Source: Candidatus Buchananbacteria bacterium
GTDB taxonomy: Bacteria > Patescibacteriota > Patescibacteriia > 2-01-FULL-39-33
Length of the DNA: 64,000 nucleotides
Reading direction: 5' to 3'
Assembly (NCBI GenBank): GCA_903888345.1
Contig: CAISTG010000004.1
Location: 6,393 to 70,392, forward strand
Of this stretch, positions 1 to 64,000 are shown one piece after another (the stretch's first letter is position 1; each line of letters begins with the position of its first letter). The translations under genes and the position numbers were made by a program. A model generated the notes under the pieces. That model was not told the origin of the DNA, did no database searches, and saw nothing but the letters and a program-made list of their open reading frames with translations.

Positions 1-353
1 TTGGATCGGCTGTGGCCGCCTTACCGTTATTACTAATGCCGGGCGTCGTTTTCTTTAAGTCTAAAGTGGCGATCAAAAAAGTTAAGCAACCTTGGACTTT
101 GTTAGTAATTGGACAGGCGAGCGGCGCTTTAGCCTCGGTGGGTGTGAATTTAGCCATCGCCATCTCGACTAATGCGACCGCGATTATTAATGCGATGCAG
201 GGTTTGCAATATGCGATTTTATTTGTGGCGGTTTTAGTTCTTACCAAATTCTTTCCGAAAATTTTAAAAGAAAATATGAGTGCGGCGGTGTTGCTGCAAA
301 AAGCCATCGCGACGAGTTTGATAATTTTGGGTTTAGTGCTCATTGCTTTTTAA
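1..353 (+). CDS. C-terminal part of an integral membrane protein (5' end outside window)
   Basis: Frame is open from position 1. The translation is hydrophobic and multi-helix and ends at a TAA at 351-353. The M at position 12 is probably internal. Confidence 0.4.
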   Translation, partial: GSAVAALPLLLMPGVVFFKSKVAIKKVKQPWTLLVIGQASGALASVGVNLAIAISTNATAIINAMQGLQYAILFVAVLVLTKFFPKILKENMSAAVLLQKAIATSLIILGLVLIAF

Positions 354-358
354 ACGAT

Positions 359-436
359 ACGTCATTCTGAGTGAAGTGAAGAATCTCTGAAATAACACGG
401 GATCCTTCATCCGCCGCGGCGGATTCAGGCTGACGT
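359..436. repeat. 78-bp intergenic repeat element with short terminal inverted repeats (ACGTCA...TGACGT)
   Basis: ACGTCATTCTGAGTGAAGTGAAGAATCTC...CATCCGCCGCGGCGGATTCAGGCTGACGT. Contains the 16-bp perfect palindrome ATCCGCCGCGGCGGAT, which also occurs at 24357 and 43455. Confidence 0.6.
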
Positions 437-450
437 TGTTAGAATAACTT

Positions 451-1461
451 ATGAAATTTAAATTAACATTGAAGTTTTATATTATAACCGCAATCATTGT
501 GGTATTGGTCGGCGCCTTCGCCTCGACTTATTTTTTGAAATTCAATCAACCAATGAATTGGGGTGTCACTTATTCGTGGTCTTATACTCGTGATGAATTA
601 GGTTTGGATCCCAAGGAGGTTTACGTGGCAATTCTTGATGACTTAAAAGTTGATCGGATTAGATTGTCGGCTTACTGGAATGAGATTGAGGAGCAAAAAG
701 GTGTCTATGATTTTTCGCAGCTAGACTATTTAATGACTGAGGCGAAGAAACGCAACGTTAAAGTAATTTTGGCAGTAGGACGACGTTTACCGCGTTGGCC
801 GGAATGTCATGATCCGGCTTGGACTTCGAGCACGAACTCTATTGAGGTTGATGAGCGCCAATTAAAGTTTGTTGAAGCCACGGTTAGACGTTACAATAAA
901 TACGACAATATTCTTTATTGGCAGGTGGAGAATGAACCATATCTGTCGACCTTCGGTATTTGTCCGGCACCTAATCCCAGTCTACTAAAATCAGAAATTA
1001 AGTTAGTAAAAAGTTTAGTGTCGCAACCGATTTTGGTGACTGATTCGGGAGAGTTATCTACCTGGTGGCCGATTAGCCATAGCGGGGGAGACATTTTAGG
1101 CACAACCTTGTACCGCGTAGTTTATAATCAGACGATTGGTTATTTCCGCTGGTTTACGCCACCTTTTTTCTATTGGGCGCGAGTCGAATTAATAAAAAAA
1201 GTTTCACCGATCAAGCGCGTGATTGTCGCCGAGTTACAAGCCGAAAGTTGGCATAAAGCGTATAAGAATTTAGCTGAAATGACGCTGGCGGAGCATAATG
1301 AGTCCATGAGTATCAAGCAGTTTAAGGATAATATTAAATTCACGCGCGAAGCTGGCTTTGATGAAGCCTATTTGTGGGGTGCGGAATGGTGGTATTTAAT
1401 GAAAGTTAAAAATAATTATCCCGGCTATTGGGAAGAAGCGAAGAAGTTGTGGAATCAATAA
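451..1461 (+). CDS. Secreted or membrane-anchored glycoside hydrolase, TIM-barrel cellulase-like (GH5-like)
   Basis: N-terminal TM or signal segment. Contains a WQVENEPYL motif with the NEP catalytic-acid signature of clan GH-A hydrolases. It lies next to glycan export genes. Confidence 0.5.
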   Translation: MKFKLTLKFYIITAIIVVLVGAFASTYFLKFNQPMNWGVTYSWSYTRDELGLDPKEVYVAILDDLKVDRIRLSAYWNEIEEQKGVYDFSQLDYLMTEAKKRNVKVILAVGRRLPRWPECHDPAWTSSTNSIEVDERQLKFVEATVRRYNKYDNILYWQVENEPYLSTFGICPAPNPSLLKSEIKLVKSLVSQPILVTDSGELSTWWPISHSGGDILGTTLYRVVYNQTIGYFRWFTPPFFYWARVELIKKVSPIKRVIVAELQAESWHKAYKNLAEMTLAEHNESMSIKQFKDNIKFTREAGFDEAYLWGAEWWYLMKVKNNYPGYWEEAKKLWNQ

Positions 1462-1488
1462 GAAAGTAAGAATATTTAAAGTAAATAA

Positions 1489-2913
1489 ATGTCACTAGCA
1501 GCAAAAATTGCCAAAAATACTATTTATCAAATCACCGGCAAGGGCGCGGGGATGTTGTTGGGTTTGGCGACTGTCGCCTTGATGACGCGTTATTTGGGGC
1601 GGCAGGGCTTTGGTTATTACACTATTATTATTTCTTATCTGCAATTTTTCGGTGTGCTGATCGATTTTGGTTTACAAATGACAACTTCGCAATTGTTGGC
1701 TAAACCCGGAGCGAATCAGAGTCAAATTTTTGGTAATCTGCTCGCCGTGCGTTTATTGTCGGCCCTAGTTTTTATTGGCCTCGGATCAATTATCGTCTGG
1801 TTTTTGCCGTATCCTTATGAGGTCAAGATTGGCGTTGGCGTGGCTGCTTTTTCCTTCTTTTTTATTTCTTTGCAATCAGTCTTAATTGGTTTATTTCAGA
1901 AACACTTAGCGATGGCTGAAGTGGCGATGGCCGAGGTTTGGGGTCGGCTGATTTTATTAATTGGTGTTTGGTTAACGATTACTTATAATTGGGGCTTTTT
2001 GCCGATTATCGCGGCGATTGCTTTGGGTAGTTTTGTTAACTTTATAATTCTCTATATTAAGTCGCAGACCTATATTCGTTATCGTTTAGCTTGGGACAAA
2101 AAAACGCTCAAAGAAATTTGGGACGTTTCTTGGCCGTTGGCAATTACGATTTCTTTGACCTTGGTCTATTTTCGTGCCGATACTATCGTCTTGTCGTTGG
2201 TGCGGCCGGCGGAAGAAGTTGGTATTTATGGTGCCGCTTATAAAGTGCTCGAAATTTTGATTCAATTTCCTTATTTATTTTTGGGTTTGCTCTTGCCACT
2301 CTTAACGGAATTCTATTTAGTTAATAAAGACTTATATAATAAAATCTTGCAGAAGGCGTTTGATTTTTTGGCGATTATAGCGGTGCCGATTGTTTTTGGT
2401 TGCTGGGTGTTAGCAGAAAAGTTAATGATTTTTGTTGCTGGTCCTGATTTTGCTGTTGCTGGCCAACCACTCCGGATTTTAATTATTGCAATGGCGATGA
2501 TTTATTTCGGCGCGCTCTTCGGTTATGCAATTGTTGCCACGGGTCAACAAAAAAAGATGATCGGCTTTTATTTATTCGACGCTGTTTTTTCTTTGATCGC
2601 TTATCTAATTTTTATTCCAGCCTTTGGAATTGTGGCAGCGGCTATTTTAACCGTTTTAACCGAAACACTGATTACTATTCCCGCTTTTTGGTTAATTAGA
2701 AAGACGACTGACTTCCGTTTGCATTTCGGTGTTTTCTTTAAGGCGATGATCGCGGCAATAATTATGTCAGTGATTTTAATAGGGCTATTTAGTCAATCGG
2801 TTATCACTTTGATAATTGTCGGCGCCATTGTTTATTTTGTGGTTTTGTATTGGTTGCGTGGCTTCCGCAAAGAAGATATTTTGGCCATGATCGGCAAAAA
2901 TAAGTTAGTTTAA
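1489..2913 (+). CDS. Polysaccharide biosynthesis protein / oligosaccharide flippase (Wzx, MOP superfamily)
   Basis: 474 aa with about 12-14 predicted TM helices and a typical Wzx-like N-terminus (KNTIYQITGKGAGMLLGL). Confidence 0.65.
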   Translation: MSLAAKIAKNTIYQITGKGAGMLLGLATVALMTRYLGRQGFGYYTIIISYLQFFGVLIDFGLQMTTSQLLAKPGANQSQIFGNLLAVRLLSALVFIGLGSIIVWFLPYPYEVKIGVGVAAFSFFFISLQSVLIGLFQKHLAMAEVAMAEVWGRLILLIGVWLTITYNWGFLPIIAAIALGSFVNFIILYIKSQTYIRYRLAWDKKTLKEIWDVSWPLAITISLTLVYFRADTIVLSLVRPAEEVGIYGAAYKVLEILIQFPYLFLGLLLPLLTEFYLVNKDLYNKILQKAFDFLAIIAVPIVFGCWVLAEKLMIFVAGPDFAVAGQPLRILIIAMAMIYFGALFGYAIVATGQQKKMIGFYLFDAVFSLIAYLIFIPAFGIVAAAILTVLTETLITIPAFWLIRKTTDFRLHFGVFFKAMIAAIIMSVILIGLFSQSVITLIIVGAIVYFVVLYWLRGFRKEDILAMIGKNKLV

Positions 2914-2936
2914 TTTTTTCAATTAGTAATTTTTTT

Positions 2937-4244
2937 ATGTTCACTTATATTATTTTGGTTTTGGCTGCTGCCGCTTTTTTGTTTGTAGCCTTCGCGCGGC
3001 CGATTTGGGCGCTTAGTATTGTGGCCTTTTTGTTGCCGACATATATGATTAGGTTTACTATCGGTCTAATACCTTTTACATTTTTAGAAACTTTAATTAT
3101 ATTGCTGGCGCTCGTCGTGCTTATTACCAAAAAATTTGATTGGGAAAAAATTTATCATGATTCTTTGTTTTGGCCAATTATCGCTATCTTAATTACTTCC
3201 ACCATTGCTGTCGTGGCCTCCTATTCTCCGATTCAGGGGGCGGGATTATGGAAGGCCTATTTCGTTGAACCAGTAATTTTTTATTGGTTGATGCTGAGTT
3301 TGATTGACCGTCGGAGGTACTTGGAAGGCCTGTTTTGGGCCTTGGGTGGGTCGGTAATATATTTGAGCCTAATAGCCATATTCCAGAAGATCTTTGCTGT
3401 AGGTGTGCCACAGGCCTTTATGGACCCTGCTGGAGGGGTAGATCGCGTTGTTTCCGTCTTTGGCTATCCCAATGCGATTGGCCTATTTTTTGGCCCAATT
3501 ATCATCTTATTTCTTGGCTTTCTGTATTATCGCAATCCAGACTCATTATTGCTCTATTTATCTAATGCCAACCGTTTTTGGTTTAAGGCGGCGGTGATCA
3601 TTTTGGGTGTTTTTACTATTGTTTTGGCTAAATCAGAGGGTGCGATTGTCGCCATTGTTGTTTGTGCCTGGTTGATGTTGGTTTTTAATAGAAAAACGAG
3701 ATTATTGATCTTGGTTGTGACTGGAGTCTTTGGGGTAGAGTTATTAATTAATTCACCTTTGCGTGAATTCATCGCTTTTAAGCTATTCTTACAAGATTGG
3801 TCTGGTCAAATTCGACGGATTATGTGGGGTGAAACTTGGGCGATGTTAAAAAATAATTGGTTTTTTGGGGCTGGATTAGCTGGTTACCCGGTAGCGATTG
3901 TGCCTTATCACGCTAAATGGTTTGAGATTTTTCCCTATCCGCATAATATTTTACTTAATCTCTGGGTCGCCTTGGGTATTCCTGGATTATTGGCTTTTGT
4001 CTGGCTGGGATTAGCATTTATTTGGCTAAATTTAAAAAATTTCTTCGGTATCGTGTATGAAAAAGGCAAGAATTTGTCATTTGATAAGATTGCCAGCTTG
4101 TTATTTTTGTTAGTAGGTTTAGAGATGGTGATTCATGGATTAGTTGACGTGCCGTATTTCAAAAATGATTTGGCAGTTTTGTTTTGGATTTTGGTGGGTG
4201 CCGCTAGTTTGAATGCTAAGTTGGTGCAAGAAAAAAATAACTAA
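2937..4244 (+). CDS. O-antigen ligase / Wzy-like polytopic membrane protein
   Basis: 435 aa polytopic membrane protein with a large periplasmic-loop region. It sits directly downstream of the flippase. Confidence 0.5.
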   Translation: MFTYIILVLAAAAFLFVAFARPIWALSIVAFLLPTYMIRFTIGLIPFTFLETLIILLALVVLITKKFDWEKIYHDSLFWPIIAILITSTIAVVASYSPIQGAGLWKAYFVEPVIFYWLMLSLIDRRRYLEGLFWALGGSVIYLSLIAIFQKIFAVGVPQAFMDPAGGVDRVVSVFGYPNAIGLFFGPIIILFLGFLYYRNPDSLLLYLSNANRFWFKAAVIILGVFTIVLAKSEGAIVAIVVCAWLMLVFNRKTRLLILVVTGVFGVELLINSPLREFIAFKLFLQDWSGQIRRIMWGETWAMLKNNWFFGAGLAGYPVAIVPYHAKWFEIFPYPHNILLNLWVALGIPGLLAFVWLGLAFIWLNLKNFFGIVYEKGKNLSFDKIASLLFLLVGLEMVIHGLVDVPYFKNDLAVLFWILVGAASLNAKLVQEKNN

Positions 4245-4428
4245 AAATAGCCAAAAACGTATTATTTATTGACTTTTATCGATAAAAGGTGTATAATTAG
4301 AGTGTTGTGAGTTTTCTTGGTTTAGCGCATTGATAGCGCGTTAAATCGTTAGTTTAATTAAGCGTCAACTAAAGCGAATCGAGAAGGTCGGCTTACACAT
4401 CTTAAAAAAGTTATTTTACAACAAAAAT

Positions 4429-4746
4429 ATGGCTTTAAAGCTATTTGTCGGCAATCTAAGCTTCAGCATGACTGAAGATGAATTGAGAGATTTATTCTCC
4501 CAAGCCGGCACCGTTCAGACCGCGACTATTATCAAAGATAAGATGTCCGGCCGATCAAAGGGATTTGCTTTTGTAGAAATGTCTTCCGATGAGGAAGCCC
4601 AATCCGCCATTGAAATGTACAATGGTAAGGAAATTGGCGGCAGAGCAATCGTCGTCAATGAGGCTCGCCCTATGGAAAAACGCACTGATGACAGAGGCGG
4701 TTTCCGTGGTGGTAACAGCGGAGGTTTTTCCCGAAACAGATACTAA
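4429..4746 (+). CDS. RRM-type RNA-binding protein with glycine-rich tail
   Basis: Has RNP-2 (LFVGNLS) and RNP-1 (KGFAFVEM) motifs and a C-terminal RGG/GG-rich tail. A terminator follows. Confidence 0.9.
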   Translation: MALKLFVGNLSFSMTEDELRDLFSQAGTVQTATIIKDKMSGRSKGFAFVEMSSDEEAQSAIEMYNGKEIGGRAIVVNEARPMEKRTDDRGGFRGGNSGGFSRNRY

Positions 4747-4760
4747 ACCTTTATTAAAAA

Positions 4761-4787
4761 CAACTCGCTTCGGCGGGTTGTTTTTTT
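4761..4787 (+). terminator. Intrinsic terminator after the RRM gene
   Basis: CAACTCGC-TTCG-GCGGGTTG hairpin followed by TTTTTTT. Confidence 0.7.
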
Positions 4788-4850
4788 GTCTAAATTTTGG
4801 TACGATAAGGGAAGTTTTAAGTGTATTTTAGAGAAAATAATTATTTGATC

Positions 4851-5408
4851 ATGAACGATATTAAAGCTATTTTATTTGATTTTATGGGCGTCTTATTATT
4901 TAAGCGTTCTGATTATCTATCTGATCCTTTAGTTGATGCGATTGACAAGGAGATGGGGCAAGTAACTGATGAGATTGTGTTTAAGCAAAAGATGTTAAGT
5001 GAACATAATCTAAGTGAGGCTGAATTTGAACAAGTAACGAAGAAAATTGGCGAAAAGTATGAGGCCAATCAAGTGCTCTGGAAGTTATTGCCGGAATTAA
5101 GAAAAAAATATAAATTAGGAATTGTTAATAATGGTGCAATATTGACTCTGCCGATGTTTGAGGCCGAATATGGCATAAAAAGTAAGTTTGATTTATATGT
5201 AAACTCAGCGATTGAAGGAATTAAAAAGCCGGATCCTAGAATTTTTATGATAGCTGTCGAACGATTGGGCATTAACCAGAGTGAATGTCTGTATATGGAT
5301 GATTTAATTGTAAATGTTGAAGCGGCAGAAAAGTTAGGCATGAAAGTTATCTGTTGGGATAATAAAGAGCAGGGAATGAAAAAGTTTTTAGAGTTTGTTG
5401 GTGGTTAA
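4851..5408 (+). CDS. HAD-superfamily hydrolase
   Basis: Motif I is ILFDFMGVL. A GIVNNG segment and a YMDD motif sit near the C-terminus. The start was chosen at the MNDIK methionine, and the longer ORF starts at 4821. Confidence 0.6.
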   Translation: MNDIKAILFDFMGVLLFKRSDYLSDPLVDAIDKEMGQVTDEIVFKQKMLSEHNLSEAEFEQVTKKIGEKYEANQVLWKLLPELRKKYKLGIVNNGAILTLPMFEAEYGIKSKFDLYVNSAIEGIKKPDPRIFMIAVERLGINQSECLYMDDLIVNVEAAEKLGMKVICWDNKEQGMKKFLEFVGG

Positions 5409-5413
5409 AATAT

Positions 5414-5502
5414 GGAGAGGTGTCTGAGTTGGTTTAAGGTACCGCTCTCGAAAAGCGGCAGGGGTTTATAGCCCCTCGGGAGTTCGAATCTCCCCCTCTC
5501 CG
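5414..5502 (+). tRNA. tRNA-Ser (anticodon CGA), no encoded CCA
   Basis: Acceptor stem GGAGAGG/CCTCTCC. Anticodon stem CCGCT/AGCGG with loop CTCGAAA. A long variable arm (CAGGGGTTTATAGCCCCTCG). T-arm GGGAG-TTCGAAT-CTCCC. Discriminator G. Confidence 0.9.
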
Positions 5503-5514
5503 AAAATAAAAAAT

Positions 5515-5856
5515 ATGCGATCAGTCTTGCATGCTAAAATCCATCAAGCAACAGTGACCGAAGCTAATCTTGCTTATGTCGGCAGCATTACGATTGATCA
5601 GGAATTAATCGATCGGGCTGGTTTGTGGTTGGGTGAGAAGGTTTTGGTGGTTAGTAATACTACTGGCGCGCGCCTGGAAACTTACATTATTGCCGGCGAG
5701 CGTAATTCTGGAGTTATTTGTATGAATGGTGCCGCCGCTCATATCATTAAGGCAGGTGAAGAAATAATTATCATGGGTTTTGAATTGACCGATAAGCCGA
5801 TCGAAGCCAAAATTGTTTTAGTTGATCAGGCTAACAAATTCTTAAAATATTTATAA
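5515..5856 (+). CDS. panD: Aspartate 1-decarboxylase (pyruvoyl-dependent)
   Basis: 113 aa with N-terminal [15 protein letters not shown] and a GS self-cleavage site in YVGSITID. Matches PanD along the full length. Confidence 0.85.
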
Positions 5857-5866
5857 TCAAGTAAAT

Positions 5867-6544
5867 ATGGATTTAGCTAAACAGTACGATGATTTTGCTG
5901 CTGATTTTTCTCGGGTTCATGATGTCGGCGAAAATAGTAATCGTGATAACCGGCAAAAATTTTATAGCGTTTTGAATTTTATTAAGCCGGGAATGAAGTT
6001 GCTTGATTTGGCCTGTGGCGACGGCTTGGATTTAGTTTATTATAAAAGTTTAGGTGCCGAAGTTTATGGTCTTGATGCCTCGGCAGAGCTTATTAAAATT
6101 GCCAAAGAGAGATTGCCAGCTGATGATATCGTCGTTGGCTTATTTGATCAGACTCACTATGCTGATGCTAGTTTTGACGTGATTCTTTCCAAGTATGCCA
6201 TTCAAACTTCAGCCGATATGGCTTCAGTATTTAAAGAGATCGCGCGCATTATAAAGCCGGGAGGAATCTTGGTGTATTTAGTGACACATCCTTTCCGTCA
6301 ATACTTTGAAAAGAAAAATTCTACTGCCGATTATTTTCAACAAGAAGTGGTTGAGGCTAGTATCTTAAATAACTCTATTATAGTACGTGAACCATCGCAT
6401 ACTTTTAATGAATATTTTACCGCTGAATTTTTAAACGACTTTGATATTCAATTATTTCAAGAACAATGGGATGCTTCCGCTGAACAGATTGACGGCAAAA
6501 AGTATCCAGGTTATTTTATTGTTAAAGCGCAAAAAAGAATTTAA
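5867..6544 (+). CDS. Class I SAM-dependent methyltransferase
   Basis: Motif I is LLDLACGDGLD, and a motif-post-II IIKPGGILV segment is present. Confidence 0.75.
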   Translation: MDLAKQYDDFAADFSRVHDVGENSNRDNRQKFYSVLNFIKPGMKLLDLACGDGLDLVYYKSLGAEVYGLDASAELIKIAKERLPADDIVVGLFDQTHYADASFDVILSKYAIQTSADMASVFKEIARIIKPGGILVYLVTHPFRQYFEKKNSTADYFQQEVVEASILNNSIIVREPSHTFNEYFTAEFLNDFDIQLFQEQWDASAEQIDGKKYPGYFIVKAQKRI

Positions 6545-6545
6545 C

Positions 6546-7106
6546 ATGGATAATAAAACTTACAACAAAGAAGATTTCACGACTGAGATATTACCAAAAG
6601 GGGAATATCAGAATTGTATTTTTACTAATTGTAATTTTCATGGTTGTGATTTATCTAATTACAAATTTTTTGATTCGGAATTTACTGGTTGTGATTTAAG
6701 CTTAGTAAAAACGGCACAAACAACTTTAGCTAATGTGGCTTTTAAGGGCAGTAAATTGTTGGGTTGGCGCTTTGAAAATTGCGCCGAGTTTGGCTTAGCG
6801 GTCAGCTTCGATAATTGCTTGTTAGATCACTCTTCATTTTTTAAAACTAAATTGAAAAAATCAATCTTTAAAGATTCGCAATTGCATGAAGTAGATTTTA
6901 CTGATTGTGATTTGACTGAGGCGGTTTTTAATAATTGTGATTTGGCCAAAGCGATTTTTCGCTCTACGAATTTAGAAAAAGCAGATTTACGTTCATCATA
7001 TAATTACGCAATTGATCCGGAAAACAACAAGATCAAGAAAGCCAAATTTTCTTTGGCGGGAGTTCCGGGGTTATTGGTTAAGTATGATCTAAAGATTGAA
7101 ATATAA
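6546..7106 (+). CDS. Pentapeptide-repeat protein (Qnr/MfpA-like)
   Basis: About 186 aa of tandem A(D/N)LXX-type pentapeptides (CDLSN, CDLSL, CDLTE, ADLRS). The start was set at the ATG at 6546 immediately after the methyltransferase stop, and the listed ORF start at 6441 overlaps the upstream gene. Confidence 0.75.
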   Translation: MDNKTYNKEDFTTEILPKGEYQNCIFTNCNFHGCDLSNYKFFDSEFTGCDLSLVKTAQTTLANVAFKGSKLLGWRFENCAEFGLAVSFDNCLLDHSSFFKTKLKKSIFKDSQLHEVDFTDCDLTEAVFNNCDLAKAIFRSTNLEKADLRSSYNYAIDPENNKIKKAKFSLAGVPGLLVKYDLKIEI

Positions 7107-7114
7107 TTAAATTT

Positions 7115-7660
7115 ATGTCGATTATAATTACTTATTTTGTTCATGGTACAACTACTGATAATGAACAGAAACTTTCCTCTGGTTGGAACGATGTGGAATT
7201 ATCGGAGTTGGGCATTAGACAAGCGATAGAATTAAAAGAGTTAACCAAAGATCAGGACTTTGATGTTGTATTTTGTTCTGATTTAAAGCGTGCCATTAGG
7301 TCCGCCGAGCTATGTTTCGAGGGTAGGGCACCGATTATTATTGATACCCGTTTAAGAGAGTGTAATTATGGAACTTATAATAGTCACCCGTCTAGTATTG
7401 TCGAACCAATGCAAGAGACTAAGGTTTCTGAAAGATTTCTAGAAGGAGAGAGTTGTGAAGATGTCAAAAATAGAATTGCTGATTTTTTAGAATTTTTAAA
7501 ACTTAATTATGCTGGCAAGCGAGTGGCAATTGTGGCACACAAAGCTCCGCAACTAGCGCTTGACGTTTTGTTGACAGGTAAAACTTGGGAGGAGGCTTTT
7601 GCTCAGGATTGGCGAAAGCTCAAAGCCTGGCAGCCTGGTTGGCCTTACGAAATTAACTAA
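7115..7660 (+). CDS. Histidine phosphatase family protein (phosphoglycerate-mutase-like)
   Basis: N-terminus IITYFVHGTTTDNE...GWNDVELSELG aligns with the RHGE-WN-GW-D-LS-G signature of GpmB/PhoE-type phosphatases. The Arg of the RHG motif is replaced by Val. Confidence 0.6.
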   Translation: MSIIITYFVHGTTTDNEQKLSSGWNDVELSELGIRQAIELKELTKDQDFDVVFCSDLKRAIRSAELCFEGRAPIIIDTRLRECNYGTYNSHPSSIVEPMQETKVSERFLEGESCEDVKNRIADFLEFLKLNYAGKRVAIVAHKAPQLALDVLLTGKTWEEAFAQDWRKLKAWQPGWPYEIN

Positions 7661-7677
7661 TTTTTTGACAAATAAAA

Positions 7678-7716
7678 CAGCCGCTCGATTTCCCATCGGG
7701 CGGCTTTGTTGTTGAG
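7678..7716. terminator. Bidirectional intrinsic terminator between 7115..7660(+) and 7739..8857(-)
   Basis: AGCCGCTCGA-tttccca-TCGGGCGGCT hairpin with T-rich runs on both sides. Confidence 0.65.
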
Positions 7717-7738
7717 ACGAATGTGCGTTTGTCATCGG

Positions 7739-8857
7739 TTACTGGAGTTCGATCTCCACCAACCGGCGATTAATGTCGTACTTGTACTGCTCCTGGCATT
7801 TCTTGGTCAGGGCGTCTTGGAAGGCCAGAACGTCTTCCTTGGTGGTCAGTGAAGCGAGCGTCCATAGCACCCAGCGGTAGGGGCTATCGCTAGGGAGATT
7901 GCGATCTTCGGTCAGAAACTCCAGCTGGCCAAACGGATCAAGCTGTAGCAACTTCACATAGATGGCGTCGCAGAGTTCTCCACGCTCGAGATACTCTTCG
8001 TGCGCGTGGCATTCAAGATTCTCTGCCACTTCGATGAATTCCCGGAGCGTCTTCGTATCTGTGATTTGCTCATGTGTCTTGACGACACGCAGAGTTGCTG
8101 CGCGCACCAATGCGTAGGCAGCAATTTCCCATTTCATGGAGCTTTTGTCCCAGCCAAAGGGATGCTCAGAGAGCTCCTTTTTTAATACATTGATTTCGGC
8201 TAGTGTCGTCTGTTCCGCGATTTCCTTGGAGAAATCATCGAAGAGCATCGCGGTCACGGTGAGGTGGCTTTTCATGGACTTGATGACAGCTCGCCTGGTG
8301 ACGAAGTTCGGTGCCGATTTGACGTAGGCGTTCGACGCTTCATCACTGAAGCCATCGCGTCCGACCAGTTGCCAGGCGCGGTGGAATTCGTCATAGCTGG
8401 AAAAGTTGTCGGTATAGACGACCGTGCGACGCGCCCAATATTCGGGCAGCCGTTTGCTGGTCCAGTACTTTTCCAGGTCGTCCAGCCGCAGGTAGTAGAG
8501 GCCGTAGGAAACGTTTTTTGACGCTAGAGCGTCGAACAGATTGGCGCCCTTGGTTTCGCAGAGGGCTCGAGCGGTTTCTACCCACTCTTTTTCTTCTGCT
8601 TTCTTGGCGCGTCTTTCTTCTTCATTCTGACGCGCCGCTTCCTGTTGGCGCAAGGCCCAGGCGGCCAACTCTTGTGCTGCGGCTTCCTTTTTGTCCTTTT
8701 TGGCCTGTTCGTACTCGTCTTGCTTCCGCTTTTTTTCTTTGATTTCAGAAAGGGAACATTTGACAATAATCGCGGCGATAGCAGCAACTACGACAAGGAT
8801 TCCCAGAAAAAACAGACAGATTCCAGTCATGGAACTCATAATCTTTCTCCATGCCAC
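7739..8857 (-). CDS. Hypothetical membrane-anchored protein (GC-rich cassette I1)
   Basis: The ORF opens with GTG at 8857. A better start is the ATG at 8839, which has a GGAG SD, giving MSSMTGICLFF with a TM helix. A KE-rich coiled-coil segment follows, then about 230 aa with no recognisable domain. Codon third positions are strongly C/G, unlike the neighbouring genes. Confidence 0.6.
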   Translation of the reverse strand: MAWRKIMSSMTGICLFFLGILVVVAAIAAIIVKCSLSEIKEKKRKQDEYEQAKKDKKEAAAQELAAWALRQQEAARQNEEERRAKKAEEKEWVETARALCETKGANLFDALASKNVSYGLYYLRLDDLEKYWTSKRLPEYWARRTVVYTDNFSSYDEFHRAWQLVGRDGFSDEASNAYVKSAPNFVTRRAVIKSMKSHLTVTAMLFDDFSKEIAEQTTLAEINVLKKELSEHPFGWDKSSMKWEIAAYALVRAATLRVVKTHEQITDTKTLREFIEVAENLECHAHEEYLERGELCDAIYVKLLQLDPFGQLEFLTEDRNLPSDSPYRWVLWTLASLTTKEDVLAFQDALTKKCQEQYKYDINRRLVEIELQ

Positions 8858-8929
8858 CTTGCGATGGCTCTTGTTGTAAGGTCCGACAACACCCAGAATT
8901 GACCCTTGCCAATCTTAGTGTAATATCTA

Positions 8930-8958
8930 ATTATAGCATATAGTGTTAAATTTGTCAA
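8930..8958 (-). promoter_or_regulatory. Consensus sigma70 promoter (TTGACA-17-TATAAT) for the 7739..8857 gene
   Basis: Reverse complement reads cTTGACAaatttaacactatatgcTATAAT. Confidence 0.6.
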
Positions 8959-9158
8959 GTAGTTATCAACAGCCTATTAATTTTTATGTTTAAATTTAGC
9001 TAAAATATTTATCGTATATACTTGATTATCGCTTAAATTAAAGCAAATCTTGGCGCGTGACCGAATTATCAATATTTCAGTGCGAAGTTTTTATTTGAGG
9101 ATAAATTTCGGTTTTAGTCAAATTAGGAGTATAATTAAAGTAATTAATACCTTAATTT

Positions 9159-9485
9159 ATGAAACTTAAACACTTGTATCTAATTTTGTGTGTGATCGCT
9201 GTTATTTTAACTTATTCGCAAATGCTGCCGTTTCTGGCGGCCAACAATAATGACATTCTGGTTTTGTTTCAGCAGATGTTTATTAATCAGGGAGTAGGGT
9301 TCTTTTCCATGGATCTCTTAGTTTTATCACTCGTCGCTTTGGTTTTTATGATTGTCGAGACTAAGCGCTTGCATTTAAAATATCTCTGGTTGCCAATAGT
9401 GGCGATTTTTATGGTCGGCATGTCGTTGGCGTTGCCGTTATTTTTATTTTTGCGTGAACTACAATTAGAAAAATCTAAAATATAA
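9159..9485 (+). CDS. Small integral membrane protein (3-4 TM), function unknown
   Basis: 108 aa and hydrophobic. A TATAATTAA -10 lies upstream at about 9128. Confidence 0.5.
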   Translation: MKLKHLYLILCVIAVILTYSQMLPFLAANNNDILVLFQQMFINQGVGFFSMDLLVLSLVALVFMIVETKRLHLKYLWLPIVAIFMVGMSLALPLFLFLRELQLEKSKI

Positions 9486-9489
9486 ATTT

Positions 9490-9963
9490 ATGAAATTCAA
9501 ATGGAATTATGCAGTGATCCCACTCAGCGTGATCGCTATTTCAGTGGCCGGCAGTTTAGTGACTGGCGGTAATATGAATTGGTATCGCGCTTTGAATTTG
9601 CCCCCAATCGCGCCACCAGGTGCCTTTATTGGCGCTGTCTGGACCGTAATCTTTATCCTGTCAGCTATTTCCATCTTATTATTTTGGAATAAAGAAAAAA
9701 ATAAAAAAGTAAAAAAGAATCTGGCGGAGTTATTTTTACTTAATGGGTTATTAAATTTATTATGGAGCATCGTCTTTTTCGGCTTGCATTTGATCGGTTG
9801 GTCGATTGTAGAAATGCTGGCTTTAAATATTACTAATCTCGTATTGATCGTCTGGCTCTGGCGCCGGAAAAAGCAGGCCGCCTCGATCCTCTTGTGGCCG
9901 TATTTTGCCTGGGTTAGTTTTGCGACCTACTTGGCCTATTCAGTGTGGTTACTAAATCGTTAG
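9490..9963 (+). CDS. tspO: TspO/MBR family tryptophan-rich sensory protein
   Basis: 157 aa with 5 TM segments and Trp-rich motifs (WYRALNLPPIAPPGAFIGAVWT and LWPYFAWVSFATYLAYSVWLLN) characteristic of TspO. Confidence 0.8.
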   Translation: MKFKWNYAVIPLSVIAISVAGSLVTGGNMNWYRALNLPPIAPPGAFIGAVWTVIFILSAISILLFWNKEKNKKVKKNLAELFLLNGLLNLLWSIVFFGLHLIGWSIVEMLALNITNLVLIVWLWRRKKQAASILLWPYFAWVSFATYLAYSVWLLNR

Positions 9964-10009
9964 GTCTTGAACAATATATCAGATTATGCTATGCTAATTT
10001 GATATCAAT

Positions 10010-11026
10010 ATGACTAGCAACAATAAAACAATCGGTTTAGTGCCGGTGATAGCGGCAATTCTGGGTAATTTCACCGTTACCTTTTTGAAATTTGCCGCTT
10101 TTTTCTTTTCCGGTTCCAGTGCGATGTTTTCGGAAGGCATCCATAGTGTCGCGGACACCGCTAATCAGGTATTTTTAGCGGTCGGCTTGCGTCGGTCTAA
10201 AAAGCTACCGGATGAGGATTTCTTATATGGCTATGGTAACGAACGATTCTTTTGGGCGCTCATATCGGCCTGTGGTATTTTCTTTATCGGTGCCGGTGTT
10301 ACTATCTACAAGGGTATTAATACTTTACTTACTGCTGGTGAAGTTCACTTTAATTTTTTTACAGTTATTGTCTTGTTAGTGTCGTTCGTGATTGAGTCGA
10401 TTACTTTGGGTTTGGCGATTTACGAATTACGCACGCATAATCCCGGTAAGTCGGCGTTAGAAATTTATGCTGATGGTGATCCCTCCACTTTAGCCGTTTT
10501 ATTAGAAGACAGTGTCGCCTTAATTGGTATCTTGGTGGCGTTCGCCAGTATCGGTTTGAGTTATTTAACTGGCCAAACATATTTTGATGCTATCGGCTCG
10601 ATTATTATTGGTTTGATGTTAGCGGTCGTGGCGATTATTTTGATCACCAAGAATCGCGAATATTTAATTGGCCGTGCTATTCCTGATGATTTGCAAGATG
10701 ATATTATCGATGTTTTGGAGGCAGAACCGGCAATCGAAAAGATTTTAGACTTTAAATCCCAGACTCTTGATGTCGGCATTTATCGCATTAAGTGTGAGAT
10801 CGAATTTAATGGTTATGTCTTACTGAAAGAAATTTATCAATCGCGCGGCACGACCCTACGAGAGGACTATAATGATGTTAAAGATGATTTTGAAGAATTC
10901 AAAAAATTCTGCGCTGATTATGCTGATCGTTTACCGCGCTTAGTGGGTAAGAAAATCGATGATATTGAAAATACTCTAAAGCTGAAGTATCCTAGTATTA
11001 AGTATATCGATATTGAAATCAATTAA
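10010..11026 (+). CDS. Cation diffusion facilitator (CDF) family metal efflux transporter
   Basis: Six TM segments with a HSVADTANQ motif in TM2 and HD-type metal sites, followed by a C-terminal cytoplasmic domain. Confidence 0.75.
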   Translation: MTSNNKTIGLVPVIAAILGNFTVTFLKFAAFFFSGSSAMFSEGIHSVADTANQVFLAVGLRRSKKLPDEDFLYGYGNERFFWALISACGIFFIGAGVTIYKGINTLLTAGEVHFNFFTVIVLLVSFVIESITLGLAIYELRTHNPGKSALEIYADGDPSTLAVLLEDSVALIGILVAFASIGLSYLTGQTYFDAIGSIIIGLMLAVVAIILITKNREYLIGRAIPDDLQDDIIDVLEAEPAIEKILDFKSQTLDVGIYRIKCEIEFNGYVLLKEIYQSRGTTLREDYNDVKDDFEEFKKFCADYADRLPRLVGKKIDDIENTLKLKYPSIKYIDIEIN

Positions 11027-11035
11027 AATTTACGA

Positions 11036-11068
11036 TAAAAAAATCCCGCTGCTATGGCGGGATTTTTT
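11036..11068. terminator. Bidirectional terminator between the CDF gene and the giant-protein gene
   Basis: ATCCCGC-tgctatg-GCGGGAT hairpin flanked by an A-run and a T-run. Confidence 0.75.
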
Positions 11069-11079
11069 AATGAGATTAT

Positions 11080-14000
11080 TTATCTGACTTTATCAGTCAA
11101 GATGGTGAAAATTGTTTTGATACCCTTGTCGACGTTTTTGATGTTTTTGAGACTAACGGATTCATCGCCGACATAACCCATCATTTCATTTTTGGCGGCA
11201 TTAAAGGAGAAGTGCATATCGCCTAATTGCTCGGCGGCTAGATGGTTGATTGGCGGTGGTACATCAAAATTTAATTCGCCACCCTTGTAAGAAATATTCT
11301 TGACAGCGAAATCGGCAGCGTCGGCAGCTGAGTATTCTTTGGCAACGCCGAAGTGACGGAAGATACTATCTAATGATTTGCCAATGCCCCGTTCGTTATG
11401 AGTATTGGCCATCAAGTCAGTTACTTTTTGCCATTCACTCATAGTTGCAGAGTCTTGGTAACTCTCGACATTAGTTGGTAGCGGGAAAATTTCAGAAGTT
11501 GGTGCAGTGACTTGTTCGACGCCGGTAGTAGCGAGTGTTTCGGAGGTACCGCCGGTCCCAGTCATTAAGTGCTCAGTTCTTAGCGGACCAACGGGTAAGT
11601 TATCGGGAATATGACCAGTTGCGTTGGCGGCGTGAATAGCTGCTTCCTGCGATTGTTGTAAGGCATGGGCGGCGGCATCGGCCGATAATCCTTGATTATG
11701 TAGTTGGCTCATCGTGTCATAGGCCTGTTGATTCAGATGGATGCCTTTGGGTAGATGTTCGACAACCTGTTGATTGAAAGCATTATTGGCTTCGATATGT
11801 TTAACCGCTTCGGCTGATAAATTACTGGCTTGCTCGGCGAAGGATTCCTTATTAAACATTCCACCGATTACTTCGTTGAAGTGATCGTTCTGGGAAATTT
11901 TTTCTAAGTCAGCAGGAGTTAAAATATCAATGTTAGCCCCTTTATGTAAGCCAAAGAGTTCGGGATTTTTAGCAATTTGATCTTTGATGTTATCAATGAT
12001 GTGAGTTTCTCGGCCGTCAGAAATACTGGGGGCATGTAAATGATTAATTAAGGTATCAACTTTTTTATCAATGAGGCCCCAGAGGTGAGGAGACTTGTCG
12101 CCATGAACGCCTCGCATTTCTTTAATGGCATCGGCAAGTGGATTAACTTTCGGAGCTTCGATAACCGCGGCAGCAGCACCCGTTGGGTGTGCTTGTTCTA
12201 CTGCGGCAGCAGCAACATTAGGACTGGTCGGAGTGCCGGCCTCAATGGGAGTCCCCCAATGTGAATGAATATAATCCATGGCCACATGACCAATGGTTGG
12301 TGCCAGCGCCGCCGCTAGACCAACGGTAATCATGCCACCATATTTGAGTAAATCCTTTTTTTGTTTATCTGAAAGAGCGCTATCTTTGAGGGTTTGTAAT
12401 TTAAGCGCTAGTGATTCTGGTGTGTCATTATCGGTGATTTTCATGGCTTCATAATCATTATTGCCCCACTTTTTTTCACCAATTGCTTTAAAAGCTCTTT
12501 CTGCTGTCCACATGGCCATCGGAACACGGGTAATCCACATTTCACGAGCCGCAATAGTTCCAAGGCCCAGTAAGACAGCCGTGAACGCTCGTTGATAATT
12601 ATTACCGCCACCCTTAACCATGAAGCCACTAATGGCTGATGTGACTTTTTGTGGAAACTTTAATATTCGACTATCAGATCGTTTAATTTTATCTGATAAT
12701 CCCTCGATTGCAGTCATTTCTTTCTCGAATGTTTTCTGATCAATTTTCTGAAGTGTTGATAATGATTTAATAATATCAGCACGTTTTTCTACTTCAACAT
12801 CAGCTAGTAATTCATCATTATCTTTAATAAAATCATTGAAGACAAATTTGCGATTGCCGTTGATACGTTTTTGTTGGGTGATGGCCGCTTCAGTAAAAAA
12901 TTGTTTTAAGAAAGCCTCCCGACTGTCGGGATCAGCTTCGAGGGCAGCTCGCATTTTGGCATACTTGGCATCAACTAGCTTCTTTTGTCTGCGGTCGGTG
13001 ACAAAATTATCAACCACTCTTGCTCCGGCGATTGTTGCCACGGTGCCGATACCGGCAGTGGCGCCAGTTAAGAGAGCGGCGGCCCCAACACCGGCACCAA
13101 TGCCAAGATAAACACCAAATTTTGTTAGTTTTGCTTTACGAGCCGCAGCAATGTTTGTGCTGGCCTCATCAGCGGTAGTGACATCAGCTAAACGCCCAGC
13201 ATTGATTTCAATCAAAGCTAGTTTTCTTAATCGTTCTTCCTGGTTACTGATTAAATCCTCGGCTTGTTCTAAGGTTAAGCCGGTTTCTTTGGCTAGTTGA
13301 TTGGCTAATAATTTTTGTTTAGTTTGGTGATCAAGGCTTTTGCTGTCGAGTAGGGTAGCTAATAGCTCTTTACGCAAAGCTTCTTGTGAAATTGTTTTCT
13401 TGCCTTCGGGCGAGAAAATATCTTTGATAGTTTGACTACCTTTCATGATAAGCTCTTCAACCTTACTGGATTTAACAAATTCAGCTTGAGCCGCAGCTGT
13501 AGCCTTAATTTCATCTTCAGTGAGAATACGTCCTTCTGTCCTGGATGTTTTCGCTAAAAGTTCTCTGAGTTGGGTTTGATTAGAGATGTTTCTAATGTTA
13601 GGTTGGTTCTCGGCTTTAGTGGCCTTTGGTTTACGTTTTGGTTTGGGGATTGGCGGGGGAGTGGCGTTATCTTCCACGATAGGCTCTGTTTCTTCTACGG
13701 CTGGGGCCGGTGTTTCTGCCGGTTCAACGGTTGACTCTACAGCTGGTTCATTTGCCTGCTGTTCTTCCCATTGATTATGCCAAACAAACATAATGCTATT
13801 ATATGTTTCATAATCCTCTTCAATTTCGATTTGCAAAACAGTTAAAATATCAAGAGTCTCGTTTGGTTTTAATTTTTCAGTGGCCTTTTTTAATCTTTCT
13901 TCAAATCTCGCTTTTATATCAAGCAACTTTTGTCGCATTCGTGGATTAATTAGATCTTTATTGTCTTCGTATAACTGATTAAATTCTCCAATCTTGGCGC

Positions 14001-15261
14001 TAACTATTGCCGCCCTTAATCTAATCTCTTCTTTTTCTCCAGCAGAGATGATTGTCTCGGGCGCTGGTGGAGGAGCAGTTTCGTGATTTGTTGGCGCAGT
14101 AGTCCCTGCGGCTTCGCGCTCAGCATCAGCGACCATTCTTTCAAAATCAATAGTTGGTGTTGTTGTTGGAACTTCGCCAATTGGTTTGGGATTGCGACTT
14201 TCCCAATTAAAAAGCTTTTCATCGACTACGTGATGGTGCCATTGTTGATAGCCCGGTTCCTGTTCTCCAACTGGGGCACTCTGGGTTAATTGTGAGATAT
14301 AAGCGCGGCGGTTATTTTCCCACTCAGTTAACGTCATTATTTTTTTCTCCGTCGTTTTTCTGGGTTCAGTTGGCGCTGGATTGGGTTGGTTTTCAGTTAG
14401 GGGAGGCTGTTGGTTAACTGGAGTTTCGACTACATGAATCTGTGTGTCAGTAGTTAATGGTGCAGTTGTCTCACTATTTAATAGTGGTTCTGGAAGGGGT
14501 GCTTCTGGTATTGGAGCGACGTTTGAATTTTCAAGTGGCGGCACTGGGGGTTTCGGCGCCTTGGCCGTCTCGATTATTTTTCTAACGATGCGCATTCTCT
14601 CTTCGCCTCGTTTTAAGATATCTTCAAATTCTCTAGCAGCATCAGCGGCAGTTACTTCACCTTGATTTTTACGATAAAGAATATCATAAGTGGTGCGTGT
14701 TTCATTAGCAACAAAATCTCGATAAGCATCACCTAATTTAAATTTTGGATCTACTTGAGATAAATCTCTTATTATACCTGCATAGGTTTTAAATTGGGTA
14801 TTTACTCTATTTTGCATGTCCGTCATTCTGGCAAGGTCAGCTTCAGATTCAACTGACATTGGGGGGCGCTCTGGGGTTGGTTCAATTGGTGCCGGATTGG
14901 ATTCAACTGAAGTGGTCACATCAGCTAAACGTTCTTCAGTGGTCGCGACTAAGCCTTGCACTTGCTCGGCATTTTTTTCGATTATAGCGGCATCGGCTGA
15001 TTCCTCGATCGGTTCAGTTGGCTGTAACTCTAAAACAGCGGCAGCGGCTGTTTCAGCTTGCTGCTGCTTTTCTTGGGCGGCTTTAATAACTTCAGCAACT
15101 GGCGCTGCTTCTTGCTCCCCGGACGCATTAGCGTTAGCTTCAGCTGCTTGACGTGCTTTAATTTCAGCTTGATTTTTTATCCATTCCTGCTGTGCCTTGA
15201 GTCCATCCTCAGGGCTTTCGCCTTTATCCTTAGTGAGTTTTTTTCTCTTGTTATCCGCCAT
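11080..15261 (-). CDS. Giant (1393 aa) hypothetical surface/membrane protein
   Basis: One uninterrupted ORF. Contains Pro/Ala/Glu-rich low-complexity stretches, coiled-coil segments and a glycine-zipper hydrophobic segment (GVYLGIGAGVGAAALLTGATAGIGTVATIAGA). No catalytic motif recognised. Native (AT-rich) codon usage. Confidence 0.7.
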   Translation of the reverse strand: MADNKRKKLTKDKGESPEDGLKAQQEWIKNQAEIKARQAAEANANASGEQEAAPVAEVIKAAQEKQQQAETAAAAVLELQPTEPIEESADAAIIEKNAEQVQGLVATTEERLADVTTSVESNPAPIEPTPERPPMSVESEADLARMTDMQNRVNTQFKTYAGIIRDLSQVDPKFKLGDAYRDFVANETRTTYDILYRKNQGEVTAADAAREFEDILKRGEERMRIVRKIIETAKAPKPPVPPLENSNVAPIPEAPLPEPLLNSETTAPLTTDTQIHVVETPVNQQPPLTENQPNPAPTEPRKTTEKKIMTLTEWENNRRAYISQLTQSAPVGEQEPGYQQWHHHVVDEKLFNWESRNPKPIGEVPTTTPTIDFERMVADAEREAAGTTAPTNHETAPPPAPETIISAGEKEEIRLRAAIVSAKIGEFNQLYEDNKDLINPRMRQKLLDIKARFEERLKKATEKLKPNETLDILTVLQIEIEEDYETYNSIMFVWHNQWEEQQANEPAVESTVEPAETPAPAVEETEPIVEDNATPPPIPKPKRKPKATKAENQPNIRNISNQTQLRELLAKTSRTEGRILTEDEIKATAAAQAEFVKSSKVEELIMKGSQTIKDIFSPEGKKTISQEALRKELLATLLDSKSLDHQTKQKLLANQLAKETGLTLEQAEDLISNQEERLRKLALIEINAGRLADVTTADEASTNIAAARKAKLTKFGVYLGIGAGVGAAALLTGATAGIGTVATIAGARVVDNFVTDRRQKKLVDAKYAKMRAALEADPDSREAFLKQFFTEAAITQQKRINGNRKFVFNDFIKDNDELLADVEVEKRADIIKSLSTLQKIDQKTFEKEMTAIEGLSDKIKRSDSRILKFPQKVTSAISGFMVKGGGNNYQRAFTAVLLGLGTIAAREMWITRVPMAMWTAERAFKAIGEKKWGNNDYEAMKITDNDTPESLALKLQTLKDSALSDKQKKDLLKYGGMITVGLAAALAPTIGHVAMDYIHSHWGTPIEAGTPTSPNVAAAAVEQAHPTGAAAAVIEAPKVNPLADAIKEMRGVHGDKSPHLWGLIDKKVDTLINHLHAPSISDGRETHIIDNIKDQIAKNPELFGLHKGANIDILTPADLEKISQNDHFNEVIGGMFNKESFAEQASNLSAEAVKHIEANNAFNQQVVEHLPKGIHLNQQAYDTMSQLHNQGLSADAAAHALQQSQEAAIHAANATGHIPDNLPVGPLRTEHLMTGTGGTSETLATTGVEQVTAPTSEIFPLPTNVESYQDSATMSEWQKVTDLMANTHNERGIGKSLDSIFRHFGVAKEYSAADAADFAVKNISYKGGELNFDVPPPINHLAAEQLGDMHFSFNAAKNEMMGYVGDESVSLKNIKNVDKGIKTIFTILTDKVR

Positions 15262-15265
15262 AAGA

Positions 15266-15448
15266 TTATTTTATTTTCTTTAGGATTGCTTGGATTTTTT
15301 TATCATCAGACTTGCGATTAAGACGATCGATAATTTTTATTCTCTCCGCTTTAAGCAAAGCCAGTTCATATTCGAACTCGCGATAGATGTTGTCTATTTT
15401 TTTAAGCGCCGCTTGCAGCTGTTGCTGCGAAAGTGCTTTAGTGGCCAT
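15266..15448 (-). CDS. Small coiled-coil protein (60 aa), first or second gene of the giant-protein operon
   Basis: Stop lies 4 nt upstream of the giant gene start. Helical and K/E-rich. Confidence 0.45.
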   Translation of the reverse strand: MATKALSQQQLQAALKKIDNIYREFEYELALLKAERIKIIDRLNRKSDDKKIQAILKKIK

Positions 15449-15460
15449 AATAATTTGGCG

Positions 15461-15775
15461 TTACTTTTGTGAAGCAGTAATAAAGTCGGTAGCAAATTCC
15501 GCTAATGCCGCCTGGATTTTTTGTTCGACGTTAGGAATTTTTTCTTGATAGAATTTTTCGACAGCGCGAAAATCCGGCTGTGGTTCAACCGACATTAACT
15601 CGCTGAATTCCGTGAGTGCGGCTTCGTCTAAGTTTTCCATTAAGGCAATACCTAAACGGCGATTAACCTGCTCTTTGAGCTTTTCGATATATTGCGCTTT
15701 GAAATCAGTTGGTAAATTAAGCTTAGATTCTCTCAGTAGATTTTCCACAAAGAGATTTAAAGGTTCTTGGTCCAT
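15461..15775 (-). CDS. Hypothetical protein (104 aa), operon with the 60-aa and 1393-aa genes
   Basis: Co-directional with 12-nt spacing. A TGTTATAATTAA-type -10 lies upstream on the minus strand at about 15803-15818. Confidence 0.5.
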   Translation of the reverse strand: MDQEPLNLFVENLLRESKLNLPTDFKAQYIEKLKEQVNRRLGIALMENLDEAALTEFSELMSVEPQPDFRAVEKFYQEKIPNVEQKIQAALAEFATDFITASQK

Positions 15776-16084
15776 AGAAATGGTTTTAGATGATTTAGGT
15801 TGAATTAATTATAACATAATTTTGAGATTTATTGAAAAGATATCTATATAAATATTATGAATAACTAATGATATTGCCTCTCGTCACTTTTTTCTAGAAA
15901 AAAGTAACCAAAAAAGTCGCGACGGTCATAAAACATGGCCAAATTTTAAACTTCATTCACTAAACCAAAAACGCTGTCGCTGTTTTGGTTTGCCCTAACG
16001 GGCCGTTCATTCCCGTTTAAAATTGGCACAAGTTTTATTCATGTCGCCCTTGGCAGAATTTTCATATATTTTAATTTCTTATTT

Positions 16085-16312
16085 TTGTTCCCGTCCCCGT
16101 CTTGCCACCATTTGAAAATATTGTGCTGATTTTATGCGGGAACGACTCAAAAATTATCGCAAGCGACAGCGTCAGATAATTTTTAGGAGTGAAGCATAAA
16201 ATTCAGCCATGATTTTCATCCGGTGGCGATTCTTGCTCCACTTCTTCTAAAGAAGTGGAAAAGGTTAATTCATAAAAACTAGATTCCTGGTCAGGCAAGG
16301 AATGACGCAACT
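16085..16312. repeat. Intergenic repeat block (largest copy of the TTGTTCCC..CCGTCCCCG / hairpin-GAATGACG family)
   Basis: 16085-16120 matches 24322-24358. 16285-16312 (ATTCCTGGTCAGGCAAGGAATGACGC) matches 24400-24418, 43470-43484 and the reverse complement of 359-372. No ORF longer than 60 aa lies in the surrounding 15780-16500 span. Confidence 0.55.
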
Positions 16313-16442
16313 ATGTGGATTGCTATATTTTTTCCACTAGTTGGTAATTCATGGGAGAATTAGTCAATCATTGTAGCTAATTGGATATCTTTCAATTAAG
16401 TTTAGGTGGTTGTACTAATGATTGCAAAGAGAATAAGCAGTA

Positions 16443-16490
16443 AAAAAAAGAAGCGCCGTCCGGAAAACCGGGCGGCGCAATTGTAGATAA
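16443..16490 (-). terminator. Intrinsic terminator of the 16502..16849 gene
   Basis: GCGCCGCCCGG-tttt-CCGGACGGCGC hairpin followed by TTCTTTTTTTT on the minus strand. Confidence 0.8.
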
Positions 16491-16501
16491 AAATGTTCGA
16501 T

Positions 16502-16849
16502 CTAGGAGAGTTTTAACTCTCCTTCCTTATACCAACCAACACCGCCCTGATCGTGGCGTACAATGAAGACTTTGCCTTGGGTCGTCATCCTTTCATCGAT
16601 AATTATTCCCCTGGCATTTGGTATGCGCTTGCCTCCGAACGTGTCGGTATTGATCTCAGCCGGGGTGATGACTTTGGTTCCGTACCGCATGTTTTTTGGT
16701 TTGGTCGACCGATACAGGAACCAATAGATTGTTGCCGCGATACCCCAGCTCAATACGGCAAATTGCCAGTGGAGGGTCGATACGAATACAAGTGCGAACA
16801 ACATACAGAGGGTCGCGAAAAATTCCAGACTCGACTTATACTTGCTCAT
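16502..16849 (-). CDS. Small 2-TM membrane protein with a C-terminal beta-rich domain (GC-rich cassette I2)
   Basis: 115 aa with an AAGGAG SD 8 nt upstream and C/G-ending codons. Carries its own promoter and terminator. Confidence 0.65.
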   Translation of the reverse strand: MSKYKSSLEFFATLCMLFALVFVSTLHWQFAVLSWGIAATIYWFLYRSTKPKNMRYGTKVITPAEINTDTFGGKRIPNARGIIIDERMTTQGKVFIVRHDQGGVGWYKEGELKLS

Positions 16850-16977
16850 CTTTAGACTCCTTTCCTCTTTGAGGATTGTATTTCGGTTAACTTAATTCTC
16901 TGGTTTTAGGATAAAAAGTAGAAAATTTACTTATTGTCCTAAAATCAAGTAATTACGCCATTTCGCTAATAATTAGT

Positions 16978-17006
16978 AGTATAACATACAAAATATAATT
17001 TGTCAA
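16978..17006 (-). promoter_or_regulatory. Consensus sigma70 promoter (TTGACA-17-TATACT) for the 16502..16849 gene
   Basis: Reverse complement reads TTGACAaattatattttgtatgtTATACT. Confidence 0.6.
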
Positions 17007-17121
17007 TTATTTAATGGGTTAATCACTGTTAAATTAGGGAAATATATTTAATCAATTTAATAATATTTATCTAAATTTAAACAAAATATCAATTATTATT
17101 ACTAAATAGTGGATAAAGTAC

Positions 17122-17150
17122 TTGACAAAATATGATAGTTGTGCTATACT
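17122..17150 (+). promoter_or_regulatory. Consensus sigma70 promoter (TTGACA-17-TATACT) for the 17245..18066 gene
   Basis: Reads cTTGACAaaatatgatagttgtgcTATACTg. Confidence 0.6.
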
Positions 17151-17244
17151 GATATATTACACTAAGTTTGGCAAAAGGCCAGGCTAGGGTGTAGGGACCT
17201 ACAAAAACAGGGAATAATCCCTAAAACAAAAGAAAGGGCATACT

Positions 17245-18066
17245 ATGCCTGACAACGACACGAACGCCAACGTCAACGTTACCGAAACCGCAGCGACTCA
17301 GAAGGCTTCATGGAGCGAGCGGAGCAGGGCCTTTTTCCGCAAGATCAACCTGAGGAAGGTTGCTCCCATTGCCATGTTCGCCAGCTTCACCGTTTTGCTC
17401 CTCGTCGCTCTGATCCTGATCGGTATGCAGGCCGCCCAGGAAGTGAACTCAGTCAAAGCGACGGCCAATCAGGCGCTGTCTTTGGCCGCAACCACCTCCG
17501 ATCGGGTCGACACCGCCGAACAGGGGATTGCCCTACTCGCCGGAGAAAATCAGGCGCAGAATCAGCGCTTGACCGCCGTGGAACAAGCGACAGTGGTCGC
17601 GAGCGAAACTGCCACTGCTGCTGTCGCCAAAGCGGACACAGCCAATTCGCGGTTGAACGCGAAGAAGAAGGCCGATAACCAGTTGCACAAGCAGCATGTC
17701 GCCTACATCCGCGGTGCCAATCCTGACAGTCCGATTGCCAAGAAGAGCAACGCTGAAATCGAGGCGTTGCTCAATGATGGCATCTGGAACATCGAAGGCG
17801 ATATTCAGACCGAGTTTGATCGGCTGATCGCTCTCGCTGCTGCCCAGGCCAAGCAGACGGCCGACAGTGTCGTGGAGACTGCCAAGCTGACCGCCACCAA
17901 GTTGGAAGCGGTTGACGTGACGGCGACAAAGGCGCTTGCTGCCGGCGACACCGCAGTCTCGGGGATCAAAGTGATCGCCGATCAGCCTAACAAGCTTTTT
18001 GGCAAGTCGGTCAACGGCGACTCCAAGAAGACTCTCCAAGAGCTGGTGGCCACTTACTCCAAGTAA
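17245..18066 (+). CDS. Membrane-anchored Ala/Thr-rich coiled-coil protein (GC-rich cassette I3)
   Basis: 273 aa with one TM helix (MFASFTVLLLVALILIGM) followed by an Ala-rich helical ectodomain. About 55% GC. The antisense ORFs at 17310..17678 and 17533..18039 are GC artefacts. Confidence 0.65.
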   Translation: MPDNDTNANVNVTETAATQKASWSERSRAFFRKINLRKVAPIAMFASFTVLLLVALILIGMQAAQEVNSVKATANQALSLAATTSDRVDTAEQGIALLAGENQAQNQRLTAVEQATVVASETATAAVAKADTANSRLNAKKKADNQLHKQHVAYIRGANPDSPIAKKSNAEIEALLNDGIWNIEGDIQTEFDRLIALAAAQAKQTADSVVETAKLTATKLEAVDVTATKALAAGDTAVSGIKVIADQPNKLFGKSVNGDSKKTLQELVATYSK

Positions 18067-18104
18067 GCGACCACACCAAAAAAACGTTCATTTTCGACCA
18101 AACC

Positions 18105-18137
18105 GGACGGAGCAACAATTGCTCCGTCTTTTCTTTT
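18105..18137 (+). terminator. Intrinsic terminator of cassette I3
   Basis: GACGGAGCA-acaa-TTGCTCCGTC hairpin followed by TTTTCTTTTG. Confidence 0.8.
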
Positions 18138-18240
18138 GTCTAAAAATATCTATTGTGGATAATCAGTACTAATTTATTAGCTTGTAACTCCGAATTATGT
18201 TATAATTAAATTAACTTTGTTAAGTAAGTGGCAACTTAAA

Positions 18241-19635
18241 ATGAACAAAATCAATAAAACTTCGCTCAAGGTCCTCAACTTGTTTTTGGTAGTAGTTTTT
18301 TTAGTGGTGTCTGGCTTTGGTTGCAGCTTGCAATCAGCCCAACAAACCGCTGCGATTGCGCCGATAACTCTAACTTATTGGCGTGTTTGGGATGATCAAG
18401 ATGCTTTCGATCAAGTGATTCGCGATTATCAATTAATCCATCCTAACGTTACAATTAATTACCGCAAATTTCGATATGAAGAATTTGAGGCGGAATTATT
18501 GAACGCTTTAGCCGAAGATCGCGGTCCGGATATTTTTTCTATCCCGGAAGCCTTATTAAAAAAATATCAATCGAAACTCACACCAATGCCCGCTCAGTTA
18601 AAGCTTGGTTATATTGTTGAAAAAAGTTATTTTGGCATCAAAAAAGAACAGGTAGTTGAAATTCGTACCGATAAAACACCAACCTTGCGGGAGATTAAAG
18701 ATCAATATGCGGATACGGTTTATGCCGATGCTGTTATTGATAATCAGGTTTATGGTTTGCCGCTGAGTTTGGATACCTTAGTCATGTATTACAATAAGGA
18801 CATTCTTAATCAGGCGGGGATTGCGCAGTTACCGATCGATTGGAAAACTTTTCAGGAGGACGTCGTTAAGATGACTAAGTTCGAAACGCAGAATGTTATT
18901 TTACAATCCGGCACAGCTTTGGGCACTGGTTATAATGTCGAACGAATGTTTGATATTTTATCGGTGTTAATGATGCAAAATGGCGCCATCATGGCTAATG
19001 CACAGGGTTATCCGACGTTTTTTTCGAATATTAAAGTTGGTGGCCAAACCATTAATCCGGGCTTAACAGCACTCCAGTTTTATGCTGATTTCGCCTTGCC
19101 ACTGAAACAAGTTTATAGCTGGAACAATACCATGGACAATTCTTTGTCGGCTTTTATGGCGGGCAAAGTTGGTTTTTTCTTTGGTTATAATTATCATTTA
19201 GCGCAAATTCGATCGCAATCCCGCGTTAATTTCGGTATTGCTCCATTACCACAGATTGCCGGTAATCCAGTAAAAAATTATGCCAACTATTGGTTGGAAG
19301 TGGTGTCAAAAAAATCAAAGTATCAGAACGAGGCCTGGGATTTTATTTTATTTGCTAATAAACCGGCCGAAGTTAAGAAGTATTTAGCTGAGACTAATCG
19401 ACCGACCGCACAAAAGGCGTTGATTGCCTCGCAACAAGATAGTGAAGACTTGCACGCTTCCGTTGGCCAGATTTTAACGGCTGCTACTTGGTATCGGGGA
19501 CAGGACGTTAATGCGGCTGAGTTAGCCTTTAAAGAAATGGCTGAAAGATTTTTGTTAGTCACTATTAATAGTGAAATCAGTAACGTAATGTCAGTCGCGA
19601 CTCAAAAAGTAACGCAAACGATTAATGCCCAGTAG
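18241..19635 (+). CDS. ABC transporter substrate-binding lipoprotein (family 1, sugar/oligosaccharide type)
   Basis: Signal peptide with a lipobox (VVSGFGCS). About 440-aa periplasmic-binding-protein fold. The start was set at the ATG at 18241. The listed ORF start at 18217 is a TTG only 11 nt downstream of the TGTTATAATTAA -10 at 18192-18206, and the ATG at 18241 is 35 nt downstream of it. Confidence 0.7.
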   Translation: MNKINKTSLKVLNLFLVVVFLVVSGFGCSLQSAQQTAAIAPITLTYWRVWDDQDAFDQVIRDYQLIHPNVTINYRKFRYEEFEAELLNALAEDRGPDIFSIPEALLKKYQSKLTPMPAQLKLGYIVEKSYFGIKKEQVVEIRTDKTPTLREIKDQYADTVYADAVIDNQVYGLPLSLDTLVMYYNKDILNQAGIAQLPIDWKTFQEDVVKMTKFETQNVILQSGTALGTGYNVERMFDILSVLMMQNGAIMANAQGYPTFFSNIKVGGQTINPGLTALQFYADFALPLKQVYSWNNTMDNSLSAFMAGKVGFFFGYNYHLAQIRSQSRVNFGIAPLPQIAGNPVKNYANYWLEVVSKKSKYQNEAWDFILFANKPAEVKKYLAETNRPTAQKALIASQQDSEDLHASVGQILTAATWYRGQDVNAAELAFKEMAERFLLVTINSEISNVMSVATQKVTQTINAQ

Positions 19636-19685
19636 CGATTGTCTTTTTAGTAAAATTATCGTTTTTTTGTTATAATTAAACCATT

Positions 19686-20207
19686 GTGAAAAACCAAAAA
19701 CTTCGAGCGATTGTGATGATGGTAGTTATTGTGAGCGGGCTAGCAGTAGCCGGTAATGCTTTAGCATTGGGCTACGCTTTAAAAGATGTGCCTTGCGCTC
19801 AAATTGGAACGACTGGTGCCGGTGGTTATGAAATGGCGCCGAGTTGTGGGCCCTGCGATCTAATCAGAGTCGGAGTCAATTTGACTAACATGATTATGGC
19901 AGTTAGTGGTAGTATTGCCTTACTGATGTTCGTGTTGGCGGGCGTGATGATGATTGCCTCTTTTGTTAATCCGAAATGGGTGACTACGGCTAAGGATACC
20001 GTTAAATATACTATTATTGGATTATTTCTGATTTTTAGTTCTTATACGATTGTTAATTTCGTCATCTCGGCGCTTTATGGCGGTGTCGGAGATATGGGCG
20101 TCTTACAGGGAAATTATGCCGCGATTACTGGTAAAGCCAATTGGGGCGTTTGTAGTAGTGCGAATTTAGGTACTGGTGCAGCCGGAACTCCGGCAGCGAC
20201 CAAGTAA
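19686..20207 (+). CDS. Secreted VirB2/TrbC-like pilin-domain protein, paralog 1
   Basis: Signal peptide, a Cys-containing ectodomain (CAQIGTTGAGGYEMAPSCGPCDL) and the family C-terminus of two hydrophobic helices separated by a short basic loop (AKDTVKYTIIGLFLIFSSYTIVNFVISAL). The start is GTG at 19686, and an alternative ATG lies at 19716. Confidence 0.6.
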   Translation: MKNQKLRAIVMMVVIVSGLAVAGNALALGYALKDVPCAQIGTTGAGGYEMAPSCGPCDLIRVGVNLTNMIMAVSGSIALLMFVLAGVMMIASFVNPKWVTTAKDTVKYTIIGLFLIFSSYTIVNFVISALYGGVGDMGVLQGNYAAITGKANWGVCSSANLGTGAAGTPAATK

Positions 20208-20221
20208 TTCAATTTGAAGAT

Positions 20222-20740
20222 ATGAAACTAAAATATTTTAACTTATCTATTGTATTGATGCTGTTATTTCTTGTTGTGGGTGTTTTTTCATTTATTAATA
20301 TTGCTACTGTTCAAGCAGAAACTTTAGAACAATGTTTTGATCGTTGTGTTAAAGAAAAAGGTGAGGCGACGCAAGCCGTAAATACTGCCGCGGAAGTAAA
20401 ATATCAAACCTGTATCACTGGTTGTCGAAATCCCGTGGTTGCCCCCGCTGCTTCTCAAGGTTATACTGCAGCACTAGTTGATCCTCTGGGCCTGAATAAA
20501 GCACAACCGATTGCTGATTTGGCGAAGCGTTTGATTATGACTACTCTGGGGTTAGTTGGTGTTCTGGCATTACTCGCGTTTATTTATGGCGGCGTCCTAT
20601 ATATGCTCGTTGGCGTTAAGGCTGACAATGTTAAGAAAGGTAAAGAAGTTATGAAGTGGGCAGTGGCTGGATTATTTTTAATTTTTTCCGCTTATGCTAT
20701 TTTGAATTTCTTGTTTACTACCGTGCTGGGCGTTAAATAA
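20222..20740 (+). CDS. Secreted VirB2/TrbC-like pilin-domain protein, paralog 2
   Basis: Signal peptide, 4-Cys ectodomain and a conserved C-terminus (KKGKEVMKWAVAGLFLIFSAYAILNFLFTTVLGVK). Confidence 0.65.
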   Translation: MKLKYFNLSIVLMLLFLVVGVFSFINIATVQAETLEQCFDRCVKEKGEATQAVNTAAEVKYQTCITGCRNPVVAPAASQGYTAALVDPLGLNKAQPIADLAKRLIMTTLGLVGVLALLAFIYGGVLYMLVGVKADNVKKGKEVMKWAVAGLFLIFSAYAILNFLFTTVLGVK

Positions 20741-20773
20741 TATCGGTCGCTATAATTTTATCAATTGCGCTTT

Positions 20774-21721
20774 ATGGAGAAAATTAAATTAAATATTTTA
20801 TTGGGTCTAATAGTCACTTGCGGCTTGTTGGCTATTGGGGGCGAGGTTAAAGCGGCTTGTATGTGTACTGAGGCGGGAGGGGTTTGTATGCATCATCCTT
20901 ACGTAGCGGCGCAATGTAATAGTTGTTTAAAAGCTAATGCCGCGAATTGCGCAGGTGAAATAGCGCCTGCATGTGACGAAGATAGTGGATTATGCCCTGG
21001 TTCCTTTCCGGCAGCGCAACAATGTCCTACTGTTTGTGACTACCCTGGAGGCAGCGTGCCTGACGGAACTGGTAAAGTTATAATTTGTCAGCCCACTGCC
21101 GCCTGTAAACCCACCGGAGTTGGGGTTCCAAAAACTCCGGCTAAACCAGCAACAACAAAGCCAGCAGCTAATAATTGTGATGTTTGTTATGATACTTATG
21201 GTGCTTGTATGCAGGATTCAAATAGTGCTGAATGCTTGTCTTGCGAGGCTGGTTGTTCTGCTGCAGCTACTACGGCTAATAGTTGCGATGTTTGTTATGG
21301 TGCCGGGGGAGTTTGTCAGACGGATTCTGATAGCGCTGAATGTGCGGCTTGTGCCAGTGGTTGTTCTGCGGGTGCGTCAGCGGGTGTCACACCAAGCGCT
21401 TCGACTCAGGGCAACATTGCTAACCCTAATGCTAATTCCGGTAGCGGTGTCGCCATCACCGATCCTTTAAATATAAATTCCAAAACACCGATTGCTGATC
21501 TAGCCAAAAAATTGATCAACATCATTCTTGGCTTGACTGGCGTCATAGCTTTGTTATCATTCATTTATGGTGGTGTTTTGTATATGCTCTCAGGTGTTAG
21601 TCCTGATAATGTCAAAAAAGGCAAAGAGGTTATGAAGTGGGCGGTTGCCGGTTTATTTATTATTTTTTCCAGTTATGCAATATTAAATTTCTTATTGACG
21701 ACGGTGCTGGGAGTAAAATAA
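20774..21721 (+). CDS. Secreted VirB2/TrbC-like pilin-domain protein with Cys-rich tandem-repeat ectodomain, paralog 3
   Basis: C-terminus is identical in pattern to paralog 2. The ectodomain contains two 36-aa repeats (NxCDVCY...C..DS.SAEC..C..GCSA) plus further Cys pairs. The start was set at the ATG at 20774, and the listed ORF begins with TTG at 20765. Confidence 0.65.
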   Translation: MEKIKLNILLGLIVTCGLLAIGGEVKAACMCTEAGGVCMHHPYVAAQCNSCLKANAANCAGEIAPACDEDSGLCPGSFPAAQQCPTVCDYPGGSVPDGTGKVIICQPTAACKPTGVGVPKTPAKPATTKPAANNCDVCYDTYGACMQDSNSAECLSCEAGCSAAATTANSCDVCYGAGGVCQTDSDSAECAACASGCSAGASAGVTPSASTQGNIANPNANSGSGVAITDPLNINSKTPIADLAKKLINIILGLTGVIALLSFIYGGVLYMLSGVSPDNVKKGKEVMKWAVAGLFIIFSSYAILNFLLTTVLGVK

Positions 21722-21803
21722 GTTTATTAATAAAAAATATTGTTGCTAATATAACAATATCCAAATCTCCTCTTGTAGGGGAACCAGGAAAGGGGGTGAC
21801 AAC

Positions 21804-22193
21804 ATGAAAAAAACAACTAAATACGCTTGCGCTAGTTTATTAACTTTGGGAACTGTAGCTTTAGTCGGTACTCCAGCTTTGGCGGCCGTCATCAGCGGTG
21901 TCCCAACTTTATCATCGATTAATTCTGCCAATGGTAGTGCCGTTTTCGGCTCTGCTACTTTGAGCGAAATTATTTCCGGTGTTATCAGCGTTATTCTAGC
22001 TTTCTTAGGCGTTATCACTGTCTTAATCATCCTGTGGGGAGGTTTCATTTGGATGACTGCTGGTGGCGAACCGGACAAGGTAGAAAAAGCCAAAAAAATG
22101 ATTTATTCCGGTATTATCGGCTTAATTATCATTTTTGCCGCCTACGCTATCGCTAATTTCGTAATGAGTGCTATCCAGGGAGTAACTAAATAG
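21804..22193 (+). CDS. Secreted VirB2/TrbC-like pilin-domain protein, paralog 4
   Basis: Signal peptide followed by WGGFIWMTAGGEPDKVEKAKKMIYSGIIGLIIIFAAYAIANFV. Confidence 0.65.
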   Translation: MKKTTKYACASLLTLGTVALVGTPALAAVISGVPTLSSINSANGSAVFGSATLSEIISGVISVILAFLGVITVLIILWGGFIWMTAGGEPDKVEKAKKMIYSGIIGLIIIFAAYAIANFVMSAIQGVTK

Positions 22194-22263
22194 TTATTTT
22201 ATTTCTTCTCTCGGGGATTGATCATGGTGTTCAATCCCCGGTTCGAGAAGAGCAATCAATATT

Positions 22264-22698
22264 ATGTCCATGAATAAAAAATACTTATCGTTAGTCATTG
22301 TTTCTTTGATTTTTTGTCCGTTGGCTGTTTCGGCTACCGGTGTGCTTACCGGCTTAAATAATACTGCCGCGGGAACTGGCTTGGATGCCAATAAAGACTT
22401 AATTACTTTTGTCGGAAAAATCATCGGTGTTATTTTGGGTCTCTTAGGCGCGGTGCTAGTTGTTATTCTGATTTATGCTGGAATTATGTGGGGTTTCTTA
22501 GCGCGTGGTGATAATACTCAAATTAAAAAAGCTAAAGAAATGATTATTAATGCAGTGATCGGACTGGCGATTGTCTTAGCCGCTTATGCGATTACCACTT
22601 TCGTGTTTACTAGTCTCAACAACGCTTTAGTTAATAATGTTAAGACGGCTAATCCGAACGTTAACTCGAATAATCCGGGTCAGTATTCGGCACAATAA
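22264..22698 (+). CDS. Secreted VirB2/TrbC-like pilin-domain protein, paralog 5
   Basis: Signal peptide followed by IYAGIMWGFLARGDNTQIKKAKEMIINAVIGLAIVLAAYAITTFV. Confidence 0.65.
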   Translation: MSMNKKYLSLVIVSLIFCPLAVSATGVLTGLNNTAAGTGLDANKDLITFVGKIIGVILGLLGAVLVVILIYAGIMWGFLARGDNTQIKKAKEMIINAVIGLAIVLAAYAITTFVFTSLNNALVNNVKTANPNVNSNNPGQYSAQ

Positions 22699-22740
22699 TT
22701 TAAAAATTAATTTATATTAAATAAAATAACAAATAAAATT

Positions 22741-23169
22741 ATGAACAGATCAATTGCCAAACTTGGCAAACAAGCAGCCGCCCTCGCGGCAACAATCGGT
22801 GCCTGCGCACTGCCGATGATGGCAGCGGCAGAAATTAAGTATTCCACTAACCTTAATAGTTTGGCTGGAGCTGCTGGCATTAGTACTGGTGGTAACAACA
22901 GTTTAGTACAGATTATCGGCGCGTTAATTGGTACCGTTTTGGTGCTACTCGGCGTGTTGTTGGTGGTGTTTATCTTATGGGCTGGTTTCATTTGGATGAC
23001 CTCTCAAGGTGAAGCAGGAAAGACCAAGAAAGCTAAGGATATGATTTATCAATCAATCATTGGTTTACTGATTATTTTTGCTGCTTATGCTATTACCAAT
23101 TTCGTTTTCTCGGCTTTGACTCATGTAGTTAATACCGGTTCAGCTTATACTGGTACGGGACAACAATAA
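22741..23169 (+). CDS. Secreted VirB2/TrbC-like pilin-domain protein, paralog 6
   Basis: Signal peptide followed by WAGFIWMTSQGEAGKTKKAKDMIYQSIIGLLIIFAAYAITNFV. Confidence 0.65.
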   Translation: MNRSIAKLGKQAAALAATIGACALPMMAAAEIKYSTNLNSLAGAAGISTGGNNSLVQIIGALIGTVLVLLGVLLVVFILWAGFIWMTSQGEAGKTKKAKDMIYQSIIGLLIIFAAYAITNFVFSALTHVVNTGSAYTGTGQQ

Positions 23170-23182
23170 ACTTCCTAAAAAT

Positions 23183-23217
23183 TAAAAGACGTCAGCGGCA
23201 AGCTGGCGTCTTTTTTT
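23183..23217. terminator. Bidirectional terminator between the pilin-like array and pgi/pmi
   Basis: AGACGTCAGC-ggcaa-GCTGGCGTCT hairpin flanked by an A-run and a T-run. Confidence 0.75.
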
Positions 23218-23224
23218 GAGTAAA

Positions 23225-24292
23225 TTATTTTTCTAATTCTTTTTTGAAGAAGTTCACCCAAGGAATTTTGGCAGGATTAACTTGGTTGAGCATGGCTAAA
23301 TAAAAACTGAGCCAGCCGCCATAAGCTAAGACTTCTAGGGTCTGAGTGAGGCTATCAGTGGCGGCGGTTTTGATCAAGTAGCTCTTAATGCCTTGGCGGT
23401 CTAAGACTTTTTTGGTGGCAGCAAAACGTTTGATAATTCTCGGGTCGTAAGTAGCGGCAACAAGAAAAATAAAGCAGGTATCTCGGGTAATTTTTTTGGG
23501 GTTAGCAAGAGCTTCAAGAAAATGATGATTAAGCTCCGGGATTTTATAAGGGCTCGCCAATTGTTTAGCACTCTCATTGATTTGGTTGGCTAAAATATGG
23601 GCGTTAGCTGATAGATTTTCTGCACCTAAAAGATAAATATTTTGACCATAAACTTCTTGAGCGAGTAATTTAGAAAAATTATGTTTAGTTGGTATGGTTG
23701 GCAATAATTCATAACCGAGATTGACCAGGGTCGTCGCTGTAGTTAGGAGTTGTTTCTCGGTGAGCTTAATAAATTTTAGTTGGCTAAAAATATAGAGAAC
23801 AGTACCGAGTTGTGAGCCAACATCATAACGTGGTTGGCCAGAAGGATTAAGACTGGGGTTTAATTTAAAGAAAATCGATTTTGATTTTTTGGCGAGTCGT
23901 TCTAATTGGCCGCCACCAGAGATAACAATAATTTTAGCCTTTAGTTTGTTGGCCTGGGTTAAACACGATAACATTTCTTCGGTGTTACCAGAGTAACTGT
24001 CAACAATCACTAAACTGTCCTGGCCAACAAAAGCTGGCAGATTATAATTACGCACCAGTACGAAGGGCACCTTAAGCTGAGAACCAAAAGCACGCTTGAT
24101 TAATTCGGAGGCGAGATTGGAGCCACCCATACCGCAAAAAACGATATTTTTGGCTTTAGCCAAAGTTGGCGGTAATTTGATTTTCTTGCTTTCATTGTAA
24201 GAATTAATCAATTGTTTCGGCAGATTAGCAATCGAGGCGGCGACATTATTCTGATCTAATTTTTTGATGGCAGCTTGATTATCGAGATTCAT
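23225..24292 (-). CDS. Bifunctional phosphoglucose/phosphomannose isomerase (SIS domain, archaeal type)
   Basis: 355 aa with SIS-domain motifs (VFCGMGGSNLASEL and VISGGGQ). Confidence 0.7.
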   Translation of the reverse strand: MNLDNQAAIKKLDQNNVAASIANLPKQLINSYNESKKIKLPPTLAKAKNIVFCGMGGSNLASELIKRAFGSQLKVPFVLVRNYNLPAFVGQDSLVIVDSYSGNTEEMLSCLTQANKLKAKIIVISGGGQLERLAKKSKSIFFKLNPSLNPSGQPRYDVGSQLGTVLYIFSQLKFIKLTEKQLLTTATTLVNLGYELLPTIPTKHNFSKLLAQEVYGQNIYLLGAENLSANAHILANQINESAKQLASPYKIPELNHHFLEALANPKKITRDTCFIFLVAATYDPRIIKRFAATKKVLDRQGIKSYLIKTAATDSLTQTLEVLAYGGWLSFYLAMLNQVNPAKIPWVNFFKKELEK

Positions 24293-24321
24293 ATATATAA
24301 TTAAGTAGTTATGTTTTTTTT

Positions 24322-24418
24322 GTTCCCAGTACCCGTCCCCGCCTTGCGACCATTAGAATCCGCCGCGGCGGATTGTGCCAATTGACCTAGATTCCGGGTC
24401 AAGCCCGGAATGACGGAT
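24322..24418. repeat. Intergenic repeat copy (TTGTTCCC..CCGTCCCCG box + ATCCGCCGCGGCGGAT palindrome + hairpin-GAATGACG)
   Basis: Shares blocks with 16085-16312, 408-428 and 43455-43484. Confidence 0.6.
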
Positions 24419-24493
24419 AGAGAAAATACGGATTACTATCATAATCTTATTATAGCAGACAAAGGCTTGACTTAAAAGCGTATTTTAGATAAG

Positions 24494-25459
24494 ATGAAAG
24501 ACTTGATTATGAATAATACTTTTACCGAAATTGACCAATTATTGTTGCGCTCGCAGCGGATTCTGCTGATCGGCCATCAACGCCCTGACGAAGACACGCT
24601 CGGGTCGGTTTTAAGTTTCTATATTTATTTGAAATTACTGGGTAAAGAAGTCAAAATGTATTTCAATGACCCAGCCCCGTCCTATCTGTTCTTTATGCCG
24701 GAAATCGATCAAATTTCTACGGACCAGCAGTTGTTTGCTGAGCGCTATGATTTGTATGTATTCTTGGATTGTGGCTCAATTAGCAATACGCGTTTAAGTG
24801 AAGTTGTAATCCAGGGTCAGACGGTTTTAAATATTGACCATCATGCCTCTAATACTAATTATGGGACTGTTAATTATGTTAACACTAAGGCGAGCTCGAC
24901 TTGCGAGATTGTTTATAATTTTTTTATGGCCATTGGATTTAAAGTGGACAAAAAAATTGCTACCTGTTTGTTAGCGGGAATATTGGGCGACACCTCTGGC
25001 TTTATCCATTCTACTACCCAAGCCGAAACGATTAAGATTGCATCCGAATTGATAAAAACTGGCATCAAGATTCATCAAATCTTTAATTTCGTTGTCCGCA
25101 ACAAAACCATTGACGGTTTGCGGTTGTGGGGAGAAATCTTGTCGCGCTTACGGGTCAATACGGAACTAAATATTGCCTATTCTTGGATTAAGGATACTGA
25201 CTTTGCTGATTTTCGTGTCCAAGAGGATGAACTTGATGGCATTGCTAACTTTTTAAATGCGATTGTTGACGTCAATGCGACGGCTTTATTCCGAATCAGT
25301 GACCAGCGGATTAAGGCTAGCTGGCGTACTAAGCGCGATGATATCGACTTGTCAAAATTTTGCGGTCTCTTTGGTGGCGGGGGACACAAAAAGGCCTCCG
25401 GTTTCACTTTGGACTTAAAAGTAGTCGAACAAGATGGTGGTCTCGCTGTCGCCGGTTGA
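24494..25459 (+). CDS. DHH/DHHA1 family phosphoesterase (NrnA-like oligoribonuclease/pAp phosphatase)
   Basis: Motifs DHH (NIDHHASN), GHQRPDEDTLGS and a GGGH segment in DHHA1. A TTGACT-17-TAAGAT promoter at about 24463-24493 abuts the first ATG, so the true start may be the ATG at 24509. Confidence 0.75.
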   Translation: MKDLIMNNTFTEIDQLLLRSQRILLIGHQRPDEDTLGSVLSFYIYLKLLGKEVKMYFNDPAPSYLFFMPEIDQISTDQQLFAERYDLYVFLDCGSISNTRLSEVVIQGQTVLNIDHHASNTNYGTVNYVNTKASSTCEIVYNFFMAIGFKVDKKIATCLLAGILGDTSGFIHSTTQAETIKIASELIKTGIKIHQIFNFVVRNKTIDGLRLWGEILSRLRVNTELNIAYSWIKDTDFADFRVQEDELDGIANFLNAIVDVNATALFRISDQRIKASWRTKRDDIDLSKFCGLFGGGGHKKASGFTLDLKVVEQDGGLAVAG

Positions 25460-25491
25460 TAATTCCGCTCCAAGTGCTAGAATAAAGGCAT

Positions 25492-27360
25492 ATGGAAAAG
25501 ATTTTGGCTAAATTAGTTAGTCTCTCGGATTATTATCTCGAGATTTATCATCGGCGAGTTGTTCAGCCGCTCAGTTGTTTTAATTCATGGCAAAATTGGC
25601 TCTCCTTTTCTGCTATATTATTTTTCGTAATTTGGGTCAATATCTGCTTAGTTATTATGGCGGTGTTTTCACGTAATTGGTTCCTCGAATTATTTAAATG
25701 GAGCCAATTTTTTTGTTTGGTCTTGTTGGTTTACTTGCTGCTGAGCCTCATTAATAGAAAGCTGTCGTTGTTGGTGGTTGGTATTGTCATCTTTTTTTAT
25801 GGATTACTGATAACCTACTTTGCTCGGACTTATACGCATCTGACCTATGTGTTTATTACCCGCAATGTTGCGGACATTGAGAGCGTAAAAAGTTATCTGG
25901 CCTGGCCTTTGGTGCTAGTAGTGTTAGCTAGCTTCAGCGCCGTGTTAGCGCTGCATAAATTTAGTCGGCCCTTATGGCGCCAAAAAACCGCGCGTTGGTT
26001 TATTATACTGCTGGCGGCCTCGGGATTTTTCTTGCCGTTTGATTGGCGCAATGAACTGGTGGTGTTCGCGCAAACCGCCTATAATCATAGTCCGATTGTT
26101 GAACAGTATCAAACTTTTTATCAACAATTATTAAAAACCTCGGCTCAGAACAAGGCCGCTAATTTAAGCGAGTGGCAGAAAATTGCCACCCAACCAGTTC
26201 CGAGCTATTTAGACAATATTATATTTTTACATTTAGAAAGTTTTAACGGTCAGTTAGTTTCTGCCAGTATTACTCCGAATTTTTATGATTTGGCAACGAG
26301 CAGCTATTACTTCCCACGGTTTTATGCTAATAATATCCAGACGATTTATGGTCAAGAAAATATTTTGTGTTCAATGCCTGGATCATTCTCGCCCATTCTA
26401 GTGGAGTCCGGCGAAGACAAAAATATTTTGTGTTTACCTCAGATGCTGCGAACCGCTGGTTACCGTACCTTTTTTGCTAAAGCGGGTGAACTAAGCTTTG
26501 CTCAGACGGGAAAATTCATGACTAATATTGGTTTTAGTGAAACTCATAGTGCCGACTTGATGCAGCCGGGTGATCCGAAGTATGTTATGGGCTATCGCGA
26601 GGATGTTTTTTATGCACGCGTCTTTGATTATTTACAAGCGCATCCAGCGCCGCGCAATTTAATCTATATCGCAGTTTCGGGAACCAGTCATTGGCCCTTC
26701 GAATTGCCCAAAGATATTACACCAGCTCAAACCGCCGGTTTACCATATTCGCAACCCAAGAATTTTGAAGAGCGTTTCAGTAATAATAGTTATTTGCAAG
26801 ATAGCTACTTAAAAATCGCGCTACAGCGAATTGACCAGTTATATCCGGCGCATAATTATACTTTACTAGTTGTCGGTGATCATAGTTGGCCGTTGGGACG
26901 GCATCCCAATAATGTTTTTATCGGTGCTGATTGTTATGAAGAAAACTTTACTACCGCTTTGGCGGTGCGAGTTGGTCAAGAGTCAATTTATCAACAGCGA
27001 GTCGCGAGCTCGCCTTATAGTCAAATGGATATCATCCCTAGCTTAGCGCAATTATTCGGCGTCAATTATGCTACCAGTACTTACGAGCGTTCATTTTTTG
27101 CAACGAGCACCGGAGCTGATAACAAAATCATTTCGGTGCAGCCGCTGGCTAATCAATGCCTCAATATTATTAAAGTTAAGGATAATCAGAAGTTGCGCTA
27201 TAATTTAATCAACAATCGGGCGGCTGTCTTTGACTTAAATCGTGATCCGCAAGAGCAATGGCCGCGCGAATTACCAAGTAACAGCTCAACTACCAGCGTA
27301 GAATTAGAAACCTTTCTCAATTTTACCGCAACAACCACAGTTGAAAAAATAACGAATTAA
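25492..27360 (+). CDS. LTA-synthase/sulfatase family membrane protein (alkaline-phosphatase superfamily)
   Basis: An N-terminal domain of about 5 TM helices followed by an extracellular sulfatase-like domain of about 400 aa. Confidence 0.55.
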   Translation: MEKILAKLVSLSDYYLEIYHRRVVQPLSCFNSWQNWLSFSAILFFVIWVNICLVIMAVFSRNWFLELFKWSQFFCLVLLVYLLLSLINRKLSLLVVGIVIFFYGLLITYFARTYTHLTYVFITRNVADIESVKSYLAWPLVLVVLASFSAVLALHKFSRPLWRQKTARWFIILLAASGFFLPFDWRNELVVFAQTAYNHSPIVEQYQTFYQQLLKTSAQNKAANLSEWQKIATQPVPSYLDNIIFLHLESFNGQLVSASITPNFYDLATSSYYFPRFYANNIQTIYGQENILCSMPGSFSPILVESGEDKNILCLPQMLRTAGYRTFFAKAGELSFAQTGKFMTNIGFSETHSADLMQPGDPKYVMGYREDVFYARVFDYLQAHPAPRNLIYIAVSGTSHWPFELPKDITPAQTAGLPYSQPKNFEERFSNNSYLQDSYLKIALQRIDQLYPAHNYTLLVVGDHSWPLGRHPNNVFIGADCYEENFTTALAVRVGQESIYQQRVASSPYSQMDIIPSLAQLFGVNYATSTYERSFFATSTGADNKIISVQPLANQCLNIIKVKDNQKLRYNLINNRAAVFDLNRDPQEQWPRELPSNSSTTSVELETFLNFTATTTVEKITN

Positions 27361-27391
27361 TGCTAGGATAGAAACGTTCTCAACTCCCAAC

Positions 27392-27468
27392 TTTAAACAC
27401 TTTCCACTTTTAACTTTCTAACTTCCCCCTTTAAACTTTCCACTTTTAACTTTCTAACTACCCCCCCA
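27392..27468 (+). repeat. About 35-bp direct tandem repeat (x2) immediately upstream of clpP
   Basis: TTTAAACACTTTCCACTTTTAACTTTCTAACTTCCCCC is followed by TTTAAACTTTCCACTTTTAACTTTCTAACTACCCCCCC, ending 2 nt before the clpP ATG. Confidence 0.8.
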
Positions 27469-27469
27469 T

Positions 27470-28045
27470 ATGTATCTAATTCCAACCGTCTTAGAAAAAA
27501 CCAGCCAGGGTGAGCGCGCTTATGATATTTATTCACGCCTGCTTAAAGATCGAATTATTTTTTTAGGTTCGCCAATTGATGATGCGGTCGCTAATACCGT
27601 GATCGCTCAGCTATTATTTTTGGATAATGATGATAGTAAGGCGGATATTAAAATTTATATCAATTCTCCGGGAGGTTCAGTTTCAGCGGGACTAGCAATT
27701 TACGACACCATGCAACATGTGAAAGCAAACGTTTCGACGATTTGTGTCGGTATGGCCGCTTCGATGGGCGCGGTAATTTTGGCTGGTGGCGCTAAGGGTA
27801 AACGGTTAGCATTGCCTAATGCCGAGATTATGATTCATCAAGTGATGGGCGGAGCCGAAGGCCAAGCCACCGATATCAAAATTCGCGCCGAACATATTTT
27901 AAAAATTAAAGCGAAGTTAGATAAGATTTTAACTAAGCATACTAATAAATCCTTAACGCAAATTGAGAAGGACACTGATCGTGATTATTATATGTCAGCA
28001 GAAGAAGCGGTTACGTACGGAATAATTGATAAAATAATTAAGTAA
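27470..28045 (+). CDS. clpP: ATP-dependent Clp protease proteolytic subunit
   Basis: Catalytic triad context present (GMAASMGA Ser, IMIHQ His, Asp). Full-length match to ClpP. Confidence 0.95.
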
Positions 28046-28054
28046 AGCAAAATA

Positions 28055-28088
28055 GAAAAGCCTCTCGGGAAACCGGGAGGCTTTTTAA
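28055..28088. terminator. Bidirectional terminator shared by clpP(+) and the GC-rich operon(-)
   Basis: GCCTCTCGG-gaaa-CCGGGAGGC hairpin with AAAAG upstream and TTTTT downstream. Confidence 0.75.
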
Positions 28089-28099
28089 AGGTGCGAAAA

Positions 28100-28690
28100 T
28101 TAAAGGTGCTGCTCAATAATTGCTAACACAGCGGCAATTTTTTCATTCAAGTCGGAAATGCTAGTTATTACTTGTTGCTGGGGATGAACCGACCAAGCGG
28201 CTTTAATTTTATGTTCGATTGTTTGAGCTTCAACTAAAGACTCAAAACGCTCAGCATTATTGCCTCGGCCGTAAAGGTGCGGTGCGGTTACAGCCAATGA
28301 CTCCAGATGAATAACTGTCGTGTAGTTGGCGATAGCGTCCGCTTCATTAATATTATTACGGCGATAGAATTCAGCGGCGCCACCCGGAGTGTAGGCCGCT
28401 CCGTCTAAAATTCCGCGGTCGCAGACTAGCAAGGTTGCTCCTCGTTGCTCGGCCATCAATTGATACGAGTGTTCAAGGGAGGTTTGTAGGACAGTAACAG
28501 AGGCTTGAAAATCATGTTGCCAATCCTCACTCCAGGCTAGGTCACGACCCGGAACCGGGAAACCACCCGAGAGTAAAATTGTTGCTGCTTCTGGTACGAC
28601 TAATACTTGGCAGGGAAAATTCAGTTTAATAGCTTCTAGTGCGGAAGTCTTTCCGCCACAAGGGCCGCCGGTTAAAACGATTTTTTTCAT
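28100..28690 (-). CDS. P-loop NTPase, AAA_28/NadR-kinase-like (cassette I4, gene 6)
   Basis: Walker A is VLTGGPCGGKTS and Walker B is LLVCDRG. 196 aa with an AAAGGAG SD. GC-rich codons. Confidence 0.6.
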   Translation of the reverse strand: MKKIVLTGGPCGGKTSALEAIKLNFPCQVLVVPEAATILLSGGFPVPGRDLAWSEDWQHDFQASVTVLQTSLEHSYQLMAEQRGATLLVCDRGILDGAAYTPGGAAEFYRRNNINEADAIANYTTVIHLESLAVTAPHLYGRGNNAERFESLVEAQTIEHKIKAAWSVHPQQQVITSISDLNEKIAAVLAIIEQHL

Positions 28691-28824
28691 GATCGTGCTC
28701 CTTTCGTTGGGATTTGAGTAAGAAGTTAAAGAGCAGTTTAGTGACTTGCTCAGGTCAGTTAGAATTAACTTAGGAGATCAAGGACTTTCTTCCAGTTCTT
28801 GCCCTTCAGTAGGCCAGTGCGCGA

Positions 28825-29454
28825 TTACCAATTGCCCGGGTATTTCTCTTTGCCCTCAGGCGTCGTCAGGTACTTCTCATCAATCACCTCCAGTATCTGC
28901 TTATCGACGTTAACTAGACCGATGCGATTGGTGCTGGTGCACAACACCTTAACCTCATCGCCGCCAACACCGCGGAAGCAGTCGAAGGCCGCCGATGCCG
29001 GGTGCTGGTGGTGATCAGTGTCCGTCACCACCGCCACCCTTTTGACACCAACCTTGATTGCCAGTAGTGCAATGATCGTGCCCAGCGGCATCTCCTCCTT
29101 AGCATACTTAACTTTGTTGGCCTGTGCCTGCCCGGATGGCGGAACCATCAAGTCAGTCAGGACGACGTCGAAGTTGGGGACGATTGTGAAGTCTTTGGTG
29201 GCCTGATTTTTGGCTAGCTGGTAAGCTGCCTTTTTGTTTGCCTCCTCTTCGGTAGCGCGCCAGGGATTGAAATCACCGAACAGCTCTTTCATCTTGGCGT
29301 CAATGGCGTCAAAGTCAGTCACCGGCAGTAGTGCTGCCTGCGCTTCGTCATAGGTGCCGACGACCGTCAAGTTGTGATCCTTGAGAGTAACTTCGGCAGC
29401 GGTACGATGAGCGGCACTGTCATCAAACACGAGGATGTTGAGTTTCGTTGTCAT
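28825..29454 (-). CDS. CheY/flavodoxin-like alpha/beta-fold protein, divergent REC-like (cassette I4, gene 5)
   Basis: Has ILVFDD (acidic pair), a possible phospho-acceptor context (DFDAIDAKM or FDVVLTDLMVP) and a later RVAVVTDTDHHQH strand. The long inserts are not canonical for a receiver domain. AAAGGAAG SD. Confidence 0.35.
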   Translation of the reverse strand: MTTKLNILVFDDSAAHRTAAEVTLKDHNLTVVGTYDEAQAALLPVTDFDAIDAKMKELFGDFNPWRATEEEANKKAAYQLAKNQATKDFTIVPNFDVVLTDLMVPPSGQAQANKVKYAKEEMPLGTIIALLAIKVGVKRVAVVTDTDHHQHPASAAFDCFRGVGGDEVKVLCTSTNRIGLVNVDKQILEVIDEKYLTTPEGKEKYPGNW

Positions 29455-29513
29455 GATGTTCTTCCTTTTTGCTTCGGTGGTTGGTTGTTTCTCGTCGACA
29501 AGTTGGAATAATA

Positions 29514-29753
29514 CTAGATGCGGCGCGGGTCTTTCAAATCTCTGATTTCACTGGCATCAGGAACGTGCTTCTTTCGTTTCACTTCCAATTCTTTCATGCT
29601 ATTAACAGTTCTTTGAAAGTTTCGGGCCATTGTTTCCAAATCACCTAAGTGGGTCGACATCCACAAGTCATAATGCGCGCGACAAATGTCGCCGTTGCCT
29701 TGGCAAGTGCAATTGTCTTGTGCGATTCCATCCCAGGTATGCGATTTCGCCAT
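29514..29753 (-). CDS. Small CTC-motif Cys protein, paralog 3 (cassette I4, gene 4)
   Basis: The start was set at the MAKSHTWDG methionine, 7 nt after an AAGGAG SD, and the longer listed ORF overlaps the upstream gene. N-terminal motif NCTCQGNGDICRAH. Confidence 0.5.
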   Translation of the reverse strand: MAKSHTWDGIAQDNCTCQGNGDICRAHYDLWMSTHLGDLETMARNFQRTVNSMKELEVKRKKHVPDASEIRDLKDPRRI

Positions 29754-29764
29754 GATGTTCTCCT

Positions 29765-30280
29765 TTAGAGGTCGAGTAGAATTCGCTCTAGTAAGCCGCC
29801 ACACTCGTGACTCAGCTTAGGATCATGTGGTAATTGTTCCAGTAGTTCTTGCAGTAATTTTCGTTCGCTCGAACTGGTGAAATTGCGATCGCGTTTGATC
29901 GCACCAACAATCACCGACCGTACAAACAGTCGTAGATCGGCATCGCGGCGTATTGCTTCGGCCAGAATCAGTGGATTCAGTTTGGCGACTTCGGCAAAGC
30001 CAACCGGCAGATCACGACCCATAAAACTCGAGCGCAATCCCAGACCGTAGTTCAGGTTACTCAAAACGCACTCGTCAATTCCGCCGGCAAAGGGTCCATC
30101 AAAGATCTGCGGCGGAATAAAACCGCCATAGCCATCCTGATGCAATTTTTGCTCTTTAGTGTAATACATAAACACCTGAAATTCATCCGAACTTTTAAAT
30201 TTGCTGCGGATCAGCTCCTGAAATTTTTTCAGCACTTCAGCAATCATTTTTTCTTTGATTGTCGTCAGAAATTCTTCCAT
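29765..30280 (-). CDS. Hypothetical protein, 171 aa (cassette I4, gene 3)
   Basis: AAGGAG SD 7 nt upstream. No recognisable motif. Confidence 0.5.
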   Translation of the reverse strand: MEEFLTTIKEKMIAEVLKKFQELIRSKFKSSDEFQVFMYYTKEQKLHQDGYGGFIPPQIFDGPFAGGIDECVLSNLNYGLGLRSSFMGRDLPVGFAEVAKLNPLILAEAIRRDADLRLFVRSVIVGAIKRDRNFTSSSERKLLQELLEQLPHDPKLSHECGGLLERILLDL

Positions 30281-30403
30281 TTCGCATCTCCTTTCTCGGT
30301 TAATTGTAAGGTGCAGTACTCGATTTCGCTGTTTTCAGCTCATCAGTCCAGGCACACACCTGGAAATCGTCGAGCAGTTTTAGAACTTGCTCAGGTTTAA
30401 TTC

Positions 30404-30631
30404 TCAACTTAGCCCCATTACCTCAAGCAGCTCCTTTTCTGGTAAGTTGCGGCAAGACTCACACCAAGTTTCGATCGATTGACGCGTGGTCGATACTCCT
30501 TGACCGCAGCCACAACAAGGCTTGATAACTGGCTCGTTGGCTAGCACATCGATTTTCTTTAACCTTTCTGATGTGCAGTTCAGGCACGCAACTTCGATAT
30601 CATCGCCGCAAGTGCAAGTATGTTTCTTCAT
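30404..30631 (-). CDS. Small CTC-motif Cys-rich protein, paralog 2 (cassette I4, gene 2)
   Basis: 75 aa with 9 Cys, N-terminal HTCTCGDDIEVACLNC plus CCGCG and CESC. Its start overlaps the upstream gene's stop (ATGA). Confidence 0.55.
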   Translation of the reverse strand: MKKHTCTCGDDIEVACLNCTSERLKKIDVLANEPVIKPCCGCGQGVSTTRQSIETWCESCRNLPEKELLEVMGLS

Positions 30632-30876
30632 GGTGCTTCTCCTTGTTTTTGTTTGTTTTGCTCAATCTGATCTAGTCTTTCCTGTAGGGCTGCCTGATTG
30701 TGCTGTTTAGCAGTTTCATGAAGTGTGATTACCGCTTTAAAGAGGCGCTGTTCTTCAATGACGGCATCCCAAAGTTTGCTTTGAAGTCTCGCCTTTTGTT
30801 CGCGGAAGCATTTCGGGCAGCAGTCGTGCGGGTATTTGCAGGTGCAGTCGGCATTTATCGTGGTTTCGTTACGCAT
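30628..30876 (-). CDS. Small CTC-motif Cys protein, paralog 1 (cassette I4, gene 1)
   Basis: 82 aa with DCTCKYPHDCCPKC followed by a Q/E-rich helix. Confidence 0.55.
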   Translation of the reverse strand: MRNETTINADCTCKYPHDCCPKCFREQKARLQSKLWDAVIEEQRLFKAVITLHETAKQHNQAALQERLDQIEQNKQKQGEAP

Positions 30877-30920
30877 GCTAGTCCTCGCTTTCTTGGTTGG
30901 GTTGTAAGGTTCTAAGGTTC

Positions 30921-30958
30921 AAAAAAACCGGTTGCTTTTTTAGCAATCGGTTTTTTTG
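30921..30958 (-). terminator. Leader hairpin/attenuator between the I4 promoter and its first gene
   Basis: ACCGATTGC-taaaaaa-GCAACCGGT followed by TTTTTTT on the minus strand, and symmetric on the plus strand. Confidence 0.45.
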
Positions 30959-31036
30959 AACCACCAAACAAAAGTTGGTTTGATTTGTATTTGGTTTTGT
31001 TGGTTTTGTTTAGTCATAGTTTTTCTATCTATAAGT

Positions 31037-31065
31037 AGTGTATCATAGCTAAAATATTTTGTCAA
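31037..31065 (-). promoter_or_regulatory. Sigma70-like promoter (TTGACA-17-TACACT) for the I4 operon
   Basis: Reverse complement reads cTTGACAaaatattttagctatgaTACACT. Confidence 0.5.
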
Positions 31066-31344
31066 GTATTACGACACTTAATAAATCTTTTGCGATAAAT
31101 TTAGCCAAAATATTGATTAAAATCACTTAATAATTTGATATAAATTTACAATAATGTCTAAATAATTTTGAATATTATGGGAAATTGATAACAAGAGTGT
31201 ATAACTAGTTAATTTTTAATTAATATTTGTCATAAATACCGACATTTAAAATACTAAAATATCGATTTGAGTAAATTTAGCCGTTCAAAATATCTATATT
31301 GTGTGATATACTATAATTAAGTAAGAGAAATAATTTACTATTGT

Positions 31345-31866
31345 ATGTCATCAGAAACTTTTGAAAATCAGAATCCCTTGGAAATCGAGCGTAAGTTTTT
31401 AATTCGTCAGCTGCCGACGGGATTAGGGGAGCAACAAGGAGAAAGAATTGAACAGGGCTATCTGGCCATCGATGCCAATTTGACCGAAGTACGTTTGCGA
31501 CATCGAGGCGAAAAATATTATCTAACCGTCAAGGGTGCCGGTATGGTTATTCGTAACGAATGGGAGATGGAGATTCCTGAAAATCAGTTTAATAAATTTT
31601 GGCCGGCGACAATTGGCCGGCGGTTAACAAAAACTCGCTATGAAATACCTTATGAAAATGTTATGATTGAAATAGATATTTATGCTGACAAGTTAAAGGG
31701 ATTAGTAACGGCTGAAGTTGAATTTAAATCGGAAGCAGAGATGGAAAGATTTGTGCCACCGGCCTGGTTAGGTGAGGAGGTAACGACTAATAATGATTAT
31801 AGAAACAAAAATTTAATTACTTTAAATGAGCTCGAAATTATAAAATTATTGCAGAGTAAGTTATGA
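31345..31866 (+). CDS. CYTH-domain protein (CyaB/thiamine-triphosphatase-like triphosphate tunnel metalloenzyme)
   Basis: Has the EIERKFLI (ExExK) motif, RxR, TVKG and the AEVEF...PPAWLGEEVT signature. Native AT-rich codons. Confidence 0.75.
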   Translation: MSSETFENQNPLEIERKFLIRQLPTGLGEQQGERIEQGYLAIDANLTEVRLRHRGEKYYLTVKGAGMVIRNEWEMEIPENQFNKFWPATIGRRLTKTRYEIPYENVMIEIDIYADKLKGLVTAEVEFKSEAEMERFVPPAWLGEEVTTNNDYRNKNLITLNELEIIKLLQSKL

Positions 31867-33527
31867 GACGCAAATCGCCAGAAACGACCATCAATAATTC
31901 AGAGGTAGAAACACGGGATTTAAGTTCCGAGTATTTTGCCGATGCTTATCCAAAGCCAGAAAAATTTATTGAAGTCCTAGAAGCGACTAATCCGGAATTG
32001 GTAGAAACCTACCAAGGGGTTCTTGCTCTTTGCGAGCGTTTGGTTAGTGAGGGCGGACAGGGATTGCTAGTTGGTGGTAGTGTCCGCGATTTTTATTCGG
32101 GCTTAGTGCCTAAGGATTATGATATCGAGGTTTATCGCATCGAGCTGGATTATTTACGTCAGATTTTGGCCGATTTCGGTGAAGTCAATGAAGTCGGTGC
32201 CTCGTTTATCGTTCTGAAAGTTACCTTGCAAAATGGTGATACGCTTGATGTTTCTTTGCCGCGGCGCGATAGCAAGGTTGGCGATGGCCATAATGACTTT
32301 GTAATCACGGCTGACCCCTCAATGAGTGTTAAAGAGGCGGCGCGCCGGCGCGATTTCACGATTAATTCGCTAGCGGCAAATCCGCTAACCGGAGAAGTTT
32401 TTAATTATTTTGATGGACTAAGAGATCTGAATAATAAGGTGTTAAGGGTGACTGATCCGAAAACTTTTACTGATGATGCTTTGCGAGTTCTGCGTGGCGC
32501 CCAGTTTACGGCGCGATTAGATTTAAATGTTGATCCTGATACTTTCGACTTTATGAAAAGCGTTGTACCAGCCTTAAAAAAGGTATCTAAAGTTCGATAT
32601 TTTGAGGAGTATGATAAATTACTGATTAAGGGTAATCGTCCATCACGGGGCTTGCAATTATTAAAAGATTTGGGCGCTTTAGGTATGTGTCATCCGGAGC
32701 TGGATGTTTTAGAAAGTTTGCCGCAAGAAAAAGAGTGGCATCCGGAAGGGGATGTTTGGAAGCACACTTTGATGGCAGTTGACGCGGCGAGCGAGCATTT
32801 GAATGATTTCGGACTCGATAAAAAACAAAAATCAAATGTCATGCTGGCAACTTTATGTCATGACTTGGGCAAAGCCACCACGACGCAACCCAATCACGAT
32901 AAGCTTAACAGCGAGGGTTTGCCGCGGATTACTTCACATGGACATGAAGAGGCGGGTGAAATACCGACCAAAAACTTTTTGTCGAGTATTGGACTAGATG
33001 CTAAAAATGTTGAATTTAAAAAAATTATCAAGTTAGTAACGGAACATCTATCGCCAACCCTGCTTTATGCCAGTCGCTTTGAAGGTAATAATCGAGTTAA
33101 AGCGGCGGCTGACGGCGCCATTCGGCGTTTGGCCAAAAGAATTTTTCCAGCGACGATTAGGGAGTTAGTGGCGGTGGCAACAGCTGATCATTTAGGGCGG
33201 GGGCCATTTACCGAAGCTGATGGTCAAATCCTCATCAATCTCTATACGGCCGGCACTTGGCTAGTTCGGGAAGCGGAACGACTCGGGGTTGATCGTGAAC
33301 CGGCGCCTAAATTGCTGAGTGGCAAGGATCTTTTGATTCTGGGATTTCAACCAGGGGAAAATATGGGACGCGTTATCGCTTTAGCTGATAATTTGCGCGA
33401 TGCAAAACATTTGACGGAAAATGATGTGTTAGGGGAGATACTTTTCACGAAACCCGAGGGAATTAGCAGCAGCCAGGACGAAGCAGAAGTAATCGCGGCC
33501 TTAGAAAAAATACTTAGTACTGAATAA
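31863..33527 (+). CDS. cca: Pol-beta-family nucleotidyltransferase with C-terminal HD domain (CCA-adding enzyme / poly(A) polymerase family)
   Basis: Head domain GLLVGGSVRDFY...DYDIEV and RRDFTINSLA. HD motif LCHDLGK. Its start overlaps the CYTH gene's stop (ATGA), so the two are co-transcribed. Confidence 0.7.
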   Translation: MRRKSPETTINNSEVETRDLSSEYFADAYPKPEKFIEVLEATNPELVETYQGVLALCERLVSEGGQGLLVGGSVRDFYSGLVPKDYDIEVYRIELDYLRQILADFGEVNEVGASFIVLKVTLQNGDTLDVSLPRRDSKVGDGHNDFVITADPSMSVKEAARRRDFTINSLAANPLTGEVFNYFDGLRDLNNKVLRVTDPKTFTDDALRVLRGAQFTARLDLNVDPDTFDFMKSVVPALKKVSKVRYFEEYDKLLIKGNRPSRGLQLLKDLGALGMCHPELDVLESLPQEKEWHPEGDVWKHTLMAVDAASEHLNDFGLDKKQKSNVMLATLCHDLGKATTTQPNHDKLNSEGLPRITSHGHEEAGEIPTKNFLSSIGLDAKNVEFKKIIKLVTEHLSPTLLYASRFEGNNRVKAAADGAIRRLAKRIFPATIRELVAVATADHLGRGPFTEADGQILINLYTAGTWLVREAERLGVDREPAPKLLSGKDLLILGFQPGENMGRVIALADNLRDAKHLTENDVLGEILFTKPEGISSSQDEAEVIAALEKILSTE

Positions 33528-33681
33528 ATTTTAAACTCCGCCCTCGTTTGGGGCGGAGTTTTGGGCTTGAGCAATAATTACTTTGTCGTCATTTGTGACA
33601 TTTTTTGCATTAAATGCAGACAACTGATAATATAATAATATTGGTTAAGATTAATGATTTGTCAAAAATTTAGACAGCAAT

Positions 33682-34419
33682 ATGCTATTAGAACAATACC
33701 TACAAAATATCGGACTCGACGATAAAGAGGCTAAATTATATTTGGCGGGCTTACAACTTGGTCCGGCGAGTATTCAGGATTTGGCCAAAGCGGCTAATAT
33801 CAAACGCACCACTATTTATGAAATTGTGGAAACTTTAATTAGCAAGAATTTATTTACGGTAACACAAAAAGGTAAGCGAAAATTATTTGTGGCTCAAGAA
33901 CCCGATAATTTACTGTTGTTTCTCAAGCAGCGCGAAAATATTTTAGAACAGATCATGCCGGATTTGGAATCTTTAAAAAATAGTACGGCGACACGGCCAG
34001 CGATTAGGATTTATGAGGGGGTCGAAGGCGTTAAACAGGTCTATTTGGATATGTTAAAAAAGCCTGGTGAATTATCAATTTTAGCAGCGCCACCGGAAAT
34101 GATTGCTAAAACGATTAGCGACTATCTGGATAAAGAGTGGGAGCCACTGCGACGAAAAAGTAAAATTGCTAAACGTTGGGTTAAAATTAACGACAGCGGG
34201 CAAGTGCGACGAGACTTTACAAAAGAAGAATTTGCTAATAAACTGGAAACAATTAAGTATTTACCGGCGGCGGGCTATCCGTTTACGGTCGGTATTTATC
34301 TCTATCGTCAAAAAACCGCTTTCGTGTCATTTAGTGAAAACGAAATGGTGGCCATCGTTATTCGTAGTCCAGAAATCAATCGAACTTTGAAGTTGATTTT
34401 TGAAATGTATTTCAAGTAA
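33682..34419 (+). CDS. TrmB-family transcriptional regulator (wHTH)
   Basis: N-terminal wHTH (LGLDDKEAKLYLAGLQLGPASIQDLAKAANIKRTTIYEIVETLISKNL) followed by the TrmB C-terminal domain. Confidence 0.65.
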   Translation: MLLEQYLQNIGLDDKEAKLYLAGLQLGPASIQDLAKAANIKRTTIYEIVETLISKNLFTVTQKGKRKLFVAQEPDNLLLFLKQRENILEQIMPDLESLKNSTATRPAIRIYEGVEGVKQVYLDMLKKPGELSILAAPPEMIAKTISDYLDKEWEPLRRKSKIAKRWVKINDSGQVRRDFTKEEFANKLETIKYLPAAGYPFTVGIYLYRQKTAFVSFSENEMVAIVIRSPEINRTLKLIFEMYFK

Positions 34420-34432
34420 TAAAGTAATATTT

Positions 34433-36382
34433 ATGAAACTTAAATCGGTCGAGTCCGGTCCCGTGCTGGAGCAGAATCTCACTCAACAAATCGAAACTAA
34501 TTTGCAGGAATTAGAAAGTCAGCAGACACCGGTGGTGGGCGAGTTGGTAACAATTGAAAATAATCCCGATTACAGCTTTGTCCATTTGCCACCTTTTTAT
34601 ATTCCGCGCTCAACCAAAGAACAATTGGCTTTAGATCGGGGAGTGAAATTAGGCGGCTTAGAATTGGATAGCGGCCGCTTCTTGCCGTTGCACGCTTCAT
34701 TACTGGAGATTGTTAAGCAAAGGATCAGAGAGATTCGGGAAAAATATGCCGGCAGTCGTAAAGACCTGGCCTTGGAACAGCAAAAGCAGGCGGATCTAAG
34801 ACGGTTAGAACAAGAAGTTATCGCCGTTTTGGTGCCGCGGATTGCGAGTGAAAAAAAGCGGGCCATTAATGGTCAACCGTCATTGCAGTTTTATACTCTA
34901 CTAGAAAAGCAAAAGCGGTCTGGCGCTTCGGTGGAAGCGGCGGCAGAAAAACCACCAACGCCGGCCGAAATGATTGATTTAAGCAATTTGGATTTTACTC
35001 AATTAGTTGGCATCACTAATCTCGAAGAATTTGTTGGCACGGCCGTAGCCGAGCAACCAGAAGAGACTCTGGTAAAAGTAAGCAAAAAAGTTGCCGGGAA
35101 GTCCACCTCCGCTTTATTGCCTAATGATTTACAACGTTTACGCTATAACTTAGGTAAACCCATGAAGGAGCGGACGCCTGAGGAATGGTCGGCCGTGGTT
35201 GAAGATTATATTAGGCTAATGGATTATATGCCGCAGTATTTAGAGCATCGTTTGGCGGTTTTGGATTTATTTAGTCGTTATCAAAAAGGCGAACTGAAGA
35301 TGCCCGAGACTATCCTGAGTGTCGCTTCTGGTCCTTATGAAGAGGCACGGGCACAAATGGATTTTGATTATCTGTATCAGGAATTAGATTTAAAGCAACC
35401 GCAAATTATTAATTATGATTTTGTACGCGATATTTTGGTTAAAGGCGAAGCGGGCTATTTGGATAAGGCGGTTAAAGAAAATAAGGATGATCTGGTAGTG
35501 CCGTTTCAAGTGCAAGGTGATATGCGTCAGTTAGCTTTTAAGACGGAGGCCGTGGATATGGTCGAATGCTCTTCATTGGATAATGTTATTAACCATCAAG
35601 AAGATTTAGATCAATCAATTGCAGAAATAGCGCGCGTAACAAAAATCGGTGGCATTATCAGGCTAACTTATAAGGGTCAACTGCCGGAGAAGTTTTATGA
35701 TTTTTTGGAAGCGAGTGGTTTGAAATTGTTAACGGCTCGTCACACCGTATTTCAATTGTCGAAAGCAAAATTAACTGAAATCAAACGTGTTTATGGCGAT
35801 GTCTTCGCGAATAAACTAAAACAGAAATTAAGTCGAAAGGCCGAATATATCATGGCGGTTAAAATTGCCGAGCAACGGGCAGCACCGAATTTGGCGGCCG
35901 CAGTGATAACTGAGTTGCAAACACCATCAGAACCAGCAGCAATTGAAGAAGTGATCAGCGTCAAAACGGCGGAGCAGGAATTAATGGATCAGACGCGCGA
36001 GGCGATCAGAAAAAAACGCGCGGCTGTCGGTAATGATATTCGTTTATCCTTAATCCGGGATGCGGCGGCGGGCTTGTTCTTTCACAATGGCGAGCCCCTC
36101 GAGTTGGATAAGCATAAGATTAACGAGTTAATTAGTTTGACGCATTTAGGCAGTCCGCAACGCCTAGAAACAATCAAACGATACCAGGAATTACCGCGCT
36201 ATTTTCGAATCTCTTTGTTGCAAGAAGAATATTTCAGTGGCTATCAGGACTTAGTATTAGACGGAATATTGGGAGAGGATTTTGCGGCGTTGCCGGGCAT
36301 TGAAAAATTAGCGGAAAAAAATTATCGAGCTTATGAAAAGTTGCGACTAATGTTTAACCAAGCAAGAAAAAATGATAAATAG
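34433..36382 (+). CDS. Large hypothetical protein with central class I methyltransferase-like domain
   Basis: Motif I-like ILSVASGP, acidic-loop DLVVPFQ, VDMVECSSLDNV and IARVTKIGGIIRL (motif III). The flanks are charged and helical. The start was set at the ATG at 34433, and the listed ORF start at 34400 overlaps the TrmB gene. Confidence 0.45.
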   Translation: MKLKSVESGPVLEQNLTQQIETNLQELESQQTPVVGELVTIENNPDYSFVHLPPFYIPRSTKEQLALDRGVKLGGLELDSGRFLPLHASLLEIVKQRIREIREKYAGSRKDLALEQQKQADLRRLEQEVIAVLVPRIASEKKRAINGQPSLQFYTLLEKQKRSGASVEAAAEKPPTPAEMIDLSNLDFTQLVGITNLEEFVGTAVAEQPEETLVKVSKKVAGKSTSALLPNDLQRLRYNLGKPMKERTPEEWSAVVEDYIRLMDYMPQYLEHRLAVLDLFSRYQKGELKMPETILSVASGPYEEARAQMDFDYLYQELDLKQPQIINYDFVRDILVKGEAGYLDKAVKENKDDLVVPFQVQGDMRQLAFKTEAVDMVECSSLDNVINHQEDLDQSIAEIARVTKIGGIIRLTYKGQLPEKFYDFLEASGLKLLTARHTVFQLSKAKLTEIKRVYGDVFANKLKQKLSRKAEYIMAVKIAEQRAAPNLAAAVITELQTPSEPAAIEEVISVKTAEQELMDQTREAIRKKRAAVGNDIRLSLIRDAAAGLFFHNGEPLELDKHKINELISLTHLGSPQRLETIKRYQELPRYFRISLLQEEYFSGYQDLVLDGILGEDFAALPGIEKLAEKNYRAYEKLRLMFNQARKNDK

Positions 36383-36394
36383 ATAGAAAAAATT

Positions 36395-37075
36395 ATGAAT
36401 TATCAGCAGGTCTTAAAAGCGATCCAGAATCGCGATAGTCAAGACGCACGATTGGAGAAAATCAATCGGGCGAAGCTCTTGAAATTAAAATTAAAGTTGT
36501 ATAAACCGAAGCGTGTCTTGACGGTTAATACTGGTAAAATCGAAGGCGTCGACAAAGTGGCGCAATATCTAAAAACACAATTGAAGAAAGCAGAAAATAT
36601 TATTACGTTAGAGGGTGTTTCCGGTTCTGGCAAATCGTCGACCGCTCAATTATTGGCCGGGAAGATCGGCGCGATTCGTTTTTCGTTTGGGGAGTTATTT
36701 CGCTATCTGACATATTTACGTTTGGTAAAGGGGATTGATGATTTGGAGCCGGTGTTCAAGAAATTACGTTATCGTTATAGCGGGTCAAAGTTATCATTGT
36801 GGCATGATAAGAAAAACGTTTCCAAGGGTTTAGACCGGGAATTGCGCGATCCAAAAATTGAAGCCTTGGTGCCCAAGGTGGCTGAAGTCACGCAAAAGTC
36901 GTCAATCGAATTGTTTGCTAAAGAGATTACGGTGCTGGCAGATTCGGGTCATAAGATTATTATTGAAGGTCGTGCTTTCACTTTAGACTTCTTGCCATCA
37001 GACGCGCGGATTAAATTACGCTGCGCGGCCAGTGTTCGGGCGAAGCGACGCTTGAAGCAAATACAAAAAAAATAA
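36395..37075 (+). CDS. P-loop kinase, cytidylate-kinase-like
   Basis: Walker A is LEGVSGSGKSSTAQ. Resembles Cmk/AAA_18. No LID domain recognised. Confidence 0.5.
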   Translation: MNYQQVLKAIQNRDSQDARLEKINRAKLLKLKLKLYKPKRVLTVNTGKIEGVDKVAQYLKTQLKKAENIITLEGVSGSGKSSTAQLLAGKIGAIRFSFGELFRYLTYLRLVKGIDDLEPVFKKLRYRYSGSKLSLWHDKKNVSKGLDRELRDPKIEALVPKVAEVTQKSSIELFAKEITVLADSGHKIIIEGRAFTLDFLPSDARIKLRCAASVRAKRRLKQIQKK

Positions 37076-37080
37076 AAATA

Positions 37081-37116
37081 AAAACGCCTCGGCTAATTGC
37101 CGGGGCGTTGTTGTCT
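37081..37116. terminator. Bidirectional terminator between the kinase(+) and the CYTH xenolog(-)
   Basis: AACGCCTCGG-ctaattg-CCGGGGCGTT hairpin. The minus-strand side is followed by TTTTTATTTTTATTTT. Confidence 0.7.
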
Positions 37117-37117
37117 A

Positions 37118-37669
37118 TTAAAGTACGGTAGCGCCACTTGCCAGTTCTGTAAAGGTTTGGGTGCCGCTGAGCATGCGCCCGGTATAGAGGACGTCCTCAG
37201 TTACTTCTTTGCCAAACCAAATTGGCGGAGCGAAATTTGCAGCCTCTTCCGTGGTGGCAAACTTTACTTCGGCAATAATCAGGCCGTTAAGGCGGTTACC
37301 TTCGAAAACGTCAAGCTCGATTGTCTTGTCGCCATAAGGCAGCCAATAGCGCTTCTTCTGTAGAGCCGATTGCAAGCTATTGCAATGAAGCTTGAATGTG
37401 GCCTCATCAATCTCCACCTCCATCTTGGTCCGGACTAGTCCGTCTTCAAACTTGGCAGAGATGAAGTAGCGTTTACCGAGATGCTCAACGTTACCCGCAG
37501 TATTGCGAATCCGTTGTTCCTCGCGGAAGCGGATGATATTTTCACCATCAATGCCCTGGATAAAACCACTGCGACAGTTAATATACTCGGTCTCGGCAAG
37601 CGAAGGCATTGCTGGCGGCATAACAATAAACTTTCTTTCAATTTCTGTTTTCAGGTGTTCATTACTCAT
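37118..37669 (-). CDS. CYTH-domain protein, GC-rich xenolog of the native CYTH gene (cassette I5)
   Basis: Has EIERKFIV and AEVKF...PPIWFGKEVTED. Carries a GAGGAG SD and C/G-ending codons. The start was set at the second ATG. Confidence 0.7.
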   Translation of the reverse strand: MSNEHLKTEIERKFIVMPPAMPSLAETEYINCRSGFIQGIDGENIIRFREEQRIRNTAGNVEHLGKRYFISAKFEDGLVRTKMEVEIDEATFKLHCNSLQSALQKKRYWLPYGDKTIELDVFEGNRLNGLIIAEVKFATTEEAANFAPPIWFGKEVTEDVLYTGRMLSGTQTFTELASGATVL

Positions 37670-37756
37670 GACTCTTCTCCTCATTGGTTGGGGACAGATT
37701 GTTAAAAGGGCGGTTGATTAACCATAGTCTTTTTTAAGTATTTTGTCAAGTGTGAC

Positions 37757-37795
37757 TCCTTGATTGACCCTAGCTTATTTTTATGATATAATGAT
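37757..37795 (+). promoter_or_regulatory. Sigma70-like promoter (TTGACC-17-TATAAT) upstream of rny
   Basis: Reads aTTGACCctagcttatttttatgaTATAATgat. Confidence 0.45.
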
Positions 37796-38058
37796 AACAG
37801 AATTAATAATAATGTTTGGTTAGCGAGTGACTACAGTATCAGGACGAAAAAGGAGGATTTATTGTAAATTTAGACAATTTGAAATGAATTTTAACTACCG
37901 AAATATAACAATTAAAGCTTGGAAATAAGACTTGTAAAACGGCTCAACCGTTGATTTTTGTTTAATTGATAATTTTGGTTTCAATTCAATTTTATCCTTT
38001 TTCGTTGTTCGGCATGGTTGCCAGTACTGGGTTTTTTCGTGGCCACATAGGAAAAAAT

Positions 38059-39585
38059 ATGGAAATAATTTTAGCGGCAGTAGTAGCCCTCGTTACCTTT
38101 GCACTTGGCATGGGTGGCGGCTATTTGCTTAGAAAATCTTGGGCCCAAAAACGTAAAGATTCAGTTGAGGCTAGAATTGAAAAAGCCTTGATTGATGCCA
38201 AAGGCAAACAGAAAGAAATTTTATTGCAAGCGCAAGAAAAATCCTTGAAGGTTGTCGATGAAGCGAAGGTTGAAGCGCGACAAATTAAGCAGGAGGCTGA
38301 CGGGTTAAGAGCTAGTCTCGAGAAACGTGAGTCGTTATTTGATCAGAAGATTTTAGAGTTAGAAAATCAAAAAACTGACTTAGTCACTAAAGCCGAGCAA
38401 ATCACCAAGTCCAAAGAAGAAATTCAGAAAATTAAGGAAGATCAGTTGGCGAAGTTAGAGAAGATTGCCGCCTTAACCAAAGATGAGGCGCAGAAGGTGT
38501 TGATGGATAACGCCGAAAAAATGATTGCTGATAACTTAGTGCAACGCATTAAGAAGTTAGAAGAAGAAGCTTCTGACGAATTAGAAAAGAAATCTAAAGA
38601 AGTTTTGTCGATGGTGATCGAACGCTGCGCATCGAGCCATGCTGCCGAAACCACTTCCTCGACCGTTGATTTGCCCTCCGATGAAATGAAAGGCAGAATT
38701 ATTGGTCGTGAAGGCCGCAACATCAAGACGATTGAACAGTTAACGGGTGTCGAAATTATTATTGATGATACGCCTCAAGCAATTACGTTATCTTCTTTCT
38801 CACCAATCCGCCGTCAAGTTGCCAAGCGCACGATTGAGAAATTGATTTTTGATGGCCGTATTCATCCGGCTCGAATTGAAGAAACTATTAAGGAGGCTAA
38901 GCAAGAATTAGCTTTAGATATTAAGAAGGCCGGTGAGAATGCCGTTTACGAATTAGGTATTGCCGGACTCGATCCAAAGTTAGTACAGATCTTGGGCCGC
39001 TTAAAATATCGAACTTCCTATGGTCAAAATATTTTGAACCATTCCGTCGAAGTTTCGATTATCTCGGGAATGTTGGCTGAAGAATTGGGAGCCAATGTGG
39101 CTGTGGCCAAAAAAGGAGGCTTACTACATGATATTGGCAAAGCCGTTGATCACGAAGTTGCTGGTACCCATCCAGAAATTGGTCGTGATATTTGTAAAAA
39201 ATTCAATGTGCCGGAAGAAGTAATTATTCCAGTTTTTGAACATCATAATGATAAACCATCAACCTTAGAGGCGGTCATTGTCAAAGTAGCTGATGCTATT
39301 TCTGGTGCTCGCGAAGGTGCCCGTAAGGATTCTTATGAGAATTATTTAGCACGTTTAGAGGAGCTAGAAAAGATCGCTACCAGTTTTTCAGGCGTTGATA
39401 AGGTTTATGCGATTCAAGCCGGTCGCGAAGTTCGTGTTTTCGTTACTCCGGATGAAGTTGATGATTTGGGTGCCGTTAAGATGGCTAAAGACATTGCCGA
39501 AAAGATTGAGGCTGAGTTGAAATACCCAGGTGAAATCAAGGTCAATGTTATTCGCGAAAAACGTATTACTGAATACGCTAGATAA
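38059..39585 (+). CDS. rny: Ribonuclease Y
   Basis: N-terminal TM helix, a coiled-coil region, a KH domain (GRIIGREGRNIKTIEQLTGVEIIIDD) and an HD domain (LLHDIGKAVDHE). The start was set at the ATG at 38059 (MEIILAAVV). Confidence 0.9.
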   Translation: MEIILAAVVALVTFALGMGGGYLLRKSWAQKRKDSVEARIEKALIDAKGKQKEILLQAQEKSLKVVDEAKVEARQIKQEADGLRASLEKRESLFDQKILELENQKTDLVTKAEQITKSKEEIQKIKEDQLAKLEKIAALTKDEAQKVLMDNAEKMIADNLVQRIKKLEEEASDELEKKSKEVLSMVIERCASSHAAETTSSTVDLPSDEMKGRIIGREGRNIKTIEQLTGVEIIIDDTPQAITLSSFSPIRRQVAKRTIEKLIFDGRIHPARIEETIKEAKQELALDIKKAGENAVYELGIAGLDPKLVQILGRLKYRTSYGQNILNHSVEVSIISGMLAEELGANVAVAKKGGLLHDIGKAVDHEVAGTHPEIGRDICKKFNVPEEVIIPVFEHHNDKPSTLEAVIVKVADAISGAREGARKDSYENYLARLEELEKIATSFSGVDKVYAIQAGREVRVFVTPDEVDDLGAVKMAKDIAEKIEAELKYPGEIKVNVIREKRITEYAR

Positions 39586-39609
39586 TATTTAATAACTAAA
39601 CATAAAAGT

Positions 39610-40167
39610 ATGGAGACTATTTTATATGTCATCCTAGCAATTATCGCTGTTGTTATCATTTGGTTAGTCATGATTTATAACGGCTTAATTACTTTAAAAA
39701 ATCGTACGGATGAAGCGTGGTCCGATATTGATGTTCAATTAAAACGCCGTTACGATTTAATTCCTAATCTAGTCGAAACCGTCAAAGGTTACGCTACTCA
39801 TGAACAGGGAACTTTAGAAAAAGTCATCGAAGCCAGAAACTCAGCCATGGCGCAATCTGGTCACGATGCTTCTAAGGCTGAAGCGGAAAATCAATTATCT
39901 TCAACCTTAAAATCCATTTTTGCTTTAAGCGAAAACTACCCGGATTTGAAGGCTAATCAGAATTTTATGAAGTTGCAGGATGAGCTCTCAGACACTGAGA
40001 ATAAGATCCAAGCGGCCAGAAGATTCTACAATGGCAATGTTCGTGACTTCAATACTAAGATCGAAGTCTTCCCGAATAACACTATTAACAATTTATTGAA
40101 ATTCAAGAAGTATGATTTCTTTGAAGCGGCTGCCGCGGAAAAAGAAAACGTACAGGTAAAATTCTAA
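39610..40167 (+). CDS. lemA: LemA family protein
   Basis: N-terminal TM helix and the conserved LemA core (GLITLKNRTDEAWSDIDVQLKRRYDLIPNLVETVKGYATHE). Confidence 0.85.
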   Translation: METILYVILAIIAVVIIWLVMIYNGLITLKNRTDEAWSDIDVQLKRRYDLIPNLVETVKGYATHEQGTLEKVIEARNSAMAQSGHDASKAEAENQLSSTLKSIFALSENYPDLKANQNFMKLQDELSDTENKIQAARRFYNGNVRDFNTKIEVFPNNTINNLLKFKKYDFFEAAAAEKENVQVKF

Positions 40168-40183
40168 AACTACCGATAGTTAA

Positions 40184-40216
40184 AAAGCAATCCGCTTTGG
40201 CGGGTTGCTTTTTTGA
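40184..40216 (+). terminator. Intrinsic terminator after lemA
   Basis: AGCAATCCGC-tttg-GCGGGTTGCT followed by TTTTTTG. Confidence 0.8.
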
Positions 40217-40309
40217 TTCTCTTAAAGACGTTGGTTAATTTAGGTAGCTAATAGTTCATCTAAATTTAGGCTAAATATTGGTTAATATCTAATTTTAGAG
40301 ATAATACAA

Positions 40310-40338
40310 TTGACAAAATAGATATTATATGTTAATAT
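40310..40338 (+). promoter_or_regulatory. Consensus sigma70 promoter (TTGACA-17-TAATAT) for cassette I6
   Basis: Reads aTTGACAaaatagatattatatgtTAATAT. Confidence 0.6.
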
Positions 40339-40443
40339 ATTATATTGGTAAACTATCATTTCGATAGAGCCATTGGGTACCTTTTCAACTATTGATCCTG
40401 ACTGATTGATTTCGGTTACGGGGAGATAGAAAGGACGGAAAAC

Positions 40444-41124
40444 ATGTCGACAAAGAAGAGCCTCAGTTGGAAGGAAGCGGGTCGGAATGTGGCAGCGCTG
40501 GTAGCGTTGTTTACCTTGGCCAGCCGGGTCTTGAAAAAGATTAAAGTCGGTCCGGAGATCATTGATTGGTTGACGGGCTCCGGTAAGGATTTATTCAGCC
40601 AGAAGCTGATTGAACTGGGTACTGAGTTTCAGCTCCAAGCCCCTATTTTGCGGGCCGAAATCGATACAAACATTGATCCGCGTTTGCCCATTGGTGGGGC
40701 GACAATCGATACACATCGGCGCCAGGGAAGGGTGGTGATCGAAAAGCGGGTTGATGGCTTGTATGTAGATGGACATAAGGTCGTTTTGTATCGATCGCCC
40801 AGGCAAATGTACGGCAACAAAATCAATGGCCGTGAATTACGTATTGAATTGGATGGTCAGACCCATGATCGATCAGCACTTTCAGCGAATGTTGCCGACT
40901 TCCTATTTGCTAACCAAGAGTATCTGCCGGAAGATTGGAAGAAGAAAGATGAAAACGATAAAACCATTTTTATCTTGTTTTGGGGCACCATCTATCGACG
41001 CTTTGATCGCAGTCCCTGCATTCGAACTCTGTGTTGGTGTGATGGTCAGTGTCATGAGAATTGTTACTGGCTCGGCCTTGATTGTTACTCCAACTTTTAT
41101 TCAGCAGTGCTCGAAAATAAGTAG
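40444..41124 (+). CDS. Hypothetical protein with Cys-rich C-terminus (GC-rich cassette I6)
   Basis: 226 aa with a C-terminal CIRTLCWCDGQCHENCYWLGLDCY. C/G-ending codons. It sits between lemA and htpX. Confidence 0.6.
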   Translation: MSTKKSLSWKEAGRNVAALVALFTLASRVLKKIKVGPEIIDWLTGSGKDLFSQKLIELGTEFQLQAPILRAEIDTNIDPRLPIGGATIDTHRRQGRVVIEKRVDGLYVDGHKVVLYRSPRQMYGNKINGRELRIELDGQTHDRSALSANVADFLFANQEYLPEDWKKKDENDKTIFILFWGTIYRRFDRSPCIRTLCWCDGQCHENCYWLGLDCYSNFYSAVLENK

Positions 41125-41146
41125 TTAGTCTGTTCTTTAATCTTTA

Positions 41147-41183
41147 CCCGCGTTGGCCTCTGGCTGACGCGGTCTTTTATTTT
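41147..41183 (+). terminator. Intrinsic terminator of cassette I6
   Basis: CGCGTTGGCC-tctg-GCTGACGCG hairpin followed by GTCTTTTATTTT. Confidence 0.7.
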
Positions 41184-41238
41184 CAGTAAATTGCTAATTA
41201 TATTGATATTTGCTAAAATTACGGTATAAAATATCTAT

Positions 41239-42126
41239 ATGTATAATGAAATTGCTTCCAATAAACGCCGGACATGGCTGTTAATCGCTATTTTTACTGC
41301 CGTTATTCTGGCTATTGGCTGGTTTGCTGGCTATTATTTTGATTATGGCTATGGCGCTGTTGGTGTGGCTTTGGTATTTTCTTTGGTCATGACCGCGTTT
41401 AGCTATTATGGTGGCGACAAGGTAGCCTTAATGTCTTCGGGAGCCCAAGAAATTCAGCATGACGATAATGAAGCGCTATTCCATGTGGTGGAAAATTTAT
41501 GTATTGCCGATGGTCTACCGATGCCCAAAATTTATCTATTGCCAGAAGAGGCGATCAATGCGTTCGCAACTGGTCGCGATCCGCAGCATGCTTCTATTGC
41601 TGTGACTGTTGGAGCGCTAAAAAAATTAAACAATGAAGAATTAGAGGGTGTAATTGCTCATGAATTATCACATGTCAAAAATTATGACATTAGATTAATG
41701 ATGGTAGTAGTGGTTTTGGTGGGCATGATTTCTATTTTGGCTAATATATTTTTTCGTGGCGCGATGTTTGGGGGTGGCAAGCGTGACAGCGAAGATCGTG
41801 GTGGCGGAATTTTGATGATTGTAGGAATTGTGTTAATTATTTTATCACCGATCATTGCTCAGTTAATCCAGTTAGCGATTTCTCGCCGTCGGGAATATTT
41901 AGCTGATGCTTCAGGCGCTTTATTAACGCGTTATCCGGATGGCCTGGCCAATGCGCTCGAAAAGATTAATACCGATGCAGCTGTTATTAATTCAGCCTCA
42001 TCGGCCACGGCCCATCTCTATATTGCCAATCCATTTAAAGGATCGGGCAAAATGTTTGCTAATGCTTTTTCGACTCATCCGCCGATTGAAGATCGAGTTA
42101 AGAGGCTAAGAGGAATGATCATTTAG
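41239..42126 (+). CDS. htpX: Zinc metalloprotease HtpX (M48 family)
   Basis: HELSHVKNYD (HExxH) motif with 4 TM helices. Full-length HtpX architecture. Confidence 0.9.
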   Translation: MYNEIASNKRRTWLLIAIFTAVILAIGWFAGYYFDYGYGAVGVALVFSLVMTAFSYYGGDKVALMSSGAQEIQHDDNEALFHVVENLCIADGLPMPKIYLLPEEAINAFATGRDPQHASIAVTVGALKKLNNEELEGVIAHELSHVKNYDIRLMMVVVVLVGMISILANIFFRGAMFGGGKRDSEDRGGGILMIVGIVLIILSPIIAQLIQLAISRRREYLADASGALLTRYPDGLANALEKINTDAAVINSASSATAHLYIANPFKGSGKMFANAFSTHPPIEDRVKRLRGMII

Positions 42127-42162
42127 AAAATTACGAATTCAAAATTACGAATTACGAATTTT
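42127..42162. repeat. Left arm of perfect inverted repeats flanking the four-helix-bundle gene
   Basis: AAAATTACGAATTCAAAATTACGAATTACGAATTTT. Its reverse complement matches the right arm at 42528-42560. Confidence 0.8.
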
Positions 42163-42176
42163 ATATAATTTAGCAC

Positions 42177-42533
42177 ATGAAGGAAAATAATATTATTTTG
42201 AAAAAATCTTTTGATTTTTCATTAAGAATAATTAAATTATATAAATTTCTAAGAAGTAAGAAAGAATTTATAATTTCTAACCAGTTATTGGGGTCTGGAA
42301 CATCAATAGGCGCAAATATTGAGGAGGCAGTTGGCGGAGTATCCAAAAAAGATTTTTTGAATAAAATAACTATTGCTTATAAGGAGGCTAGGGAAACGAG
42401 TTATTGGATAAAATTGTTGGGAGCTAGTGGCTATTTAGATGCTATTCAATCTCAGTCTATTTTAATGGATTGCGAGGAACTCCTTCGTATACTAGGCAAG
42501 ATTCAAATTTCAAGCAAAACTGATAATCCGTAA
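42177..42533 (+). CDS. Four-helix-bundle protein (23S rRNA intervening-sequence protein family, TIGR02436-like)
   Basis: 118 aa with the family pattern (SFDFSLRIIKLYKFL...NQLLGSGTSIGANIEEA...AYKEARETSYWIKLL). Confidence 0.75.
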   Translation: MKENNIILKKSFDFSLRIIKLYKFLRSKKEFIISNQLLGSGTSIGANIEEAVGGVSKKDFLNKITIAYKEARETSYWIKLLGASGYLDAIQSQSILMDCEELLRILGKIQISSKTDNP

Positions 42534-42560
42534 TTCGTAATTTTTAATTCGTAATTAATC
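42528..42560. repeat. Right arm of the inverted repeats flanking the four-helix-bundle gene
   Basis: CCGTAATTCGTAATTTTTAATTCGTAATTAATC. Confidence 0.8.
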
Positions 42561-42565
42561 TAGCT

Positions 42566-43381
42566 ATGTTAAAGATTTTATTTATACCCGATATTGTCGG
42601 AAAAATTGGACGTAATGCGGTGCGTCAAGAATTACCGAAGCTGCGAAAAAAATATCAGCCTGATGTAGTGATTTTAAACGCCGAAAATTCGGCGCATGGT
42701 ATTGGCGCGACCCAAAAAATTATTGATGAACTCAAAGAATTAAAAATTGACGTGTTTACTTCTGGCAATCATATTTGGGATAAGGGCGGATCGGATGAAA
42801 TGTTGGATAATCCCGAAAATCGTTTGATTCGTCCCGCTAATTACCCATCAAAAAAAGCGGGCGTTGGCGTGCTGCAATTGAATATTGGCGAAATTAAGCT
42901 AAATGTGGTAAACTTACAGGGTAGGGTATTTCATGATTGGAATAAGGAAGATTCAGAACACTTACATGATCCTTTTAAAACATTAGAAAAGATTATTGCC
43001 AGTGATCGCCAAGGCCTTTATTTTGTTGATTTTCATGCTGACGCTACCTCAGAAAAAGCGGCTTTAGCGACTTACTTTGATGGCCAGGTGCAGGCGGTTT
43101 GTGGTACACATACACACATCCAAACGGCTGATGATCGAATTTTGGCTCGCGGCACTGCCTTTATTACTGATGCGGGATCGGTGATGTATGCCGACTCGAT
43201 AATTGGCGCCGCGAAGGAGCAGGTTTGGAATTTATTTTTCAAAATTGGCCAAACATCCAAGAAGCATGATTTACCAGCAACTGGAAAAGCGGTTTTTAAT
43301 GCAATTTACCTTGAGCTTGACGTAAAAGAAAGAAAAGCCAAAAAAATTGAAAGAATCAATAAGATTATTGAAGTTAAATAA
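42566..43381 (+). CDS. ymdB: YmdB-like metallophosphoesterase (TIGR00282, 2',3'-cyclic-nucleotide phosphodiesterase family)
   Basis: Has ILFIPDIVGKIGR, NAENSAHGIG and the GNH and GTHTH metal-ligand motifs. Confidence 0.8.
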   Translation: MLKILFIPDIVGKIGRNAVRQELPKLRKKYQPDVVILNAENSAHGIGATQKIIDELKELKIDVFTSGNHIWDKGGSDEMLDNPENRLIRPANYPSKKAGVGVLQLNIGEIKLNVVNLQGRVFHDWNKEDSEHLHDPFKTLEKIIASDRQGLYFVDFHADATSEKAALATYFDGQVQAVCGTHTHIQTADDRILARGTAFITDAGSVMYADSIIGAAKEQVWNLFFKIGQTSKKHDLPATGKAVFNAIYLELDVKERKAKKIERINKIIEVK

Positions 43382-43392
43382 AATAATTAATT

Positions 43393-43484
43393 CCTGACGT
43401 TATTTTAGTATTTACGGGAGTCTAGTAATTGTAGACGGTTTCTAGATTACCGATATCCGCCGCGGCGGATTCTGGAATGACGTT
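43393..43484. repeat. Intergenic repeat copy (ATCCGCCGCGGCGGAT palindrome + GGAATGACGT), 24 nt upstream of hup
   Basis: The palindrome at 43455-43472 and GAATGACGT at 43476-43484 match elements at 408-436 and 24357-24415. Confidence 0.6.
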
Positions 43485-43507
43485 AAAGGATAAAGTCTAA
43501 TAAAAAT

Positions 43508-43849
43508 ATGAACAAAACAGAACTCGCGCAAAAAGTTTCCGACAAAGTCGGTATCACCAAAGCGCAAGCCGAAGCTTCGCTAGAAGCTTTCACTGAGATC
43601 GCTACCGGCGAAATGAAAGCGGGCGGCGAAGTGGTCTTAACTGGGTTTGGCACTTTTTCGGCCAGAGCTCGTAAGGGACGTGAAGGCATTAATCCTCGCA
43701 ACCCTTCACAAAAGATTGCGATTCCGACCGTTGTTGTGGCTAAATTCAAAGCAGGTAAAAATTTGAAAGATGCTTTGAAGGGTAAGACGCACGCGCCAAA
43801 AGCGGAAGCTCCGGTCGCGGCTGTGGAAGCCGAACCAGTTGTTGAATAA
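43508..43849 (+). CDS. hup: HU-family DNA-binding protein with C-terminal extension
   Basis: HU fold (MNKTELAQKVSDKVGITKAQAEASLEAF...GFGTFSARARKGREGINPRNPSQKIAIPTVVVAKFKAGK) plus an Ala/Glu/Pro-rich tail of about 20 aa. Confidence 0.9.
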   Translation: MNKTELAQKVSDKVGITKAQAEASLEAFTEIATGEMKAGGEVVLTGFGTFSARARKGREGINPRNPSQKIAIPTVVVAKFKAGKNLKDALKGKTHAPKAEAPVAAVEAEPVVE

Positions 43850-43864
43850 AATTTGTTGGCTCAT

Positions 43865-43902
43865 AAAAAACTCGGCTTTGCTTCCGAGTTTTTTTATTTT
43901 TT
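43865..43902 (+). terminator. Intrinsic terminator after hup
   Basis: AAAAAACTCGG-ctttgctt-CCGAGTTTTTTT. Confidence 0.8.
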
Positions 43903-43946
43903 AAAATATTATGTTATAATTAATTATATCGTTAAAATAATTTGGT

Positions 43947-44246
43947 ATGCCAAAGAAAGTTTTAATGACCGCCGTTAAAGCGAAGCCGAAAGTTAAACGT
44001 AAAGTTAAGTCGCTTAAAGCAAAAACAAGCGGTGCGGTTAAAAAACCAAAACATAATCATAAAAAACCAGGCGCTAATCACGTTAAATCTTTTTATCGAC
44101 CGAAATCAATGTCGCGCGCTCTGTATGATTTAGAAGAGGAGTTAGAATCAGAGCTATGTCATATCGTTTGGATACCGCTGGCCTTGGGATTGGCTTGCAC
44201 TGCCATTGGTCTAAATTTGATGTTAGCCATTGCTTATAGCCGTTAG
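43947..44246 (+). CDS. Lys-rich basic protein with C-terminal TM anchor
   Basis: An N-terminal half of about 50 aa rich in K/R and KPK motifs (histone-H1-like), an acidic linker and a single C-terminal TM helix. A TGTTATAATTAA promoter lies at 43908-43923. Confidence 0.5.
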   Translation: MPKKVLMTAVKAKPKVKRKVKSLKAKTSGAVKKPKHNHKKPGANHVKSFYRPKSMSRALYDLEEELESELCHIVWIPLALGLACTAIGLNLMLAIAYSR

Positions 44247-44263
44247 TTGTTTATTTAAAATTC

Positions 44264-44306
44264 AAAAAACGTCCGACCTTAGGTTATTTTGGTCGGGCGT
44301 TTTATA
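44264..44306. terminator. Bidirectional terminator between 43947..44246(+) and the elp3-like gene(-)
   Basis: ACGTCCGACC-ttaggttatttt-GGTCGGGCGT flanked by an A-run and a T-run. Confidence 0.7.
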
Positions 44307-44313
44307 TTTAACA

Positions 44314-45903
44314 TTAGAGTTGCTTTAACATGTAAGTGCCGGTCAGACGGTAGCCAGATTTCTGGTAGTACTGGCGGACGCCAATACCTGAGATGATGGC
44401 TATTTTTTTTAGTTTATTTTTTTGCGCAATTTTTTCAGCTTCAAGTAGTAATTTTTTACCTAGACCCAAATGCTGTACTTCACCAGAAGTTCCGATTTCA
44501 GCTAGTTGACCGTAAGTGTGAAGTTCACGGATGAGGGCAGAATCAATTAATTCGGTTAGGGGAGCTTTGGCTGGTTCAGCCGGCAGACGTAAGCGCAGAA
44601 AGGCATAGAGAACTTTTTGATCAGGAGACTCAAAGGATAAAAAGTATTCAGTGCCACCATTACTTTGATATTTACGGGTAATCAATTTTAATTTTTCGGT
44701 TTGAGTTGGTTGGTGGCCCGCTTCACGGCAGCGGATACACTGACAACTCCAACCATCAAGTTTAGCTTGTTGTTGCAGGAGTTGGCGTAGGTTAGTAATT
44801 TTATTTCCGGCGATAATTGATTCTTCCGGAATATCCCGTATTAAACGAGTGATGCGCACCCAGGGCGGCGTCATCTTTTTTATTTTGATTAACAAAGTTA
44901 ATAATTGCTTATCGGTATAGGGTTTGTATTTGCCTTGCTTATAGAGTTTATTTAAATCGGCGAATTCATTGACAACACAAGGATAGATTTTAATCATGTC
45001 TGGCATGTAATTGCCATCAGTAAAGATTTTTTTGAACATGGCCAAATCTTTAGCGGGAGTTGAGCCATACATATTGGGCATCAAATGTAGATTGAGTTTG
45101 AAGCCAGCGTCCTTAAGTAATTTAATGGCAGCAATACTTTGAGCGGCGGTGTGGCCGCGACGATTTATTTTTAAAACTTGATCATCGGTATGTTGAATGC
45201 CCAACTCGACACGCGTACAACCGAAATTTCGCAGGCGTTTGACTTCAGTTTGATCAATATAGTCGGGTCGAGTTTCTAAAGTTAAGCCGATACAACGATG
45301 TTTGGCGGTTTCATTTTTCTTTTGGGCTTCAGTTAAAGTTTTAGCGGACTTACCATTGAGAGCCTCGAGGCAACGCTTAATGAACCAATTTTGGTATTGG
45401 TGGGCGTGGTAGGACCAAGTTCCGCCCATCACGATTAATTCTACTTTATCGGTGGTGTGACCATTAGCTTCTAAGGCTTTAAGGCGCATCGTTACCTGAC
45501 GGAAGGGGTCAAAGTCGTTTAAAATGGCGCGCATGACGGCCGGTTCGTTGCTGAGGTAAGATTTGGGCATGTTCTTTTCGGTCGGACAGAAAAGGCAGTT
45601 TCCGGGGCAGTCTTGGGGTTTGGTGAGAACAGAAATGACGGCGACGCCCGATAATGTTCGCACGGCACGCTTCGTTAGTAATCGTTCAAGATTTTTGTTC
45701 ACTTTGATTTTCTTGTCTTTCACGAGCCGGCGGTATTGTTCTAGCAGTTCCGATTTTTGTGGTGGTGGCAATTTCAGTTTGCCAGCCGCTTTTCGCGCCA
45801 AATTAAAAAGTTCCTTCTCGGAAGTAGGATTGGCTTGACTTAACTCTAAAGCGATGGATTTTAGTTTGTTGATGGCCATAATGATTAAAATATAGTATAG
45901 CAC
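44314..45903 (-). CDS. Elp3-family radical-SAM + GNAT protein (tRNA uridine-34 acetyltransferase-like)
   Basis: Radical-SAM Cys triad CPGNCLFC (Cx3Cx2C), a TIM-barrel core and a C-terminal GNAT domain (HLGLGKKLLLEAEKIA...IAIISGIGVRQYY). Confidence 0.8.
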   Translation of the reverse strand: MLYYILIIMAINKLKSIALELSQANPTSEKELFNLARKAAGKLKLPPPQKSELLEQYRRLVKDKKIKVNKNLERLLTKRAVRTLSGVAVISVLTKPQDCPGNCLFCPTEKNMPKSYLSNEPAVMRAILNDFDPFRQVTMRLKALEANGHTTDKVELIVMGGTWSYHAHQYQNWFIKRCLEALNGKSAKTLTEAQKKNETAKHRCIGLTLETRPDYIDQTEVKRLRNFGCTRVELGIQHTDDQVLKINRRGHTAAQSIAAIKLLKDAGFKLNLHLMPNMYGSTPAKDLAMFKKIFTDGNYMPDMIKIYPCVVNEFADLNKLYKQGKYKPYTDKQLLTLLIKIKKMTPPWVRITRLIRDIPEESIIAGNKITNLRQLLQQQAKLDGWSCQCIRCREAGHQPTQTEKLKLITRKYQSNGGTEYFLSFESPDQKVLYAFLRLRLPAEPAKAPLTELIDSALIRELHTYGQLAEIGTSGEVQHLGLGKKLLLEAEKIAQKNKLKKIAIISGIGVRQYYQKSGYRLTGTYMLKQL

Positions 45904-45935
45904 TTATAGGCGAAAATATCAATGGTCGTCGATCA

Positions 45936-45963
45936 TTGACAAATTATAGCTATCGGGTATAAT
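45936..45963 (+). promoter_or_regulatory. Consensus sigma70 promoter (TTGACA-16-TATAAT) for cassette I7
   Basis: Reads aTTGACAaattatagctatcgggTATAATa. Confidence 0.6.
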
Positions 45964-46023
45964 ATCCTATCAGTCTATTGTTACTGAGAAGTACATTTAA
46001 ACCAAACCAGAGGAGAATTCATC

Positions 46024-46647
46024 ATGACTGAGTCGATGCGGCAAAATCCGAATGCCAGCGAGTTTCCAATGTGTACTGCTCGACCGATTGAGGAGCCACA
46101 GGGACAAGTATATTTTGATCAGTTTTGTCAGTCGATGCCGACCTGGAAGAGAATTCGACCTAATCGACGGCTTGAGCTGATGGGAGAGTTCCGGCGTGCG
46201 CTTCAATCAAGACACATGCCGATTGGTGATTTGGCCAATCGGGTTATTGAAGCTAACGGCTTGAACCTGGAAGTACCCGCGGGCATTAAACGGGTGAAAT
46301 TTATTAAGACTACACTGAAAGAAATGACCGGGAAAGATGAAGCGGATTACTTCGAAATCTATTCTCACTTCATTGGTCTCCAAAATTTCCCGCTGGCCGT
46401 TTGGTTGAATTTGCGCCTACAGTATCTGGACCAACCGCATAATGAGTGCCTTTACACTTTGTCGCGTTATGAAGCTATCAATGTTGATGGCCGAACTATC
46501 GATTGTGTTTTGGCAATCGATAATGATCCTTCGATTGGTAAGTGGCTTTATGGTCGGTCGATCGGTTATTTTGCGGCTCCCACGGTATTTTCCGGCGACT
46601 CGCTTTGGTTGATACCAAGTGTGCCAATGCCAAAACTGGCAACCTAA
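46024..46647 (+). CDS. Hypothetical protein, 207 aa (GC-rich cassette I7, gene 1)
   Basis: GAGGAG SD and C/G-ending codons. No recognisable motif. Confidence 0.6.
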   Translation: MTESMRQNPNASEFPMCTARPIEEPQGQVYFDQFCQSMPTWKRIRPNRRLELMGEFRRALQSRHMPIGDLANRVIEANGLNLEVPAGIKRVKFIKTTLKEMTGKDEADYFEIYSHFIGLQNFPLAVWLNLRLQYLDQPHNECLYTLSRYEAINVDGRTIDCVLAIDNDPSIGKWLYGRSIGYFAAPTVFSGDSLWLIPSVPMPKLAT

Positions 46648-46662
46648 GAAAGGGTTAATGAT

Positions 46663-46839
46663 ATGTCGGAAAGTGAGGCGGAAAGAAAGGAAAGATTGGC
46701 TCGGGAGTATGCAAAAGTGGCCGTCACTCAGACGCCACAAGAAAGACGTGAGTTCGAGCGGGCGCAAGCAAAAAAAGAGGAATTGGATGATTTGGCTAAT
46801 TATGGAACGCCCGTTGATGCTTTTCTGAAAGATAGTTAA
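46663..46839 (+). CDS. Small charged helical protein, 58 aa (cassette I7, gene 2; below the 60-aa ORF-track cutoff)
   Basis: ATG at 46663 sits 15 nt after the stop of the 46024 gene with AAGGG upstream. Translation is MSESEAERKERLAREYAKVAVTQTPQERREFERAQAKKEELDDLANYGTPVDAFLKDS. A terminator follows directly. The listed 46619..46828 ORF is in another frame and is implausible. Confidence 0.45.
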   Translation: MSESEAERKERLAREYAKVAVTQTPQERREFERAQAKKEELDDLANYGTPVDAFLKDS

Positions 46840-46851
46840 TTGTACATTTCA

Positions 46852-46887
46852 CCCGCTAGAGCGTATTGCGCTGGCGGGTTTTTTATT
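46852..46887 (+). terminator. Intrinsic terminator of cassette I7
   Basis: CCCGCTAGAGCG-tatt-GCGCTGGCGGG followed by TTTTTTATTT. Confidence 0.75.
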
Positions 46888-46923
46888 TGATAATTATTAA
46901 AAATATGCTAAAGTAAAGCCAAT

Positions 46924-47658
46924 ATGAAACCAAAAACTCAAAAAATATTAGACCAAGTCCAGAATATATATAATCAAATTTCGCGCGGTTTTTCCGATAC
47001 CCGTGGTAAATCTTGGCAAGGGTTTGGTGATTTTAATAAGTACACTAAGAATGGTGATAGTGTTTTAGATTTGGGTTGCGGTAACGGCCGGATGGCAGAT
47101 ATTTTTAATGAGCAGGCGATTGATTATTTGGGTATTGATAATTCATCTGAACTTATTAAGTTGGCGCAAGCTCGATTTACTAATCAATCCAACTACAGAT
47201 TTGAAGTTGGTGATGCTCTGACCTTTAGCTATCAGGAAAAATTCAATTTAGTTTTAATGATCGCCGTTTTGCATCATGTTCCGACTAGAGAATTGCGATT
47301 GCGAGTTTTAAAAAATACTTATAATTCCTTAAAGCCAGGCGGTCGCTTAGTAATTAGCAATTGGAATTTGTGGCAGGTGATTGGCGGTCGGAAACGTTTT
47401 AGATATTACCGCTACATCTTTGATTATGCCGAGAAATTAAAGCGGGGAGTTTGGCAGTTATCCGATGCTTTTGTGCCGTGGAAACCATTAGCTGGAGATA
47501 ATCTGCGCTATGTCCACTCCTTTAAGCGCGGTGAATTAGCCGGACTATTAAAAACGGCAGGATTTGTGATCGAGAAAATTAATTTTGAAACTAAAAATGG
47601 CGAACTGTCAGATATTTGGCACGGTGATAATTTGTTGGCGGTAGCTATCAAAAAATGA
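46924..47658 (+). CDS. Class I SAM-dependent methyltransferase
   Basis: Motif I VLDLGCGNGR and post-II LKPGGRLVI. Confidence 0.75.
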   Translation: MKPKTQKILDQVQNIYNQISRGFSDTRGKSWQGFGDFNKYTKNGDSVLDLGCGNGRMADIFNEQAIDYLGIDNSSELIKLAQARFTNQSNYRFEVGDALTFSYQEKFNLVLMIAVLHHVPTRELRLRVLKNTYNSLKPGGRLVISNWNLWQVIGGRKRFRYYRYIFDYAEKLKRGVWQLSDAFVPWKPLAGDNLRYVHSFKRGELAGLLKTAGFVIEKINFETKNGELSDIWHGDNLLAVAIKK

Positions 47659-47670
47659 TAAACTATAATT

Positions 47671-49053
47671 ATGAAAATAAATAAAAACATTTTTAAGGAA
47701 TACGATATCCGCGGTAAGTATCCGGAAGAATTAGATGAAAATACTGCCTATGCTTTGGGTTTGTCGTTTGCTAAATTGATTAAAGCCAAAAAAGTAATCA
47801 TTGGTCGCGATGCACGTCGCGAATCTGAGAAAGTATTTTGGCCGCTAGTTTTGGGTTTACTAGACAGTGGAGTCAAGGTTGATGATTTGGGTGTTTGCGC
47901 TACACCGGAATTGTTTTTTGCTGTTGGTGTCAAAAACTATGATGCTGGTTGTATGGTAACAGCTTCGCATTCGCCAGCCGGACAGACGGGCTATAAATTC
48001 TGCGATGGTCGTGGTCGCCCCTTGTTAACGGTTAGTCTCAACAAATTACAATCGATAGCTGGCCAAGTCAAACAGAAATTCGACGTTGCTGAATTAAAAA
48101 AACAAACTAAAGCGATCGACTTTGTTTCAGTGGTAGCGGAATACAAAAAATTTGCTTTGTCATTTATTAAGCCCGAAATACTAAAGAATTTAAAAATCGT
48201 CTTGGACGCCTCGAGTGGTTCCGGGTCGCGCTTAGCCGAAGATGTTTTTTGTGCTTTGCCGGCCACTGCTATTTTAATGAATTTTTGTACCACTGATCAG
48301 TATCCCGACCACGGTCCGAATCCCTTATTGCCGGAAAACCAGCAGTCAATTATTAAAAAAATAAAATCCGAGCAAGCTGATCTGGGAGTGTTGTTTGATG
48401 GCGATGCTGATCGTGCGATATTTTTTGATGAGACTGGAACTTTTGTGGAGCCGTATTACATTAATTGTTTATTATCGGAGCTAATACTTAAGAATAATAA
48501 GAAGATCAAATTAATGGTGGATGCGCGCTTAAGTCTCGGAATTTCAGAGACGATCAAGAGAGCGGGCGGGAAAGTTGTAAGACATCGCAGTGGTTTTTCT
48601 AATATCATCAACTCCATGGTGGCAAAAAATATATTGTTCGGTTGTGAAAATTCTGGTCATTTCATGTTTAATTTTGGCCTGAAAAAGAAAGGTAATTTCG
48701 TTTATGGCGAAGCCATTATCCCGGTTTTATTGGTGTTAAATTATTTGCAACAGAAAAAAATTAAATTGGCGCAAGCGCTTAAGCCGTTTAAAGACCAGTA
48801 TTTAATTTCTGGAGAGCTTAATTTTAAAACCGCTAAGTTTGCGGCTATTTGTAAAGTTTTACAGAAAAAGTTTGTCGGTTTAAAGTCAGATGAGATTGAT
48901 GGTTTATCATTTTTCGGTCCTAAAGGTGAATGGTTTTTTAATTTACGCACCTCACATACGGAGCCGGTAATCAGATTAAATATCGAAGCGAAAAATAGAG
49001 AGAAATTAAATCAGTTGAGAACAGAGATTGTTGCTATTATTAATAAATTTTAA
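47671..49053 (+). CDS. Phosphomannomutase/phosphoglucomutase (alpha-D-phosphohexomutase)
   Basis: Active-site loop MVTASHSPAG, metal loop FDGDADR and sugar-binding GCENSGH. Confidence 0.8.
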   Translation: MKINKNIFKEYDIRGKYPEELDENTAYALGLSFAKLIKAKKVIIGRDARRESEKVFWPLVLGLLDSGVKVDDLGVCATPELFFAVGVKNYDAGCMVTASHSPAGQTGYKFCDGRGRPLLTVSLNKLQSIAGQVKQKFDVAELKKQTKAIDFVSVVAEYKKFALSFIKPEILKNLKIVLDASSGSGSRLAEDVFCALPATAILMNFCTTDQYPDHGPNPLLPENQQSIIKKIKSEQADLGVLFDGDADRAIFFDETGTFVEPYYINCLLSELILKNNKKIKLMVDARLSLGISETIKRAGGKVVRHRSGFSNIINSMVAKNILFGCENSGHFMFNFGLKKKGNFVYGEAIIPVLLVLNYLQQKKIKLAQALKPFKDQYLISGELNFKTAKFAAICKVLQKKFVGLKSDEIDGLSFFGPKGEWFFNLRTSHTEPVIRLNIEAKNREKLNQLRTEIVAIINKF

Positions 49054-49062
49054 TTATATTTT

Positions 49063-49332
49063 ATGGCTAACAAATTTACGGCTGAACAAGCACAAGAAAC
49101 TGGGGAGCGGCTGGGAATAGATTGGACAAAATTTGATGTCGAACAATTTCGGATGGGAATGGACGTTGAATTGGAACATGGTACTCGCGATCCTAAAACC
49201 AACGTCACTAATGACGGACCATTTGTCACGGGAAAAATCGCTTTGGCTCATCTTAATGAATTTCCCGATTATTATACCCGCCTAAAAGCGATGGAAGAGG
49301 AAGCCGAAGCCTTTTGGGGAAAAGAAGACTAA
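49063..49332 (+). CDS. Small conserved hypothetical protein, 89 aa
   Basis: Acidic, helical protein. A terminator hairpin at 49344-49376 follows. Confidence 0.5.
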   Translation: MANKFTAEQAQETGERLGIDWTKFDVEQFRMGMDVELEHGTRDPKTNVTNDGPFVTGKIALAHLNEFPDYYTRLKAMEEEAEAFWGKED

Positions 49333-49376
49333 CCATTTTAAGAAATCCGTCGTAGGAAACTGGGCGGATTTTTTCA

Positions 49377-49405
49377 TTGACAAAGTTGATTTTTCTGCGT
49401 ATAGT
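49377..49405 (+). promoter_or_regulatory. Consensus sigma70 promoter (TTGACA-17-TATAGT) for cassette I8
   Basis: Reads aTTGACAaagttgatttttctgcgTATAGT. Confidence 0.6.
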
Positions 49406-49462
49406 GTCAACAGCTCTTTTACAGCAACCACGGTCCATATAACCAAATAGGAGGCACAGATT

Positions 49463-50938
49463 ATGGACTTTCACCAACCGGAACCGGCCGCAGTTAGTCA
49501 CACCGTTTTATTGATTTTTTCGGTCATTTCTATGAGCACTATGATGGGTACTCTCTTGTCACAGTGTGATTCTAGTCCGCCGGTAATTACTCTTAGTCCG
49601 GTTTCTCAGGTAGCCAATCCTGGTTCGCGGGTGGAGTTCGCGGTTGTAGCCACTGGGGGTCGCGCTTATTCTTGGAGTCATGACGGTCAAGAAATTTCCG
49701 GTCAGACGGAGGCGTCGCTGGTCTTTGACCAGGCCGCTCAAGAAAATGAGGGCAGCTATACCTGCTTGGTTTCTAACAATCAAGGCTCGGTCGTGACTGA
49801 ACCAGCTACCCTGGATGTTAATGATCCGCCAGTGATTGTCGAAAACTTTACGTCGCAAACAGTGACCGAGGGTCAGGAGTTAATTTTGACTGGTCAAGTT
49901 AGTGGCACAGAACCGTTCACTTATCGGATTTTACACAACAACAAATTAGTGGCGGAAACCGCTGAATGTCGTTGGCGTATTGAGCAGGTAACTCTGGATG
50001 ATATTGGTCCCTGGCGTTTTGCCGTGACTAATGTTACAGGGATTTCACTTCGCTCAGATCCGGTCAATGTGATCGTGAAACCAATTATTATTACGCCCGA
50101 AGGAGAGGGCGAGGGTGAAGGTGAGGGCGAGCCGCCGATCGAGGGTGAGCCGGAACCTATCTTGTGTCAGCAGAATTTCTGTGCGACAGCCAATGATGGC
50201 GATAATGCGAGTTCGCCGATTGATAAGAGTTTTTGTGAATATTTCGCTGATCTATTTACAAATGCTCCGCGAGACCTATTGGGTAATTATGTAAAGTTTG
50301 TTAATCTGTTCGATCCTAGTAAGCCGGGCGATATGAATGGTGCTTCATCCATTGACAAGTCTCAGGGTGAAGATAAAATGACAATTCAGGTCGGGAGTAA
50401 CCATATTCCTGATTGTGCCTACGAACTAAAATTGATCGAGGCAGTATTGCTAAAGCGAGATTTCTGCGAGTGTCACAGTGGTTTAAGTCATAAGCTGGTT
50501 CATGAGGCCTGGAATTTCAATATGGCCCGACTATCGCAAGATTTTGCTGGCTTGTATTGGACTTTGGCCGATGCAGTTTTGCCAGGCTTCAAGCAGATCT
50601 TGTGTGCTCATATGATGATTGGTAATGGCAATATCCAGTATTATAAGGATGATGTTCTGGTGCCGTTAACTGATCCGGAAAATGCCAATGCCAATAAAGT
50701 TATCGGTTATGGCTCAGGTGGCTTGGTTCAAGGAATCGCTTTCCTGCTGGGCAAAAATATTGCCAACTCTCGTTTGAATTTAGCGGATTATGCAACTTTG
50801 CCCGAATACTTTGGTCCGGATGGCGATGCTGATGGTGATGGAACAACTAATGCCGAAGAGTATGATGCTTTTGGATCTACTCCCGAGGCTTATGTGGCAG
50901 CAGCCCTTGATCCCGAAATCCATCTTGATAAGAAGTAG
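49463..50938 (+). CDS. Secreted or membrane-anchored protein with two Ig-like (I-set-type) domains, G/E-rich linker and a C-terminal domain bearing a DxDxDG Ca-binding-like motif (GC-rich cassette I8)
   Basis: AGGAGG SD. Domain 1 has W...DGQ and the EGSYTCLVSN Ig signature. Domain 2 runs FTSQTVTEGQELILTGQ...GPWRFAVTN. Linker PEGEGEGEGEGEPPIEGEPEP. Tail GPDGDADGDGTTNAEEYDAFG. Confidence 0.6.
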   Translation: MDFHQPEPAAVSHTVLLIFSVISMSTMMGTLLSQCDSSPPVITLSPVSQVANPGSRVEFAVVATGGRAYSWSHDGQEISGQTEASLVFDQAAQENEGSYTCLVSNNQGSVVTEPATLDVNDPPVIVENFTSQTVTEGQELILTGQVSGTEPFTYRILHNNKLVAETAECRWRIEQVTLDDIGPWRFAVTNVTGISLRSDPVNVIVKPIIITPEGEGEGEGEGEPPIEGEPEPILCQQNFCATANDGDNASSPIDKSFCEYFADLFTNAPRDLLGNYVKFVNLFDPSKPGDMNGASSIDKSQGEDKMTIQVGSNHIPDCAYELKLIEAVLLKRDFCECHSGLSHKLVHEAWNFNMARLSQDFAGLYWTLADAVLPGFKQILCAHMMIGNGNIQYYKDDVLVPLTDPENANANKVIGYGSGGLVQGIAFLLGKNIANSRLNLADYATLPEYFGPDGDADGDGTTNAEEYDAFGSTPEAYVAAALDPEIHLDKK

Positions 50939-50951
50939 AACTTTAGATCCC

Positions 50952-50987
50952 TGAGCGGGAGGAGAAATTCTTCCGCTTTTTTATTTC
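50952..50987 (+). terminator. Intrinsic terminator of cassette I8
   Basis: AGCGGGAGGAGAA-att-CTTCCGCT followed by TTTTTTATTT. Confidence 0.6.
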
Positions 50988-51023
50988 AATATGTATGATA
51001 AGATATTTATATATAATTAATTT

Positions 51024-51794
51024 ATGATTGGTATTTTTGACTCCGGTGTCGGAGGTTTAACAGTGGTCAAGGAACTGCGACGGCAACTGCCGGGCGCGTC
51101 TTTTATTTATCTTGGTGATAATGCCCGCACACCCTATGGTAATCGCAGTCAGGATATTATTCAAAAATATTCCAGTGATGATGTTGAGTTTTTGATTGGT
51201 AAGGGCGCTAAGGTAATTGTCGTCGCCTGTAATACTGCCTCAGCTTTAGCGGGTGAGTATTTAAAACAGAAATATGACTTGCCGATTTTTGAAGTGATTA
51301 CTCCAGCGGCAGCAGCAGCCTCTCAAGTGGCGATAGGACATGTGGGGGTGATTGGCACCCGTGGTACCATCAACAGCAATGCGTACGGTCGACAGCTTCA
51401 GGGATTACGTCCCGAATTATTAATCTCTTCTCAGGCTTGCCCGTTGTTGGTGCCATTAGTCGAAGAAAATTTGTTCAACCGGGCCGAAACCAAAATGATT
51501 TTGCGCAGTTATTTGCATCCTCTAAAATTAAAAGGAGTGGATACTTTGATTTTGGGTTGTACGCATTATCCGTTACTCAAAAAGCATATTCAGATAAAGG
51601 TTGGTGGACAAGTTAAATTGATTGATCCAGCCGAAGAAGTGATTAAGTCGCTGGGTGAGTATCTACTGGCGACTAAGCAAAATTTCGGTGATGGCGTTGC
51701 CGAATTTTATGCTACTGATCCTGATAGTCGGTTTAAGGAAATCGGCGAAGTCTGGCTGCAAGAAGAAATTGATTTACAGCGGGCTACTTTATAA
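51024..51794 (+). CDS. murI: Glutamate racemase
   Basis: Has IGIFDSGVGGLTV, VVACNTAS and GCTHYP motifs. Confidence 0.9.
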   Translation: MIGIFDSGVGGLTVVKELRRQLPGASFIYLGDNARTPYGNRSQDIIQKYSSDDVEFLIGKGAKVIVVACNTASALAGEYLKQKYDLPIFEVITPAAAAASQVAIGHVGVIGTRGTINSNAYGRQLQGLRPELLISSQACPLLVPLVEENLFNRAETKMILRSYLHPLKLKGVDTLILGCTHYPLLKKHIQIKVGGQVKLIDPAEEVIKSLGEYLLATKQNFGDGVAEFYATDPDSRFKEIGEVWLQEEIDLQRATL

Positions 51795-51802
51795 TTTAAT
51801 CT

Positions 51803-51846
51803 CAAAAAAAGAATCCCAGTCGCTTCATAGCGGCTGGGATTTTGTG
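51803..51846. terminator. Bidirectional terminator between murI(+) and the beta-CASP gene(-)
   Basis: AATCCCAGTCGC-ttcata-GCGGCTGGGATT flanked by an A-run and a T-run. Confidence 0.75.
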
Positions 51847-51852
51847 AACAAG

Positions 51853-53337
51853 TTATCTAACTTTAATTTTCAACTTTTCTTTTTCTTTGGGAATAACCAC
51901 CTGAGTACCATCAGGCGAGAATTCAGCTTCGAGTAATTGTTTCAAGTTGGCACTGCCAGTTTCTTCTCCGTGGAGAATAAAGATGGTTTGACCAGTTGCT
52001 TCAACTGAAAGAACGGCCTTGGCGTAATCAACGAGTTCAGAGCAATCAGCATGAGCCGAAAAACTTTGAAACAATTTGATTTGCGCTTTGATAATAACTT
52101 CTTGGCCATTCATATTGACTTTGGCAGGATTGCCTTGAAGTTTTCGGCCTAAGCTTGCCGGTGACATGTAGCCAACCAAACAAACAATAGTCTGATCACT
52201 GGGCAAATTGACGCGCAGGTGATTTCTCACGCGTCCCGCATCACACATTCCAGATCCGGAAATAACAATCAGTGGTGCCATTTTTCCGGCCAACTGGATT
52301 GATTCCTCATAGTCGGTAATAAATTGGACGTAAGGATTTTCTTTGTTAAACGGATTAAAGTCCAGCGTGTGCTTGTTTTTGAATGATCCTAGATCCCAGT
52401 ACTTGGCATAGACTTCAGTCAGCTTTACCGACATCGGGGAATCCAAGTAAATTGGAATGTCGGGTATTTTACCAGATTTCATGGCGAGCGTGAGCAAATA
52501 GATCAATTCCTGACTTCGTTGCAGAGCAAAGGAGGGGATGATAATCTTTTTGCCGCTTGAAGCGGCTTCGGTAATCGTCGCAAACAATTCATCAACTTCA
52601 GGTTGACGTTCCGGATGATGCTTATTTCCGTAAGTCGATTCGGTAAACCAGCAATCGAGCGGTTCTTTGACTACTGCCGGCGGATAAAGAAGCATACCTT
52701 CTTGCCGGCCCAAATCGCCGCTGAATCCTAAACGTAGGACTTTTTTGCTTTTCGGTTCCGTCATCGTCAAAACGGAAATGGCTCCACCCAAAATATGTCC
52801 TGAGGCATAAAACTTCAAAGTCATCTGATTAGACAGTTTGACTTGCTCTTTGTAGGTCAAGCCAGATTTCATAATCAAATTAATCGCCTTGGCGACATCA
52901 CGTTCCGTAAACAAGGGCCCAGTTTCTTTCGAGGTGCGGTCTTTGTTACGGGGGCGTTCATCGGCATGTTGGCACTTTCTTTTGGCCAACTCGCGCTGAA
53001 TCTTAAAAGAGTCAGCCAGCATGATAGGAATTAGGTCAGCCGTTTGTTTGGTACAGAGCACTTTTCCTTTAAAGCCGTTATTTACCAAAAACGGCAACAG
53101 GCCGACATGGTCAATATGAGCATGGGTGATGATGACGTAGTCAACTTTAGCCGGATTAATGCTTTTGAGCAGTTTGGAATTGTTGGCAAAAAAGTTTTTG
53201 ACATCGCCCTGAACTAGGCCGACATCAACCAGAATAGTCGTAGTCTTTTTTCCGCAGCTGACCGAAATTGCAGTGCAAGAACCGGTCAGATTGTCCGATG
53301 TGGCTAGGCCGCCGAGAAATTCCAGCGATACATCCAT
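51853..53337 (-). CDS. MBL-fold beta-CASP family ribonuclease (RNase J / CPSF-like)
   Basis: Metallo-beta-lactamase motif ITHAHIDHVG and downstream His/Asp ligands, followed by beta-CASP and C-terminal RNA-specificity regions. Confidence 0.65.
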   Translation of the reverse strand: MDVSLEFLGGLATSDNLTGSCTAISVSCGKKTTTILVDVGLVQGDVKNFFANNSKLLKSINPAKVDYVIITHAHIDHVGLLPFLVNNGFKGKVLCTKQTADLIPIMLADSFKIQRELAKRKCQHADERPRNKDRTSKETGPLFTERDVAKAINLIMKSGLTYKEQVKLSNQMTLKFYASGHILGGAISVLTMTEPKSKKVLRLGFSGDLGRQEGMLLYPPAVVKEPLDCWFTESTYGNKHHPERQPEVDELFATITEAASSGKKIIIPSFALQRSQELIYLLTLAMKSGKIPDIPIYLDSPMSVKLTEVYAKYWDLGSFKNKHTLDFNPFNKENPYVQFITDYEESIQLAGKMAPLIVISGSGMCDAGRVRNHLRVNLPSDQTIVCLVGYMSPASLGRKLQGNPAKVNMNGQEVIIKAQIKLFQSFSAHADCSELVDYAKAVLSVEATGQTIFILHGEETGSANLKQLLEAEFSPDGTQVVIPKEKEKLKIKVR

Positions 53338-53512
53338 TGCTTTCTCCTTGGTTGATGGTTGCGGACGTTGTGAGGGGTAATGATGGCCTTATATTTTCAA
53401 GGAACTGAAACTATCTTTCTGGTTTTCATCTTATAGTATAATCAAATTTTATGCAAATTTAATAGATTTTGTGCCGATATTTGATAATACTCAACATTTA
53501 TCGGTAAAAAAA

Positions 53513-53560
53513 GCCGTCCCGCCTCAGTTTTGATAAACTGAGATTGGACGGCAGTTAAGG
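53513..53560 (-). terminator. Intrinsic terminator of plsX
   Basis: Long hairpin GCCGTCC..CTCAGTTT-tgat-AAACTGAG..GGACGGC. On the minus strand it is followed by TTTTTTTACC. Confidence 0.7.
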
Positions 53561-53562
53561 TA

Positions 53563-54738
53563 CTAAAATTTTTGCTTAATGGTTTCTACCACCTGCATTT
53601 TGGCTTCTTGCTTGGCGCGGCGAATGGCGTTGGCAATAGCCATCGAGTCAGATTTGCCATGACTGATAATCAAAATACCGTTAACTCCCAGGAGGATGGC
53701 GCCACCAACTTCTTTATAGTCAGAGCGTTTGTGATGGTTCCAGAAAAAGGAAACAAATTTCCATAGTATGCCCATCTTGTCTTTGACTAAATTGAGTACG
53801 CCCTCGCCGACTTTAATAGTGTTGTTGCCCATCTCGCCGGAGCAAACAATTACATTAACATCGTCGGTAAAAACTTTGTCGCCTTCGATGTTGCCCTGAT
53901 AATTTATTTTTCCGTCTAGCGAACCATCAGGGAGTCTTTTGTGCTTCTTATTTCCCAAATCCCAATAAGAGTTGCTATGGAGGAGACTGTCAGCACCCTT
54001 GATGTCGGGATTGCCCTTGCCTGCTTCACCGCCAATATTTAGCAATTTAACAATCGGCTCTTCTATTTGCCACATGGCTTGGGCATAAATTGATCCCATC
54101 AGGGCACAGTTGTATAAATCTTCGGCCGAGGCGCGATGAATCGCTCCCGCATCAAGAATCAGACAGCCATTGGAATTATTATTAGGCAAAGGGACGGCAA
54201 TCGCTGGCTTCACATTTTTTCCTGGTTTGCCCAGGATAAATGATCCTAGCCCGACCATGCCAGCAGTATTGCCGGCGGAAACTAAGGCGCGAGCTTTTGC
54301 AGTTTTTACCATATTGATGCCAATACCCATGGCGGAAGTGCGACGTTTTTTACCGATTGTATTATAGTCGTCATCCATCTCGATCTTGTCGGTACATTCC
54401 AGGGCGAGGACACCTTCGAGTGGATTTTTGAAGATCCGCAAAAATTGCCAACAGCGATCAATCCAACTCAATTCGTAGAATTTCTTGATGGCTGCGGAAG
54501 TGCCGATAGCAATAATTTCCTCCGGTTCAACAAAGTCTTCAATAATGGCTTTTTTGATGCCTCTTTTAACCGCGTCCGGTGCATTGTCGCCACCATCTAA
54601 GTCAACGACAATGATCGTCTTTGGCTCCTCTGGTTCGTCGTTGAGAATTTGCGGTACACGACGGCGTAGCCTGTTGATGGTTCGCTTGAAGACGCCAATA
54701 AAATCTTCCCAATGTTCGCGAAGCTTTTCTTTATCCAT
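53563..54738 (-). CDS. plsX: Phosphate acyltransferase PlsX
   Basis: Blocks VDLDGGDNAP, VSAGNTAGMVGL, LDAGA, NIGGE, VIVCSGEMGNNTIK and LLGVNGILIISHG match PlsX. Carries an N-terminal extension of about 40 aa. Confidence 0.8.
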   Translation of the reverse strand: MDKEKLREHWEDFIGVFKRTINRLRRRVPQILNDEPEEPKTIIVVDLDGGDNAPDAVKRGIKKAIIEDFVEPEEIIAIGTSAAIKKFYELSWIDRCWQFLRIFKNPLEGVLALECTDKIEMDDDYNTIGKKRRTSAMGIGINMVKTAKARALVSAGNTAGMVGLGSFILGKPGKNVKPAIAVPLPNNNSNGCLILDAGAIHRASAEDLYNCALMGSIYAQAMWQIEEPIVKLLNIGGEAGKGNPDIKGADSLLHSNSYWDLGNKKHKRLPDGSLDGKINYQGNIEGDKVFTDDVNVIVCSGEMGNNTIKVGEGVLNLVKDKMGILWKFVSFFWNHHKRSDYKEVGGAILLGVNGILIISHGKSDSMAIANAIRRAKQEAKMQVVETIKQKF

Positions 54739-54879
54739 GATGTTTCTCCTGTGTTTTGATTATTTTAAAGGTGCTTAAGGCTATCTTATCAAATTATGGC
54801 CAAATGGCAAGTGAGATTTTAGTAACTAAAAACCCCCGTTGTTCAGACGGGGGTTTTGCGAATTATATTAGCCGTTTTG

Positions 54880-56157
54880 TTATTCTTTAACTTCTTCAGC
54901 GACCTCAGTTGGAGCTTCGGCTTCAGTAGTTTCTTCCTTTTTCTTGCGGCCTCGTTTTTTGACTTCTTTTACTTCTTCAGTGGTTTCAGCTTCTTCAGTC
55001 TTGGTTTCGGTAGCTTCAACCTTAGTTTCAGCCACTTCGGTTTTGACTTCTTTAGCTTCCTTAGTGCTGGACTTTGGTTTAGCTAAGCTCAAACCTAAAC
55101 GATGGTTTTTTGGTTCGATAGAAACAACGTAGAATTCAACTTCATCACCAGCTTTAGCGATATCGGTTGGGTTCAAATTGCTCTTATCAGATAATTGAGA
55201 AACGTGAGCTAAGCCTTGGATGTTTTTTTCGAGTTCAACAAATAAGCCGAAAGGATTTACTTTGATAACAGTACCCTTAACTTTTTGACCGACTTTGTAT
55301 TTGCTTTCAATACCAACCCAAGGGTCATGTTCTAATTTCTTCATGGATAAGAAAATCTTAGAATTTTCAATACCGATAATTTCGGCTTTGACTTTCTGAC
55401 CGACTTTAACAAAGTCATGAGGATTGTCGATTCTTTGCCAAGCTATTTCGGAAATATGGATTAAGCCTTCTAACTTATCGGAGAATTCAACGAAGACACC
55501 GAAGTCAGTAACGGCCGTGACAGTACCTTCGACGGACATGCCAACTTTATATTTGCCGATAACGTCTTTTTGGGTTTCTTCCCAAGCGGCTTTTTCGGAA
55601 ACAATTAACTTATCATCATTCTCGTTAGCATCGATAACCTTAACTTCAAATTTCTTGCCAACGTAGCTTTTTAAGATTTCATAAATACGATTCTTGTCGC
55701 CACCCGGAACGCGAGGATAGTGCTCTGGGGATAATTGAGAAACTGGTAAGAAGCCATTAATACTTTCTACCTTGATCATCAAACCACCCTTGTTAGCTTC
55801 AGTGATGACACATTGAACGATTTCACCGCTCTTAATATAATCAGCCAAAGTCTGCCAAGCTTTTTGTTTGCCGGCATATTGGAAGGATAATTCAACTTCA
55901 CCATTTTCATTTTCTAATTCTAAAACAGTCGCTTCGATTAAATCGCCAGCTTTTAAGTTTTTGTAAGCATCACCTTCATCATAACGTTCTTTGCCACGAA
56001 TAACACCAGTCATGGTGCCGTTCAAATCGACGTGAATTTCGTTCTTATCGATTGAAATTACATTACCGCGGGTAAGATCACCAATTTTAGGTAAATCAAA
56101 ATACTGCTTTTCATCAAGCAGTTTTCCCATTTCGGAGTTTTTGTTTCCGTAAATCAT
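54880..56157 (-). CDS. rpsA: 30S ribosomal protein S1 (four S1 domains, acidic/Lys-rich tail)
   Basis: Repeated S1 OB-fold signatures (G.V.G.V....FG.FV....GL.H.S) x4. The C-terminal charged low-complexity tail ends KKRGRKKKEETTEAEAPTEVAEEVKE. Confidence 0.85.
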   Translation of the reverse strand: MIYGNKNSEMGKLLDEKQYFDLPKIGDLTRGNVISIDKNEIHVDLNGTMTGVIRGKERYDEGDAYKNLKAGDLIEATVLELENENGEVELSFQYAGKQKAWQTLADYIKSGEIVQCVITEANKGGLMIKVESINGFLPVSQLSPEHYPRVPGGDKNRIYEILKSYVGKKFEVKVIDANENDDKLIVSEKAAWEETQKDVIGKYKVGMSVEGTVTAVTDFGVFVEFSDKLEGLIHISEIAWQRIDNPHDFVKVGQKVKAEIIGIENSKIFLSMKKLEHDPWVGIESKYKVGQKVKGTVIKVNPFGLFVELEKNIQGLAHVSQLSDKSNLNPTDIAKAGDEVEFYVVSIEPKNHRLGLSLAKPKSSTKEAKEVKTEVAETKVEATETKTEEAETTEEVKEVKKRGRKKKEETTEAEAPTEVAEEVKE

Positions 56158-56404
56158 ACTTTAGTTGTAGCCATTAATTAACCGGACCACGGGCGTCGCT
56201 AGAATCTGGCCCAAGCCTAGCGAAAACCTTAATCGTTTCCCAGTACCGCTTTTTATTAAATTGCGGATTTGCTTTAATTTGTAAGGTAATTATAACAAAA
56301 GATGCTTTAAAAGTCAATATTAGACTAATAATTAAATATAGTGAATATATTTTATCTAAATTTAAACAAAAAACTGAATCGAGAAATCCTTTGGTTGGCG
56401 CTGA

Positions 56405-56433
56405 TTGACTTTTTGTTGTTTTACTGATATAAA
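56405..56433 (+). promoter_or_regulatory. Sigma70-like promoter (TTGACT-17-TATAAA) for cassette I9
   Basis: Reads aTTGACTttttgttgttttactgaTATAAAt. Confidence 0.5.
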
Positions 56434-56489
56434 TAGGTATTCAAGTGAATTTGAATACGTACCTAAACATTCAGAACAAAGAGGAGTTC

Positions 56490-56816
56490 ATGGTTATGAA
56501 CATGCAGCCAGTTATTAATGGATTAATTGAGAATTATGATTCCAAATTAAGCAAGACTTGGGTTAATTTACCCTCTTCATTTGCACTTCATTCGGGAATT
56601 GAATCCTTGGTTATGTGTGGTTTTTTAACGCCGGAGGACATTCAGTGGGTTTGGCAGTATGGAAAAATTTCCTTCGGTATGAACGAGAGGCAATTTCGAT
56701 CACTGAGAAGTCGTGCTCAGCGTTACCACGCTGAAAGATTGAGGGCGGGAAGGGAATTTGAAAAAAATAACGCTCGATTACGACAGCAGAACTTCAACCC
56801 CAAAAGGACCTATTAA
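56490..56816 (+). CDS. Hypothetical protein of about 108 aa (GC-rich cassette I9, gene 1)
   Basis: AGAGGAG SD immediately upstream. The start is ambiguous among the ATGs at 56490, 56496 and 56502. C/G-ending codons. Confidence 0.5.
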   Translation: MVMNMQPVINGLIENYDSKLSKTWVNLPSSFALHSGIESLVMCGFLTPEDIQWVWQYGKISFGMNERQFRSLRSRAQRYHAERLRAGREFEKNNARLRQQNFNPKRTY

Positions 56817-56817
56817 A

Positions 56818-57117
56818 ATGAATCTGGAGCTTATTGGCGGTATCGTCTTCGTGTTGTTTCTTGTTGGCGTGACGGTCTGGCTGTTTCAGATGTGGCTGTC
56901 AGCAGTAAAGTGCGGGCGACAACTGTTGGCCCAAGATCAATTGCAGTCGATGCAGGCGGTGCTGGGAAAGCGGCCGAGCGAGTCTGTTCCTATGTTCGAT
57001 GGCGAGACCAGGATGTATTGTCTGATTAACGTAATCTTCGGCGGGCTGACCTGCCTAATGATTGGTTATCTCGCAGTTGCTGGCTTGATTAGTTGCGGTC
57101 TCTATCTTTGTTCTTGA
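56818..57117 (+). CDS. Small 2-3 TM membrane protein (cassette I9, gene 2)
   Basis: The start was set at the ATG at 56818 (MNLELIGGIVFVLFLVG), 2 nt after gene 1's stop. The listed 56758 ORF overlaps gene 1. A terminator at 57133-57172 follows (CCCGTG-tcggacaaaagtgg-CACGGG then a T-rich run). Confidence 0.5.
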   Translation: MNLELIGGIVFVLFLVGVTVWLFQMWLSAVKCGRQLLAQDQLQSMQAVLGKRPSESVPMFDGETRMYCLINVIFGGLTCLMIGYLAVAGLISCGLYLCS

Positions 57118-57220
57118 ACTGAACCTTTTCCCGTGTCGGACAAAAGTGGCACGGGATTTATTTTATCTTTTGGATTGACTTTAATTATAAAAAATAATAG
57201 AATTTGAGAATTAACTATAT

Positions 57221-57538
57221 ATGGCTTTTATCAAAAAACAAGAAGACTTTATCTGTAAGTATTGTGGCGCCGAAGTTAAGGGTACTGGTTATACTAACCA
57301 CTGTACTAAATGCTTATGGTCACGACACGTAGACGTTAATCCGGGTGATCGCGCGGCTGAGTGTCGTGGCGGTATGCGTCCAGCTGATTTATTTTATCGC
57401 GGTGGCAAATGGATTATTTCTCATCGCTGTGAAAGTTGCGGCTATATTAGCAATGATAAAATTAGAGAAGAGGATGACTTTAATGAAGTGGTGCGTCTGG
57501 AAAAAGAAATTAATGATAAAAAAATTAAACGTTTTTAA
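57221..57538 (+). CDS. RNHCP-domain-like zinc-ribbon protein
   Basis: Has CKYCG....TNHCTKC and CESCG Cys pairs. AT-rich native codons. Confidence 0.5.
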   Translation: MAFIKKQEDFICKYCGAEVKGTGYTNHCTKCLWSRHVDVNPGDRAAECRGGMRPADLFYRGGKWIISHRCESCGYISNDKIREEDDFNEVVRLEKEINDKKIKRF

Positions 57539-57653
57539 TTAATTTTAACTTAGTTGGCAAGTTATTATATATATTAAGATTCGGTTTTAGTCTTTAGTGA
57601 TTAAAGCCGATTTTTTATTTGTCGGCATTATATGTTATAATTAAAATAATTAT

Positions 57654-58538
57654 ATGAACAGTTTTTTTACTATTCCCGATGTAATTATTTTAGCCCTGGT
57701 CTTAGTTATAATTATGGCCGGTTTTTTTGCTGTTGTTATTTCTAAGGAGCGCAAGAATGCAAAGAAAAATCGTGACTTATTAATCAAATTACAGAAACTT
57801 AATCAAGAGTTGAAGCGTTTAGATGATGCCAAGTCGGAATTCTTATCGATTGCCAGCCATCAATTACGAACACCAACAACAATTATTAAGGGTTATGTCT
57901 CAATGATCAGAGAGGGTAGTTTTGGTAAAGTGCCCAGACCCATTAAAGATAATCTAGATAAAGTAAATATTGCCGTGGAGCGCTTGCTTAATCTAATTGA
58001 GAACTTATTGGATATTTCTCGAATAGAAGCGGGTCGTTTAGAGTTTAATATCCAGTCGGTAGATTTAGGGCAGATTGCCCATGAACTTATCGAGGAATTT
58101 AAGCCCAAGGCCGATGCCAAAAAAATCAAATTGGTTTTGGCAGTACCGAAAAAATTTCCGAAAACGTTGACTGATCCGCAAAAAATAAAAGAGGTTGCTT
58201 CTAATTTGGTCGATAATGCCGTTAAATATACTGATAAAGGTGAGGTGATAATCGATTTACACCAAGAGGGGGCCTCAGTAGTTTTTTCAATCATTGATAC
58301 TGGCATGGGAATCGCTCCTACTGAGGTGGGAAGATTATTTAATAAATTTGTCCGAGGTGAAGATGTTGCTTCGGGTCATCCAGAGGGTACTGGATTGGGA
58401 CTTTACTTTGCTCGTATTGTGGTGGAGAATTTGGGTGGAAGAATTTGGGCCGAGTCGGCCGGTAAGGGACGAGGCTCTAAATTTAGTTTCTCTCTGCTTT
58501 TAGCCGATAAGAAGCAGGCTCCTAAAATTAGAAAATAA
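57654..58538 (+). CDS. Sensor histidine kinase (single N-terminal TM, HisKA + HATPase_c)
   Basis: H-box SHQLRTP, N-box LVDNAVKYT, G1 DTGMGI and G2 GTGLGL. A TGTTATAATTAA promoter lies at 57628-57645. Confidence 0.85.
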   Translation: MNSFFTIPDVIILALVLVIIMAGFFAVVISKERKNAKKNRDLLIKLQKLNQELKRLDDAKSEFLSIASHQLRTPTTIIKGYVSMIREGSFGKVPRPIKDNLDKVNIAVERLLNLIENLLDISRIEAGRLEFNIQSVDLGQIAHELIEEFKPKADAKKIKLVLAVPKKFPKTLTDPQKIKEVASNLVDNAVKYTDKGEVIIDLHQEGASVVFSIIDTGMGIAPTEVGRLFNKFVRGEDVASGHPEGTGLGLYFARIVVENLGGRIWAESAGKGRGSKFSFSLLLADKKQAPKIRK

Positions 58539-58556
58539 AATTAATAACATAAATAT

Positions 58557-58655
58557 ATGGGGTGTTCATGCAAGGGTTGCGGCACTTGCGGGGTCAAGAA
58601 AGTTGCCAAACCGGCAACCAAAAAGACAGTCAAGAAAGCTGCTAAGAAAAAGTAA
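58557..58655 (+). CDS. 32-aa Cys-cluster + Lys-rich peptide (below ORF-track cutoff)
   Basis: Translation is MGCSCKGCGTCGVKKVAKPATKKTVKKAAKKK. The ATG lies 18 nt after the histidine-kinase stop and the stop codon abuts the terminator hairpin. Confidence 0.35.
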   Translation: MGCSCKGCGTCGVKKVAKPATKKTVKKAAKKK

Positions 58656-58690
58656 AAAAATGACCGACGATTATTCGCCGGTCATTTTTG
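58654..58690. terminator. Bidirectional terminator between the small peptide/HK(+) and thrS(-)
   Basis: TGACCGACG-attattcg-CCGGTCA flanked by AAAAAA and TTTTTG. Confidence 0.7.
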
Positions 58691-60430
58691 TTATCGTTTT
58701 TCAGTAATCTCTTGCTGGATATTGGCGATGAAATCAGTGAGCTTAATGATTCCTTGATCGCCATCACTGCGTTTACGTACCGCCACTGATTCAGACTCAA
58801 CTTCCTTTTCGCCAATAACGAGGATATAGGGAGTTTTTTGTTTTTCGGCGTTGCGAACGCGTTTACCTAAAGATTCATTACTATCATCTAATTCGGCGCG
58901 TAAATCAGCTGTCTGCAAATCGGCTAAAACTTTACGACCGTAGTCATTGAATTTTTCTGATACTGGAATGATAACGATTTGGTTGGGCGAAAGCCAAGTT
59001 GGGAAAGCGCCGGCGAATTGTTCAATTAGTAAGGCGATGGTTCTCTCGTAGCAACCAATTGACGAACGATGAATGACAATTGGACGCTCTTCTTTGCCGG
59101 CTTCATTGATGAAAGTCATGTCAAATTTTTCGGGTAAGGCAAAATCAATTTGCACGGTAATAATCGTGTCTTCTTTGCCATAGACGTTCTTCATTTGAAT
59201 ATCTAATTTCGGACCATAGAAAGCCGCTTCGCCTTCAACTTCTTCGTATTGTAACTTATTTTTATCGAGAATTTTTTTCAATGTTTTTTGTGATTCTTCC
59301 CAAGCTTCTGGTGCATCAATATATTTACCCTTTTTATTGGCGGGATCCCATTTAGAAAAACGGTAAGTAAAATCTTCTAGCTTCAAGGTTTTCATGACGT
59401 AATTAATCAAATTAAGCACGTCATCAAATTCTTTTTCTAATTGGTCCATGCGACAAATTAAATGCCCCTCGGCTAGAGTGAATTGACGCAAGCGGATTAA
59501 GCCATGCATTTCACCAGATTCTTCATTACGGAAAAGAGTCGAAGTCTCATTATATCTGACTGGTAAATCGCGGTAGCTATGTAGGGTGGAATTGTAAATC
59601 ATGAATTGGAACGGGCAAGTCATGGGGCGTAAGGCCAGTTCATCGCCGGAGCCATCAATAATAAACATGCCATCACGATAATGATCCCAATGGCCAGAGA
59701 TTTTATATAAATCACTCTTAGCCATGAATGGTGTCATGGTTAACTGGTAACCACGTTTTTCTTCTTCGTCTTCAATCCAACGTTGTAGAATTTGTTTGAT
59801 TTTCGCGCCCTTAGGGGTTAAGAGGGGGAGTCCTTGGCCAATTGGTTCGGAGGTAATAAATAATCCCAGTTCACGACCCAATTTATTGTGATCGCGCTTT
59901 TCCGCTTCCTCTAACATTTTTAAATATTTTTGTAATTCGTCCTTGGTTGGAAAGGCCGTGCCATAAATGCGTTGTAACATTTTATTTTTGGCATCACCAC
60001 GCCAATACGCTCCGGCGGCACGTAGTAATTTGAACTGCCCTAATTCTTTGGTGGTTTCAGCGTGAGGGCCACGGCAGAGGTCGGTAAAGTCACCAACGGT
60101 ATAAAAACTGACGGTAGATTCGCCCTTAGCTTCCAAATCATTAATTAATTCTTGCTTGTAAGGCTGATCGGACATTTTCTCCAGTGCCTCTTTAATCGGT
60201 AAATCAAATTTCTCAAACGGTAATTTGCGTTTGATGATTTCTTCCATCTTTTTGTCGATGGCTTTGAGGTCTTCGGGAGAAAAAGTTTTTTCACCTAAAT
60301 CAAAGTCATAATAAAAGCCTTCGTCGATAGTTGGGCCGATGGCGAATTTAACGTCACCAAAAAGTTCGCGTACGGCGTAAGCCAAAATATGCGAAGTGGA
60401 ATGGCGGATTTTGTCTAATTGTTCGTTCAT
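58691..60430 (-). CDS. thrS: Threonyl-tRNA synthetase (short form lacking the N-terminal TGS domain)
   Basis: N2 editing-like and class II core motifs. An anticodon-binding domain and a Zn-site HxxxH/C context are present. 579 aa. Confidence 0.9.
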   Translation of the reverse strand: MNEQLDKIRHSTSHILAYAVRELFGDVKFAIGPTIDEGFYYDFDLGEKTFSPEDLKAIDKKMEEIIKRKLPFEKFDLPIKEALEKMSDQPYKQELINDLEAKGESTVSFYTVGDFTDLCRGPHAETTKELGQFKLLRAAGAYWRGDAKNKMLQRIYGTAFPTKDELQKYLKMLEEAEKRDHNKLGRELGLFITSEPIGQGLPLLTPKGAKIKQILQRWIEDEEEKRGYQLTMTPFMAKSDLYKISGHWDHYRDGMFIIDGSGDELALRPMTCPFQFMIYNSTLHSYRDLPVRYNETSTLFRNEESGEMHGLIRLRQFTLAEGHLICRMDQLEKEFDDVLNLINYVMKTLKLEDFTYRFSKWDPANKKGKYIDAPEAWEESQKTLKKILDKNKLQYEEVEGEAAFYGPKLDIQMKNVYGKEDTIITVQIDFALPEKFDMTFINEAGKEERPIVIHRSSIGCYERTIALLIEQFAGAFPTWLSPNQIVIIPVSEKFNDYGRKVLADLQTADLRAELDDSNESLGKRVRNAEKQKTPYILVIGEKEVESESVAVRKRSDGDQGIIKLTDFIANIQQEITEKR

Positions 60431-60579
60431 ATTTACCCTGTTAAATAAGATTTGAATCTGTTAATTCTGGTCTTATTAGATTAATTTGTTAATTATTTAT
60501 ACTAAACCCCTTAATTTATTAAAGTTTCAAAGCTAATTATAAATTTTCGAAAATTTATAATTTATTTAACGGGGTGAAG

Positions 60580-61128
60580 TTATTTGTTTTTTAATAGTTT
60601 GTATTCTGATTTTAACATACTCATAATGATTTCATCCCAATATTTGCCATAGCGGTAGATACTTTGTCTTTTAACTCCCTCTTTTTTGAGTCCACACTTG
60701 CTGTAGCATTTAATTCCGGCAGCGTTACCTTCGTAGACTGATAAGCCGAAACGATTTAGCTTTAGTGTATTGAAGCAATATTTCATTACCGTTTTTAAGG
60801 TGTCTTGCCCGTAGCCTTGGTTCCAATAATTTTTATCACCAATAATAATGCCCCAGTCGGTTTTTTTATTAACTAGATTGAGTGAATGTAAATCGGTACT
60901 GCCGATGTGGACACCGTCCTTAGTATCAATTGACCAAATTATTTGTTCTTTATTATTACCGATTTTTTTAATGTAAGCTTTTTCTTGATTTAAGGTAATT
61001 CCTGTATTTTGTCGACCGAGAAATCTCGTAACGGTTTCGTCATTAAACCAGCGGACGAAATTCGCCGCGTCTTTAAGCGACATTGGTCTTAAAATAACTT
61101 TCTTGCCTTTTAAAATTGGTCCGTTCAT
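60580..61128 (-). CDS. GNAT family N-acetyltransferase (RimJ/RimL-like)
   Basis: Acetyl-CoA-binding motif (NQGYGQDTLKTVMKYCF) and a YxxxGF context. Confidence 0.75.
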   Translation of the reverse strand: MNGPILKGKKVILRPMSLKDAANFVRWFNDETVTRFLGRQNTGITLNQEKAYIKKIGNNKEQIIWSIDTKDGVHIGSTDLHSLNLVNKKTDWGIIIGDKNYWNQGYGQDTLKTVMKYCFNTLKLNRFGLSVYEGNAAGIKCYSKCGLKKEGVKRQSIYRYGKYWDEIIMSMLKSEYKLLKNK

Positions 61129-61152
61129 ATGTTTAGATTAAAAAACTCTCAT

Positions 61153-61209
61153 CCCGAAAACACACCTTGGTTAAAGATATATTTTCGGGACGAGAGTTTA
61201 TTCCCGCGG
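61153..61209. repeat. 17-18-bp inverted repeat with 21-nt loop
   Basis: AAACTCTCATCCCGAAAA ... TTTTCGGGACGAGAGTTT. Confidence 0.7.
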
Positions 61210-61232
61210 TTCCACCCAAATTTCCTTCTTAA

Positions 61233-61308
61233 GGCTGTCATCCTGAACAAAGTGAAGGATCTCATGTTAATCTTAAATGGGACTCTTCGTTTCACTCAGA
61301 ATGACGAC
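61233..61308. repeat. Intergenic repeat copy (GTCATCCTGAACAAAGTGAAGGATCTC ... GTTTCACTCAGAATGACGAC)
   Basis: The 3' part is the reverse complement of the 5' end of the copy at 359-436 (CGTCATTCTGAGTGAA), and the 5' part resembles the same box in forward orientation. Confidence 0.6.
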
Positions 61309-61446
61309 TTATAAGTCGGACGCTTTTTGACGGGCTTAGTACGGCAAGCCGTAAAGTTGACGGAAATTTCCGACAGTCTTAGACAGTTGGTATCTGCCTC
61401 AATCGCTTAAACTTATTATACGTTATTTTATTCAAATAAACAAACA

Positions 61447-61475
61447 TTGACAAATTTTGTCATATACTGTATAAT
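61447..61475 (+). promoter_or_regulatory. Consensus sigma70 promoter (TTGACA-17-TATAAT) for cassette I10
   Basis: Reads aTTGACAaattttgtcatatactgTATAATa. It lies about 170 nt upstream of the ORF. Confidence 0.55.
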
Positions 61476-61642
61476 ATATCATTAGCTCATTGACATGTTG
61501 ATAAGTTTGATGTCCCGGCTTTCTTTTTGTTTAATTTAAGCTAAATTAGATAGAAAGAAAGTCTGGACCATTGAAAGTCCTGGCTTCTTCTTGGCCATAG
61601 TGGTCGAGAATACTGCCTCACAGAGGCGGAAAGACACACACC

Positions 61643-62356
61643 ATGAGTAAAACAACCGCAAAGGCCCTTTTGGCTGCACTCGGAATCCTAACGGAAGAAG
61701 AGATGAAAGAATGGACCGAAGGGCCAGGAGAAGTGAAGGATTTCTTGGCGGCTCGTGTCGCTGAGAAGATGGCGAACACCTTCTGTGTTTCGCTGTCGGA
61801 CAACGAGCTTCAGCAGCAGTTCCCGCAGTTCGCCGATCGTCTCGTTCCCTGGCGCAAGCTGGCGGCTCTGATGGGCTACACTGGCCATATTGTTTGGCTC
61901 GTCAAGCAGGGCTTCACGCTGAAAAAGCATGCCCCGCTTGTCGGCCCCTGTTACGATAATCTCGGCTATCTCCAGGACTGGAATTTCGATGACAATCCTA
62001 CCGATGATTGCCTGGTATTCTGGGTGCCCCGTTTGGCGGAAAACAGCACGGGCAAGAACATCAAGGCAATGGAAGCGCACCGCGCCGAACTCAAGAAGCG
62101 CTATGAGCTTCCTGGCGACCATGCCACGTATTTCGGTAGCATTCAGCTCCAGTTCGCTCTCATTCTCGCGCATTTCAAGCGCACGGGTGAACGCGTACCG
62201 CTGAATTTCCTCTACATGGCGTCTGACTCCCTGAGCGCAGACGGCAGCCGTCTCATTGCTGGCCACTTCGGCGACTTTGGTCTCCACTGCCACTACTGGG
62301 GTGGGAATGGCTGCGACGATATCGGCTTCGTCCTCCTGGGGGTGGAGAAGCTCTGA
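61643..62356 (+). CDS. Hypothetical protein, 237 aa (GC-rich cassette I10)
   Basis: C/G-ending codons. The antisense 61688..62293 ORF is a GC artefact. A terminator follows at 62403-62440 (GGGACCTTGG-tcatcgta-TCGAGGTCCC then TTTTTTTATT). Confidence 0.6.
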   Translation: MSKTTAKALLAALGILTEEEMKEWTEGPGEVKDFLAARVAEKMANTFCVSLSDNELQQQFPQFADRLVPWRKLAALMGYTGHIVWLVKQGFTLKKHAPLVGPCYDNLGYLQDWNFDDNPTDDCLVFWVPRLAENSTGKNIKAMEAHRAELKKRYELPGDHATYFGSIQLQFALILAHFKRTGERVPLNFLYMASDSLSADGSRLIAGHFGDFGLHCHYWGGNGCDDIGFVLLGVEKL

Positions 62357-62500
62357 CAGTAGAGTTCATTTAAGTTTTTAGCATTGAAACGTTTGCATAT
62401 TTGGGACCTTGGTCATCGTATCGAGGTCCCTTTTTTTATTATTAGGGTAATTAATCGGCTTGATTTTGAAGAGAGTTTATGTTATCTTACTATCAAGTTT

Positions 62501-64000
62501 ATGACCTATTTTTTAGACAAAGCGAAACAACAAATTCGTGAATCGATTGCACAGGCCTTAGGTCGAGAGATTGATTTTAACCAATTAGAAATTACTCGTC
62601 CGCCTGACAGCGCCATGGGTGATTTTGCGGTACCTTGTTTTTATTTGACTAAATTAACGCGGATTTCACCGAATCAAATCGCCGCCGAGCTGAAAAATAA
62701 AATTAAATTGAAGGCACCACTTAAATCAGTTCAGAATATTGGACCTTATTTGAATTTTTATTTTGATGACAAACAATTGGCCGAGAAGGTGATTAAAGAG
62801 GTGACTAAGGGTGGCGAAAAATACGGTAGCTTGAGTGGCGATAAAGAAAAGGTGATGATTGAATATTCTCAGCCTAACACGCACAAAGAATTTCATGTCG
62901 GTCATTTGCGCAATGCTGTTTTGGGTACGGCTTTAGTTAACCTATATCGTTTTAGTGGCAAAAAAGTAATCGCCGCTAATTATATTGGTGATATTGGTAA
63001 TCATGTTGCTAAATGTTTATGGGCATATGATAAATTTCATAAAGATGAGCCAGAACCAACTGAACATAAGGGTCAATATTTAGGAAAACTATATACTGAT
63101 GCTGTTAATCTGTGTGCCGAAAATGAAGACTACAAAAAAGAAGCAGACGTCGTTCAGAAAAAATTGGAAAGTGGTGATAAATATTTTACGGTACTCTGGA
63201 AAAAAACTCGTGCCTGGTCACTGGAAGAATTCGACGGCATCTATAAAATTTTAGGCGTTAAATTTGATAAGTTTTTTTATGAAAGTGAAGTCGAGAAGCC
63301 GGGCAAGGCGATTGTTGCTGATTTGTTGGAGCGAAAAATTGCCACGCACTCGCAAGGAGCGGTGATTGTTGATTTAGAAAAATACAATTTAAAGCAATTT
63401 CTTTTGCTGAAGTCTGATGGGTCGTCGTTATATTCCACTAAGGAGTTGGCGCTGGCAAAACTAAAATTTGAAAAATATAAAGTTGACGCTTCCTATGTCG
63501 TAGTTGATGCACGTCAAAGTTTTTATTTCCAACAATTTTTTAAGACTTTAGAGTTGATTGGTTTCAAGAAAAAAACTGAGCATATTGCTTACGAGTTTGT
63601 TACTCTACCAGAAGGTGCGATGTCATCGCGTAAAGGTAATGTGGTTTTGTTTGAAGATCTGCTCAAGGAAGCAACCGATTTAGCGGCTTCAGAAACTACT
63701 AAACGTCATACCGATTGGCCGGCCAAAGAATTAGAGATTGCGGCTCAAAAAATTGCTTTAGCTGCAATAAAATTTGCCATGTTAAAGACTGGTCGCAATA
63801 ATGTCATTACTTTTGAATTAAAAGAGGCGCTAGCCTTTGACGGCTTTACCGGGCCTTATTTGCAATATACCGTCTCACGTATTAATAGTATTCTCAAAAA
63901 AGAAACTGCTAAAAATTTAACGAACGTTAATTTTGGCCAGTTAGTAAATCACAAAGAAAAAGAACTCTTGGTGCTATTAGCTCAGTTTAGTGGCGTGACC
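62501..64000 (+). CDS. argS: Arginyl-tRNA synthetase, N-terminal 500 aa (3' end outside window)
   Basis: ATG at 62501 with the frame open to the window end. Has the N-terminal Add-1 domain and HIGH motif (HVGHLRN). Not in the ORF track because no stop falls within the window. Confidence 0.85.
   Translation, partial: MTYFLDKAKQQIRESIAQALGREIDFNQLEITRPPDSAMGDFAVPCFYLTKLTRISPNQIAAELKNKIKLKAPLKSVQNIGPYLNFYFDDKQLAEKVIKEVTKGGEKYGSLSGDKEKVMIEYSQPNTHKEFHVGHLRNAVLGTALVNLYRFSGKKVIAANYIGDIGNHVAKCLWAYDKFHKDEPEPTEHKGQYLGKLYTDAVNLCAENEDYKKEADVVQKKLESGDKYFTVLWKKTRAWSLEEFDGIYKILGVKFDKFFYESEVEKPGKAIVADLLERKIATHSQGAVIVDLEKYNLKQFLLLKSDGSSLYSTKELALAKLKFEKYKVDASYVVVDARQSFYFQQFFKTLELIGFKKKTEHIAYEFVTLPEGAMSSRKGNVVLFEDLLKEATDLAASETTKRHTDWPAKELEIAAQKIALAAIKFAMLKTGRNNVITFELKEALAFDGFTGPYLQYTVSRINSILKKETAKNLTNVNFGQLVNHKEKELLVLLAQFSGVT

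Follow-up and report, generated by a model that had tools for sequence, protein, structure and literature searches.

Ten small gene units, each with a promoter, SD and terminator of its own, are set into the AT-rich Patescibacteria chromosome within the window (the whole 64,000-nt stretch of DNA that was analysed). As read from the sequence, these segments are real and apparently transcriptionally autonomous cassettes of one to six ORFs each, and on balance they probably form a class of accessory cassettes internal to the Patescibacteria, with composition and expression signals intrinsic to each gene family, a second expression mode, and exchange among lineages. Their products are lineage-specific accessory proteins. 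Several are membrane-anchored; the others include a surface protein with Ig domains, a CYTH paralog, a receiver-domain protein encoded together with an ATPase and small partners, and a lectin-fold protein, c10, which is a DGR (diversity-generating retroelement) variable protein; neither a reverse transcriptase nor a DGR template repeat for it was found in the window. The features of the cassettes, and of a native regulator gene, are as follows:

7679..9008, minus strand: c1 unit (22-nt element, promoter, leader, CDS, terminator)
8987-9008, minus strand: c1 upstream 22-nt element
-35 box at 8958, minus strand: c1 promoter TTGACA-17-TATAAT; ~85-nt leader with 5' hairpin
7739-8839 (or GTG at 8857), minus strand: c1 CDS, N-terminal TM and coiled-coil protein
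7679-7705, minus strand: c1 terminator
16440..17006, minus strand: c2 unit; promoter TTGACA-17-TATACT, -35 box at 17006
c2 leader, minus strand: 157 nt, SD AAAGGAG
16502-16849, minus strand: c2 CDS, 115 aa, two TM segments
c2 terminator, minus strand: GCGCCGCCCGG/CCGGACGGCGC plus T-run
17062..18139, plus strand: c3 unit; -35 box at 17122
17062-17083: c3 22-nt element, common to the divergent c2
17245-18066, plus strand: c3 CDS, TM and Ala/Thr/Gln-rich coiled-coil protein
18105-18129, plus strand: c3 terminator
28050..31105, minus strand: c4 six-ORF operon; upstream GCTAAATTTA at 31096-31105
-35 box at 31065, minus strand: c4 promoter; 189-nt leader
30628-30876, 30404-30631, 29765-30280 and 29514-29753, minus strand: c4 ORFs
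28825-29454, minus strand: c4e, stand-alone receiver-domain protein
28100-28690, minus strand: last c4 ORF, AAA_28 ATPase; terminator after 28100
37075..37877, minus strand: c5 unit; palindrome TTGTCTAAATTTACAA at 37862-37877
-35 box at 37749, minus strand: c5 promoter TTGACA-17-TATGGT; SD GAGGAG
37118-37669, minus strand: c5 CDS, CYTH-like paralog, followed by terminator
40259..41185, plus strand: c6 unit, between lemA and htpX; element TCTAAATTTAGG at 40259-40270
-35 box at 40310, plus strand: c6 promoter; 134-nt leader
40444-41124, plus strand: c6 CDS; terminator 41146-41173
45936..46890, plus strand: c7 unit; promoter TTGACA-16-TATAAT, SD GAGGAG
46024-46647, plus strand: c7 CDS; possible extra ORF 46619-46828; terminator 46850-46878
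49377..50986, plus strand: c8 unit; promoter TTGACA-17-TATAGT, SD AGGAGG
49463-50938, plus strand: c8 CDS, signal-anchored protein with Ig-like domains; terminator 50955-50976
56347..57167, plus strand: c9 unit; 22-nt element 56347-56368
-35 box at 56405, plus strand: c9 promoter TTGACT-17-TATAAA
56490-56816 and 56818-57117, plus strand: c9a and c9b (TM protein); terminator 57130-57155
61447..62440, plus strand: c10 unit; TTGACA-17-TATAAT inside palindrome TGACAAATTTTGTCA
61482-61642, plus strand: c10 leader, 160 nt, three hairpins
61643-62356, plus strand: c10 CDS, DGR-type variable protein, C-type-lectin/FGE fold
~62402-62437, plus strand: c10 3' hairpin plus T-run
33682-34419 (region 33658..34419), plus strand: native TrmB-family regulator gene (Pfam TrmB, 7e-13)
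33658-33676: TGTCAAAAATTTAGACA, directly upstream of the TrmB-family gene, similar to the cassette motif

An earlier note had described autonomous promoter-SD-gene-terminator units in intergenic gaps, and this anatomy had been read correctly. All ten units carry a TTGAC(A/T) -35 box, a -10 box at 16-17 nt spacing, and then a leader of 80-196 nt; the near-perfect promoter claimed for every cassette holds for the spacing and for the -35 box (exact TTGACA in nine of ten, TTGACT in c9), but TATAAT occurs only in c1, c7 and c10, with weaker -10 boxes elsewhere (TATACT, TACACT, TATGGT, TAATAT, TATAGT, TATAAA). Since good -35/-10 promoters also lie upstream of some native genes (those for an RNA-binding protein, RNase Y and S1), this feature is enriched in the cassettes without being exclusive to them. 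Inspection of the downstream sequence bore out the claim of a terminator at each cassette, with a G+C stem-loop and T-run at all ten (the terminator scan tool itself lists those of c1 and c3), and the c4 operon contains in addition a repeated intercistronic hairpin. The contrast in SDs between cassettes and native genes was likewise upheld: pairing with the anti-SD at dG <= -4.7 kcal/mol is predicted for 16/16 cassette ORFs vs ~6/49 native genes, where the SDs count as predicted sites because about half of Parcubacteria are reported to have lost the anti-SD (PMC9297842) and the 16S 3' end lies outside the window. The native promoter motif TGTTATAATTAA, also noticed before, occurs seven times (five exact, two with one mismatch) vs 1.1 expected; -10-like boxes cluster 5-10 nt upstream of native start codons (17 over 49 genes), so that many native mRNAs are probably leaderless, and about one third of the native genes look so. 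Stable hairpins were found in the leaders of c1, c3 and c10, the three that were folded.

Base composition along the window is not uniform, as a per-gene check of GC and GC3 demonstrated (cassettes vs native genes in GC3, Mann-Whitney p = 1e-7). The 49 native genes have a GC of 0.406 +/- 0.035 and a GC3 of 0.388 +/- 0.052, with a maximum of 0.506; six cassette ORFs exceed every one of them, namely c1 (0.63, z 4.6), c2 (0.60), c3 (0.73, z 6.5), c4e (0.66), c9b (0.60) and c10 (0.68), together spanning 0.60-0.73. The earlier picture of ten GC-rich segments is sound for these six ORFs and overstated for the others: the shift is mild in c5 (0.52), c6 (0.52), c4d (0.53) and c4b (0.50), and c8 (0.435; 50% GC is attained only in its 5' half), c7 (0.48), c9a (0.42), c4f (0.41), c4a (0.46) and c4c (0.47) are barely distinct. 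Since half of the cassette ORFs deviate weakly or not at all, the units may not form one homogeneous class. Third-position use in the five strongest genes reaches 0.37 for C and 0.30 for G vs 0.19 and 0.20 in native genes, across all amino acids.

Families could be traced for three of the ten cassettes, and among named homologs all three (c10, c4e, c6) are restricted to Patescibacteria; the c6 family comprises 1223 cluster representatives, of which the sole named member is from this group. The c10 homolog is a local GC/GC3 outlier in 5/5 other genomes (6/6 with the window), with a GC of 0.56-0.57 against backgrounds of 0.44-0.49 and of 0.64 against a background of 0.53. For c4e, mean GC is 0.54 +/- 0.04 over host-locus GC values of 0.33-0.57 (regression slope 0.24, 32 loci), so that family GC is nearly independent of host GC; it exceeds flank GC in 33 of 35 loci, with a mean GC3 excess of +0.17 and a maximum of +0.45, and falls below background in two hosts of 0.57 GC. 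At locus L085, no gene exceeds the c6 homolog in GC3. Expression signals recur as well: 21/26 c4e homologs have an SD, and 14/26 have TTGAC(A/G/T)-N15-19-TAnnnT within 400 nt upstream; four genomes (the window, L009, L011, L083) carry almost the same c10 promoter and leader, the last 60 nt being identical between the window and L011. Among other GC3-outlier ORFs in unrelated Patescibacteria loci, 11/14 are SD-led vs 22% of background ORFs. A GC of ~0.54-0.57 and the expression signals thus appear to travel with the family in essentially every host.

Comparison with a sister genome (~87% nucleotide identity) demonstrates turnover, seen in the absence of c6 and in the divergence of c7. The entire c6 unit is missing from sister loci L006-L008, where the lemA-htpX gap measures 98 nt, which confirms the insertion proposed between these two genes; its exact ends cannot be placed, since the intergenic DNA on either side has diverged. 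For c7, a global alignment puts identity to the sister copy at 46% (52% for the local match by tblastn), and dS is 2.6 vs ~0.6 in the flanks, which points to a putative allele replacement. The sister copy of c5 has a dS of 0.66, inside the flank range; it is 89% identical to c5 and shares 35% identity with the native CYTH gene (31345-31866). The sister copy of c8 is 83% identical in amino acids in global alignment (79% in tblastn), with a dS of 1.24. By this comparison c5 and c8 have descended vertically, along with their flanks, from the time the two genomes split, contrary to a recent acquisition.

Several cassettes may answer to a common regulator. The 22-nt element occurs three times vs zero expected, and weaker copies lie at c4, c5 and c6; c1 and c3 have promoter and 5' hairpin in common, the c3 leader hairpin being paralogous to that of c1, although their proteins are unrelated. 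Since cassettes whose genes are unrelated share promoters and the AT-rich upstream element here, these regulatory modules are local. One regulator is predicted to bind the TCTAAATTTA-type palindrome ~45-55 nt upstream of the -35 box, and motif resemblance and gene neighbourhood suggest the TrmB-family protein as its candidate; TrmB-like genes, divergently oriented, adjoin c4e homologs at at least ten other Patescibacteria loci.

According to the preferred reading, cassettes would move between Patescibacteria lineages by exchange or replacement, in which the conserved promoter-leader and 3' hairpin may serve as handles for recombination, and a family-level force, either exchange-linked biased gene conversion or selection on mRNA, would keep their GC high. 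An unlikely alternative, to be taken seriously nonetheless, needs no exchange: old resident genes would form a vertically inherited special regulon, selected to be GC-rich, SD-led and hairpin-flanked, with unusually stable mRNAs or an SD-dependent translation route apart from the leaderless bulk (in host contact or dormancy, for example), and the sister differences would reflect ordinary loss and fast divergence under diversifying selection. The position of c10 is the same in three deeply diverged genomes (L009, L011, L083) and c4e keeps its clpP / RNase Y / TrmB neighbourhood, which, like the vertical c5 and c8 with dS inside the flank range, fits long vertical residence without exchange; family GC is flat against host GC, equilibrium-like and unlike a decaying foreign signal. 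The hairpins at the 5' terminus, the CA-rich SD regions and the strong 3' hairpins all belong to the classic marks of stable mRNAs, and c10 leader conservation exceeds that of the protein. Against such a regulon stand the high dS of c7 relative to its flanks and the presence of c6 in one sister genome only; c1, for which a word-indexed search of 5.8e9 proteins gave no homolog but c1 itself, does not qualify as an old family. Identity among c4e homologs stays at ~43% both at 44% and at 81% identity of the host RNase Y, and is 43% where flanking genes are 81-84% identical, with ends and promoter conserved. The c10 dS of 0.75 between syntenic genomes, where flanking genes are saturated, also speaks for exchange; it could, however, reflect selection on synonymous sites instead of recent shared ancestry. 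Reduced dS is likewise expected from strong codon bias if the cassettes were ordinary highly expressed genes shaped by translational selection, with which consensus promoters, SDs and terminators would agree. This explanation is very unlikely: genes for ribosomal proteins and translation factors have the lowest GC3 (L20 0.28 and IF3 0.39 at locus L020; L25, L31, S2 and EF-Ts 0.29-0.36 at L085; 0.35 for S1 in the window), so that cassette codon use runs opposite to the translationally favoured set and ordinary selection for optimal codons is not its cause. Moreover, G-ending as well as C-ending codons are shifted in all families, and the most abundant proteins would not be expected to include a receiver-domain regulator or a CYTH paralog.

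Sharp composition steps at the cassette borders might suggest a contig into which GC-rich fragments of another organism were spliced, yet this deserves almost no credence. At the clpP/c4 junction, the three independent assemblies that extend to clpP, which come from different samples, agree at 99.9-100% identity (two others span the c4 operon interior only); in sister contigs assembled independently, c5, c7 and c8 are found at the same sites, and the pattern of such a gene in its context is met again in dozens of unrelated contigs. The chimeric assembly that the earlier note had wanted excluded is thereby dispelled. That note had favoured repeated acquisition from a donor of different composition, from a phage cargo pool or from a host organism. 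Recent import of this kind from outside (a higher-GC bacterium, the host, a phage moron pool), foreign signals included, is improbable: with only Patescibacteria among the named homologs of c10, c4e and c6, and c10 and c4e GC-rich whatever the host, no import from outside the group is indicated, and for these three families an outside donor is largely refuted. Cassettes of the same composition are present in related genomes for several of the ten, an outcome named beforehand as contradicting acquisition, and c10 and c4e are outliers in essentially every Patescibacteria holder, dropping under background where the host is GC-rich. IMG/VR contains no relatives of either family, phage records gave no match to c1, c3 or c7 (the scope of the homology search for c3 and c7, the latter also having its divergent sister copy), and the defence-system models gave no hit. 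ORF lists and Pfam scans (27 ORFs) revealed no phage structural, integrase or transposase genes adjoining cassettes in the window, nor did any mobility gene, vehicle or insertion scar come to light; the local regulatory modules, common to unrelated genes, also argue against foreign signals. An outside origin would nonetheless be compatible with the atypical GC and codon use of six ORFs, the moron-like anatomy, the insertion of c6 relative to the sister genome and the lack of a detectable c1 homolog. Likeness to phage proteins appears in c5, which matches phrog_6660 (7.5e-23), and in c8 with its Ig_3 and I-set domains; the Ig part of the c8 protein resembles the Ig domains of phage Hoc and of the phage tail.

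The GC-rich composition of the cassettes, the ten autonomous gene units c1 to c10, is, in the two families followed across genomes, a trait of the gene family and not of a past donor. Homologs of c10, the DGR-type variable protein gene at 61643-62356(+) (DGR, diversity-generating retroelement), are local outliers in GC and GC3 in all five other genomes examined (GC 0.561, 0.572, 0.559 and 0.560 against backgrounds of 0.44-0.49; in the fifth, 0.644, with a GC3 of 0.88, against 0.53). For c4e, the receiver-domain gene at 28825-29454(-) in the six-ORF operon c4 (c4a to c4f), 61 loci were fetched, and the 35 of at least 4.6 kb were compared with their flanks: the gene exceeded its flanks in GC at 33 of the 35 loci, its GC3 excess over the mean of neighbouring ORFs averaged 0.17 and reached up to 0.45 (for example, 0.66 vs. 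0.24 at locus L030 and 0.80 vs. 0.35 at L078), and it fell below background in the two hosts of 0.57 GC. Over host-locus GC values of 0.33-0.57, the c4e family stays at 0.54 +/- 0.04, with a regression slope of 0.24 (32 loci). A Shine-Dalgarno (SD) site precedes 21 of 26 c4e homologs, and a match to TTGAC(A/G/T)-N15-19-TAnnnT lies within 400 nt upstream in 14 of the 26 (76-131 nt in the cleanest cases); at unrelated Patescibacteria loci, 11 of 14 other GC3-outlier ORFs are SD-led, compared to 22% of all ORFs. In these two gene families, composition and expression signals are kept phylum-wide, in genomes of 33% to 57% GC. The steady GC of the c4e family and the outlier status of c10 in six of six genomes, the window included, speak against the suggestion of the earlier note that the cassettes carry the composition of a donor.

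Within the window, 16 cassette ORFs were compared with 49 native genes, the remaining AT-rich ones (GC 0.406 +/- 0.035; GC3 0.388 +/- 0.052, maximum 0.506). Six cassette ORFs have a GC3 above that of every native gene (c1 0.63, c2 0.60, c3 0.73, c4e 0.66, c10 0.68, and c9b, one of the two ORFs of c9, 0.60); c5, c6, c4b and c4d are mildly shifted (0.50-0.53), and c7, c8, c9a, c4a, c4c and c4f lie within the native range or at its edge, c8 having a GC3 of 0.435 and reaching 50% GC only in its 5' half. The description of all ten segments as compositionally distinct goes too far: the cassettes differ as a set (Mann-Whitney p = 1e-7 for GC3 against the native genes), and about half are clearly distinct individually; the rest are mild or native-like. 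In the five strongest cassette genes, C3 and G3 amount to 0.37 and 0.30, against native values of 0.19 and 0.20, in all codon families, and CAG, AAG, CTG, ATC and TTC are all preferred. Ordinary selection for translationally optimal codons cannot explain this bias, since in these genomes GC3 is lowest (0.28-0.39) in the genes for ribosomal proteins, IF3 and EF-Ts. Adenine mutagenesis by a DGR was also rejected as a source of the GC-richness: c1 and c3 have an excess of A on their coding strands (AT skew), and at L009, a Patescibacteria locus with a complete DGR, GC-richness is limited to the target gene, the composition of the reverse transcriptase and Avd genes being native.

The expression signals described in the earlier note hold up well. 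TTGACA is exact in nine cassette promoters and replaced by TTGACT in c9, in all cases 16-17 nt from the -10 box, and 9 of the 13 TTGACA-type sites scored are cassette promoters; a handful of native genes (RNA-binding protein, RNase Y, S1) likewise have good -35/-10 promoters. Downstream, each of the ten units is closed by a G+C hairpin and a T-run, and the autonomous promoter and intrinsic terminator attributed to each unit were found in every one. The cassette leaders are long (80-196 nt), and anti-SD pairing of -4.7 kcal/mol or stronger was found in 16 of 16 cassette ORFs vs. about 6 of 49 native genes, as anticipated from the description of most cassettes as SD-led and of the natives as hardly ever carrying an SD. 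The cassette SDs are candidate ribosome-binding sites; the window does not include the 16S 3' end, and the anti-SD motif is missing in about half of Parcubacteria (PMC9297842). The native genes with an SD are as follows:

21804, SD
43508, SD
51853-53337(-), SD
53563-54738(-), SD
38059, weak SD
58691, weak SD

The beta-CASP RNase and PlsX genes (51853-54738(-)) look native, carry clear SDs (AAGGAG, AGGAG) and have a GC3 of 0.47-0.49, near the native top; the link between SD and GC may thus be graded rather than two-class. S1 and the RNA-binding protein are native genes with long leaders, yet without an SD. Extended -10 boxes of the TGTTATAATTAA type were found seven times in the native set against 1.1 expected, and -10-like boxes cluster 5-10 nt before native starts (17 boxes over 49 genes), so that many native mRNAs are probably leaderless; boxes close before starts appear likewise in L085, an unrelated Patescibacteria locus. 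About one-third of native genes (e.g., 7115, 19686, 42177, 51024, 57654) carry a TATAAT-like box whose end falls 5-10 nt ahead of the start codon, which points to leaderless transcripts as the norm.

The cassettes are not an assembly artefact. Three independent assemblies, 99.9-100% identical to the window, span clpP and the c4 operon (two further assemblies match the operon interior only), and c5, c7 and c8 occupy identical sites in a sister genome of about 87% nucleotide identity (Logan runs ERR3687823, ERR3687825, ERR3687827). The window covers 64 kb of a 71.6-kb contig, with an overall GC of 41%, and its backbone is that of a typical candidate-phyla-radiation (CPR) chromosome (Patescibacteria, Parcubacteria-type), with native genes for ThrRS, S1, PlsX, MurI, RNase Y, LemA, HtpX, ClpP and HU, six T4SS-pilin-like paralogs, and one tRNA-Ser(CGA). 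At gathering thresholds, Rfam recognized nothing but this tRNA in the window, and no match was found in the c2/c3 leader region at E <= 1. Several smaller features were observed along the way:

19686-23169, array of the six T4SS_pilin-like paralogs, sharing a conserved C-terminal transmembrane helix
20765-21721, T4SS_pilin-like paralog with an internally duplicated Cys-rich segment
409-429, 24358-24378 and 43455-43475, three copies of the palindromic hairpin ATCCGCCGCGGCGGAT(TC), each following a native gene; a shared element, terminator-like or REP-like
27399-27465, short tandem repeat ACTTTCCACTTTTAACTTTCTAACT directly upstream of clpP
28731-28755 and 30372-30396, repeated intercistronic hairpin in the c4 operon (cassette strand CTGAGCAAGT..AAACTGCTC), which may be an mRNA processing or stabilising element

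Several cassettes share upstream DNA. At c1, c2/c3 and c9, the -35 box is preceded, at a distance of 29-39 nt, by a 22-nt element, ATATTTTATCTAAATTTAAACA (three matches vs. none expected); weaker CTAAATTTA palindromes occur at c4, c5 and c6, and the shared palindromic element is found about 45-55 nt before the -35 boxes. A related palindrome directly precedes the TrmB-family gene at 33682, and TrmB-like genes recur next to c4e homologs in divergent orientation, at the following loci:

L039, L047, L059, L065, L067, L068, L070, L074, L024 and L058, c4e-family gene paired divergently with a TrmB-family regulator

Taken together, the shared palindrome, its relative at 33682 and the TrmB/c4e neighbourhood suggest a common regulator of several cassettes; as a hypothesis only, the TrmB-like protein (33682-34419) would exert this control through the palindromic element. 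At the TrmB-paired loci, one or two very small ORFs, GC-rich and SD-led, often lie ahead of the c4e-family gene, in an arrangement resembling the operon of the window. A further set of shared features links c1 (8836-8924(-)) and c3 (17156-17250(+)), which have a paralogous promoter and 5'-terminal leader hairpin with compensatory differences (pattern ACACUAAG.UUGGC...GCCA...GGGUGU). The proteins themselves are unrelated and were rejected as paralogs; only the promoter-leader modules are related. The exact leader pattern ATATTACACTAAGNTTGGCAA had a single, probably chance match in 185,579 species-representative genomes (a Flavobacteriaceae contig) and none in IMG/VR, so the leader lacks wide conservation of sequence.

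The c10 product has a C-type-lectin/FGE-like fold with a C-terminal variable region, as in DGR variable proteins, and a 3' hairpin follows the variable region. Known DGR variable proteins are Mtd of Bordetella phage BPP-1, TvpA of Treponema denticola, and TaqVP. The complete DGR observed in a Patescibacteria chromosome at L009 (JGI 3300029288, a 191-kb contig; 10598-12707) consists of these parts:

10598-10705, variable region of the c10 homolog
11156-11263, template repeat
11316-11708(-), Avd
11778-12707, reverse transcriptase

Its variable region and template repeat are 81% identical, with mismatches only at template adenines. No template repeat was found anywhere in the 64-kb window, and the L009 reverse transcriptase and Avd had no tblastn match there; the sole Avd-like gene of the window, an unrelated-looking 23S_rRNA_IVP gene (42177-42533), lies 19 kb from c10 and is unaccompanied. 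With reverse transcriptase, template repeat and a matching Avd missing from the window, c10 would be an orphan or remote target; by its fold and its active homolog, it is a predicted member of the DGR variable-protein family and appears as an orphan here. Two papers describe DGRs as common in CPR bacteria (PMC8144416, PMC11661182).

Four genomes have almost the same c10 promoter and leader, and the window and the homologous locus L011 do not differ at all in the 60 nt ahead of the start codon. The leader of about 160 nt contains three hairpins, which six covarying pairs across six sequences support, and its fold z is -5.5; it is more conserved than the c10 protein, has no match in Rfam, and is a candidate new cis-regulatory RNA. 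It was located at these positions:

Window, 61482-61642
L009, 9805-10000
L011, 9841-10000
L083 and L084, upstream of 8001

We know of no description, for DGR targets, of a conserved structured 160-nt 5' leader or of a whole gene as GC outlier.

As to origin, large protein collections were searched with c1, c4e, c6 and c10, and c3 and c7 were searched against phage records only. The 149 homologs of c10 include named ones from Patescibacteria only (Buchananbacteria, Uhrbacteria, Magasanikbacteria, unclassified); the named ones among the at least 234 homologs of c4e are likewise all Patescibacteria, as is the sole named member of the c6 family (1223 cluster representatives). IMG/VR contained no relatives of the c10 or c4e families. 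Where families could be traced (c10, c4e and c6), this distribution speaks against the sources proposed in the earlier note, namely a donor of different composition, a mobile-element or phage cargo pool, or a host organism. For c1, only the self-match was recovered among 5.8 billion proteins (word-indexed search); c1, c3 and c7 had no match among phage records, and the ORF lists of the window show no phage structural genes, the flanks being housekeeping genes (ThrRS, S1, PlsX, MurI, RNase Y and ClpP). No cassette protein matched a defence-system model (PADLOC), and for most of them no function emerged from Pfam, NCBIfam, PHROGs or PADLOC. The c4e product is a stand-alone receiver-domain (REC) protein, with a CheY-like (beta-alpha)5 fold, a conserved acidic pocket, a large variable insertion and a conserved HHxHPASAAFD motif; c8 has Ig-like domains, c5 is a CYTH-like paralog, and hydrophobic segments, N-terminal or internal, were read from the translations of c1, c2, c3, c6, c8 and c9b.

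The evidence for vertical inheritance vs. exchange is mixed. In the sister genome, a gap of 98 nt separates lemA from htpX, and the entire c6 unit (element, promoter, gene and terminator) is missing, which bears out the proposed insertion of c6 between the two genes, although its exact boundaries and target duplications are not definable in intergenic DNA that has diverged from the sister. As judged by presence and absence, an insertion is seen for c6 and not for c5, c7 and c8, which are present at the same sites. For c5 and c8, dS (0.66 and 1.24) falls within the range of the flanks (0.37-1.6), indicating vertical inheritance; dN/dS is higher in c5 (0.10) than in its flanks (0.02-0.05), and in c8 (0.08) not clearly above its own (0.05-0.07). 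In contrast, the dS of 2.6 and 46% amino-acid identity of c7, between flanks with a dS of about 0.6 and 91-94% identity, indicate that a distant allele has replaced the former one at an unchanged site. Gene-content differences are not confined to the GC-rich cassettes, since a 660-aa methyltransferase-domain protein of native composition and without SD (34400-36382) has no counterpart in the sister, where cmk comes right after the TrmB-like gene. The sister also lacks the unit at 42129-42556, with htpX followed directly by ymdB; it comprises the 118-aa 23S_rRNA_IVP gene (Avd-family four-helix, GC 0.30), bracketed by 32-nt inverted repeats (42129-42160 and 42525-42556, 94% complementary), and looks like a small mobile insertion.

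On the larger scale, a purely vertical gene class whose composition is maintained by selection would account for the long residence of c10, found at the same position in L009, L011 and L083 (with upstream synteny between L009 and L011 and downstream synteny between L011 and L083), and of c4e, whose clpP / RNase Y / TrmB neighbourhood is kept in many genomes, the window included. Such a class appears somewhat unlikely, given that c10 is 74% identical between L009 and L011 at a dS of 0.75 while the flanking genes are 46-67% identical with dS of at least 1.8 (at or near saturation), that c4e identity stays flat at about 43% whether the RNase Y of the hosts is 44% or 81% identical, and that in the close pair L047/L059 the promoter, first 40 codons and 3' end of c4e are conserved and the centre is replaced. 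Exchange or replacement among Patescibacteria lineages, combined with a family-level force on composition, is the favoured explanation; the force could be biased gene conversion or selection on mRNA. The observation of the earlier note is largely confirmed, and its interpretation gives way to this Patescibacteria-internal one.

A broader and unlikely reading is that Patescibacteria run two parallel gene-expression dialects, one for housekeeping genes and one for phylum-wide accessory families. The housekeeping genes would be AT-rich, leaderless or SD-less, and served by extended -10 promoters; the accessory families (signalling, DGR-diversified binding proteins, surface proteins) would be held at about 55% GC everywhere, against mutational bias, and expressed from -35/-10 promoters with structured leaders and SD sites. 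Base composition itself would then be selected or conversion-maintained in a gene class, by way of mRNA stability, SD-dependent translation or biased gene conversion during inter-lineage cassette exchange, and would not be a fossil of foreign origin. No description of a gene class with phylum-wide GC buffering and a separate promoter, leader and SD syntax was found in the literature searched. Atypical GC and codon use are routinely taken as proof of recent foreign acquisition, an inference that fails here; if the pattern is general, composition-based detection of horizontal transfer would mislead in Patescibacteria, and organisms whose ribosomes are already unusual, the anti-SD being missing in part of the Parcubacteria, would have a second regime of translation initiation and transcription. 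The signature of GC3 outlier, SD, -35/-10 promoter and terminator would then pick out likely regulation and host/phage-interaction genes in uncultured symbionts, including DGR targets and a conserved 5' leader RNA.

Among known systems, integron cassettes are similar in being small, single-gene, mobile-looking units with unrelated cargo. They are promoterless, carry attC sites and are arrayed beside an integrase; the units of the window, in contrast, are dispersed over 55 kb, each with its own promoter and terminator, and no integrase-like ORF was seen among the ORF lists or Pfam scans of window ORFs inspected; on these counts, the units do not classify as integron cassettes. Compared to single-domain, CheY-like response regulators, c4e differs by its insertion and HHxHPASAAFD motif without a Pfam Response_reg match, by the lack of an adjoining histidine kinase, by named members that are all Patescibacteria, and by its status as a GC outlier in its hosts.

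The closest anatomical likeness is to phage morons, which Juhala et al. and Hendrix et al. are said to have described in 2000. Such a unit, one gene or a short operon, reportedly brings along a sigma70-type promoter and a factor-independent terminator, is inserted between two genes that neighbour each other in relatives, and is unlike its surroundings in nucleotide composition. All ten cassettes share the promoter and terminator, and c6 matches moron anatomy exactly; moron-like composition is strong in c1, c2, c3, c4e, c9b and c10, mild in c5 and c6, and lacking in c7, c8, c9a, c4a, c4c and c4f, and of c5 to c8, which were compared with the sister genome, c6 shows the insertion and c5, c7 and c8 do not. 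Unlike morons, the cassettes are found between the housekeeping genes of a cellular chromosome, without phage genes in the neighbourhood; their families did not turn up in the viral collections searched, and several units were inherited vertically. Their offset in composition, moreover, recurs unchanged in every host genome and does not reflect one past donor. The amelioration framework of Lawrence and Ochman reportedly judges horizontally acquired islets by atypical composition; the cassettes resemble such islets in atypical GC3 and codon use, in patchy presence among close relatives, and in many proteins without known relatives or function. They differ in having homologs confined to the same phylum, and in a family GC that is nearly independent of the host (the slope of 0.24) and shows no trace of amelioration, even at sites where synteny implies long residence.

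Follow-up and report, generated by a model that had tools for sequence, protein, structure and literature searches.

Genes of the locus and their probable transcription unit

In a 64-kb chromosomal stretch of an ABY1-class (Buchananbacteria-like) patescibacterium, hereafter the window, six consecutive same-strand ORFs (positions 19686-23169; Table 1) each specify a secreted pilin-module protein, as a preliminary description of this DNA had proposed. Searching the window with an HMM of the six cores retrieved no further copy of the module. The proteins differ in what surrounds the core. Three are short: p4 (signal peptide 1-27, tail of 25 residues, core 53-128), p5 (signal peptide 1-24, tail of 21 residues, core 46-122, Asn-rich C-terminal tail of 22 residues), and p6 (signal peptide 1-30, tail of 24 residues, core 55-130, C-terminal tail of 12 residues). 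p1 combines signal peptide 1-27, N-terminal tail 28-58, and core 59-134 with a 39-residue C-terminal tail, whereas the core is C-terminal in p2 (signal peptide 1-32, 64-residue ectodomain, core 97-172) and in p3, where it follows an ectodomain of ~210 residues with a Pro/Thr/Lys-rich linker. The p3 ORF opens upstream at TTG 20765 (318 aa, 20765-21721); ATG 20774 is the more likely start, since a 100% identical public protein of 315 aa (P0001) begins there.

Table 1. Positions of genes and signals in and around the pilin array
Feature	Positions	Strand	Details
Terminator-like hairpin	18105..18129	+	11-bp stem then T run; ends preceding gene
Sigma-70-like promoter candidate	18136..18163	+	TTGTCT-16-GATAAT; 54 nt 5' of SBP start; consensus match only
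Carbohydrate-type solute-binding protein (SBP) homolog	18217..19635	+	472 aa; lipoprotein-type N terminus ..VSGFGC
p1	19686-20207	+	173 aa; PF18895 37 bits
p2	20222-20740	+	172 aa; PF18895 34.5 bits
p3	20774-21721	+	315 aa from ATG 20774; PF18895 42.4 bits
p4	21804-22193	+	Minimal pilin, 129 aa; PF18895 41.4 bits, NF045849 39.4 bits
p5	22264-22698	+	Pilin, 144 aa; PF18895 32.6 bits
p6	22741-23169	+	Pilin, 142 aa; PF18895 35 bits, NF045849 40.4 bits (cutoff 40)
Hairpin, A run paired with T run	23184..23214		13 bp; RNA fold -20 kcal/mol, z-score -4.4 versus shuffles
PGI gene, convergent with p6	23225-24292	-	

The array's unit also includes the SBP gene, which the preliminary description missed. 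Its product matches Pfam SBP_bac_8 and SBP_bac_1 (E ~1e-22), its relatives by sequence in the PDB are sugar-binding proteins, and the ..GFGC motif of its N terminus is conserved in orthologs. Gaps within the unit measure 14-82 nt, no terminator-like site with a stem of >5 bp lies between the two end terminators, and the SBP gene is probably cotranscribed with the pilins. The upstream hairpin likely delimits the transcription unit at its 5' end, and the downstream one is a probable bidirectional intrinsic terminator common to p6 and the PGI gene. Promoter-like sites in the region around the sigma-70-like candidate showed no enrichment over shuffles.

This linkage recurs in other genomes. In 18 of 34 pilin-seeded loci the gene immediately preceding the pilins encodes the SBP, a pilin ORF lies directly downstream of the SBP gene in 57 of the 59 assessable SBP-seeded metagenome loci, and the SBP stop and pilin start codons overlap or abut in nine genome loci. 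The genes flanking the SBP-array block differ from locus to locus. p1, the position-1 orthogroup, shows the tightest link to the SBP among array members, and in a second locus layout p1 alone adjoins it, with the other pilins 2-5 kb away. We found no mention of SBP-pilin array coupling in the literature searched.

The shared pilin module

All six proteins score above the gathering threshold of PF18895, T4SS_pilin (32.6-42.4 bits versus 26.6; E 8e-8 to 7e-11), a match that is not due to chance. Matches to TrbC (PF04956) were sub-threshold in four of the six and above threshold in none; this family also appears among the precomputed Pfam matches of many p4 homologs. Against NF045849, p6 just passes and p4 falls just short of the cutoff, with 12-27 bits for the remaining four. 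A profile of p4 homologs aligned with Agrobacterium tumefaciens VirB2 in hhalign (E 1.9e-4, probability 48%), colinearly through tail, helix 1, W-M motif, loop, and helix 2. The original assignment of the module to the VirB2/TrbC type, as opposed to type IV (N-methyl-Phe) pilins, is thus borne out by PF18895 and by the colinearity with VirB2.

Each of p1-p6 has exactly three hydrophobic stretches. The first is the N-terminal signal peptide, with a leader ending in a small-x-small motif (ALA↓L, VQA↓E, VKA↓A, ALA↓A, VSA↓T, and AAA↓E in p1-p6, respectively); the second and third are transmembrane grade (peak 19-residue Kyte-Doolittle means of 1.9-3.1) and flank a Lys-rich loop. The predicted topology places both termini outside, and therefore N- and C-terminal extensions would be surface-exposed, in line with the earlier proposal. 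AlphaFold2 modeled p4 as a helical hairpin (residues 53-85 and 90-128, pLDDT >90), and its p1 model had low confidence in the Cys-bearing tails. The top Foldseek match among searches against solved pilins was ATP synthase subunit c, at a nonsignificant E of 0.6 in a nondiscriminating search, and an equally nondiscriminating PDB sequence search with the pilin-module proteins returned no match.

Only eight core columns are invariant across the array, and full-length pairwise identity is 21-30%. The motifs first described as common to all members (WGGFIWMT.. and IIGLLIIFAAYAI..) are confined to p4 and p6, whereas the others read YGGVLYML, YAGIMWGF, and LAGVMMIA. Likewise, hypervariable ectodomains and Cys clusters are features of p1-p3; p4-p6 carry N-terminal tails of merely 21-25 residues, and the mature proteins have no Cys, compared with 4, 4, and 24 in p1, p2, and p3. 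In p1 these are residues 37, C54-x-x-C57 in the N-terminal tail, and 156 in the C-terminal tail, a pattern kept in position-1 orthologs of contiguous arrays. The p2 ectodomain has the arrangement CX3C...CX3C, and that of p3 contains two copies of a six-Cys unit of ~36 residues, as read from the translation.

Age of the paralogs

A neighbor-joining tree of the paralogs (76 columns, without bootstrap) gave each array position its own clade of orthologs from related ABY1/Buchananbacteria loci, which indicates that the paralogs are ancient and position specific, not recently diversifying. Array order and orthogroups are kept across genera. The sole recent duplication in the array is that of p2 and p3, which are sisters in the tree. 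With 83% identity between their cores and a shared juxtamembrane motif, DPL..PIADLAK, these two contradict the notion that all ectodomains are mutually unrelated. Between orthologs, cores are 38-79% and exposed N-terminal tails 5-42% identical. Conservation is greatest in the p4 orthogroup, where the core shares 71-79% identity with the orthologs at loci L005 and L009, and p4 is therefore the candidate major subunit.

Fusions and secretion context in relatives

In some relatives, 2-14 pilin modules are strung together in a single polypeptide. These "polypilins" carry a single signal peptide, and the linkers between their modules can be as short as 3-10 residues; we saw no description of them in the literature searched. 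Elsewhere the module is joined to Big_5, TIG, Laminin_G_3, or VWA adhesin-type domains, is combined with Cys-rich C-terminal domains (P0008 and P0009), or forms the N terminus of adhesin-like proteins of 900-3000 aa. Given the fusions to adhesin-type domains, a role in display or adhesion is plausible, and this part of the preliminary adhesin hypothesis can be retained, but not the tandem diversification invoked with it. Polypilins with such short linkers and module proteins of such length are hard to fit into a classical extruded VirB2 filament.

As first noted, the window contains no T4SS ATPase: VirB4, VirD4, PrgI, and other T4SS families were absent from the ~50 ORFs scanned, including all those of at least 400 aa. 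In ABY1-type loci with flanking genes examined, no T4SS gene occurs within 10 kb of the array. Arrays sit amid housekeeping genes. In contrast, Saccharibacteria locus L029 has an array of this module with PrgI, a VirB4-like ATPase, and a lysozyme/CHAP protein as its neighbors.

Comparison with known systems

A survey by Quinonero-Coronel et al. (2025, PMC12102498) recorded 441 arrays of VirB2-like pilins, with 2-11 genes each, in 383 Patescibacteria assemblies, and in Southlakia epibionticum ML1 a six-gene array inside the T4SS cluster SEML1_0006-0019 proved essential (Wang et al. 2023, PMC10633639). The present locus has in common with them PF18895, the Sec leader followed by two hydrophobic helices and a basic loop, the tandem same-strand order of strongly diverged paralogs (average identity ~25% in PMC12102498), and placement on the chromosome of a lineage of monoderm epibionts. 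It differs in its coupling to a solute-binding lipoprotein gene, in three members with Cys-rich ectodomains, and in its detachment, within the window, from T4SS genes, whereas the ML1 and L029 arrays adjoin VirB4, PrgI, and VirB6-like genes. Furthermore, positions are orthologous here; the survey, by contrast, emphasized variability and suggested versatility in host range. Following a sugar-binding lipoprotein gene and lying away from a secretion motor, the locus is thus a new example of an array type already published for ultra-small Patescibacteria, not a new kind of system.

With the canonical conjugative pilins (PF04956), namely VirB2 of the Agrobacterium Ti plasmid, TrbC of RP4, and TraA of F, the array proteins share a small propilin with a cleaved leader, a two-helix hairpin whose basic loop faces the cytoplasm or lumen and whose termini lie outside, and a weak but colinear profile similarity. 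However, all six remain below the PF04956 threshold, their leaders are shorter (24-32 residues versus ~47-51), some members bear large N-terminal extensions or C-terminal tails, and multiple paralogs replace one major pilin, in a monoderm host with no adjacent virB or trb operon. The pilin-like Mbov_0395 family of conjugal transfer proteins of Mycoplasma ICEs (NF045849), part of an MPF-FATA-type conjugation system that likewise operates in a monoderm, has the same two-helix module of 80 residues, but as a single gene inside the ICE; the six genes here form a chromosomal array and have no ICE genes in their vicinity. By analogy only, the array resembles the minor-pilin and pseudopilin operons that serve type IV pili and type II secretion (for example, GspG-H-I-J-K) as an ordered operon of diverged paralogs with one hydrophobic assembly module and a conserved orthogroup per paralog, each presumably with a distinct place in one fiber. 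Those pilins belong to an unrelated family with a single N-terminal helix instead of a hairpin, and the array lacks both their class III (prepilin peptidase) leader and the conserved Glu5.

Discussion

We consider it somewhat better than an even bet (probability about 0.55) that the locus is an operon for a carbohydrate SBP lipoprotein and six coassembling VirB2/TrbC-like pilin subunits of a T4SS-type surface fiber or conduit. Position-specific orthology and the fusions favor coassembly over antigenic variation.

A tentative alternative, to which we give distinctly less credence, is a T4SS-independent hetero-oligomer whose modules would bundle or form a ring in the cytoplasmic membrane, anchoring or organizing surface proteins (Cys-rich heads, giant adhesins, the SBP) with no extruded pilus. 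The single signal peptide and short linkers of polypilins, the N-terminal module of giant adhesin-like proteins, the housekeeping surroundings of arrays, the lack of T4SS genes near those at the ABY1 loci examined, and even the nonsignificant structural match to a c-ring subunit are all consistent with it. However, the module is homologous to VirB2/TrbC pilin families, and in Saccharibacteria it lies inside a T4SS cluster and is essential along with T4SS genes. Moreover, F-pilus and T-pilus structures place the termini of VirB2-family subunits on the pilus exterior, and short external linkers therefore do not strictly exclude a filament.

Antigenic or host-range variation, in which the paralogs would be mutually exchangeable major pilins that expose different surfaces, one or another being deployed for host adaptation or for evading recognition, appears improbable. 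The idea has also been put forward speculatively for patescibacterial arrays (PMC12102498), has precedents in Bartonella and Anaplasma cited in the literature, and would suit both the faster divergence of exposed tails than of cores and the different Cys-rich heads gained by the p2/p3 duplicates. It is at odds with conserved array order and orthogroups across genera, with one apparent transcription unit in which we saw no internal switch, inverted repeats, or silent cassettes, and with the simultaneous use that several modules in single polypeptides imply. The tandem diversification first proposed for this array is not supported. Least credible of all is uptake, with an orphan SBP handing carbohydrate to a pilin-module channel in place of an ABC permease or feeding a T4SS importer: near-obligate SBP-pilin adjacency, the lack of any ABC permease or ATPase in the window, and literature speculation on T4SS import would fit, but the second layout keeps just p1 with the SBP, permease genes may sit elsewhere in the genome, and we know of no transporter built from VirB2-like hairpins.

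In the preferred model of a coassembled surface structure, each protein would enter the membrane via Sec and lose its leader to signal peptidase I, leaving a hairpin with a cytoplasmic basic loop and both termini outward. The paralogs would be distinct position-specific subunits assembling together rather than alternative variants, p4 to p6 as core subunits with short tails and p1 to p3 as decorated subunits exposing small, putatively disulfide-bonded domains at the cell surface. Judging from the analogous, essential array of S. epibionticum, a member of another class, the assembly would most likely be the surface fiber or conduit of a patescibacterial MPF-FATA-type T4SS, with ATPase and channel genes elsewhere in the genome; Buchananbacteria genomes are listed in the literature as VirB4 positive. 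To our knowledge, no pilus has yet been seen for any patescibacterial T4SS. The SBP lipoprotein, most closely linked to p1, would serve as an accessory of this surface structure, likely binding glycans at the host interface.

Architecture of the pilin array

In this locus of an ABY1-type patescibacterium, a carbohydrate-type solute-binding protein (SBP) and six PF18895 pilins form a genuine operon. The pilin-module genes, p1 to p6, are consecutive and encode proteins with three hydrophobic stretches each, i.e., an N-terminal leader and two transmembrane-grade helices (peak 19-residue hydropathy 1.9 to 3.1) enclosing a Lys-rich loop. Read from the translations, the leaders end in small-x-small cleavage sites. 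The start of p3 more likely lies at ATG 20774 (315 aa) than at the start of the listed ORF, because an identical public protein (P0001) begins there. All six proteins score above the gathering cutoff of PF18895 (T4SS_pilin; 32.6 to 42.4 bits against 26.6 bits, whole-protein HMM score), and the AlphaFold2 model of p4 is a confident helical hairpin (pLDDT >90). The preliminary description of six tandem, same-strand genes combining a signal peptide with two helices is thus borne out by ORF listing, hydropathy, and HMM, and the observation is real, far beyond chance. Searching the window with an HMM of the six cores brought up no copy beyond p1 to p6.

Conservation within the array is uneven. Only eight core columns are invariant across p1 to p6, and the WGGFIWMT-type motifs said to be common to the array occur in p4 and p6 but not in the other four members. 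Core identity is 25 to 59%, except for p2/p3 (83%), and full-length identity to p1 is 21 to 30%. The Cys-rich, variable ectodomains of the same account proved to be a feature of the first three members: the mature part of p1 has four Cys, one of them within a 39-residue C-terminal tail; p2 shows a CX3C...CX3C pattern; and the p3 ectodomain contains 24 Cys, including two copies of a six-Cys unit of ~36 residues. Proteins p4 to p6, in contrast, have N-terminal tails of only 21 to 25 residues and lack Cys in their mature parts. The tails of the p1 AlphaFold2 model fall below pLDDT 50. Nor do the ectodomain genes stand as unrelated, as had been proposed, since p2 and p3 are, judging by their cores, recent duplicates. 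Tandem Repeats Finder detected no DNA-level repeat in the array, the internal repeat of p3 being visible only at the protein level. Identities between paralogue ectodomains, inflated by global alignment of very unequal lengths, are left out.

Features of the window and their coordinates
Feature	Position	Strand	Length (aa)	Observation
Uncharacterized gene	11080-15261	-	1393	Ala/Glu/Lys-rich; no Cys; no Pfam match; weaker homologues at the same upstream position in related loci L002, L003, L009, and L015
DUF5663 gene	15461-15775	-		Adjoins the 1393-aa gene
Uncharacterized gene	17245-18066	+	273	Just 5' of the SBP operon; Ala/Thr-rich; one N-terminal transmembrane segment; no Pfam match; strong terminator after it; weak homologue at the same position in L003
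SBP gene	18217-19635	+		Carbohydrate-type; lipoprotein-type N terminus; directly upstream of p1
Pilin array, p1 to p6	19686-23169	+		Six consecutive ORFs
p1	19686-20207	+	173
p2		+	172
p3		+	318
p4		+	129
p5		+	144
p6		+	142
Raised-G+C block	28200-31340			Up to 56% G+C vs ~41% elsewhere; minus-strand hypothetical genes
Zinc-ribbon-like ORFs	30404-30631, 30628-30876			Two small Cys-rich ORFs among the minus-strand genes of the block
Low-G+C stretch	30950-31340			22% G+C, after the raised-G+C part
23S rRNA-intervening-sequence protein gene	42177-42533	+		PF05635, 94 bits; amid housekeeping genes
Immunoglobulin-domain protein gene	49463-50938	+	491	Two immunoglobulin-type domains (Ig_3, Ig_2, I-set; E down to 3e-17)

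Family membership

PF18895 comprises the VirB2-like pilins of Patescibacteria and monoderms. Assignment to the canonical family PF04956 (TrbC/VIRB2) is not established at the Pfam threshold: four of the six proteins score 18.1 to 23.2 bits, p4 and p6 give no match, and none reaches the cutoff of 27.9 bits. The pilin anchor expected from the shared module was recovered through PF18895, with PF04956 below its cutoff. Many p4 homologues carry PF04956 among their precomputed Pfam matches, and some are named "pilin" or "VirB2 component" by their source. Against NF045849, the Mbov_0395 pilin-like conjugal transfer protein of the Mycoplasma ICE (cutoff 40 bits), p6 scores 40.4, p4 39.4, and the others 11.9 to 27.3 bits. 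When a profile of 94 p4 homologues was aligned by hhalign with authentic Agrobacterium tumefaciens VirB2, taken from a Ti plasmid record, 59 columns were colinear (probability 48%, E 1.9e-4). In a Saccharibacteria locus, L029, an array of PF18895-type modules lies beside PrgI, a VirB4-like ATPase, and a lysozyme/CHAP protein. On this evidence, membership of p1 to p6 in the Patescibacterial VirB2-like family is solid.

Other searches were less informative. The homologue search with p1 returned two matches only, at the E limit of 1e-5. The 94-homologue profile found no solved pilin among PDB sequences, and Foldseek with the p4 model found nothing significant in the PDB, only generic helical hairpins (best, ATP synthase subunit c, E 0.6); solved-structure searches cannot discriminate so simple a fold. 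Type IV pilins, the substrates of prepilin peptidase, are ruled out, in agreement with the preliminary description. Their class III leader ends in G|F/M ahead of a hydrophobic helix with Glu5; p1 to p6 instead begin with classical n-h-c signal peptides whose sites are of the AXA type, none has a G-F-x-x-x-E motif, and their Pfam output includes no type IV pilin family.

Operon and genomic surroundings

Strong hairpins flank the block, one before the SBP gene and one after p6; between them there is no comparable terminator, and the intergenic gaps measure 14 to 82 nt. The simplest reading of this arrangement is thus that the SBP gene and the six pilin genes form one putative transcription unit. 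The array neighbors the SBP gene and genes for PGI, a DHH phosphoesterase, a sulfatase-family protein, and ClpP, outside any virB/trb/tra mating-pair-formation operon. Scanning of ~50 window ORFs, including every ORF of at least 400 aa, returned housekeeping or envelope genes and no T4SS component; the lack of a T4SS ATPase had been noticed first. It also returned no ABC permease (BPD_transp_1) or ATPase (ABC_tran) with which an SBP-dependent importer could be completed, and none adjoins the SBP gene in those related loci whose upstream genes were checked. Two sets of neighbors were considered and rejected. The ~290-aa genes 5' of the SBP gene in some loci are not ABC permeases but encode NTP_transferase, TerC, and DUF3800 proteins. 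The 1393-aa neighbor is not an extended VirB6: it lacks both a signal peptide and transmembrane segments and is not similar to the VirB6-like protein encoded in locus L029.

Elsewhere in the window, the raised-G+C block is not unique to the source genome, because some of its genes have homologues in related loci L008 and L009. The window encodes a 23S rRNA-intervening-sequence protein and has no rRNA gene. Ig_3, Ig_2, and I-set are mostly eukaryotic families and are unusual in a bacterial surface protein.

Linkage and positional orthology in related loci

The nearest loci, found by a scan queried with p6 and p4 (the six-core alignment was too diverged), belong to metagenome-assembled genomes of Buchananbacteria and other Patescibacteria; pilin identity to the nearest relatives (Buchananbacteria/ABY1) is 45 to 54%. 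An SBP orthologue (42 to 72% identity) lies immediately upstream of a 4- to 8-gene pilin array in 18 of 34 pilin-seeded loci, with overlapping or abutting stop and start codons in nine loci, and the genes bordering the SBP-array block vary from locus to locus. Reciprocally, SBP-seeded metagenome contigs have a pilin-module ORF directly downstream in 57 of the 59 assessable loci. The literature searched does not mention this linkage. There is also a second layout, in which a single p1-position pilin stays with the SBP and the other pilins follow after 2 to 5 kb of unrelated genes, so that the SBP and the p1-position pilin make up the most tightly conserved pair. In these loci (L051 to L097; e.g., L058:6010-12075 and L088:5992-13272) the insert is conserved. 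By N-terminal sequence reading only, not by HMM scan, its genes encode a RodZ-like HTH protein (~220 aa), a methyltransferase-like protein (~183 aa), a 127-aa membrane protein, and a YraN-like protein (~119 aa); some loci add a ~240-aa gene and a ~530-aa membrane-protein gene on the opposite strand. A further three to six pilins lie 3' of the insert.

When 92 pilin cores of SBP-linked arrays were placed in a neighbor-joining tree (76 columns, without bootstrap), the sequences grouped by array position into p1, p2/p3, p4, and p5/p6 clades, with p2 and p3 of the window as sisters. Orthologous cores are 38 to 79% identical, p4 highest, and the exposed N-terminal tails 5 to 42%. In contiguous arrays, the pilins at position 1 have in common a C...CxxC ahead of helix 1 and a Cys beyond helix 2. 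These three features fit distinct conserved roles for each paralogue, not recently diversifying interchangeable variants. A disulfide between the N- and C-terminal tails of position-1 pilins would mimic the head-to-tail cyclization of VirB2/TrbC. In p1 and its position-1 orthologues (L002 to L024), the Cys after helix 2 sits within W-G-x-C, and all four Cys are predicted to be on the outer face.

Fusions across the family

The six-core profile matched 64,687 cluster representatives at E ≤1e-3. The top matches are single chains in which one leader is followed by 2 to 14 pilin modules in tandem, connected by short linkers. In these polypilins (homologues P0111 to P0257), one signal peptide precedes PF18895-like two-helix modules, and the linkers span 3 to 60 residues, occasionally up to ~220; examples are P0111 (820 aa, 8 modules), P0113 (1775 aa, 14 modules), and P0119 (MDP3997021.1; 364 aa, 4 modules). 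Leader-like segments between the modules are absent, so polypilins are not read-through artifacts of gene arrays. In other relatives the module forms the N terminus of 900- to 3000-aa proteins with Big_5, TIG, Laminin_G_3, and VWA domains, or is combined with Cys-rich C-terminal domains. Such large genes, often two adjacent, occur in Falkowbacteria-type loci (L020:7670-16903; L021:7172-9856 and 9869-15055; L006:6759-9878) amid housekeeping genes (RuvB, QueA, signal peptidase I, HisRS, and RelA), and similar ones in L023 and L025 to L028. The fusions are consistent with both module termini facing outward and suggest a single assembly, able to display adhesive domains, in which the array members work jointly.

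Discussion

VirB2-like pilin arrays in Patescibacteria are already published, and the locus described here is not a new kind of system. Southlakia epibionticum has an essential series of pilin genes inside its T4SS cluster (PMC10633639), described in a later review as six structurally conserved, sequence-divergent pilins. A survey that defined arrays as strongly diverged paralogues lying in tandem or one nonpilin gene apart recorded 441 arrays of 2 to 11 genes in 383 assemblies, with a mean identity of ~25%, and proposed antigenic or host-range versatility (PMC12102498). The preliminary description therefore rediscovered a known kind of array, and its reading coincides with published speculation. 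The six adjacent, strongly diverged paralogues resemble the surveyed arrays. Unlike published arrays, they are detached from T4SS genes (in the 64-kb window), coupled to an SBP gene, furnished with Cys-rich heads on three members, and clear in their positional orthology.

Partly by inference, we favor a mechanism to which, as a whole, we give a probability of about 0.55: p1 to p6 would be exported via Sec, their leaders would be cleaved, and the position-specific subunits would co-assemble into the surface structure that belongs to the T4SS of this lineage, the SBP being a putative accessory. Buchananbacteria, in GTDB class ABY1, are marked VirB4-positive in those of their rows in a published table that were consulted. 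A pilin gene lies near virB4 in 1135 of 1948 assemblies (PMC12102498), so proximity to the T4SS is typical, not obligatory. The main rival, a membrane-resident pilin assembly independent of a T4SS, is in our judgment unlikely, at about half the weight of export into a T4SS structure; the T4SS genes absent from this window belong to its side of the account. In the literature, a T4SS-dependent surface fiber has so far been demonstrated for no Patescibacterial array member. More improbable still is a specific proposal in which the SBP, the p1-type pilin, and the ordered four or five further paralogues would build one hetero-oligomeric envelope structure of fixed composition (ring, bundle, or mixed fiber), fused into polypilin chains in other lineages, that either couples host-glycan capture to the T4SS or acts without one. 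If true, this would be a nutrient-acquisition or host-docking apparatus so far undescribed for any T4SS. Antigenic variation by tandem diversification, as first proposed, is likewise unlikely; array positions that form orthologue clades and modules fused in single chains speak against it.

Much of bacterial diversity belongs to the Patescibacteria, whose cells live attached to those of a host. Only one species is genetically tractable, and there both the T4SS and the pilin array are essential (PMC10633639). The pilin paralogues of ABY1 lineages are of ancient origin, stand in a set order, and are position specific, and the array is almost always preceded by the gene of a sugar-binding lipoprotein, a concrete candidate partner for host contact or nutrient capture. 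Positional orthology, single-chain fusions, and the near-constant SBP gene argue for one composite structure, not interchangeable variants, and are worth a dedicated comparative study.

Follow-up and report, generated by a model that had tools for sequence, protein, structure and literature searches.

Clusters of hammerhead ribozymes have been described in bacterial prophages, where the genes lying singly between them differ from case to case and where they were shown to cut polycistronic RNA in vitro (PMC3088659). Circular products of such clusters were proposed in that 2011 study but not detected. A search of the literature returned no paper tying hammerheads to Patescibacteria (CPR). Here, we describe a locus of this group within a 64-kb stretch of DNA, hereafter the window, which resembles the prophage clusters in carrying several hammerheads on the same strand between polycistronic genes of varying identity, in their canonical catalytic core, and in a ribozyme subtype that is abundant in viral contigs. 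It differs in that the ribozyme resides in a Patescibacteria chromosome, at a syntenic locus with housekeeping flanks (clpP, cca-like, CYTH, AAA_28), and is fused to an upstream pseudoknot box and a downstream UTR box. In our judgment, this is probably a mosaic operon whose transcript is punctuated by portable RNA modules. Its six genes are real, yet they constitute no single fixed system and their proteins no one dedicated machine; the operon of this ultra-small bacterium is a patchwork.

Six co-directional genes form an operon-like unit

As the first-pass annotation of this DNA had stated, the cassette comprises six co-directional ORFs (here assigned to the minus strand), preceded by a promoter and a leader hairpin with a U-tract and followed by a terminator shared with clpP:

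31037..31065, minus strand: sigma-70-type promoter TTGACA-17-TACACT with TG extension, 10/12 match
30940..31017, minus strand: possible 25-codon leader ORF MTKQNQQNQIQIKPTFVWWFKKTDC, putative, read from sequence
30916..30962, minus strand: leader hairpin, 21-nt arms, 95% complementary, z = -5.56
30902..30910, minus strand: 5′ UTR box ACCTTACAA, ∼25 nt upstream of the g1 start
30628..30876, minus strand: g1, 82-aa Cys-rich mini-protein, first gene of the conserved backbone
30404..30631, minus strand: g2, 75-aa protein with nine Cys, CxCx7CxxC...CCxC...WCxxC
29765..30280, minus strand: g3, 171-aa all-helical protein, very small family, variable cargo
29514..29753, minus strand: g4, 79-aa mini-protein (from its ATG) with CTCQGNGDICRAH
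28825..29454, minus strand: g5, 209-aa receiver-fold protein, Patescibacteria-wide family
28100..28690, minus strand: g6, 196-aa AAA_28 P-loop protein, backbone gene convergent with clpP
28056..28085, no strand assigned: bidirectional terminator hairpin common to g6 and clpP, 13-nt arms, 92% complementary

The start of g2 overlaps g1 via ATGA, AGGAG-type Shine-Dalgarno sequences precede each of the six genes, and the cassette has a GC content of 0.46 to 0.54 as compared to 0.414 for the window, all in agreement with the earlier description. The intergenic gaps had been put at 8 to 134 nt; the upper value is correct, while the smallest gap is 11 nt (123, 11, 59, and 134 nt for g2/g3, g3/g4, g4/g5, and g5/g6, respectively). 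Promoter, leader, and a terminator-like hairpin are conserved in the related locus L217, and the view of the six genes as an operon-like unit is supported. The 123-nt and 134-nt gaps are not empty; they are long because they hold a hammerhead ribozyme, pseudoknot boxes, and the nonsense codon of g5 with a remnant of that gene.

In L217, the same promoter hexamers with the same spacing lie ahead of the g1 homologue. The leader hairpin has an inner stem CCGAUUGCU/AGCAACCGG followed by U7, with an A-tract at its flank. Judged by its sequence, it has the shape of a bidirectional intrinsic terminator and is a candidate attenuator. Hairpin and U7 are retained in L217, where the 3′ arm diverges in sequence but still pairs. 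The putative leader ORF includes tandem Trp codons, and its stop codon falls in the hairpin loop; L217 shows an ORF of 25 codons in the corresponding position, likewise ending ..DC-stop within the loop. Since no clear Shine-Dalgarno sequence precedes the leader ORF, its translation is unproven. A trp-type attenuator would also call for an antiterminator, and no convincing one was found in the window, the comparison being one of two genomes only.

Mini-proteins, a divergent receiver fold, and a P-loop protein

The proteins g1, g2, and g4 are Cys-rich mini-proteins that probably bind zinc. Their shared motif, C-x-C-x5-7-C-x2-[CH], occurs four times among the six-frame ORFs of ≥40 aa in the window, three of these being g1, g2, and g4 themselves. 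The three had been described as paralogs with this motif; while its presence in all three is borne out, paralogy is not significant, either by pairwise BLASTP (E = 0.046, 19, and 2.9) or with a g1-family profile (g4, E = 0.0019 at 14.6% probability; g2 family, E = 0.041). Homologues of g1, with the conserved pattern CTCxxPxDCCPxC...LQxxLW, are found in L217 (37% identity) and L218 (49%), and both keep all five Cys. The g2 homologue in L092, at 44% identity, retains all but one of the nine Cys; as part of the variable cargo, g2 moves together with the box and hammerhead downstream of it. The g4 protein turned up only in this species-level lineage, L091 sharing its final 11 aa without change. 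An orphan helical protein is encoded by g3.

The fifth protein, g5, is a divergent receiver-fold protein, consistent with its initial description as receiver-like and non-canonical. It shares with the receiver domain (REC/CheY-like, PF00072) the (βα)5 CheY-like fold and the acidic pocket; that is, DD after β1, a phospho-acceptor Asp after β3, and Thr/Ser after β4, with D11, D12, D101, and T144 invariant at the expected positions in 58 sequences. However, its Pfam score of 14.2 bits lies below the cut-off of 30.2, a conserved β5 Lys is absent, the family having C-T-N after β5 instead, and a helical insertion of ∼45 residues is present, as is a conserved HHxHP motif after β4. Also unlike PF00072, the family carries a C-terminal extension, truncated in the window copy, and g5 has no output domain, nor was a kinase gene adjacent in the loci inspected. 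More than 230 homologues of g5 exist, mostly standing alone; of 79 genome loci inspected, the majority have them by themselves among housekeeping genes.

The sixth protein, g6, passes the cut-off of AAA_28 (PF13521) over its full length (E = 4.5e-19; 69.7 bits versus a cut-off of 27), as its earlier assignment to this type had anticipated. Its Walker A motif reads GGPCGGKT, with G8, G9, P10, G13, and K14 invariant. We conclude that g6 is a small, kinase-like P-loop protein whose fold resembles that of small kinases. Its kin are AAA_28/NMP-kinase-like proteins, among them the NadR kinase domain and thymidylate kinases, although its similarity to the latter is weak (PHROG, 1e-5; PDB profile, E = 0.013 to 0.02) and no close relative has a solved structure. 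The family is widespread, with >2,000 homologues, and g6 is a resident backbone gene.

A hammerhead ribozyme with an intact core lies between g2 and g3

Inspection of the two long gaps revealed the following elements:

30372..30397, minus strand: pseudoknot box A CCUGAGCAAGUUCUAAAACUGCUC, 24 nt, plus two preceding P1 nucleotides, upstream of the hammerhead
30321..30369, minus strand: type III hammerhead ribozyme, best Rfam match RF00008, 23.1 bits
30304..30312, minus strand: 5′ UTR box ACCTTACAA, between hammerhead and g3 Shine-Dalgarno
28765..28824, minus strand: in-frame remnant of the g5 C terminus SRTGLLKGKNWKKVLDLLS, ancestral TAA at 28765-28767
28731..28756, minus strand: pseudoknot box B CCUGAGCAAGUCACUAAACUGCUC plus P1 nucleotides
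28691..28730, minus strand: scar of a lost hammerhead, UTR tail and g6 Shine-Dalgarno retained

The g2/g3 hammerhead has all three helices; loops close stems I and II, whereas stem III is the open one. Stem III (CGAU/AUCG) and stem I (UCCAGGU/GCCUGGA) join a CUGAUGA core, which is followed by stem II (GCUG-AAAA-CAGC) and GAAA. Both CUGAUGA and GAA occupy the aligned positions C3-U4-G5-A6-N7-G8-A9 and G12-A13-A14, and the catalytic core is canonical throughout (C3 to A9, G12 to A14, A15.1-U16.1, H17 = U). Accepted hammerheads must have an A15.1-U16.1 pair, an H17 other than G, and no mispair beside the core (PMC3088659); the window copy conforms to these rules, with U-A at 1.1-2.1, G-C at 10.1-11.1, and U30365 as H17. 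Its catalytic core is, as read from sequence, intact, and cleavage is predicted after U30365, between 30365 and 30364.

The string CUGAUGAG..CGAAA occurs once in the window as compared to 0.03 expected occurrences. Our first hammerhead model scores the window copy at 65 bits (match including flanks, 30299-30375), and a model built without it still finds this hammerhead as its single match in 64 kb (56.7 bits, E = 7.8e-12). Among 24 other copies, 96.6% of cells were paired and 13 of 16 pairs showed double changes, whereas slid controls reached 31 to 42%; over both models, the values were 96.6 to 97.4%, 12 to 13 of 16 pairs, and ≤50%, respectively. While a structural filter in the choice of seed copies for the first model inflates these pairing statistics, this is offset by 16 plain-sequence-pattern matches and by matches outside the seed. 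L013 differs from the window in stem I (CUCGAG/CUCGAG versus UCCAGG/CCUGGA) and stem II (UCC/GGA versus CUG/CAG).

Note that the 23.1 bits against RF00008 fall short of the Rfam gathering score of 48.5 bits; family members from L027 score 36 to 48.3 bits. The window copy departs from the Rfam seed in its short, 4-bp stem III and its loop lengths, and the triplet at its predicted cleavage site is AUU, where GUC is common. Loop-loop tertiary contacts are needed for fast hammerhead cleavage at cellular Mg2+. Most copies have a hairpin or a pseudoknot immediately 5′ of the hammerhead.

A decayed copy at the g5/g6 junction

The g5 reading frame is cut off at codon 210 by an in-frame TAA (28825-28827), where a 90%-identical relative has Glu. 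The identical 209-aa ORF was called on contigs from several samples. The remnant downstream is still readable and matches the family consensus. Box B begins 10 nt past the ancestral g5 stop, much as box A begins 8 nt past the g2 stop codon, and the junction preserves the g2/g3 module (an H-type pseudoknot box, then a type III hammerhead, then a UTR box) with its ribozyme core deleted: compared to L091, whose ribozyme is intact at the equivalent junction, ∼45 nt are missing (stem I, core, and stem II). Together, the premature stop in g5 and the loss of function in the second module point to decay of part of the locus, in which case transcript processing may have ceased to be important in this genome.

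Variable cargo and a conserved backbone

Related genomes share a backbone between the gene of the CCA enzyme (PolyA_pol+HD) and clpP, consisting of promoter/leader, g1, hammerhead, CYTH, and AAA_28 (g6). The window genome has CYTH on the other side and on the opposite strand, and carries g2, g3, g4, and g5 as cargo between g1 and g6. In its nearest syntenic relatives, g6 adjoins CYTH and clpP without g2 to g5. Gene orders at related loci (HH, hammerhead) were as follows:

L217: g1-box-HH-CYTH-AAA_28
L218: CYTH-g1-HH-111aa-HH-AAA_28
L013: Cys-ORF-box-HH-g5-box-HH-g6-CYTH-HH
L092: g3-g2-box-HH-g5
L091: g4-g5-box-HH-unrelated gene

From these arrangements we conclude that g2 to g5 are variable cargo that reassorts between genomes, apparently at the hammerhead modules. 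The cassette had been called foreign-looking as a whole; this fits one part of it, g2 to g5, which behave as variable, imported cargo. The UTR box ACCTTACAA is found downstream of hammerheads not only in the window but also in L013 and L217, with related forms in L091 (CTTTACAA) and other loci (UCUUUGAAA; model tail, uUUUaAAA). The window has one intact and one deleted hammerhead on the same strand; L218 has two, L013 three, L084 four, and L027 ten, the latter within ∼5 kb together with a twister-like match.

A model for the punctuated transcript and its alternatives

We propose that the primary transcript self-cleaves after U30365, as its sequence would predict. The upstream product would be an mRNA of g1 and g2 whose 3′ end consists of the pseudoknot and a 2′,3′-cyclic phosphate, the downstream product a g3-g4-g5-g6 mRNA starting with a 5′-OH and the folded ribozyme. 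The two halves could then differ in stability and translation, and the conserved modules may double as seams for cassette exchange between genomes. These roles in mRNA stability and recombination are inferred.

The first-pass annotation had instead seen a candidate defence, anti-defence, or signalling system in the combination of an NTPase, a receiver-like protein, and three zinc-ribbon paralogues. The tight co-directional packing between one promoter and one terminator would suit such a system, as would the enrichment of the Cys motif in the cassette and the recurrence of the g5-HH-g6 adjacency in L013. Yet the six-gene order recurs in no other genome, its parts reassort, and homologues of g5 and g6 occur together in only one of the 79 genome loci. 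Moreover, the widespread g6 family has CYTH as its partner in syntenic relatives, g5 bears a nonsense codon, and the paralogy of the mini-proteins is not significant. A search of the six proteins against PADLOC-DB 2.0 gave no significant match, the sole match being IetA (E = 0.023) over 31 residues of the g6 P-loop. We therefore regard a dedicated system as quite improbable. Could hammerhead and boxes instead be inert leftovers of the phage or mobile DNA that brought in g2 to g5, on a transcript that stays in one piece? The same ribozyme subtype and box abound in viral contigs, only one of the two modules here survives, g5 is truncated, and the cargo has elevated GC, above all g5 (GC3, 0.66). 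We nevertheless consider this unlikely, given that the surviving hammerhead retains all core nucleotides and helices and that the copies in L217, L218, L091, L092, and L013 maintain pairing by compensatory changes, indicating purifying selection on the RNA. In addition, neither a Pfam scan of the ten flanking genes, which belong to housekeeping-type families, nor a PHROG scan of the six cassette proteins, whose sole significant match was a thymidylate-kinase family for g6, revealed a phage hallmark or an integrase that would mark a prophage location.

PeSL elements of T4-type phages provide an analogue for mobile regulatory cassettes that act on the DNA level. If the modules here likewise served mainly to promote recombination and shuffling, RNA cleavage would be secondary. 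Near-identical modules are indeed flanked by different genes in related genomes, and box, ribozyme core, and UTR box offer 9 to 24 nt of identical sequence. However, helices are kept via compensatory changes, and the sense strand tolerates G·U pairs both within the stems of the hammerhead and between box positions 7 and 21 (100 U·G versus 26 U-A). Both observations indicate that selection acts on a folded RNA and not on identity of the DNA. Nor do the modules have an associated recombinase. We doubt this reading as much as that of inert leftovers. Excision of the g3-g4-g5 RNA by two flanking hammerheads and its ligation into a circle, a possibility raised for clustered hammerheads in PMC3088659, seems highly improbable to us: the ancestral pair of same-strand hammerheads, 1.6 kb apart, would leave compatible 5′-OH and 2′,3′-cyclic-phosphate ends, yet the second ribozyme core is deleted in the window genome, no RNA ligase gene was noticed among the neighbouring genes in the Pfam scan of the flanks, and the earlier study detected no such products.

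The pseudoknot box is a widespread RNA element

The box upstream of the hammerhead folds as an H-type pseudoknot. Its P1 has 2 to 3 bp, its P2, in which the loop pairs with sequence further downstream, has 5 to 6 bp, and its linker is rich in A; covariation supports P1 as well as P2. We found the box in at least 120 contigs each among metagenomic and viral sequences, usually 5 to 15 nt after a stop codon or 3 to 7 nt before a tRNA. It is covered by no Rfam 15 family and is a widespread RNA pseudoknot, apparently one not described so far.

Among small RNAs that fold as H-type pseudoknots and have a third loop rich in A are the preQ1-I riboswitches and the triplex elements that stabilise 3′ ends. 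The box is like them in its short P1, its P2, and its A-rich linker, whereas no Rfam 15 family is related to it in sequence, and it lies just after stop codons and just before ribozyme or tRNA processing sites, unlike preQ1-I riboswitches in the 5′ leaders of metabolic genes. A further parallel is offered by the theta (HDV-like) ribozymes, which adjoin phage tRNAs (PMC10879173). At about 30 nt, the box is too small for an HDV-like fold, and it lies upstream of the tRNA, where the theta ribozymes lie downstream, with no cleavage implied for the box. Both are nonetheless small structured RNAs of phage genomes directly beside tRNA genes, a position that ties both to RNA end formation.

Anatomy of the operon

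The six-gene block that the first-pass annotation had read as an uncharacterised, defence-like system is best read as a ribozyme-punctuated mosaic operon, and a nonsense codon in g5 together with the loss of one ribozyme indicates that it is partly decaying here. At the level of observation that annotation was largely right: all six minus-strand ORFs that it claimed in 28100-30876 were located in the sequence, and each has an AGGAG-like ribosome-binding site.

Genes of the operon, in order of transcription
30628-30876, minus strand: g1, 82 aa
30404-30631, minus strand: g2, 75 aa, ATGA overlap with g1
29765-30280, minus strand: g3, 171 aa
29514-29753, minus strand: g4, 79 aa
28825-29454, minus strand: g5, 209 aa
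28100-28690, minus strand: g6, 196 aa

The promoter proposed for this operon, TTGACA-17-TACACT at 31065-31037, is indeed the top promoter-like site 5′ of the cassette (10/12 match), and a hairpin at 28056-28085 forms the terminator that g6 was said to have in common with the convergent clpP. As for the suggested leader attenuator, a very stable, terminator-like hairpin is present (30916-30962, z = -5.6) and is kept in the related locus L217. The leader is a candidate attenuator, but no antiterminator could be defined. Downstream of the promoter, a 25-codon ORF (30940-31017) with tandem Trp codons (FVWWF) has its stop codon within the loop of this hairpin. Its L217 counterpart (about 2735-2812) is of equal length and likewise ends in ..DC-stop. 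No Shine-Dalgarno sequence was found 5′ of this ORF, which may encode a leader peptide for attenuation.

The GC content of g1-g4 and g6 is 0.46-0.48 and that of g5 0.54 (GC3 0.66), compared with a window mean of 0.414 and 0.385-0.45 for flanking genes. Two further 1-kb bins (8001-9000 and 17001-18000) match the cassette at 0.49-0.51, so it is not the sole GC-rich patch of the window. At the end of g4, 5′ of g5, a promoter-like TTGAAA-18-TATTAT (29508-29537, minus strand, 10/12 match) could act as an internal promoter.

A hammerhead ribozyme between g2 and g3

The g2/g3 and g5/g6 gaps have a 25-nt direct repeat in common. The top Rfam match of the region, to the type III hammerhead family Hammerhead_3 (30321-30369, minus strand), lies in the first of these gaps; its 23.1 bits fall short of the gathering score, 48.5. 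The core is complete, reading CUGAUGA, then the stem II hairpin GCUG-AAAA-CAGC, then GAAA; stem I is a 7-bp hairpin, stem III is open and 4 bp long, A15.1-U16.1 is present, and U occupies H17. The predicted cut site falls between 30365 and 30364.

The window has a single instance of the plain pattern CUGAUGAG-N-CGAAA, against an expectation of 0.03. The first 90 comparison loci gave 15 copies from eight loci, each of them on the same strand as the g5 homologue and each with three helices. A hammerhead covariance model recovered 24 copies in 10/82 loci; across these, 96.6% of cells pair (slid controls, 31-42%) and double changes are seen in 13/16 pairs. When built without the window sequence, the model picked out this site alone in 64 kb, with 56.7 bits and E = 7.8e-12. 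The first model seed was picked with a structural filter, and the independent evidence consists of the pattern-only matches and the later non-seed matches. On these sequence grounds, the g2/g3 element appears to be a genuine member of the hammerhead family. A 35-aa TTG-start ORF covering both the ribozyme and the adjacent box (30300-30407, minus strand) does yield tblastn "homologues", yet locus L013 has no ORF there; these matches reflect conservation of the box and ribozyme RNA, and the ORF is probably not a gene.

Between the hammerhead and the next gene lies the UTR box ACCUUACAA, found in the window at 30304-30312 and also 5′ of g1 (30902-30910), and after hammerheads in L013, L091, L217 and other loci. 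It is placed 10-15 nt 5′ of the Shine-Dalgarno sequence of the post-hammerhead gene, and other lineages carry the variant UCUUUGAAA. On the opposite side of the ribozyme, many of the 31 hammerhead copies examined have a structured element abutting the cleavage site from the 5′ side, and 14 of them fold at z < -1.5, which suggests a role in 3′-end capping.

A pseudoknot box widespread in phage and metagenomic DNA

In the window, the 24-nt box CCUGAGCA-N-G-N5-AAACUGCUC is present exactly twice, with 0 copies expected by chance.

Pseudoknot box copies by pattern count in the window
30372-30395, minus strand: box A, g2/g3 gap
28731-28754, minus strand: box B, g5/g6 gap

Helix P1 is evident from 129 distinct copies. 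Its first pair, between the nucleotide immediately 5′ of the box and the first variable position that follows CANG, forms in 100% of them, and the second and third pairs form in 97% and 71% (slid controls, 25-63%). For helix P2, GAGCA is able to pair with UGCUC, and variants at box position 7 in viral contigs are always U, facing G in 100 and A in 26, with one non-pair in 127. The pattern of pairing argues for a small sense-strand pseudoknot of the H type. Compensatory changes and sense-strand G.U pairs make a promoter or DNA repeat unlikely.

The idea of an upstream ribozyme hairpin peculiar to this lineage was rejected after a metagenome scan. The box occurs in at least 120 metagenomic and at least 120 viral contigs (loci L219-L338 and L339 onward); the metagenome contigs listed have up to five copies each, and 0 are followed by a hammerhead. 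Fusion of box and hammerhead occurs only in this Patescibacteria lineage and in 2/155 viral boxes. Over both scans the box is mostly found either 5-15 nt past a stop codon or 3-7 nt before a tRNA. Of 82 cases, 46 have the box starting 5-14 nt past the stop of the preceding ORF (8-10 nt in Patescibacteria copies), and the next start codon follows 20-40 nt 3′ of it. In several cases a tRNA gene begins 3-7 nt 3′ of the box; as tRNA 5′ ends are RNase P sites, this arrangement is in keeping with 3′-end capping.

No family in Rfam 15 overlaps the box, and a literature search by sequence words did not find it, although it could have been published under a name that such searches miss; the pseudoknot may be an undescribed RNA class. 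Two contigs that carry the box also gave other ribozyme matches: Pistol in L238 (1255-1329), at 51 bits and thus above its gathering score of 34.5, and a type I hammerhead-like element in L225 (2375-2430), whose 30.7 bits are below its gathering score of 34.

A deleted hammerhead and a truncated g5

In L091, a 90%-identical relative, an intact box and hammerhead lie between g5 and the next gene (L091:816-891). The g5/g6 gap of the window still has its box (28731-28754) and UTR tail, while ∼45 nt corresponding to stem I, core and stem II are gone at 28691-28730, which looks like the scar of a second, dead hammerhead.

The same gap holds the end of g5. In the alignment, the window g5 stops where its relatives run ∼20 residues further; an in-frame TAA (28825-28827) takes the place of a Glu in P0125, a 90% identical homologue of 229 aa, and the next 19 in-frame codons read SRTGLLKGKNWKKVLDLLS, the conserved C-terminal helix of the family. 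This remnant (28765-28824) means that about half of what had been annotated as a 134-nt gap is the tail of g5. An identical 209-aa ORF was called on contigs of several independent samples, and the stop is thus real and fixed in that population. An alternative genetic code was rejected, since clpP and other window genes end in TAA. The codon reflects either a nonsense mutation of recent date or a truncation that is tolerated, and there may be (programmed) readthrough. For annotation, the lesson is that ribozymes and gene remains can lie concealed in the "long intergenic gaps" of such operons.

The encoded proteins

Scans of all six proteins against Pfam, PADLOC, PHROGs and NCBIfam gave no significant match except for g6, which had been called a P-loop AAA_28 protein and matches that family over its full length (Pfam, E = 4.5e-19). 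The g6 family has >2,000 homologues in Patescibacteria, Poribacteria, Bacteroidota and Alphaproteobacteria. PDB sequence searches with g5 and g6 returned nothing useful; the g6 family profile weakly resembles thymidylate kinases, both in PHROGs and in a PDB profile search.

The g5 protein matches no Pfam family and has >230 homologues, of which all taxon-named ones are from Patescibacteria; outside the module-bearing relatives, they are single genes amid housekeeping genes. In a genome scan for g5, a single-sequence query found nothing, whereas an alignment-based query succeeded. A structural model of g5 based on 58 sequences has high confidence (pLDDT 88.6). The earlier reading as a non-canonical receiver-like protein stands as far as D11, D12, D101 and T144 are concerned, which are invariant, but the receiver-domain Lys is absent; the family also has a helical insertion, an HHxHP motif and the C-terminal helix. 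For g3, only 12 relatives were detectable among 1.84 billion representatives, and its confident, all-helical model had no structural neighbours. A search of viral contigs with g3 gave no match, and none of the g1-g6 proteins is encoded in 120 viral loci picked for the hammerhead pattern.

The Cys motif noted in the mini-proteins, C-x-C-x5-7-C-x2-[CH], occurs four times in all window ORFs, three of them being g1, g2 and g4. Sequence and profile comparisons did not demonstrate the common ancestry supposed for these three. Taken singly, g1 and g2 are each a real conserved family: all five Cys are retained in the g1 homologues of L217 and L218, and 8/9 in the g2 homologue of L092. With g1, g3 and g5, three uncharacterised protein families of ultra-small bacteria are defined.

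Related loci and a possible exchange of cassettes

Gene order at related loci
L217: cca-like (opposite strand), promoter, 25-codon leader ORF, terminator-like hairpin, UTR box, g1, box-hammerhead, CYTH, AAA_28, clpP
L218: CYTH, g1, hammerhead, 111-aa gene, hammerhead, AAA_28
L013: small Cys ORF, box-hammerhead, g5, box-hammerhead, g6 homologue, CYTH, hammerhead, one more gene
L092: g3, g2, box-hammerhead, g5
L091: g4, g5, box-hammerhead, unrelated gene
L094/L095: 122-aa gene, hammerhead, g5

L217 has the same promoter as the window, AAA_28 after a 3-nt gap and a convergent clpP, with identities of 89% for clpP and 79% for TrmB. Comparison of these loci leads to the conclusion that the conserved backbone at this chromosomal site consists of g1, CYTH and g6, that g2-g5 are cargo, and that block junctions coincide with RNA modules. 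In relatives, CYTH adjoins the AAA_28 gene and is co-directional with it (L217:3161-3739, L013:6550-7086); the window copy (31345-31866) sits across the cassette from the AAA_28 gene and in the opposite orientation, with a 4-nt overlap with the start of the cca-like gene, which points to a local rearrangement. The arrangements across related loci lead us to infer that the modules may double as recombination seams.

This re-assortment of parts, along with the lack of a significant match of its proteins to any PADLOC model, leaves the six-gene defence-like system unsupported. The value of the locus lies in testable ribozyme biology and a widespread unexplained pseudoknot, not in its proteins as a system. 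The MAG records of L013, L022, L024, L034 and others combine a Patescibacteria-type g5 and this synteny with the titles "uncultured Gammaproteobacteria" or "Bdellovibrionales", and are probably mislabelled bins.

A model for transcript processing

The anatomy, conservation and covariation of the locus are direct observations, and they suggest the following course of events. The hammerhead would cut the promoter-derived transcript after U30365, leaving a g1-g2 fragment that would end with the pseudoknot, 10 nt and a cyclic phosphate, and a g3-g4-g5-g6 fragment that would start with a 5′-OH and the folded ribozyme, with the UTR box and Shine-Dalgarno sequence after it. Such cutting agrees with the proposal of Perreault et al. 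(2011; PMC3088659), in which clustered hammerheads split long transcripts into mRNAs of gene length and for which in vitro cleavage was reported in three bacterial clusters.

Clustered bacterial hammerheads were described in 2011, and the locus bears on their biological role. What is new here is the setting on a Patescibacteria chromosome, in a syntenic locus between housekeeping genes; the fusion of the ribozyme to a pseudoknot box and UTR box; and a natural series in which junctions are intact, deleted or re-assorted. Text searches by taxon and ribozyme terms found no paper tying hammerheads to Patescibacteria. Within one syntenic locus, intact ribozyme junctions, a deleted one and cargo differing by genome make up a natural comparison series, and mRNA processing and cassette exchange become directly testable. 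In addition, the analysis has brought to light a small pseudoknot that is very common in phage and metagenomic DNA.

A bolder reading, which we consider rather improbable, is that box, hammerhead and UTR box form a portable "mRNA punctuation mark", a phage device adopted into a Patescibacteria operon. It invokes the occurrence of the pseudoknot in hundreds or more phage and metagenome contigs, its post-stop position and its abutting of ribozyme or RNase P sites. If it were true, the ∼30-nt pseudoknot would represent a new RNA class whose members cap 3′ ends made by processing, the ribozyme would do the cutting, and the folded ribozyme plus UTR box would serve as a protected 5′-OH leader of the next gene. 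The backbone enzymes, that is, CYTH (a triphosphate-tunnel enzyme), the AAA_28 kinase-like protein and the neighbouring CCA-enzyme with an HD domain, might then themselves act on such RNA ends.

The hammerhead subtype of the window is common in viral contigs, with 105 model matches in 81 loci; a viral pattern with fixed spacing proved too strict, with one match. On comparison contig L027, ten same-strand hammerheads occupy about 5 kb (3137-7962) between small genes including a g5 homologue, accompanied by a twister-P1-like match at 6592-6664 whose 54.8 bits fall short of the gathering score, 67.2.
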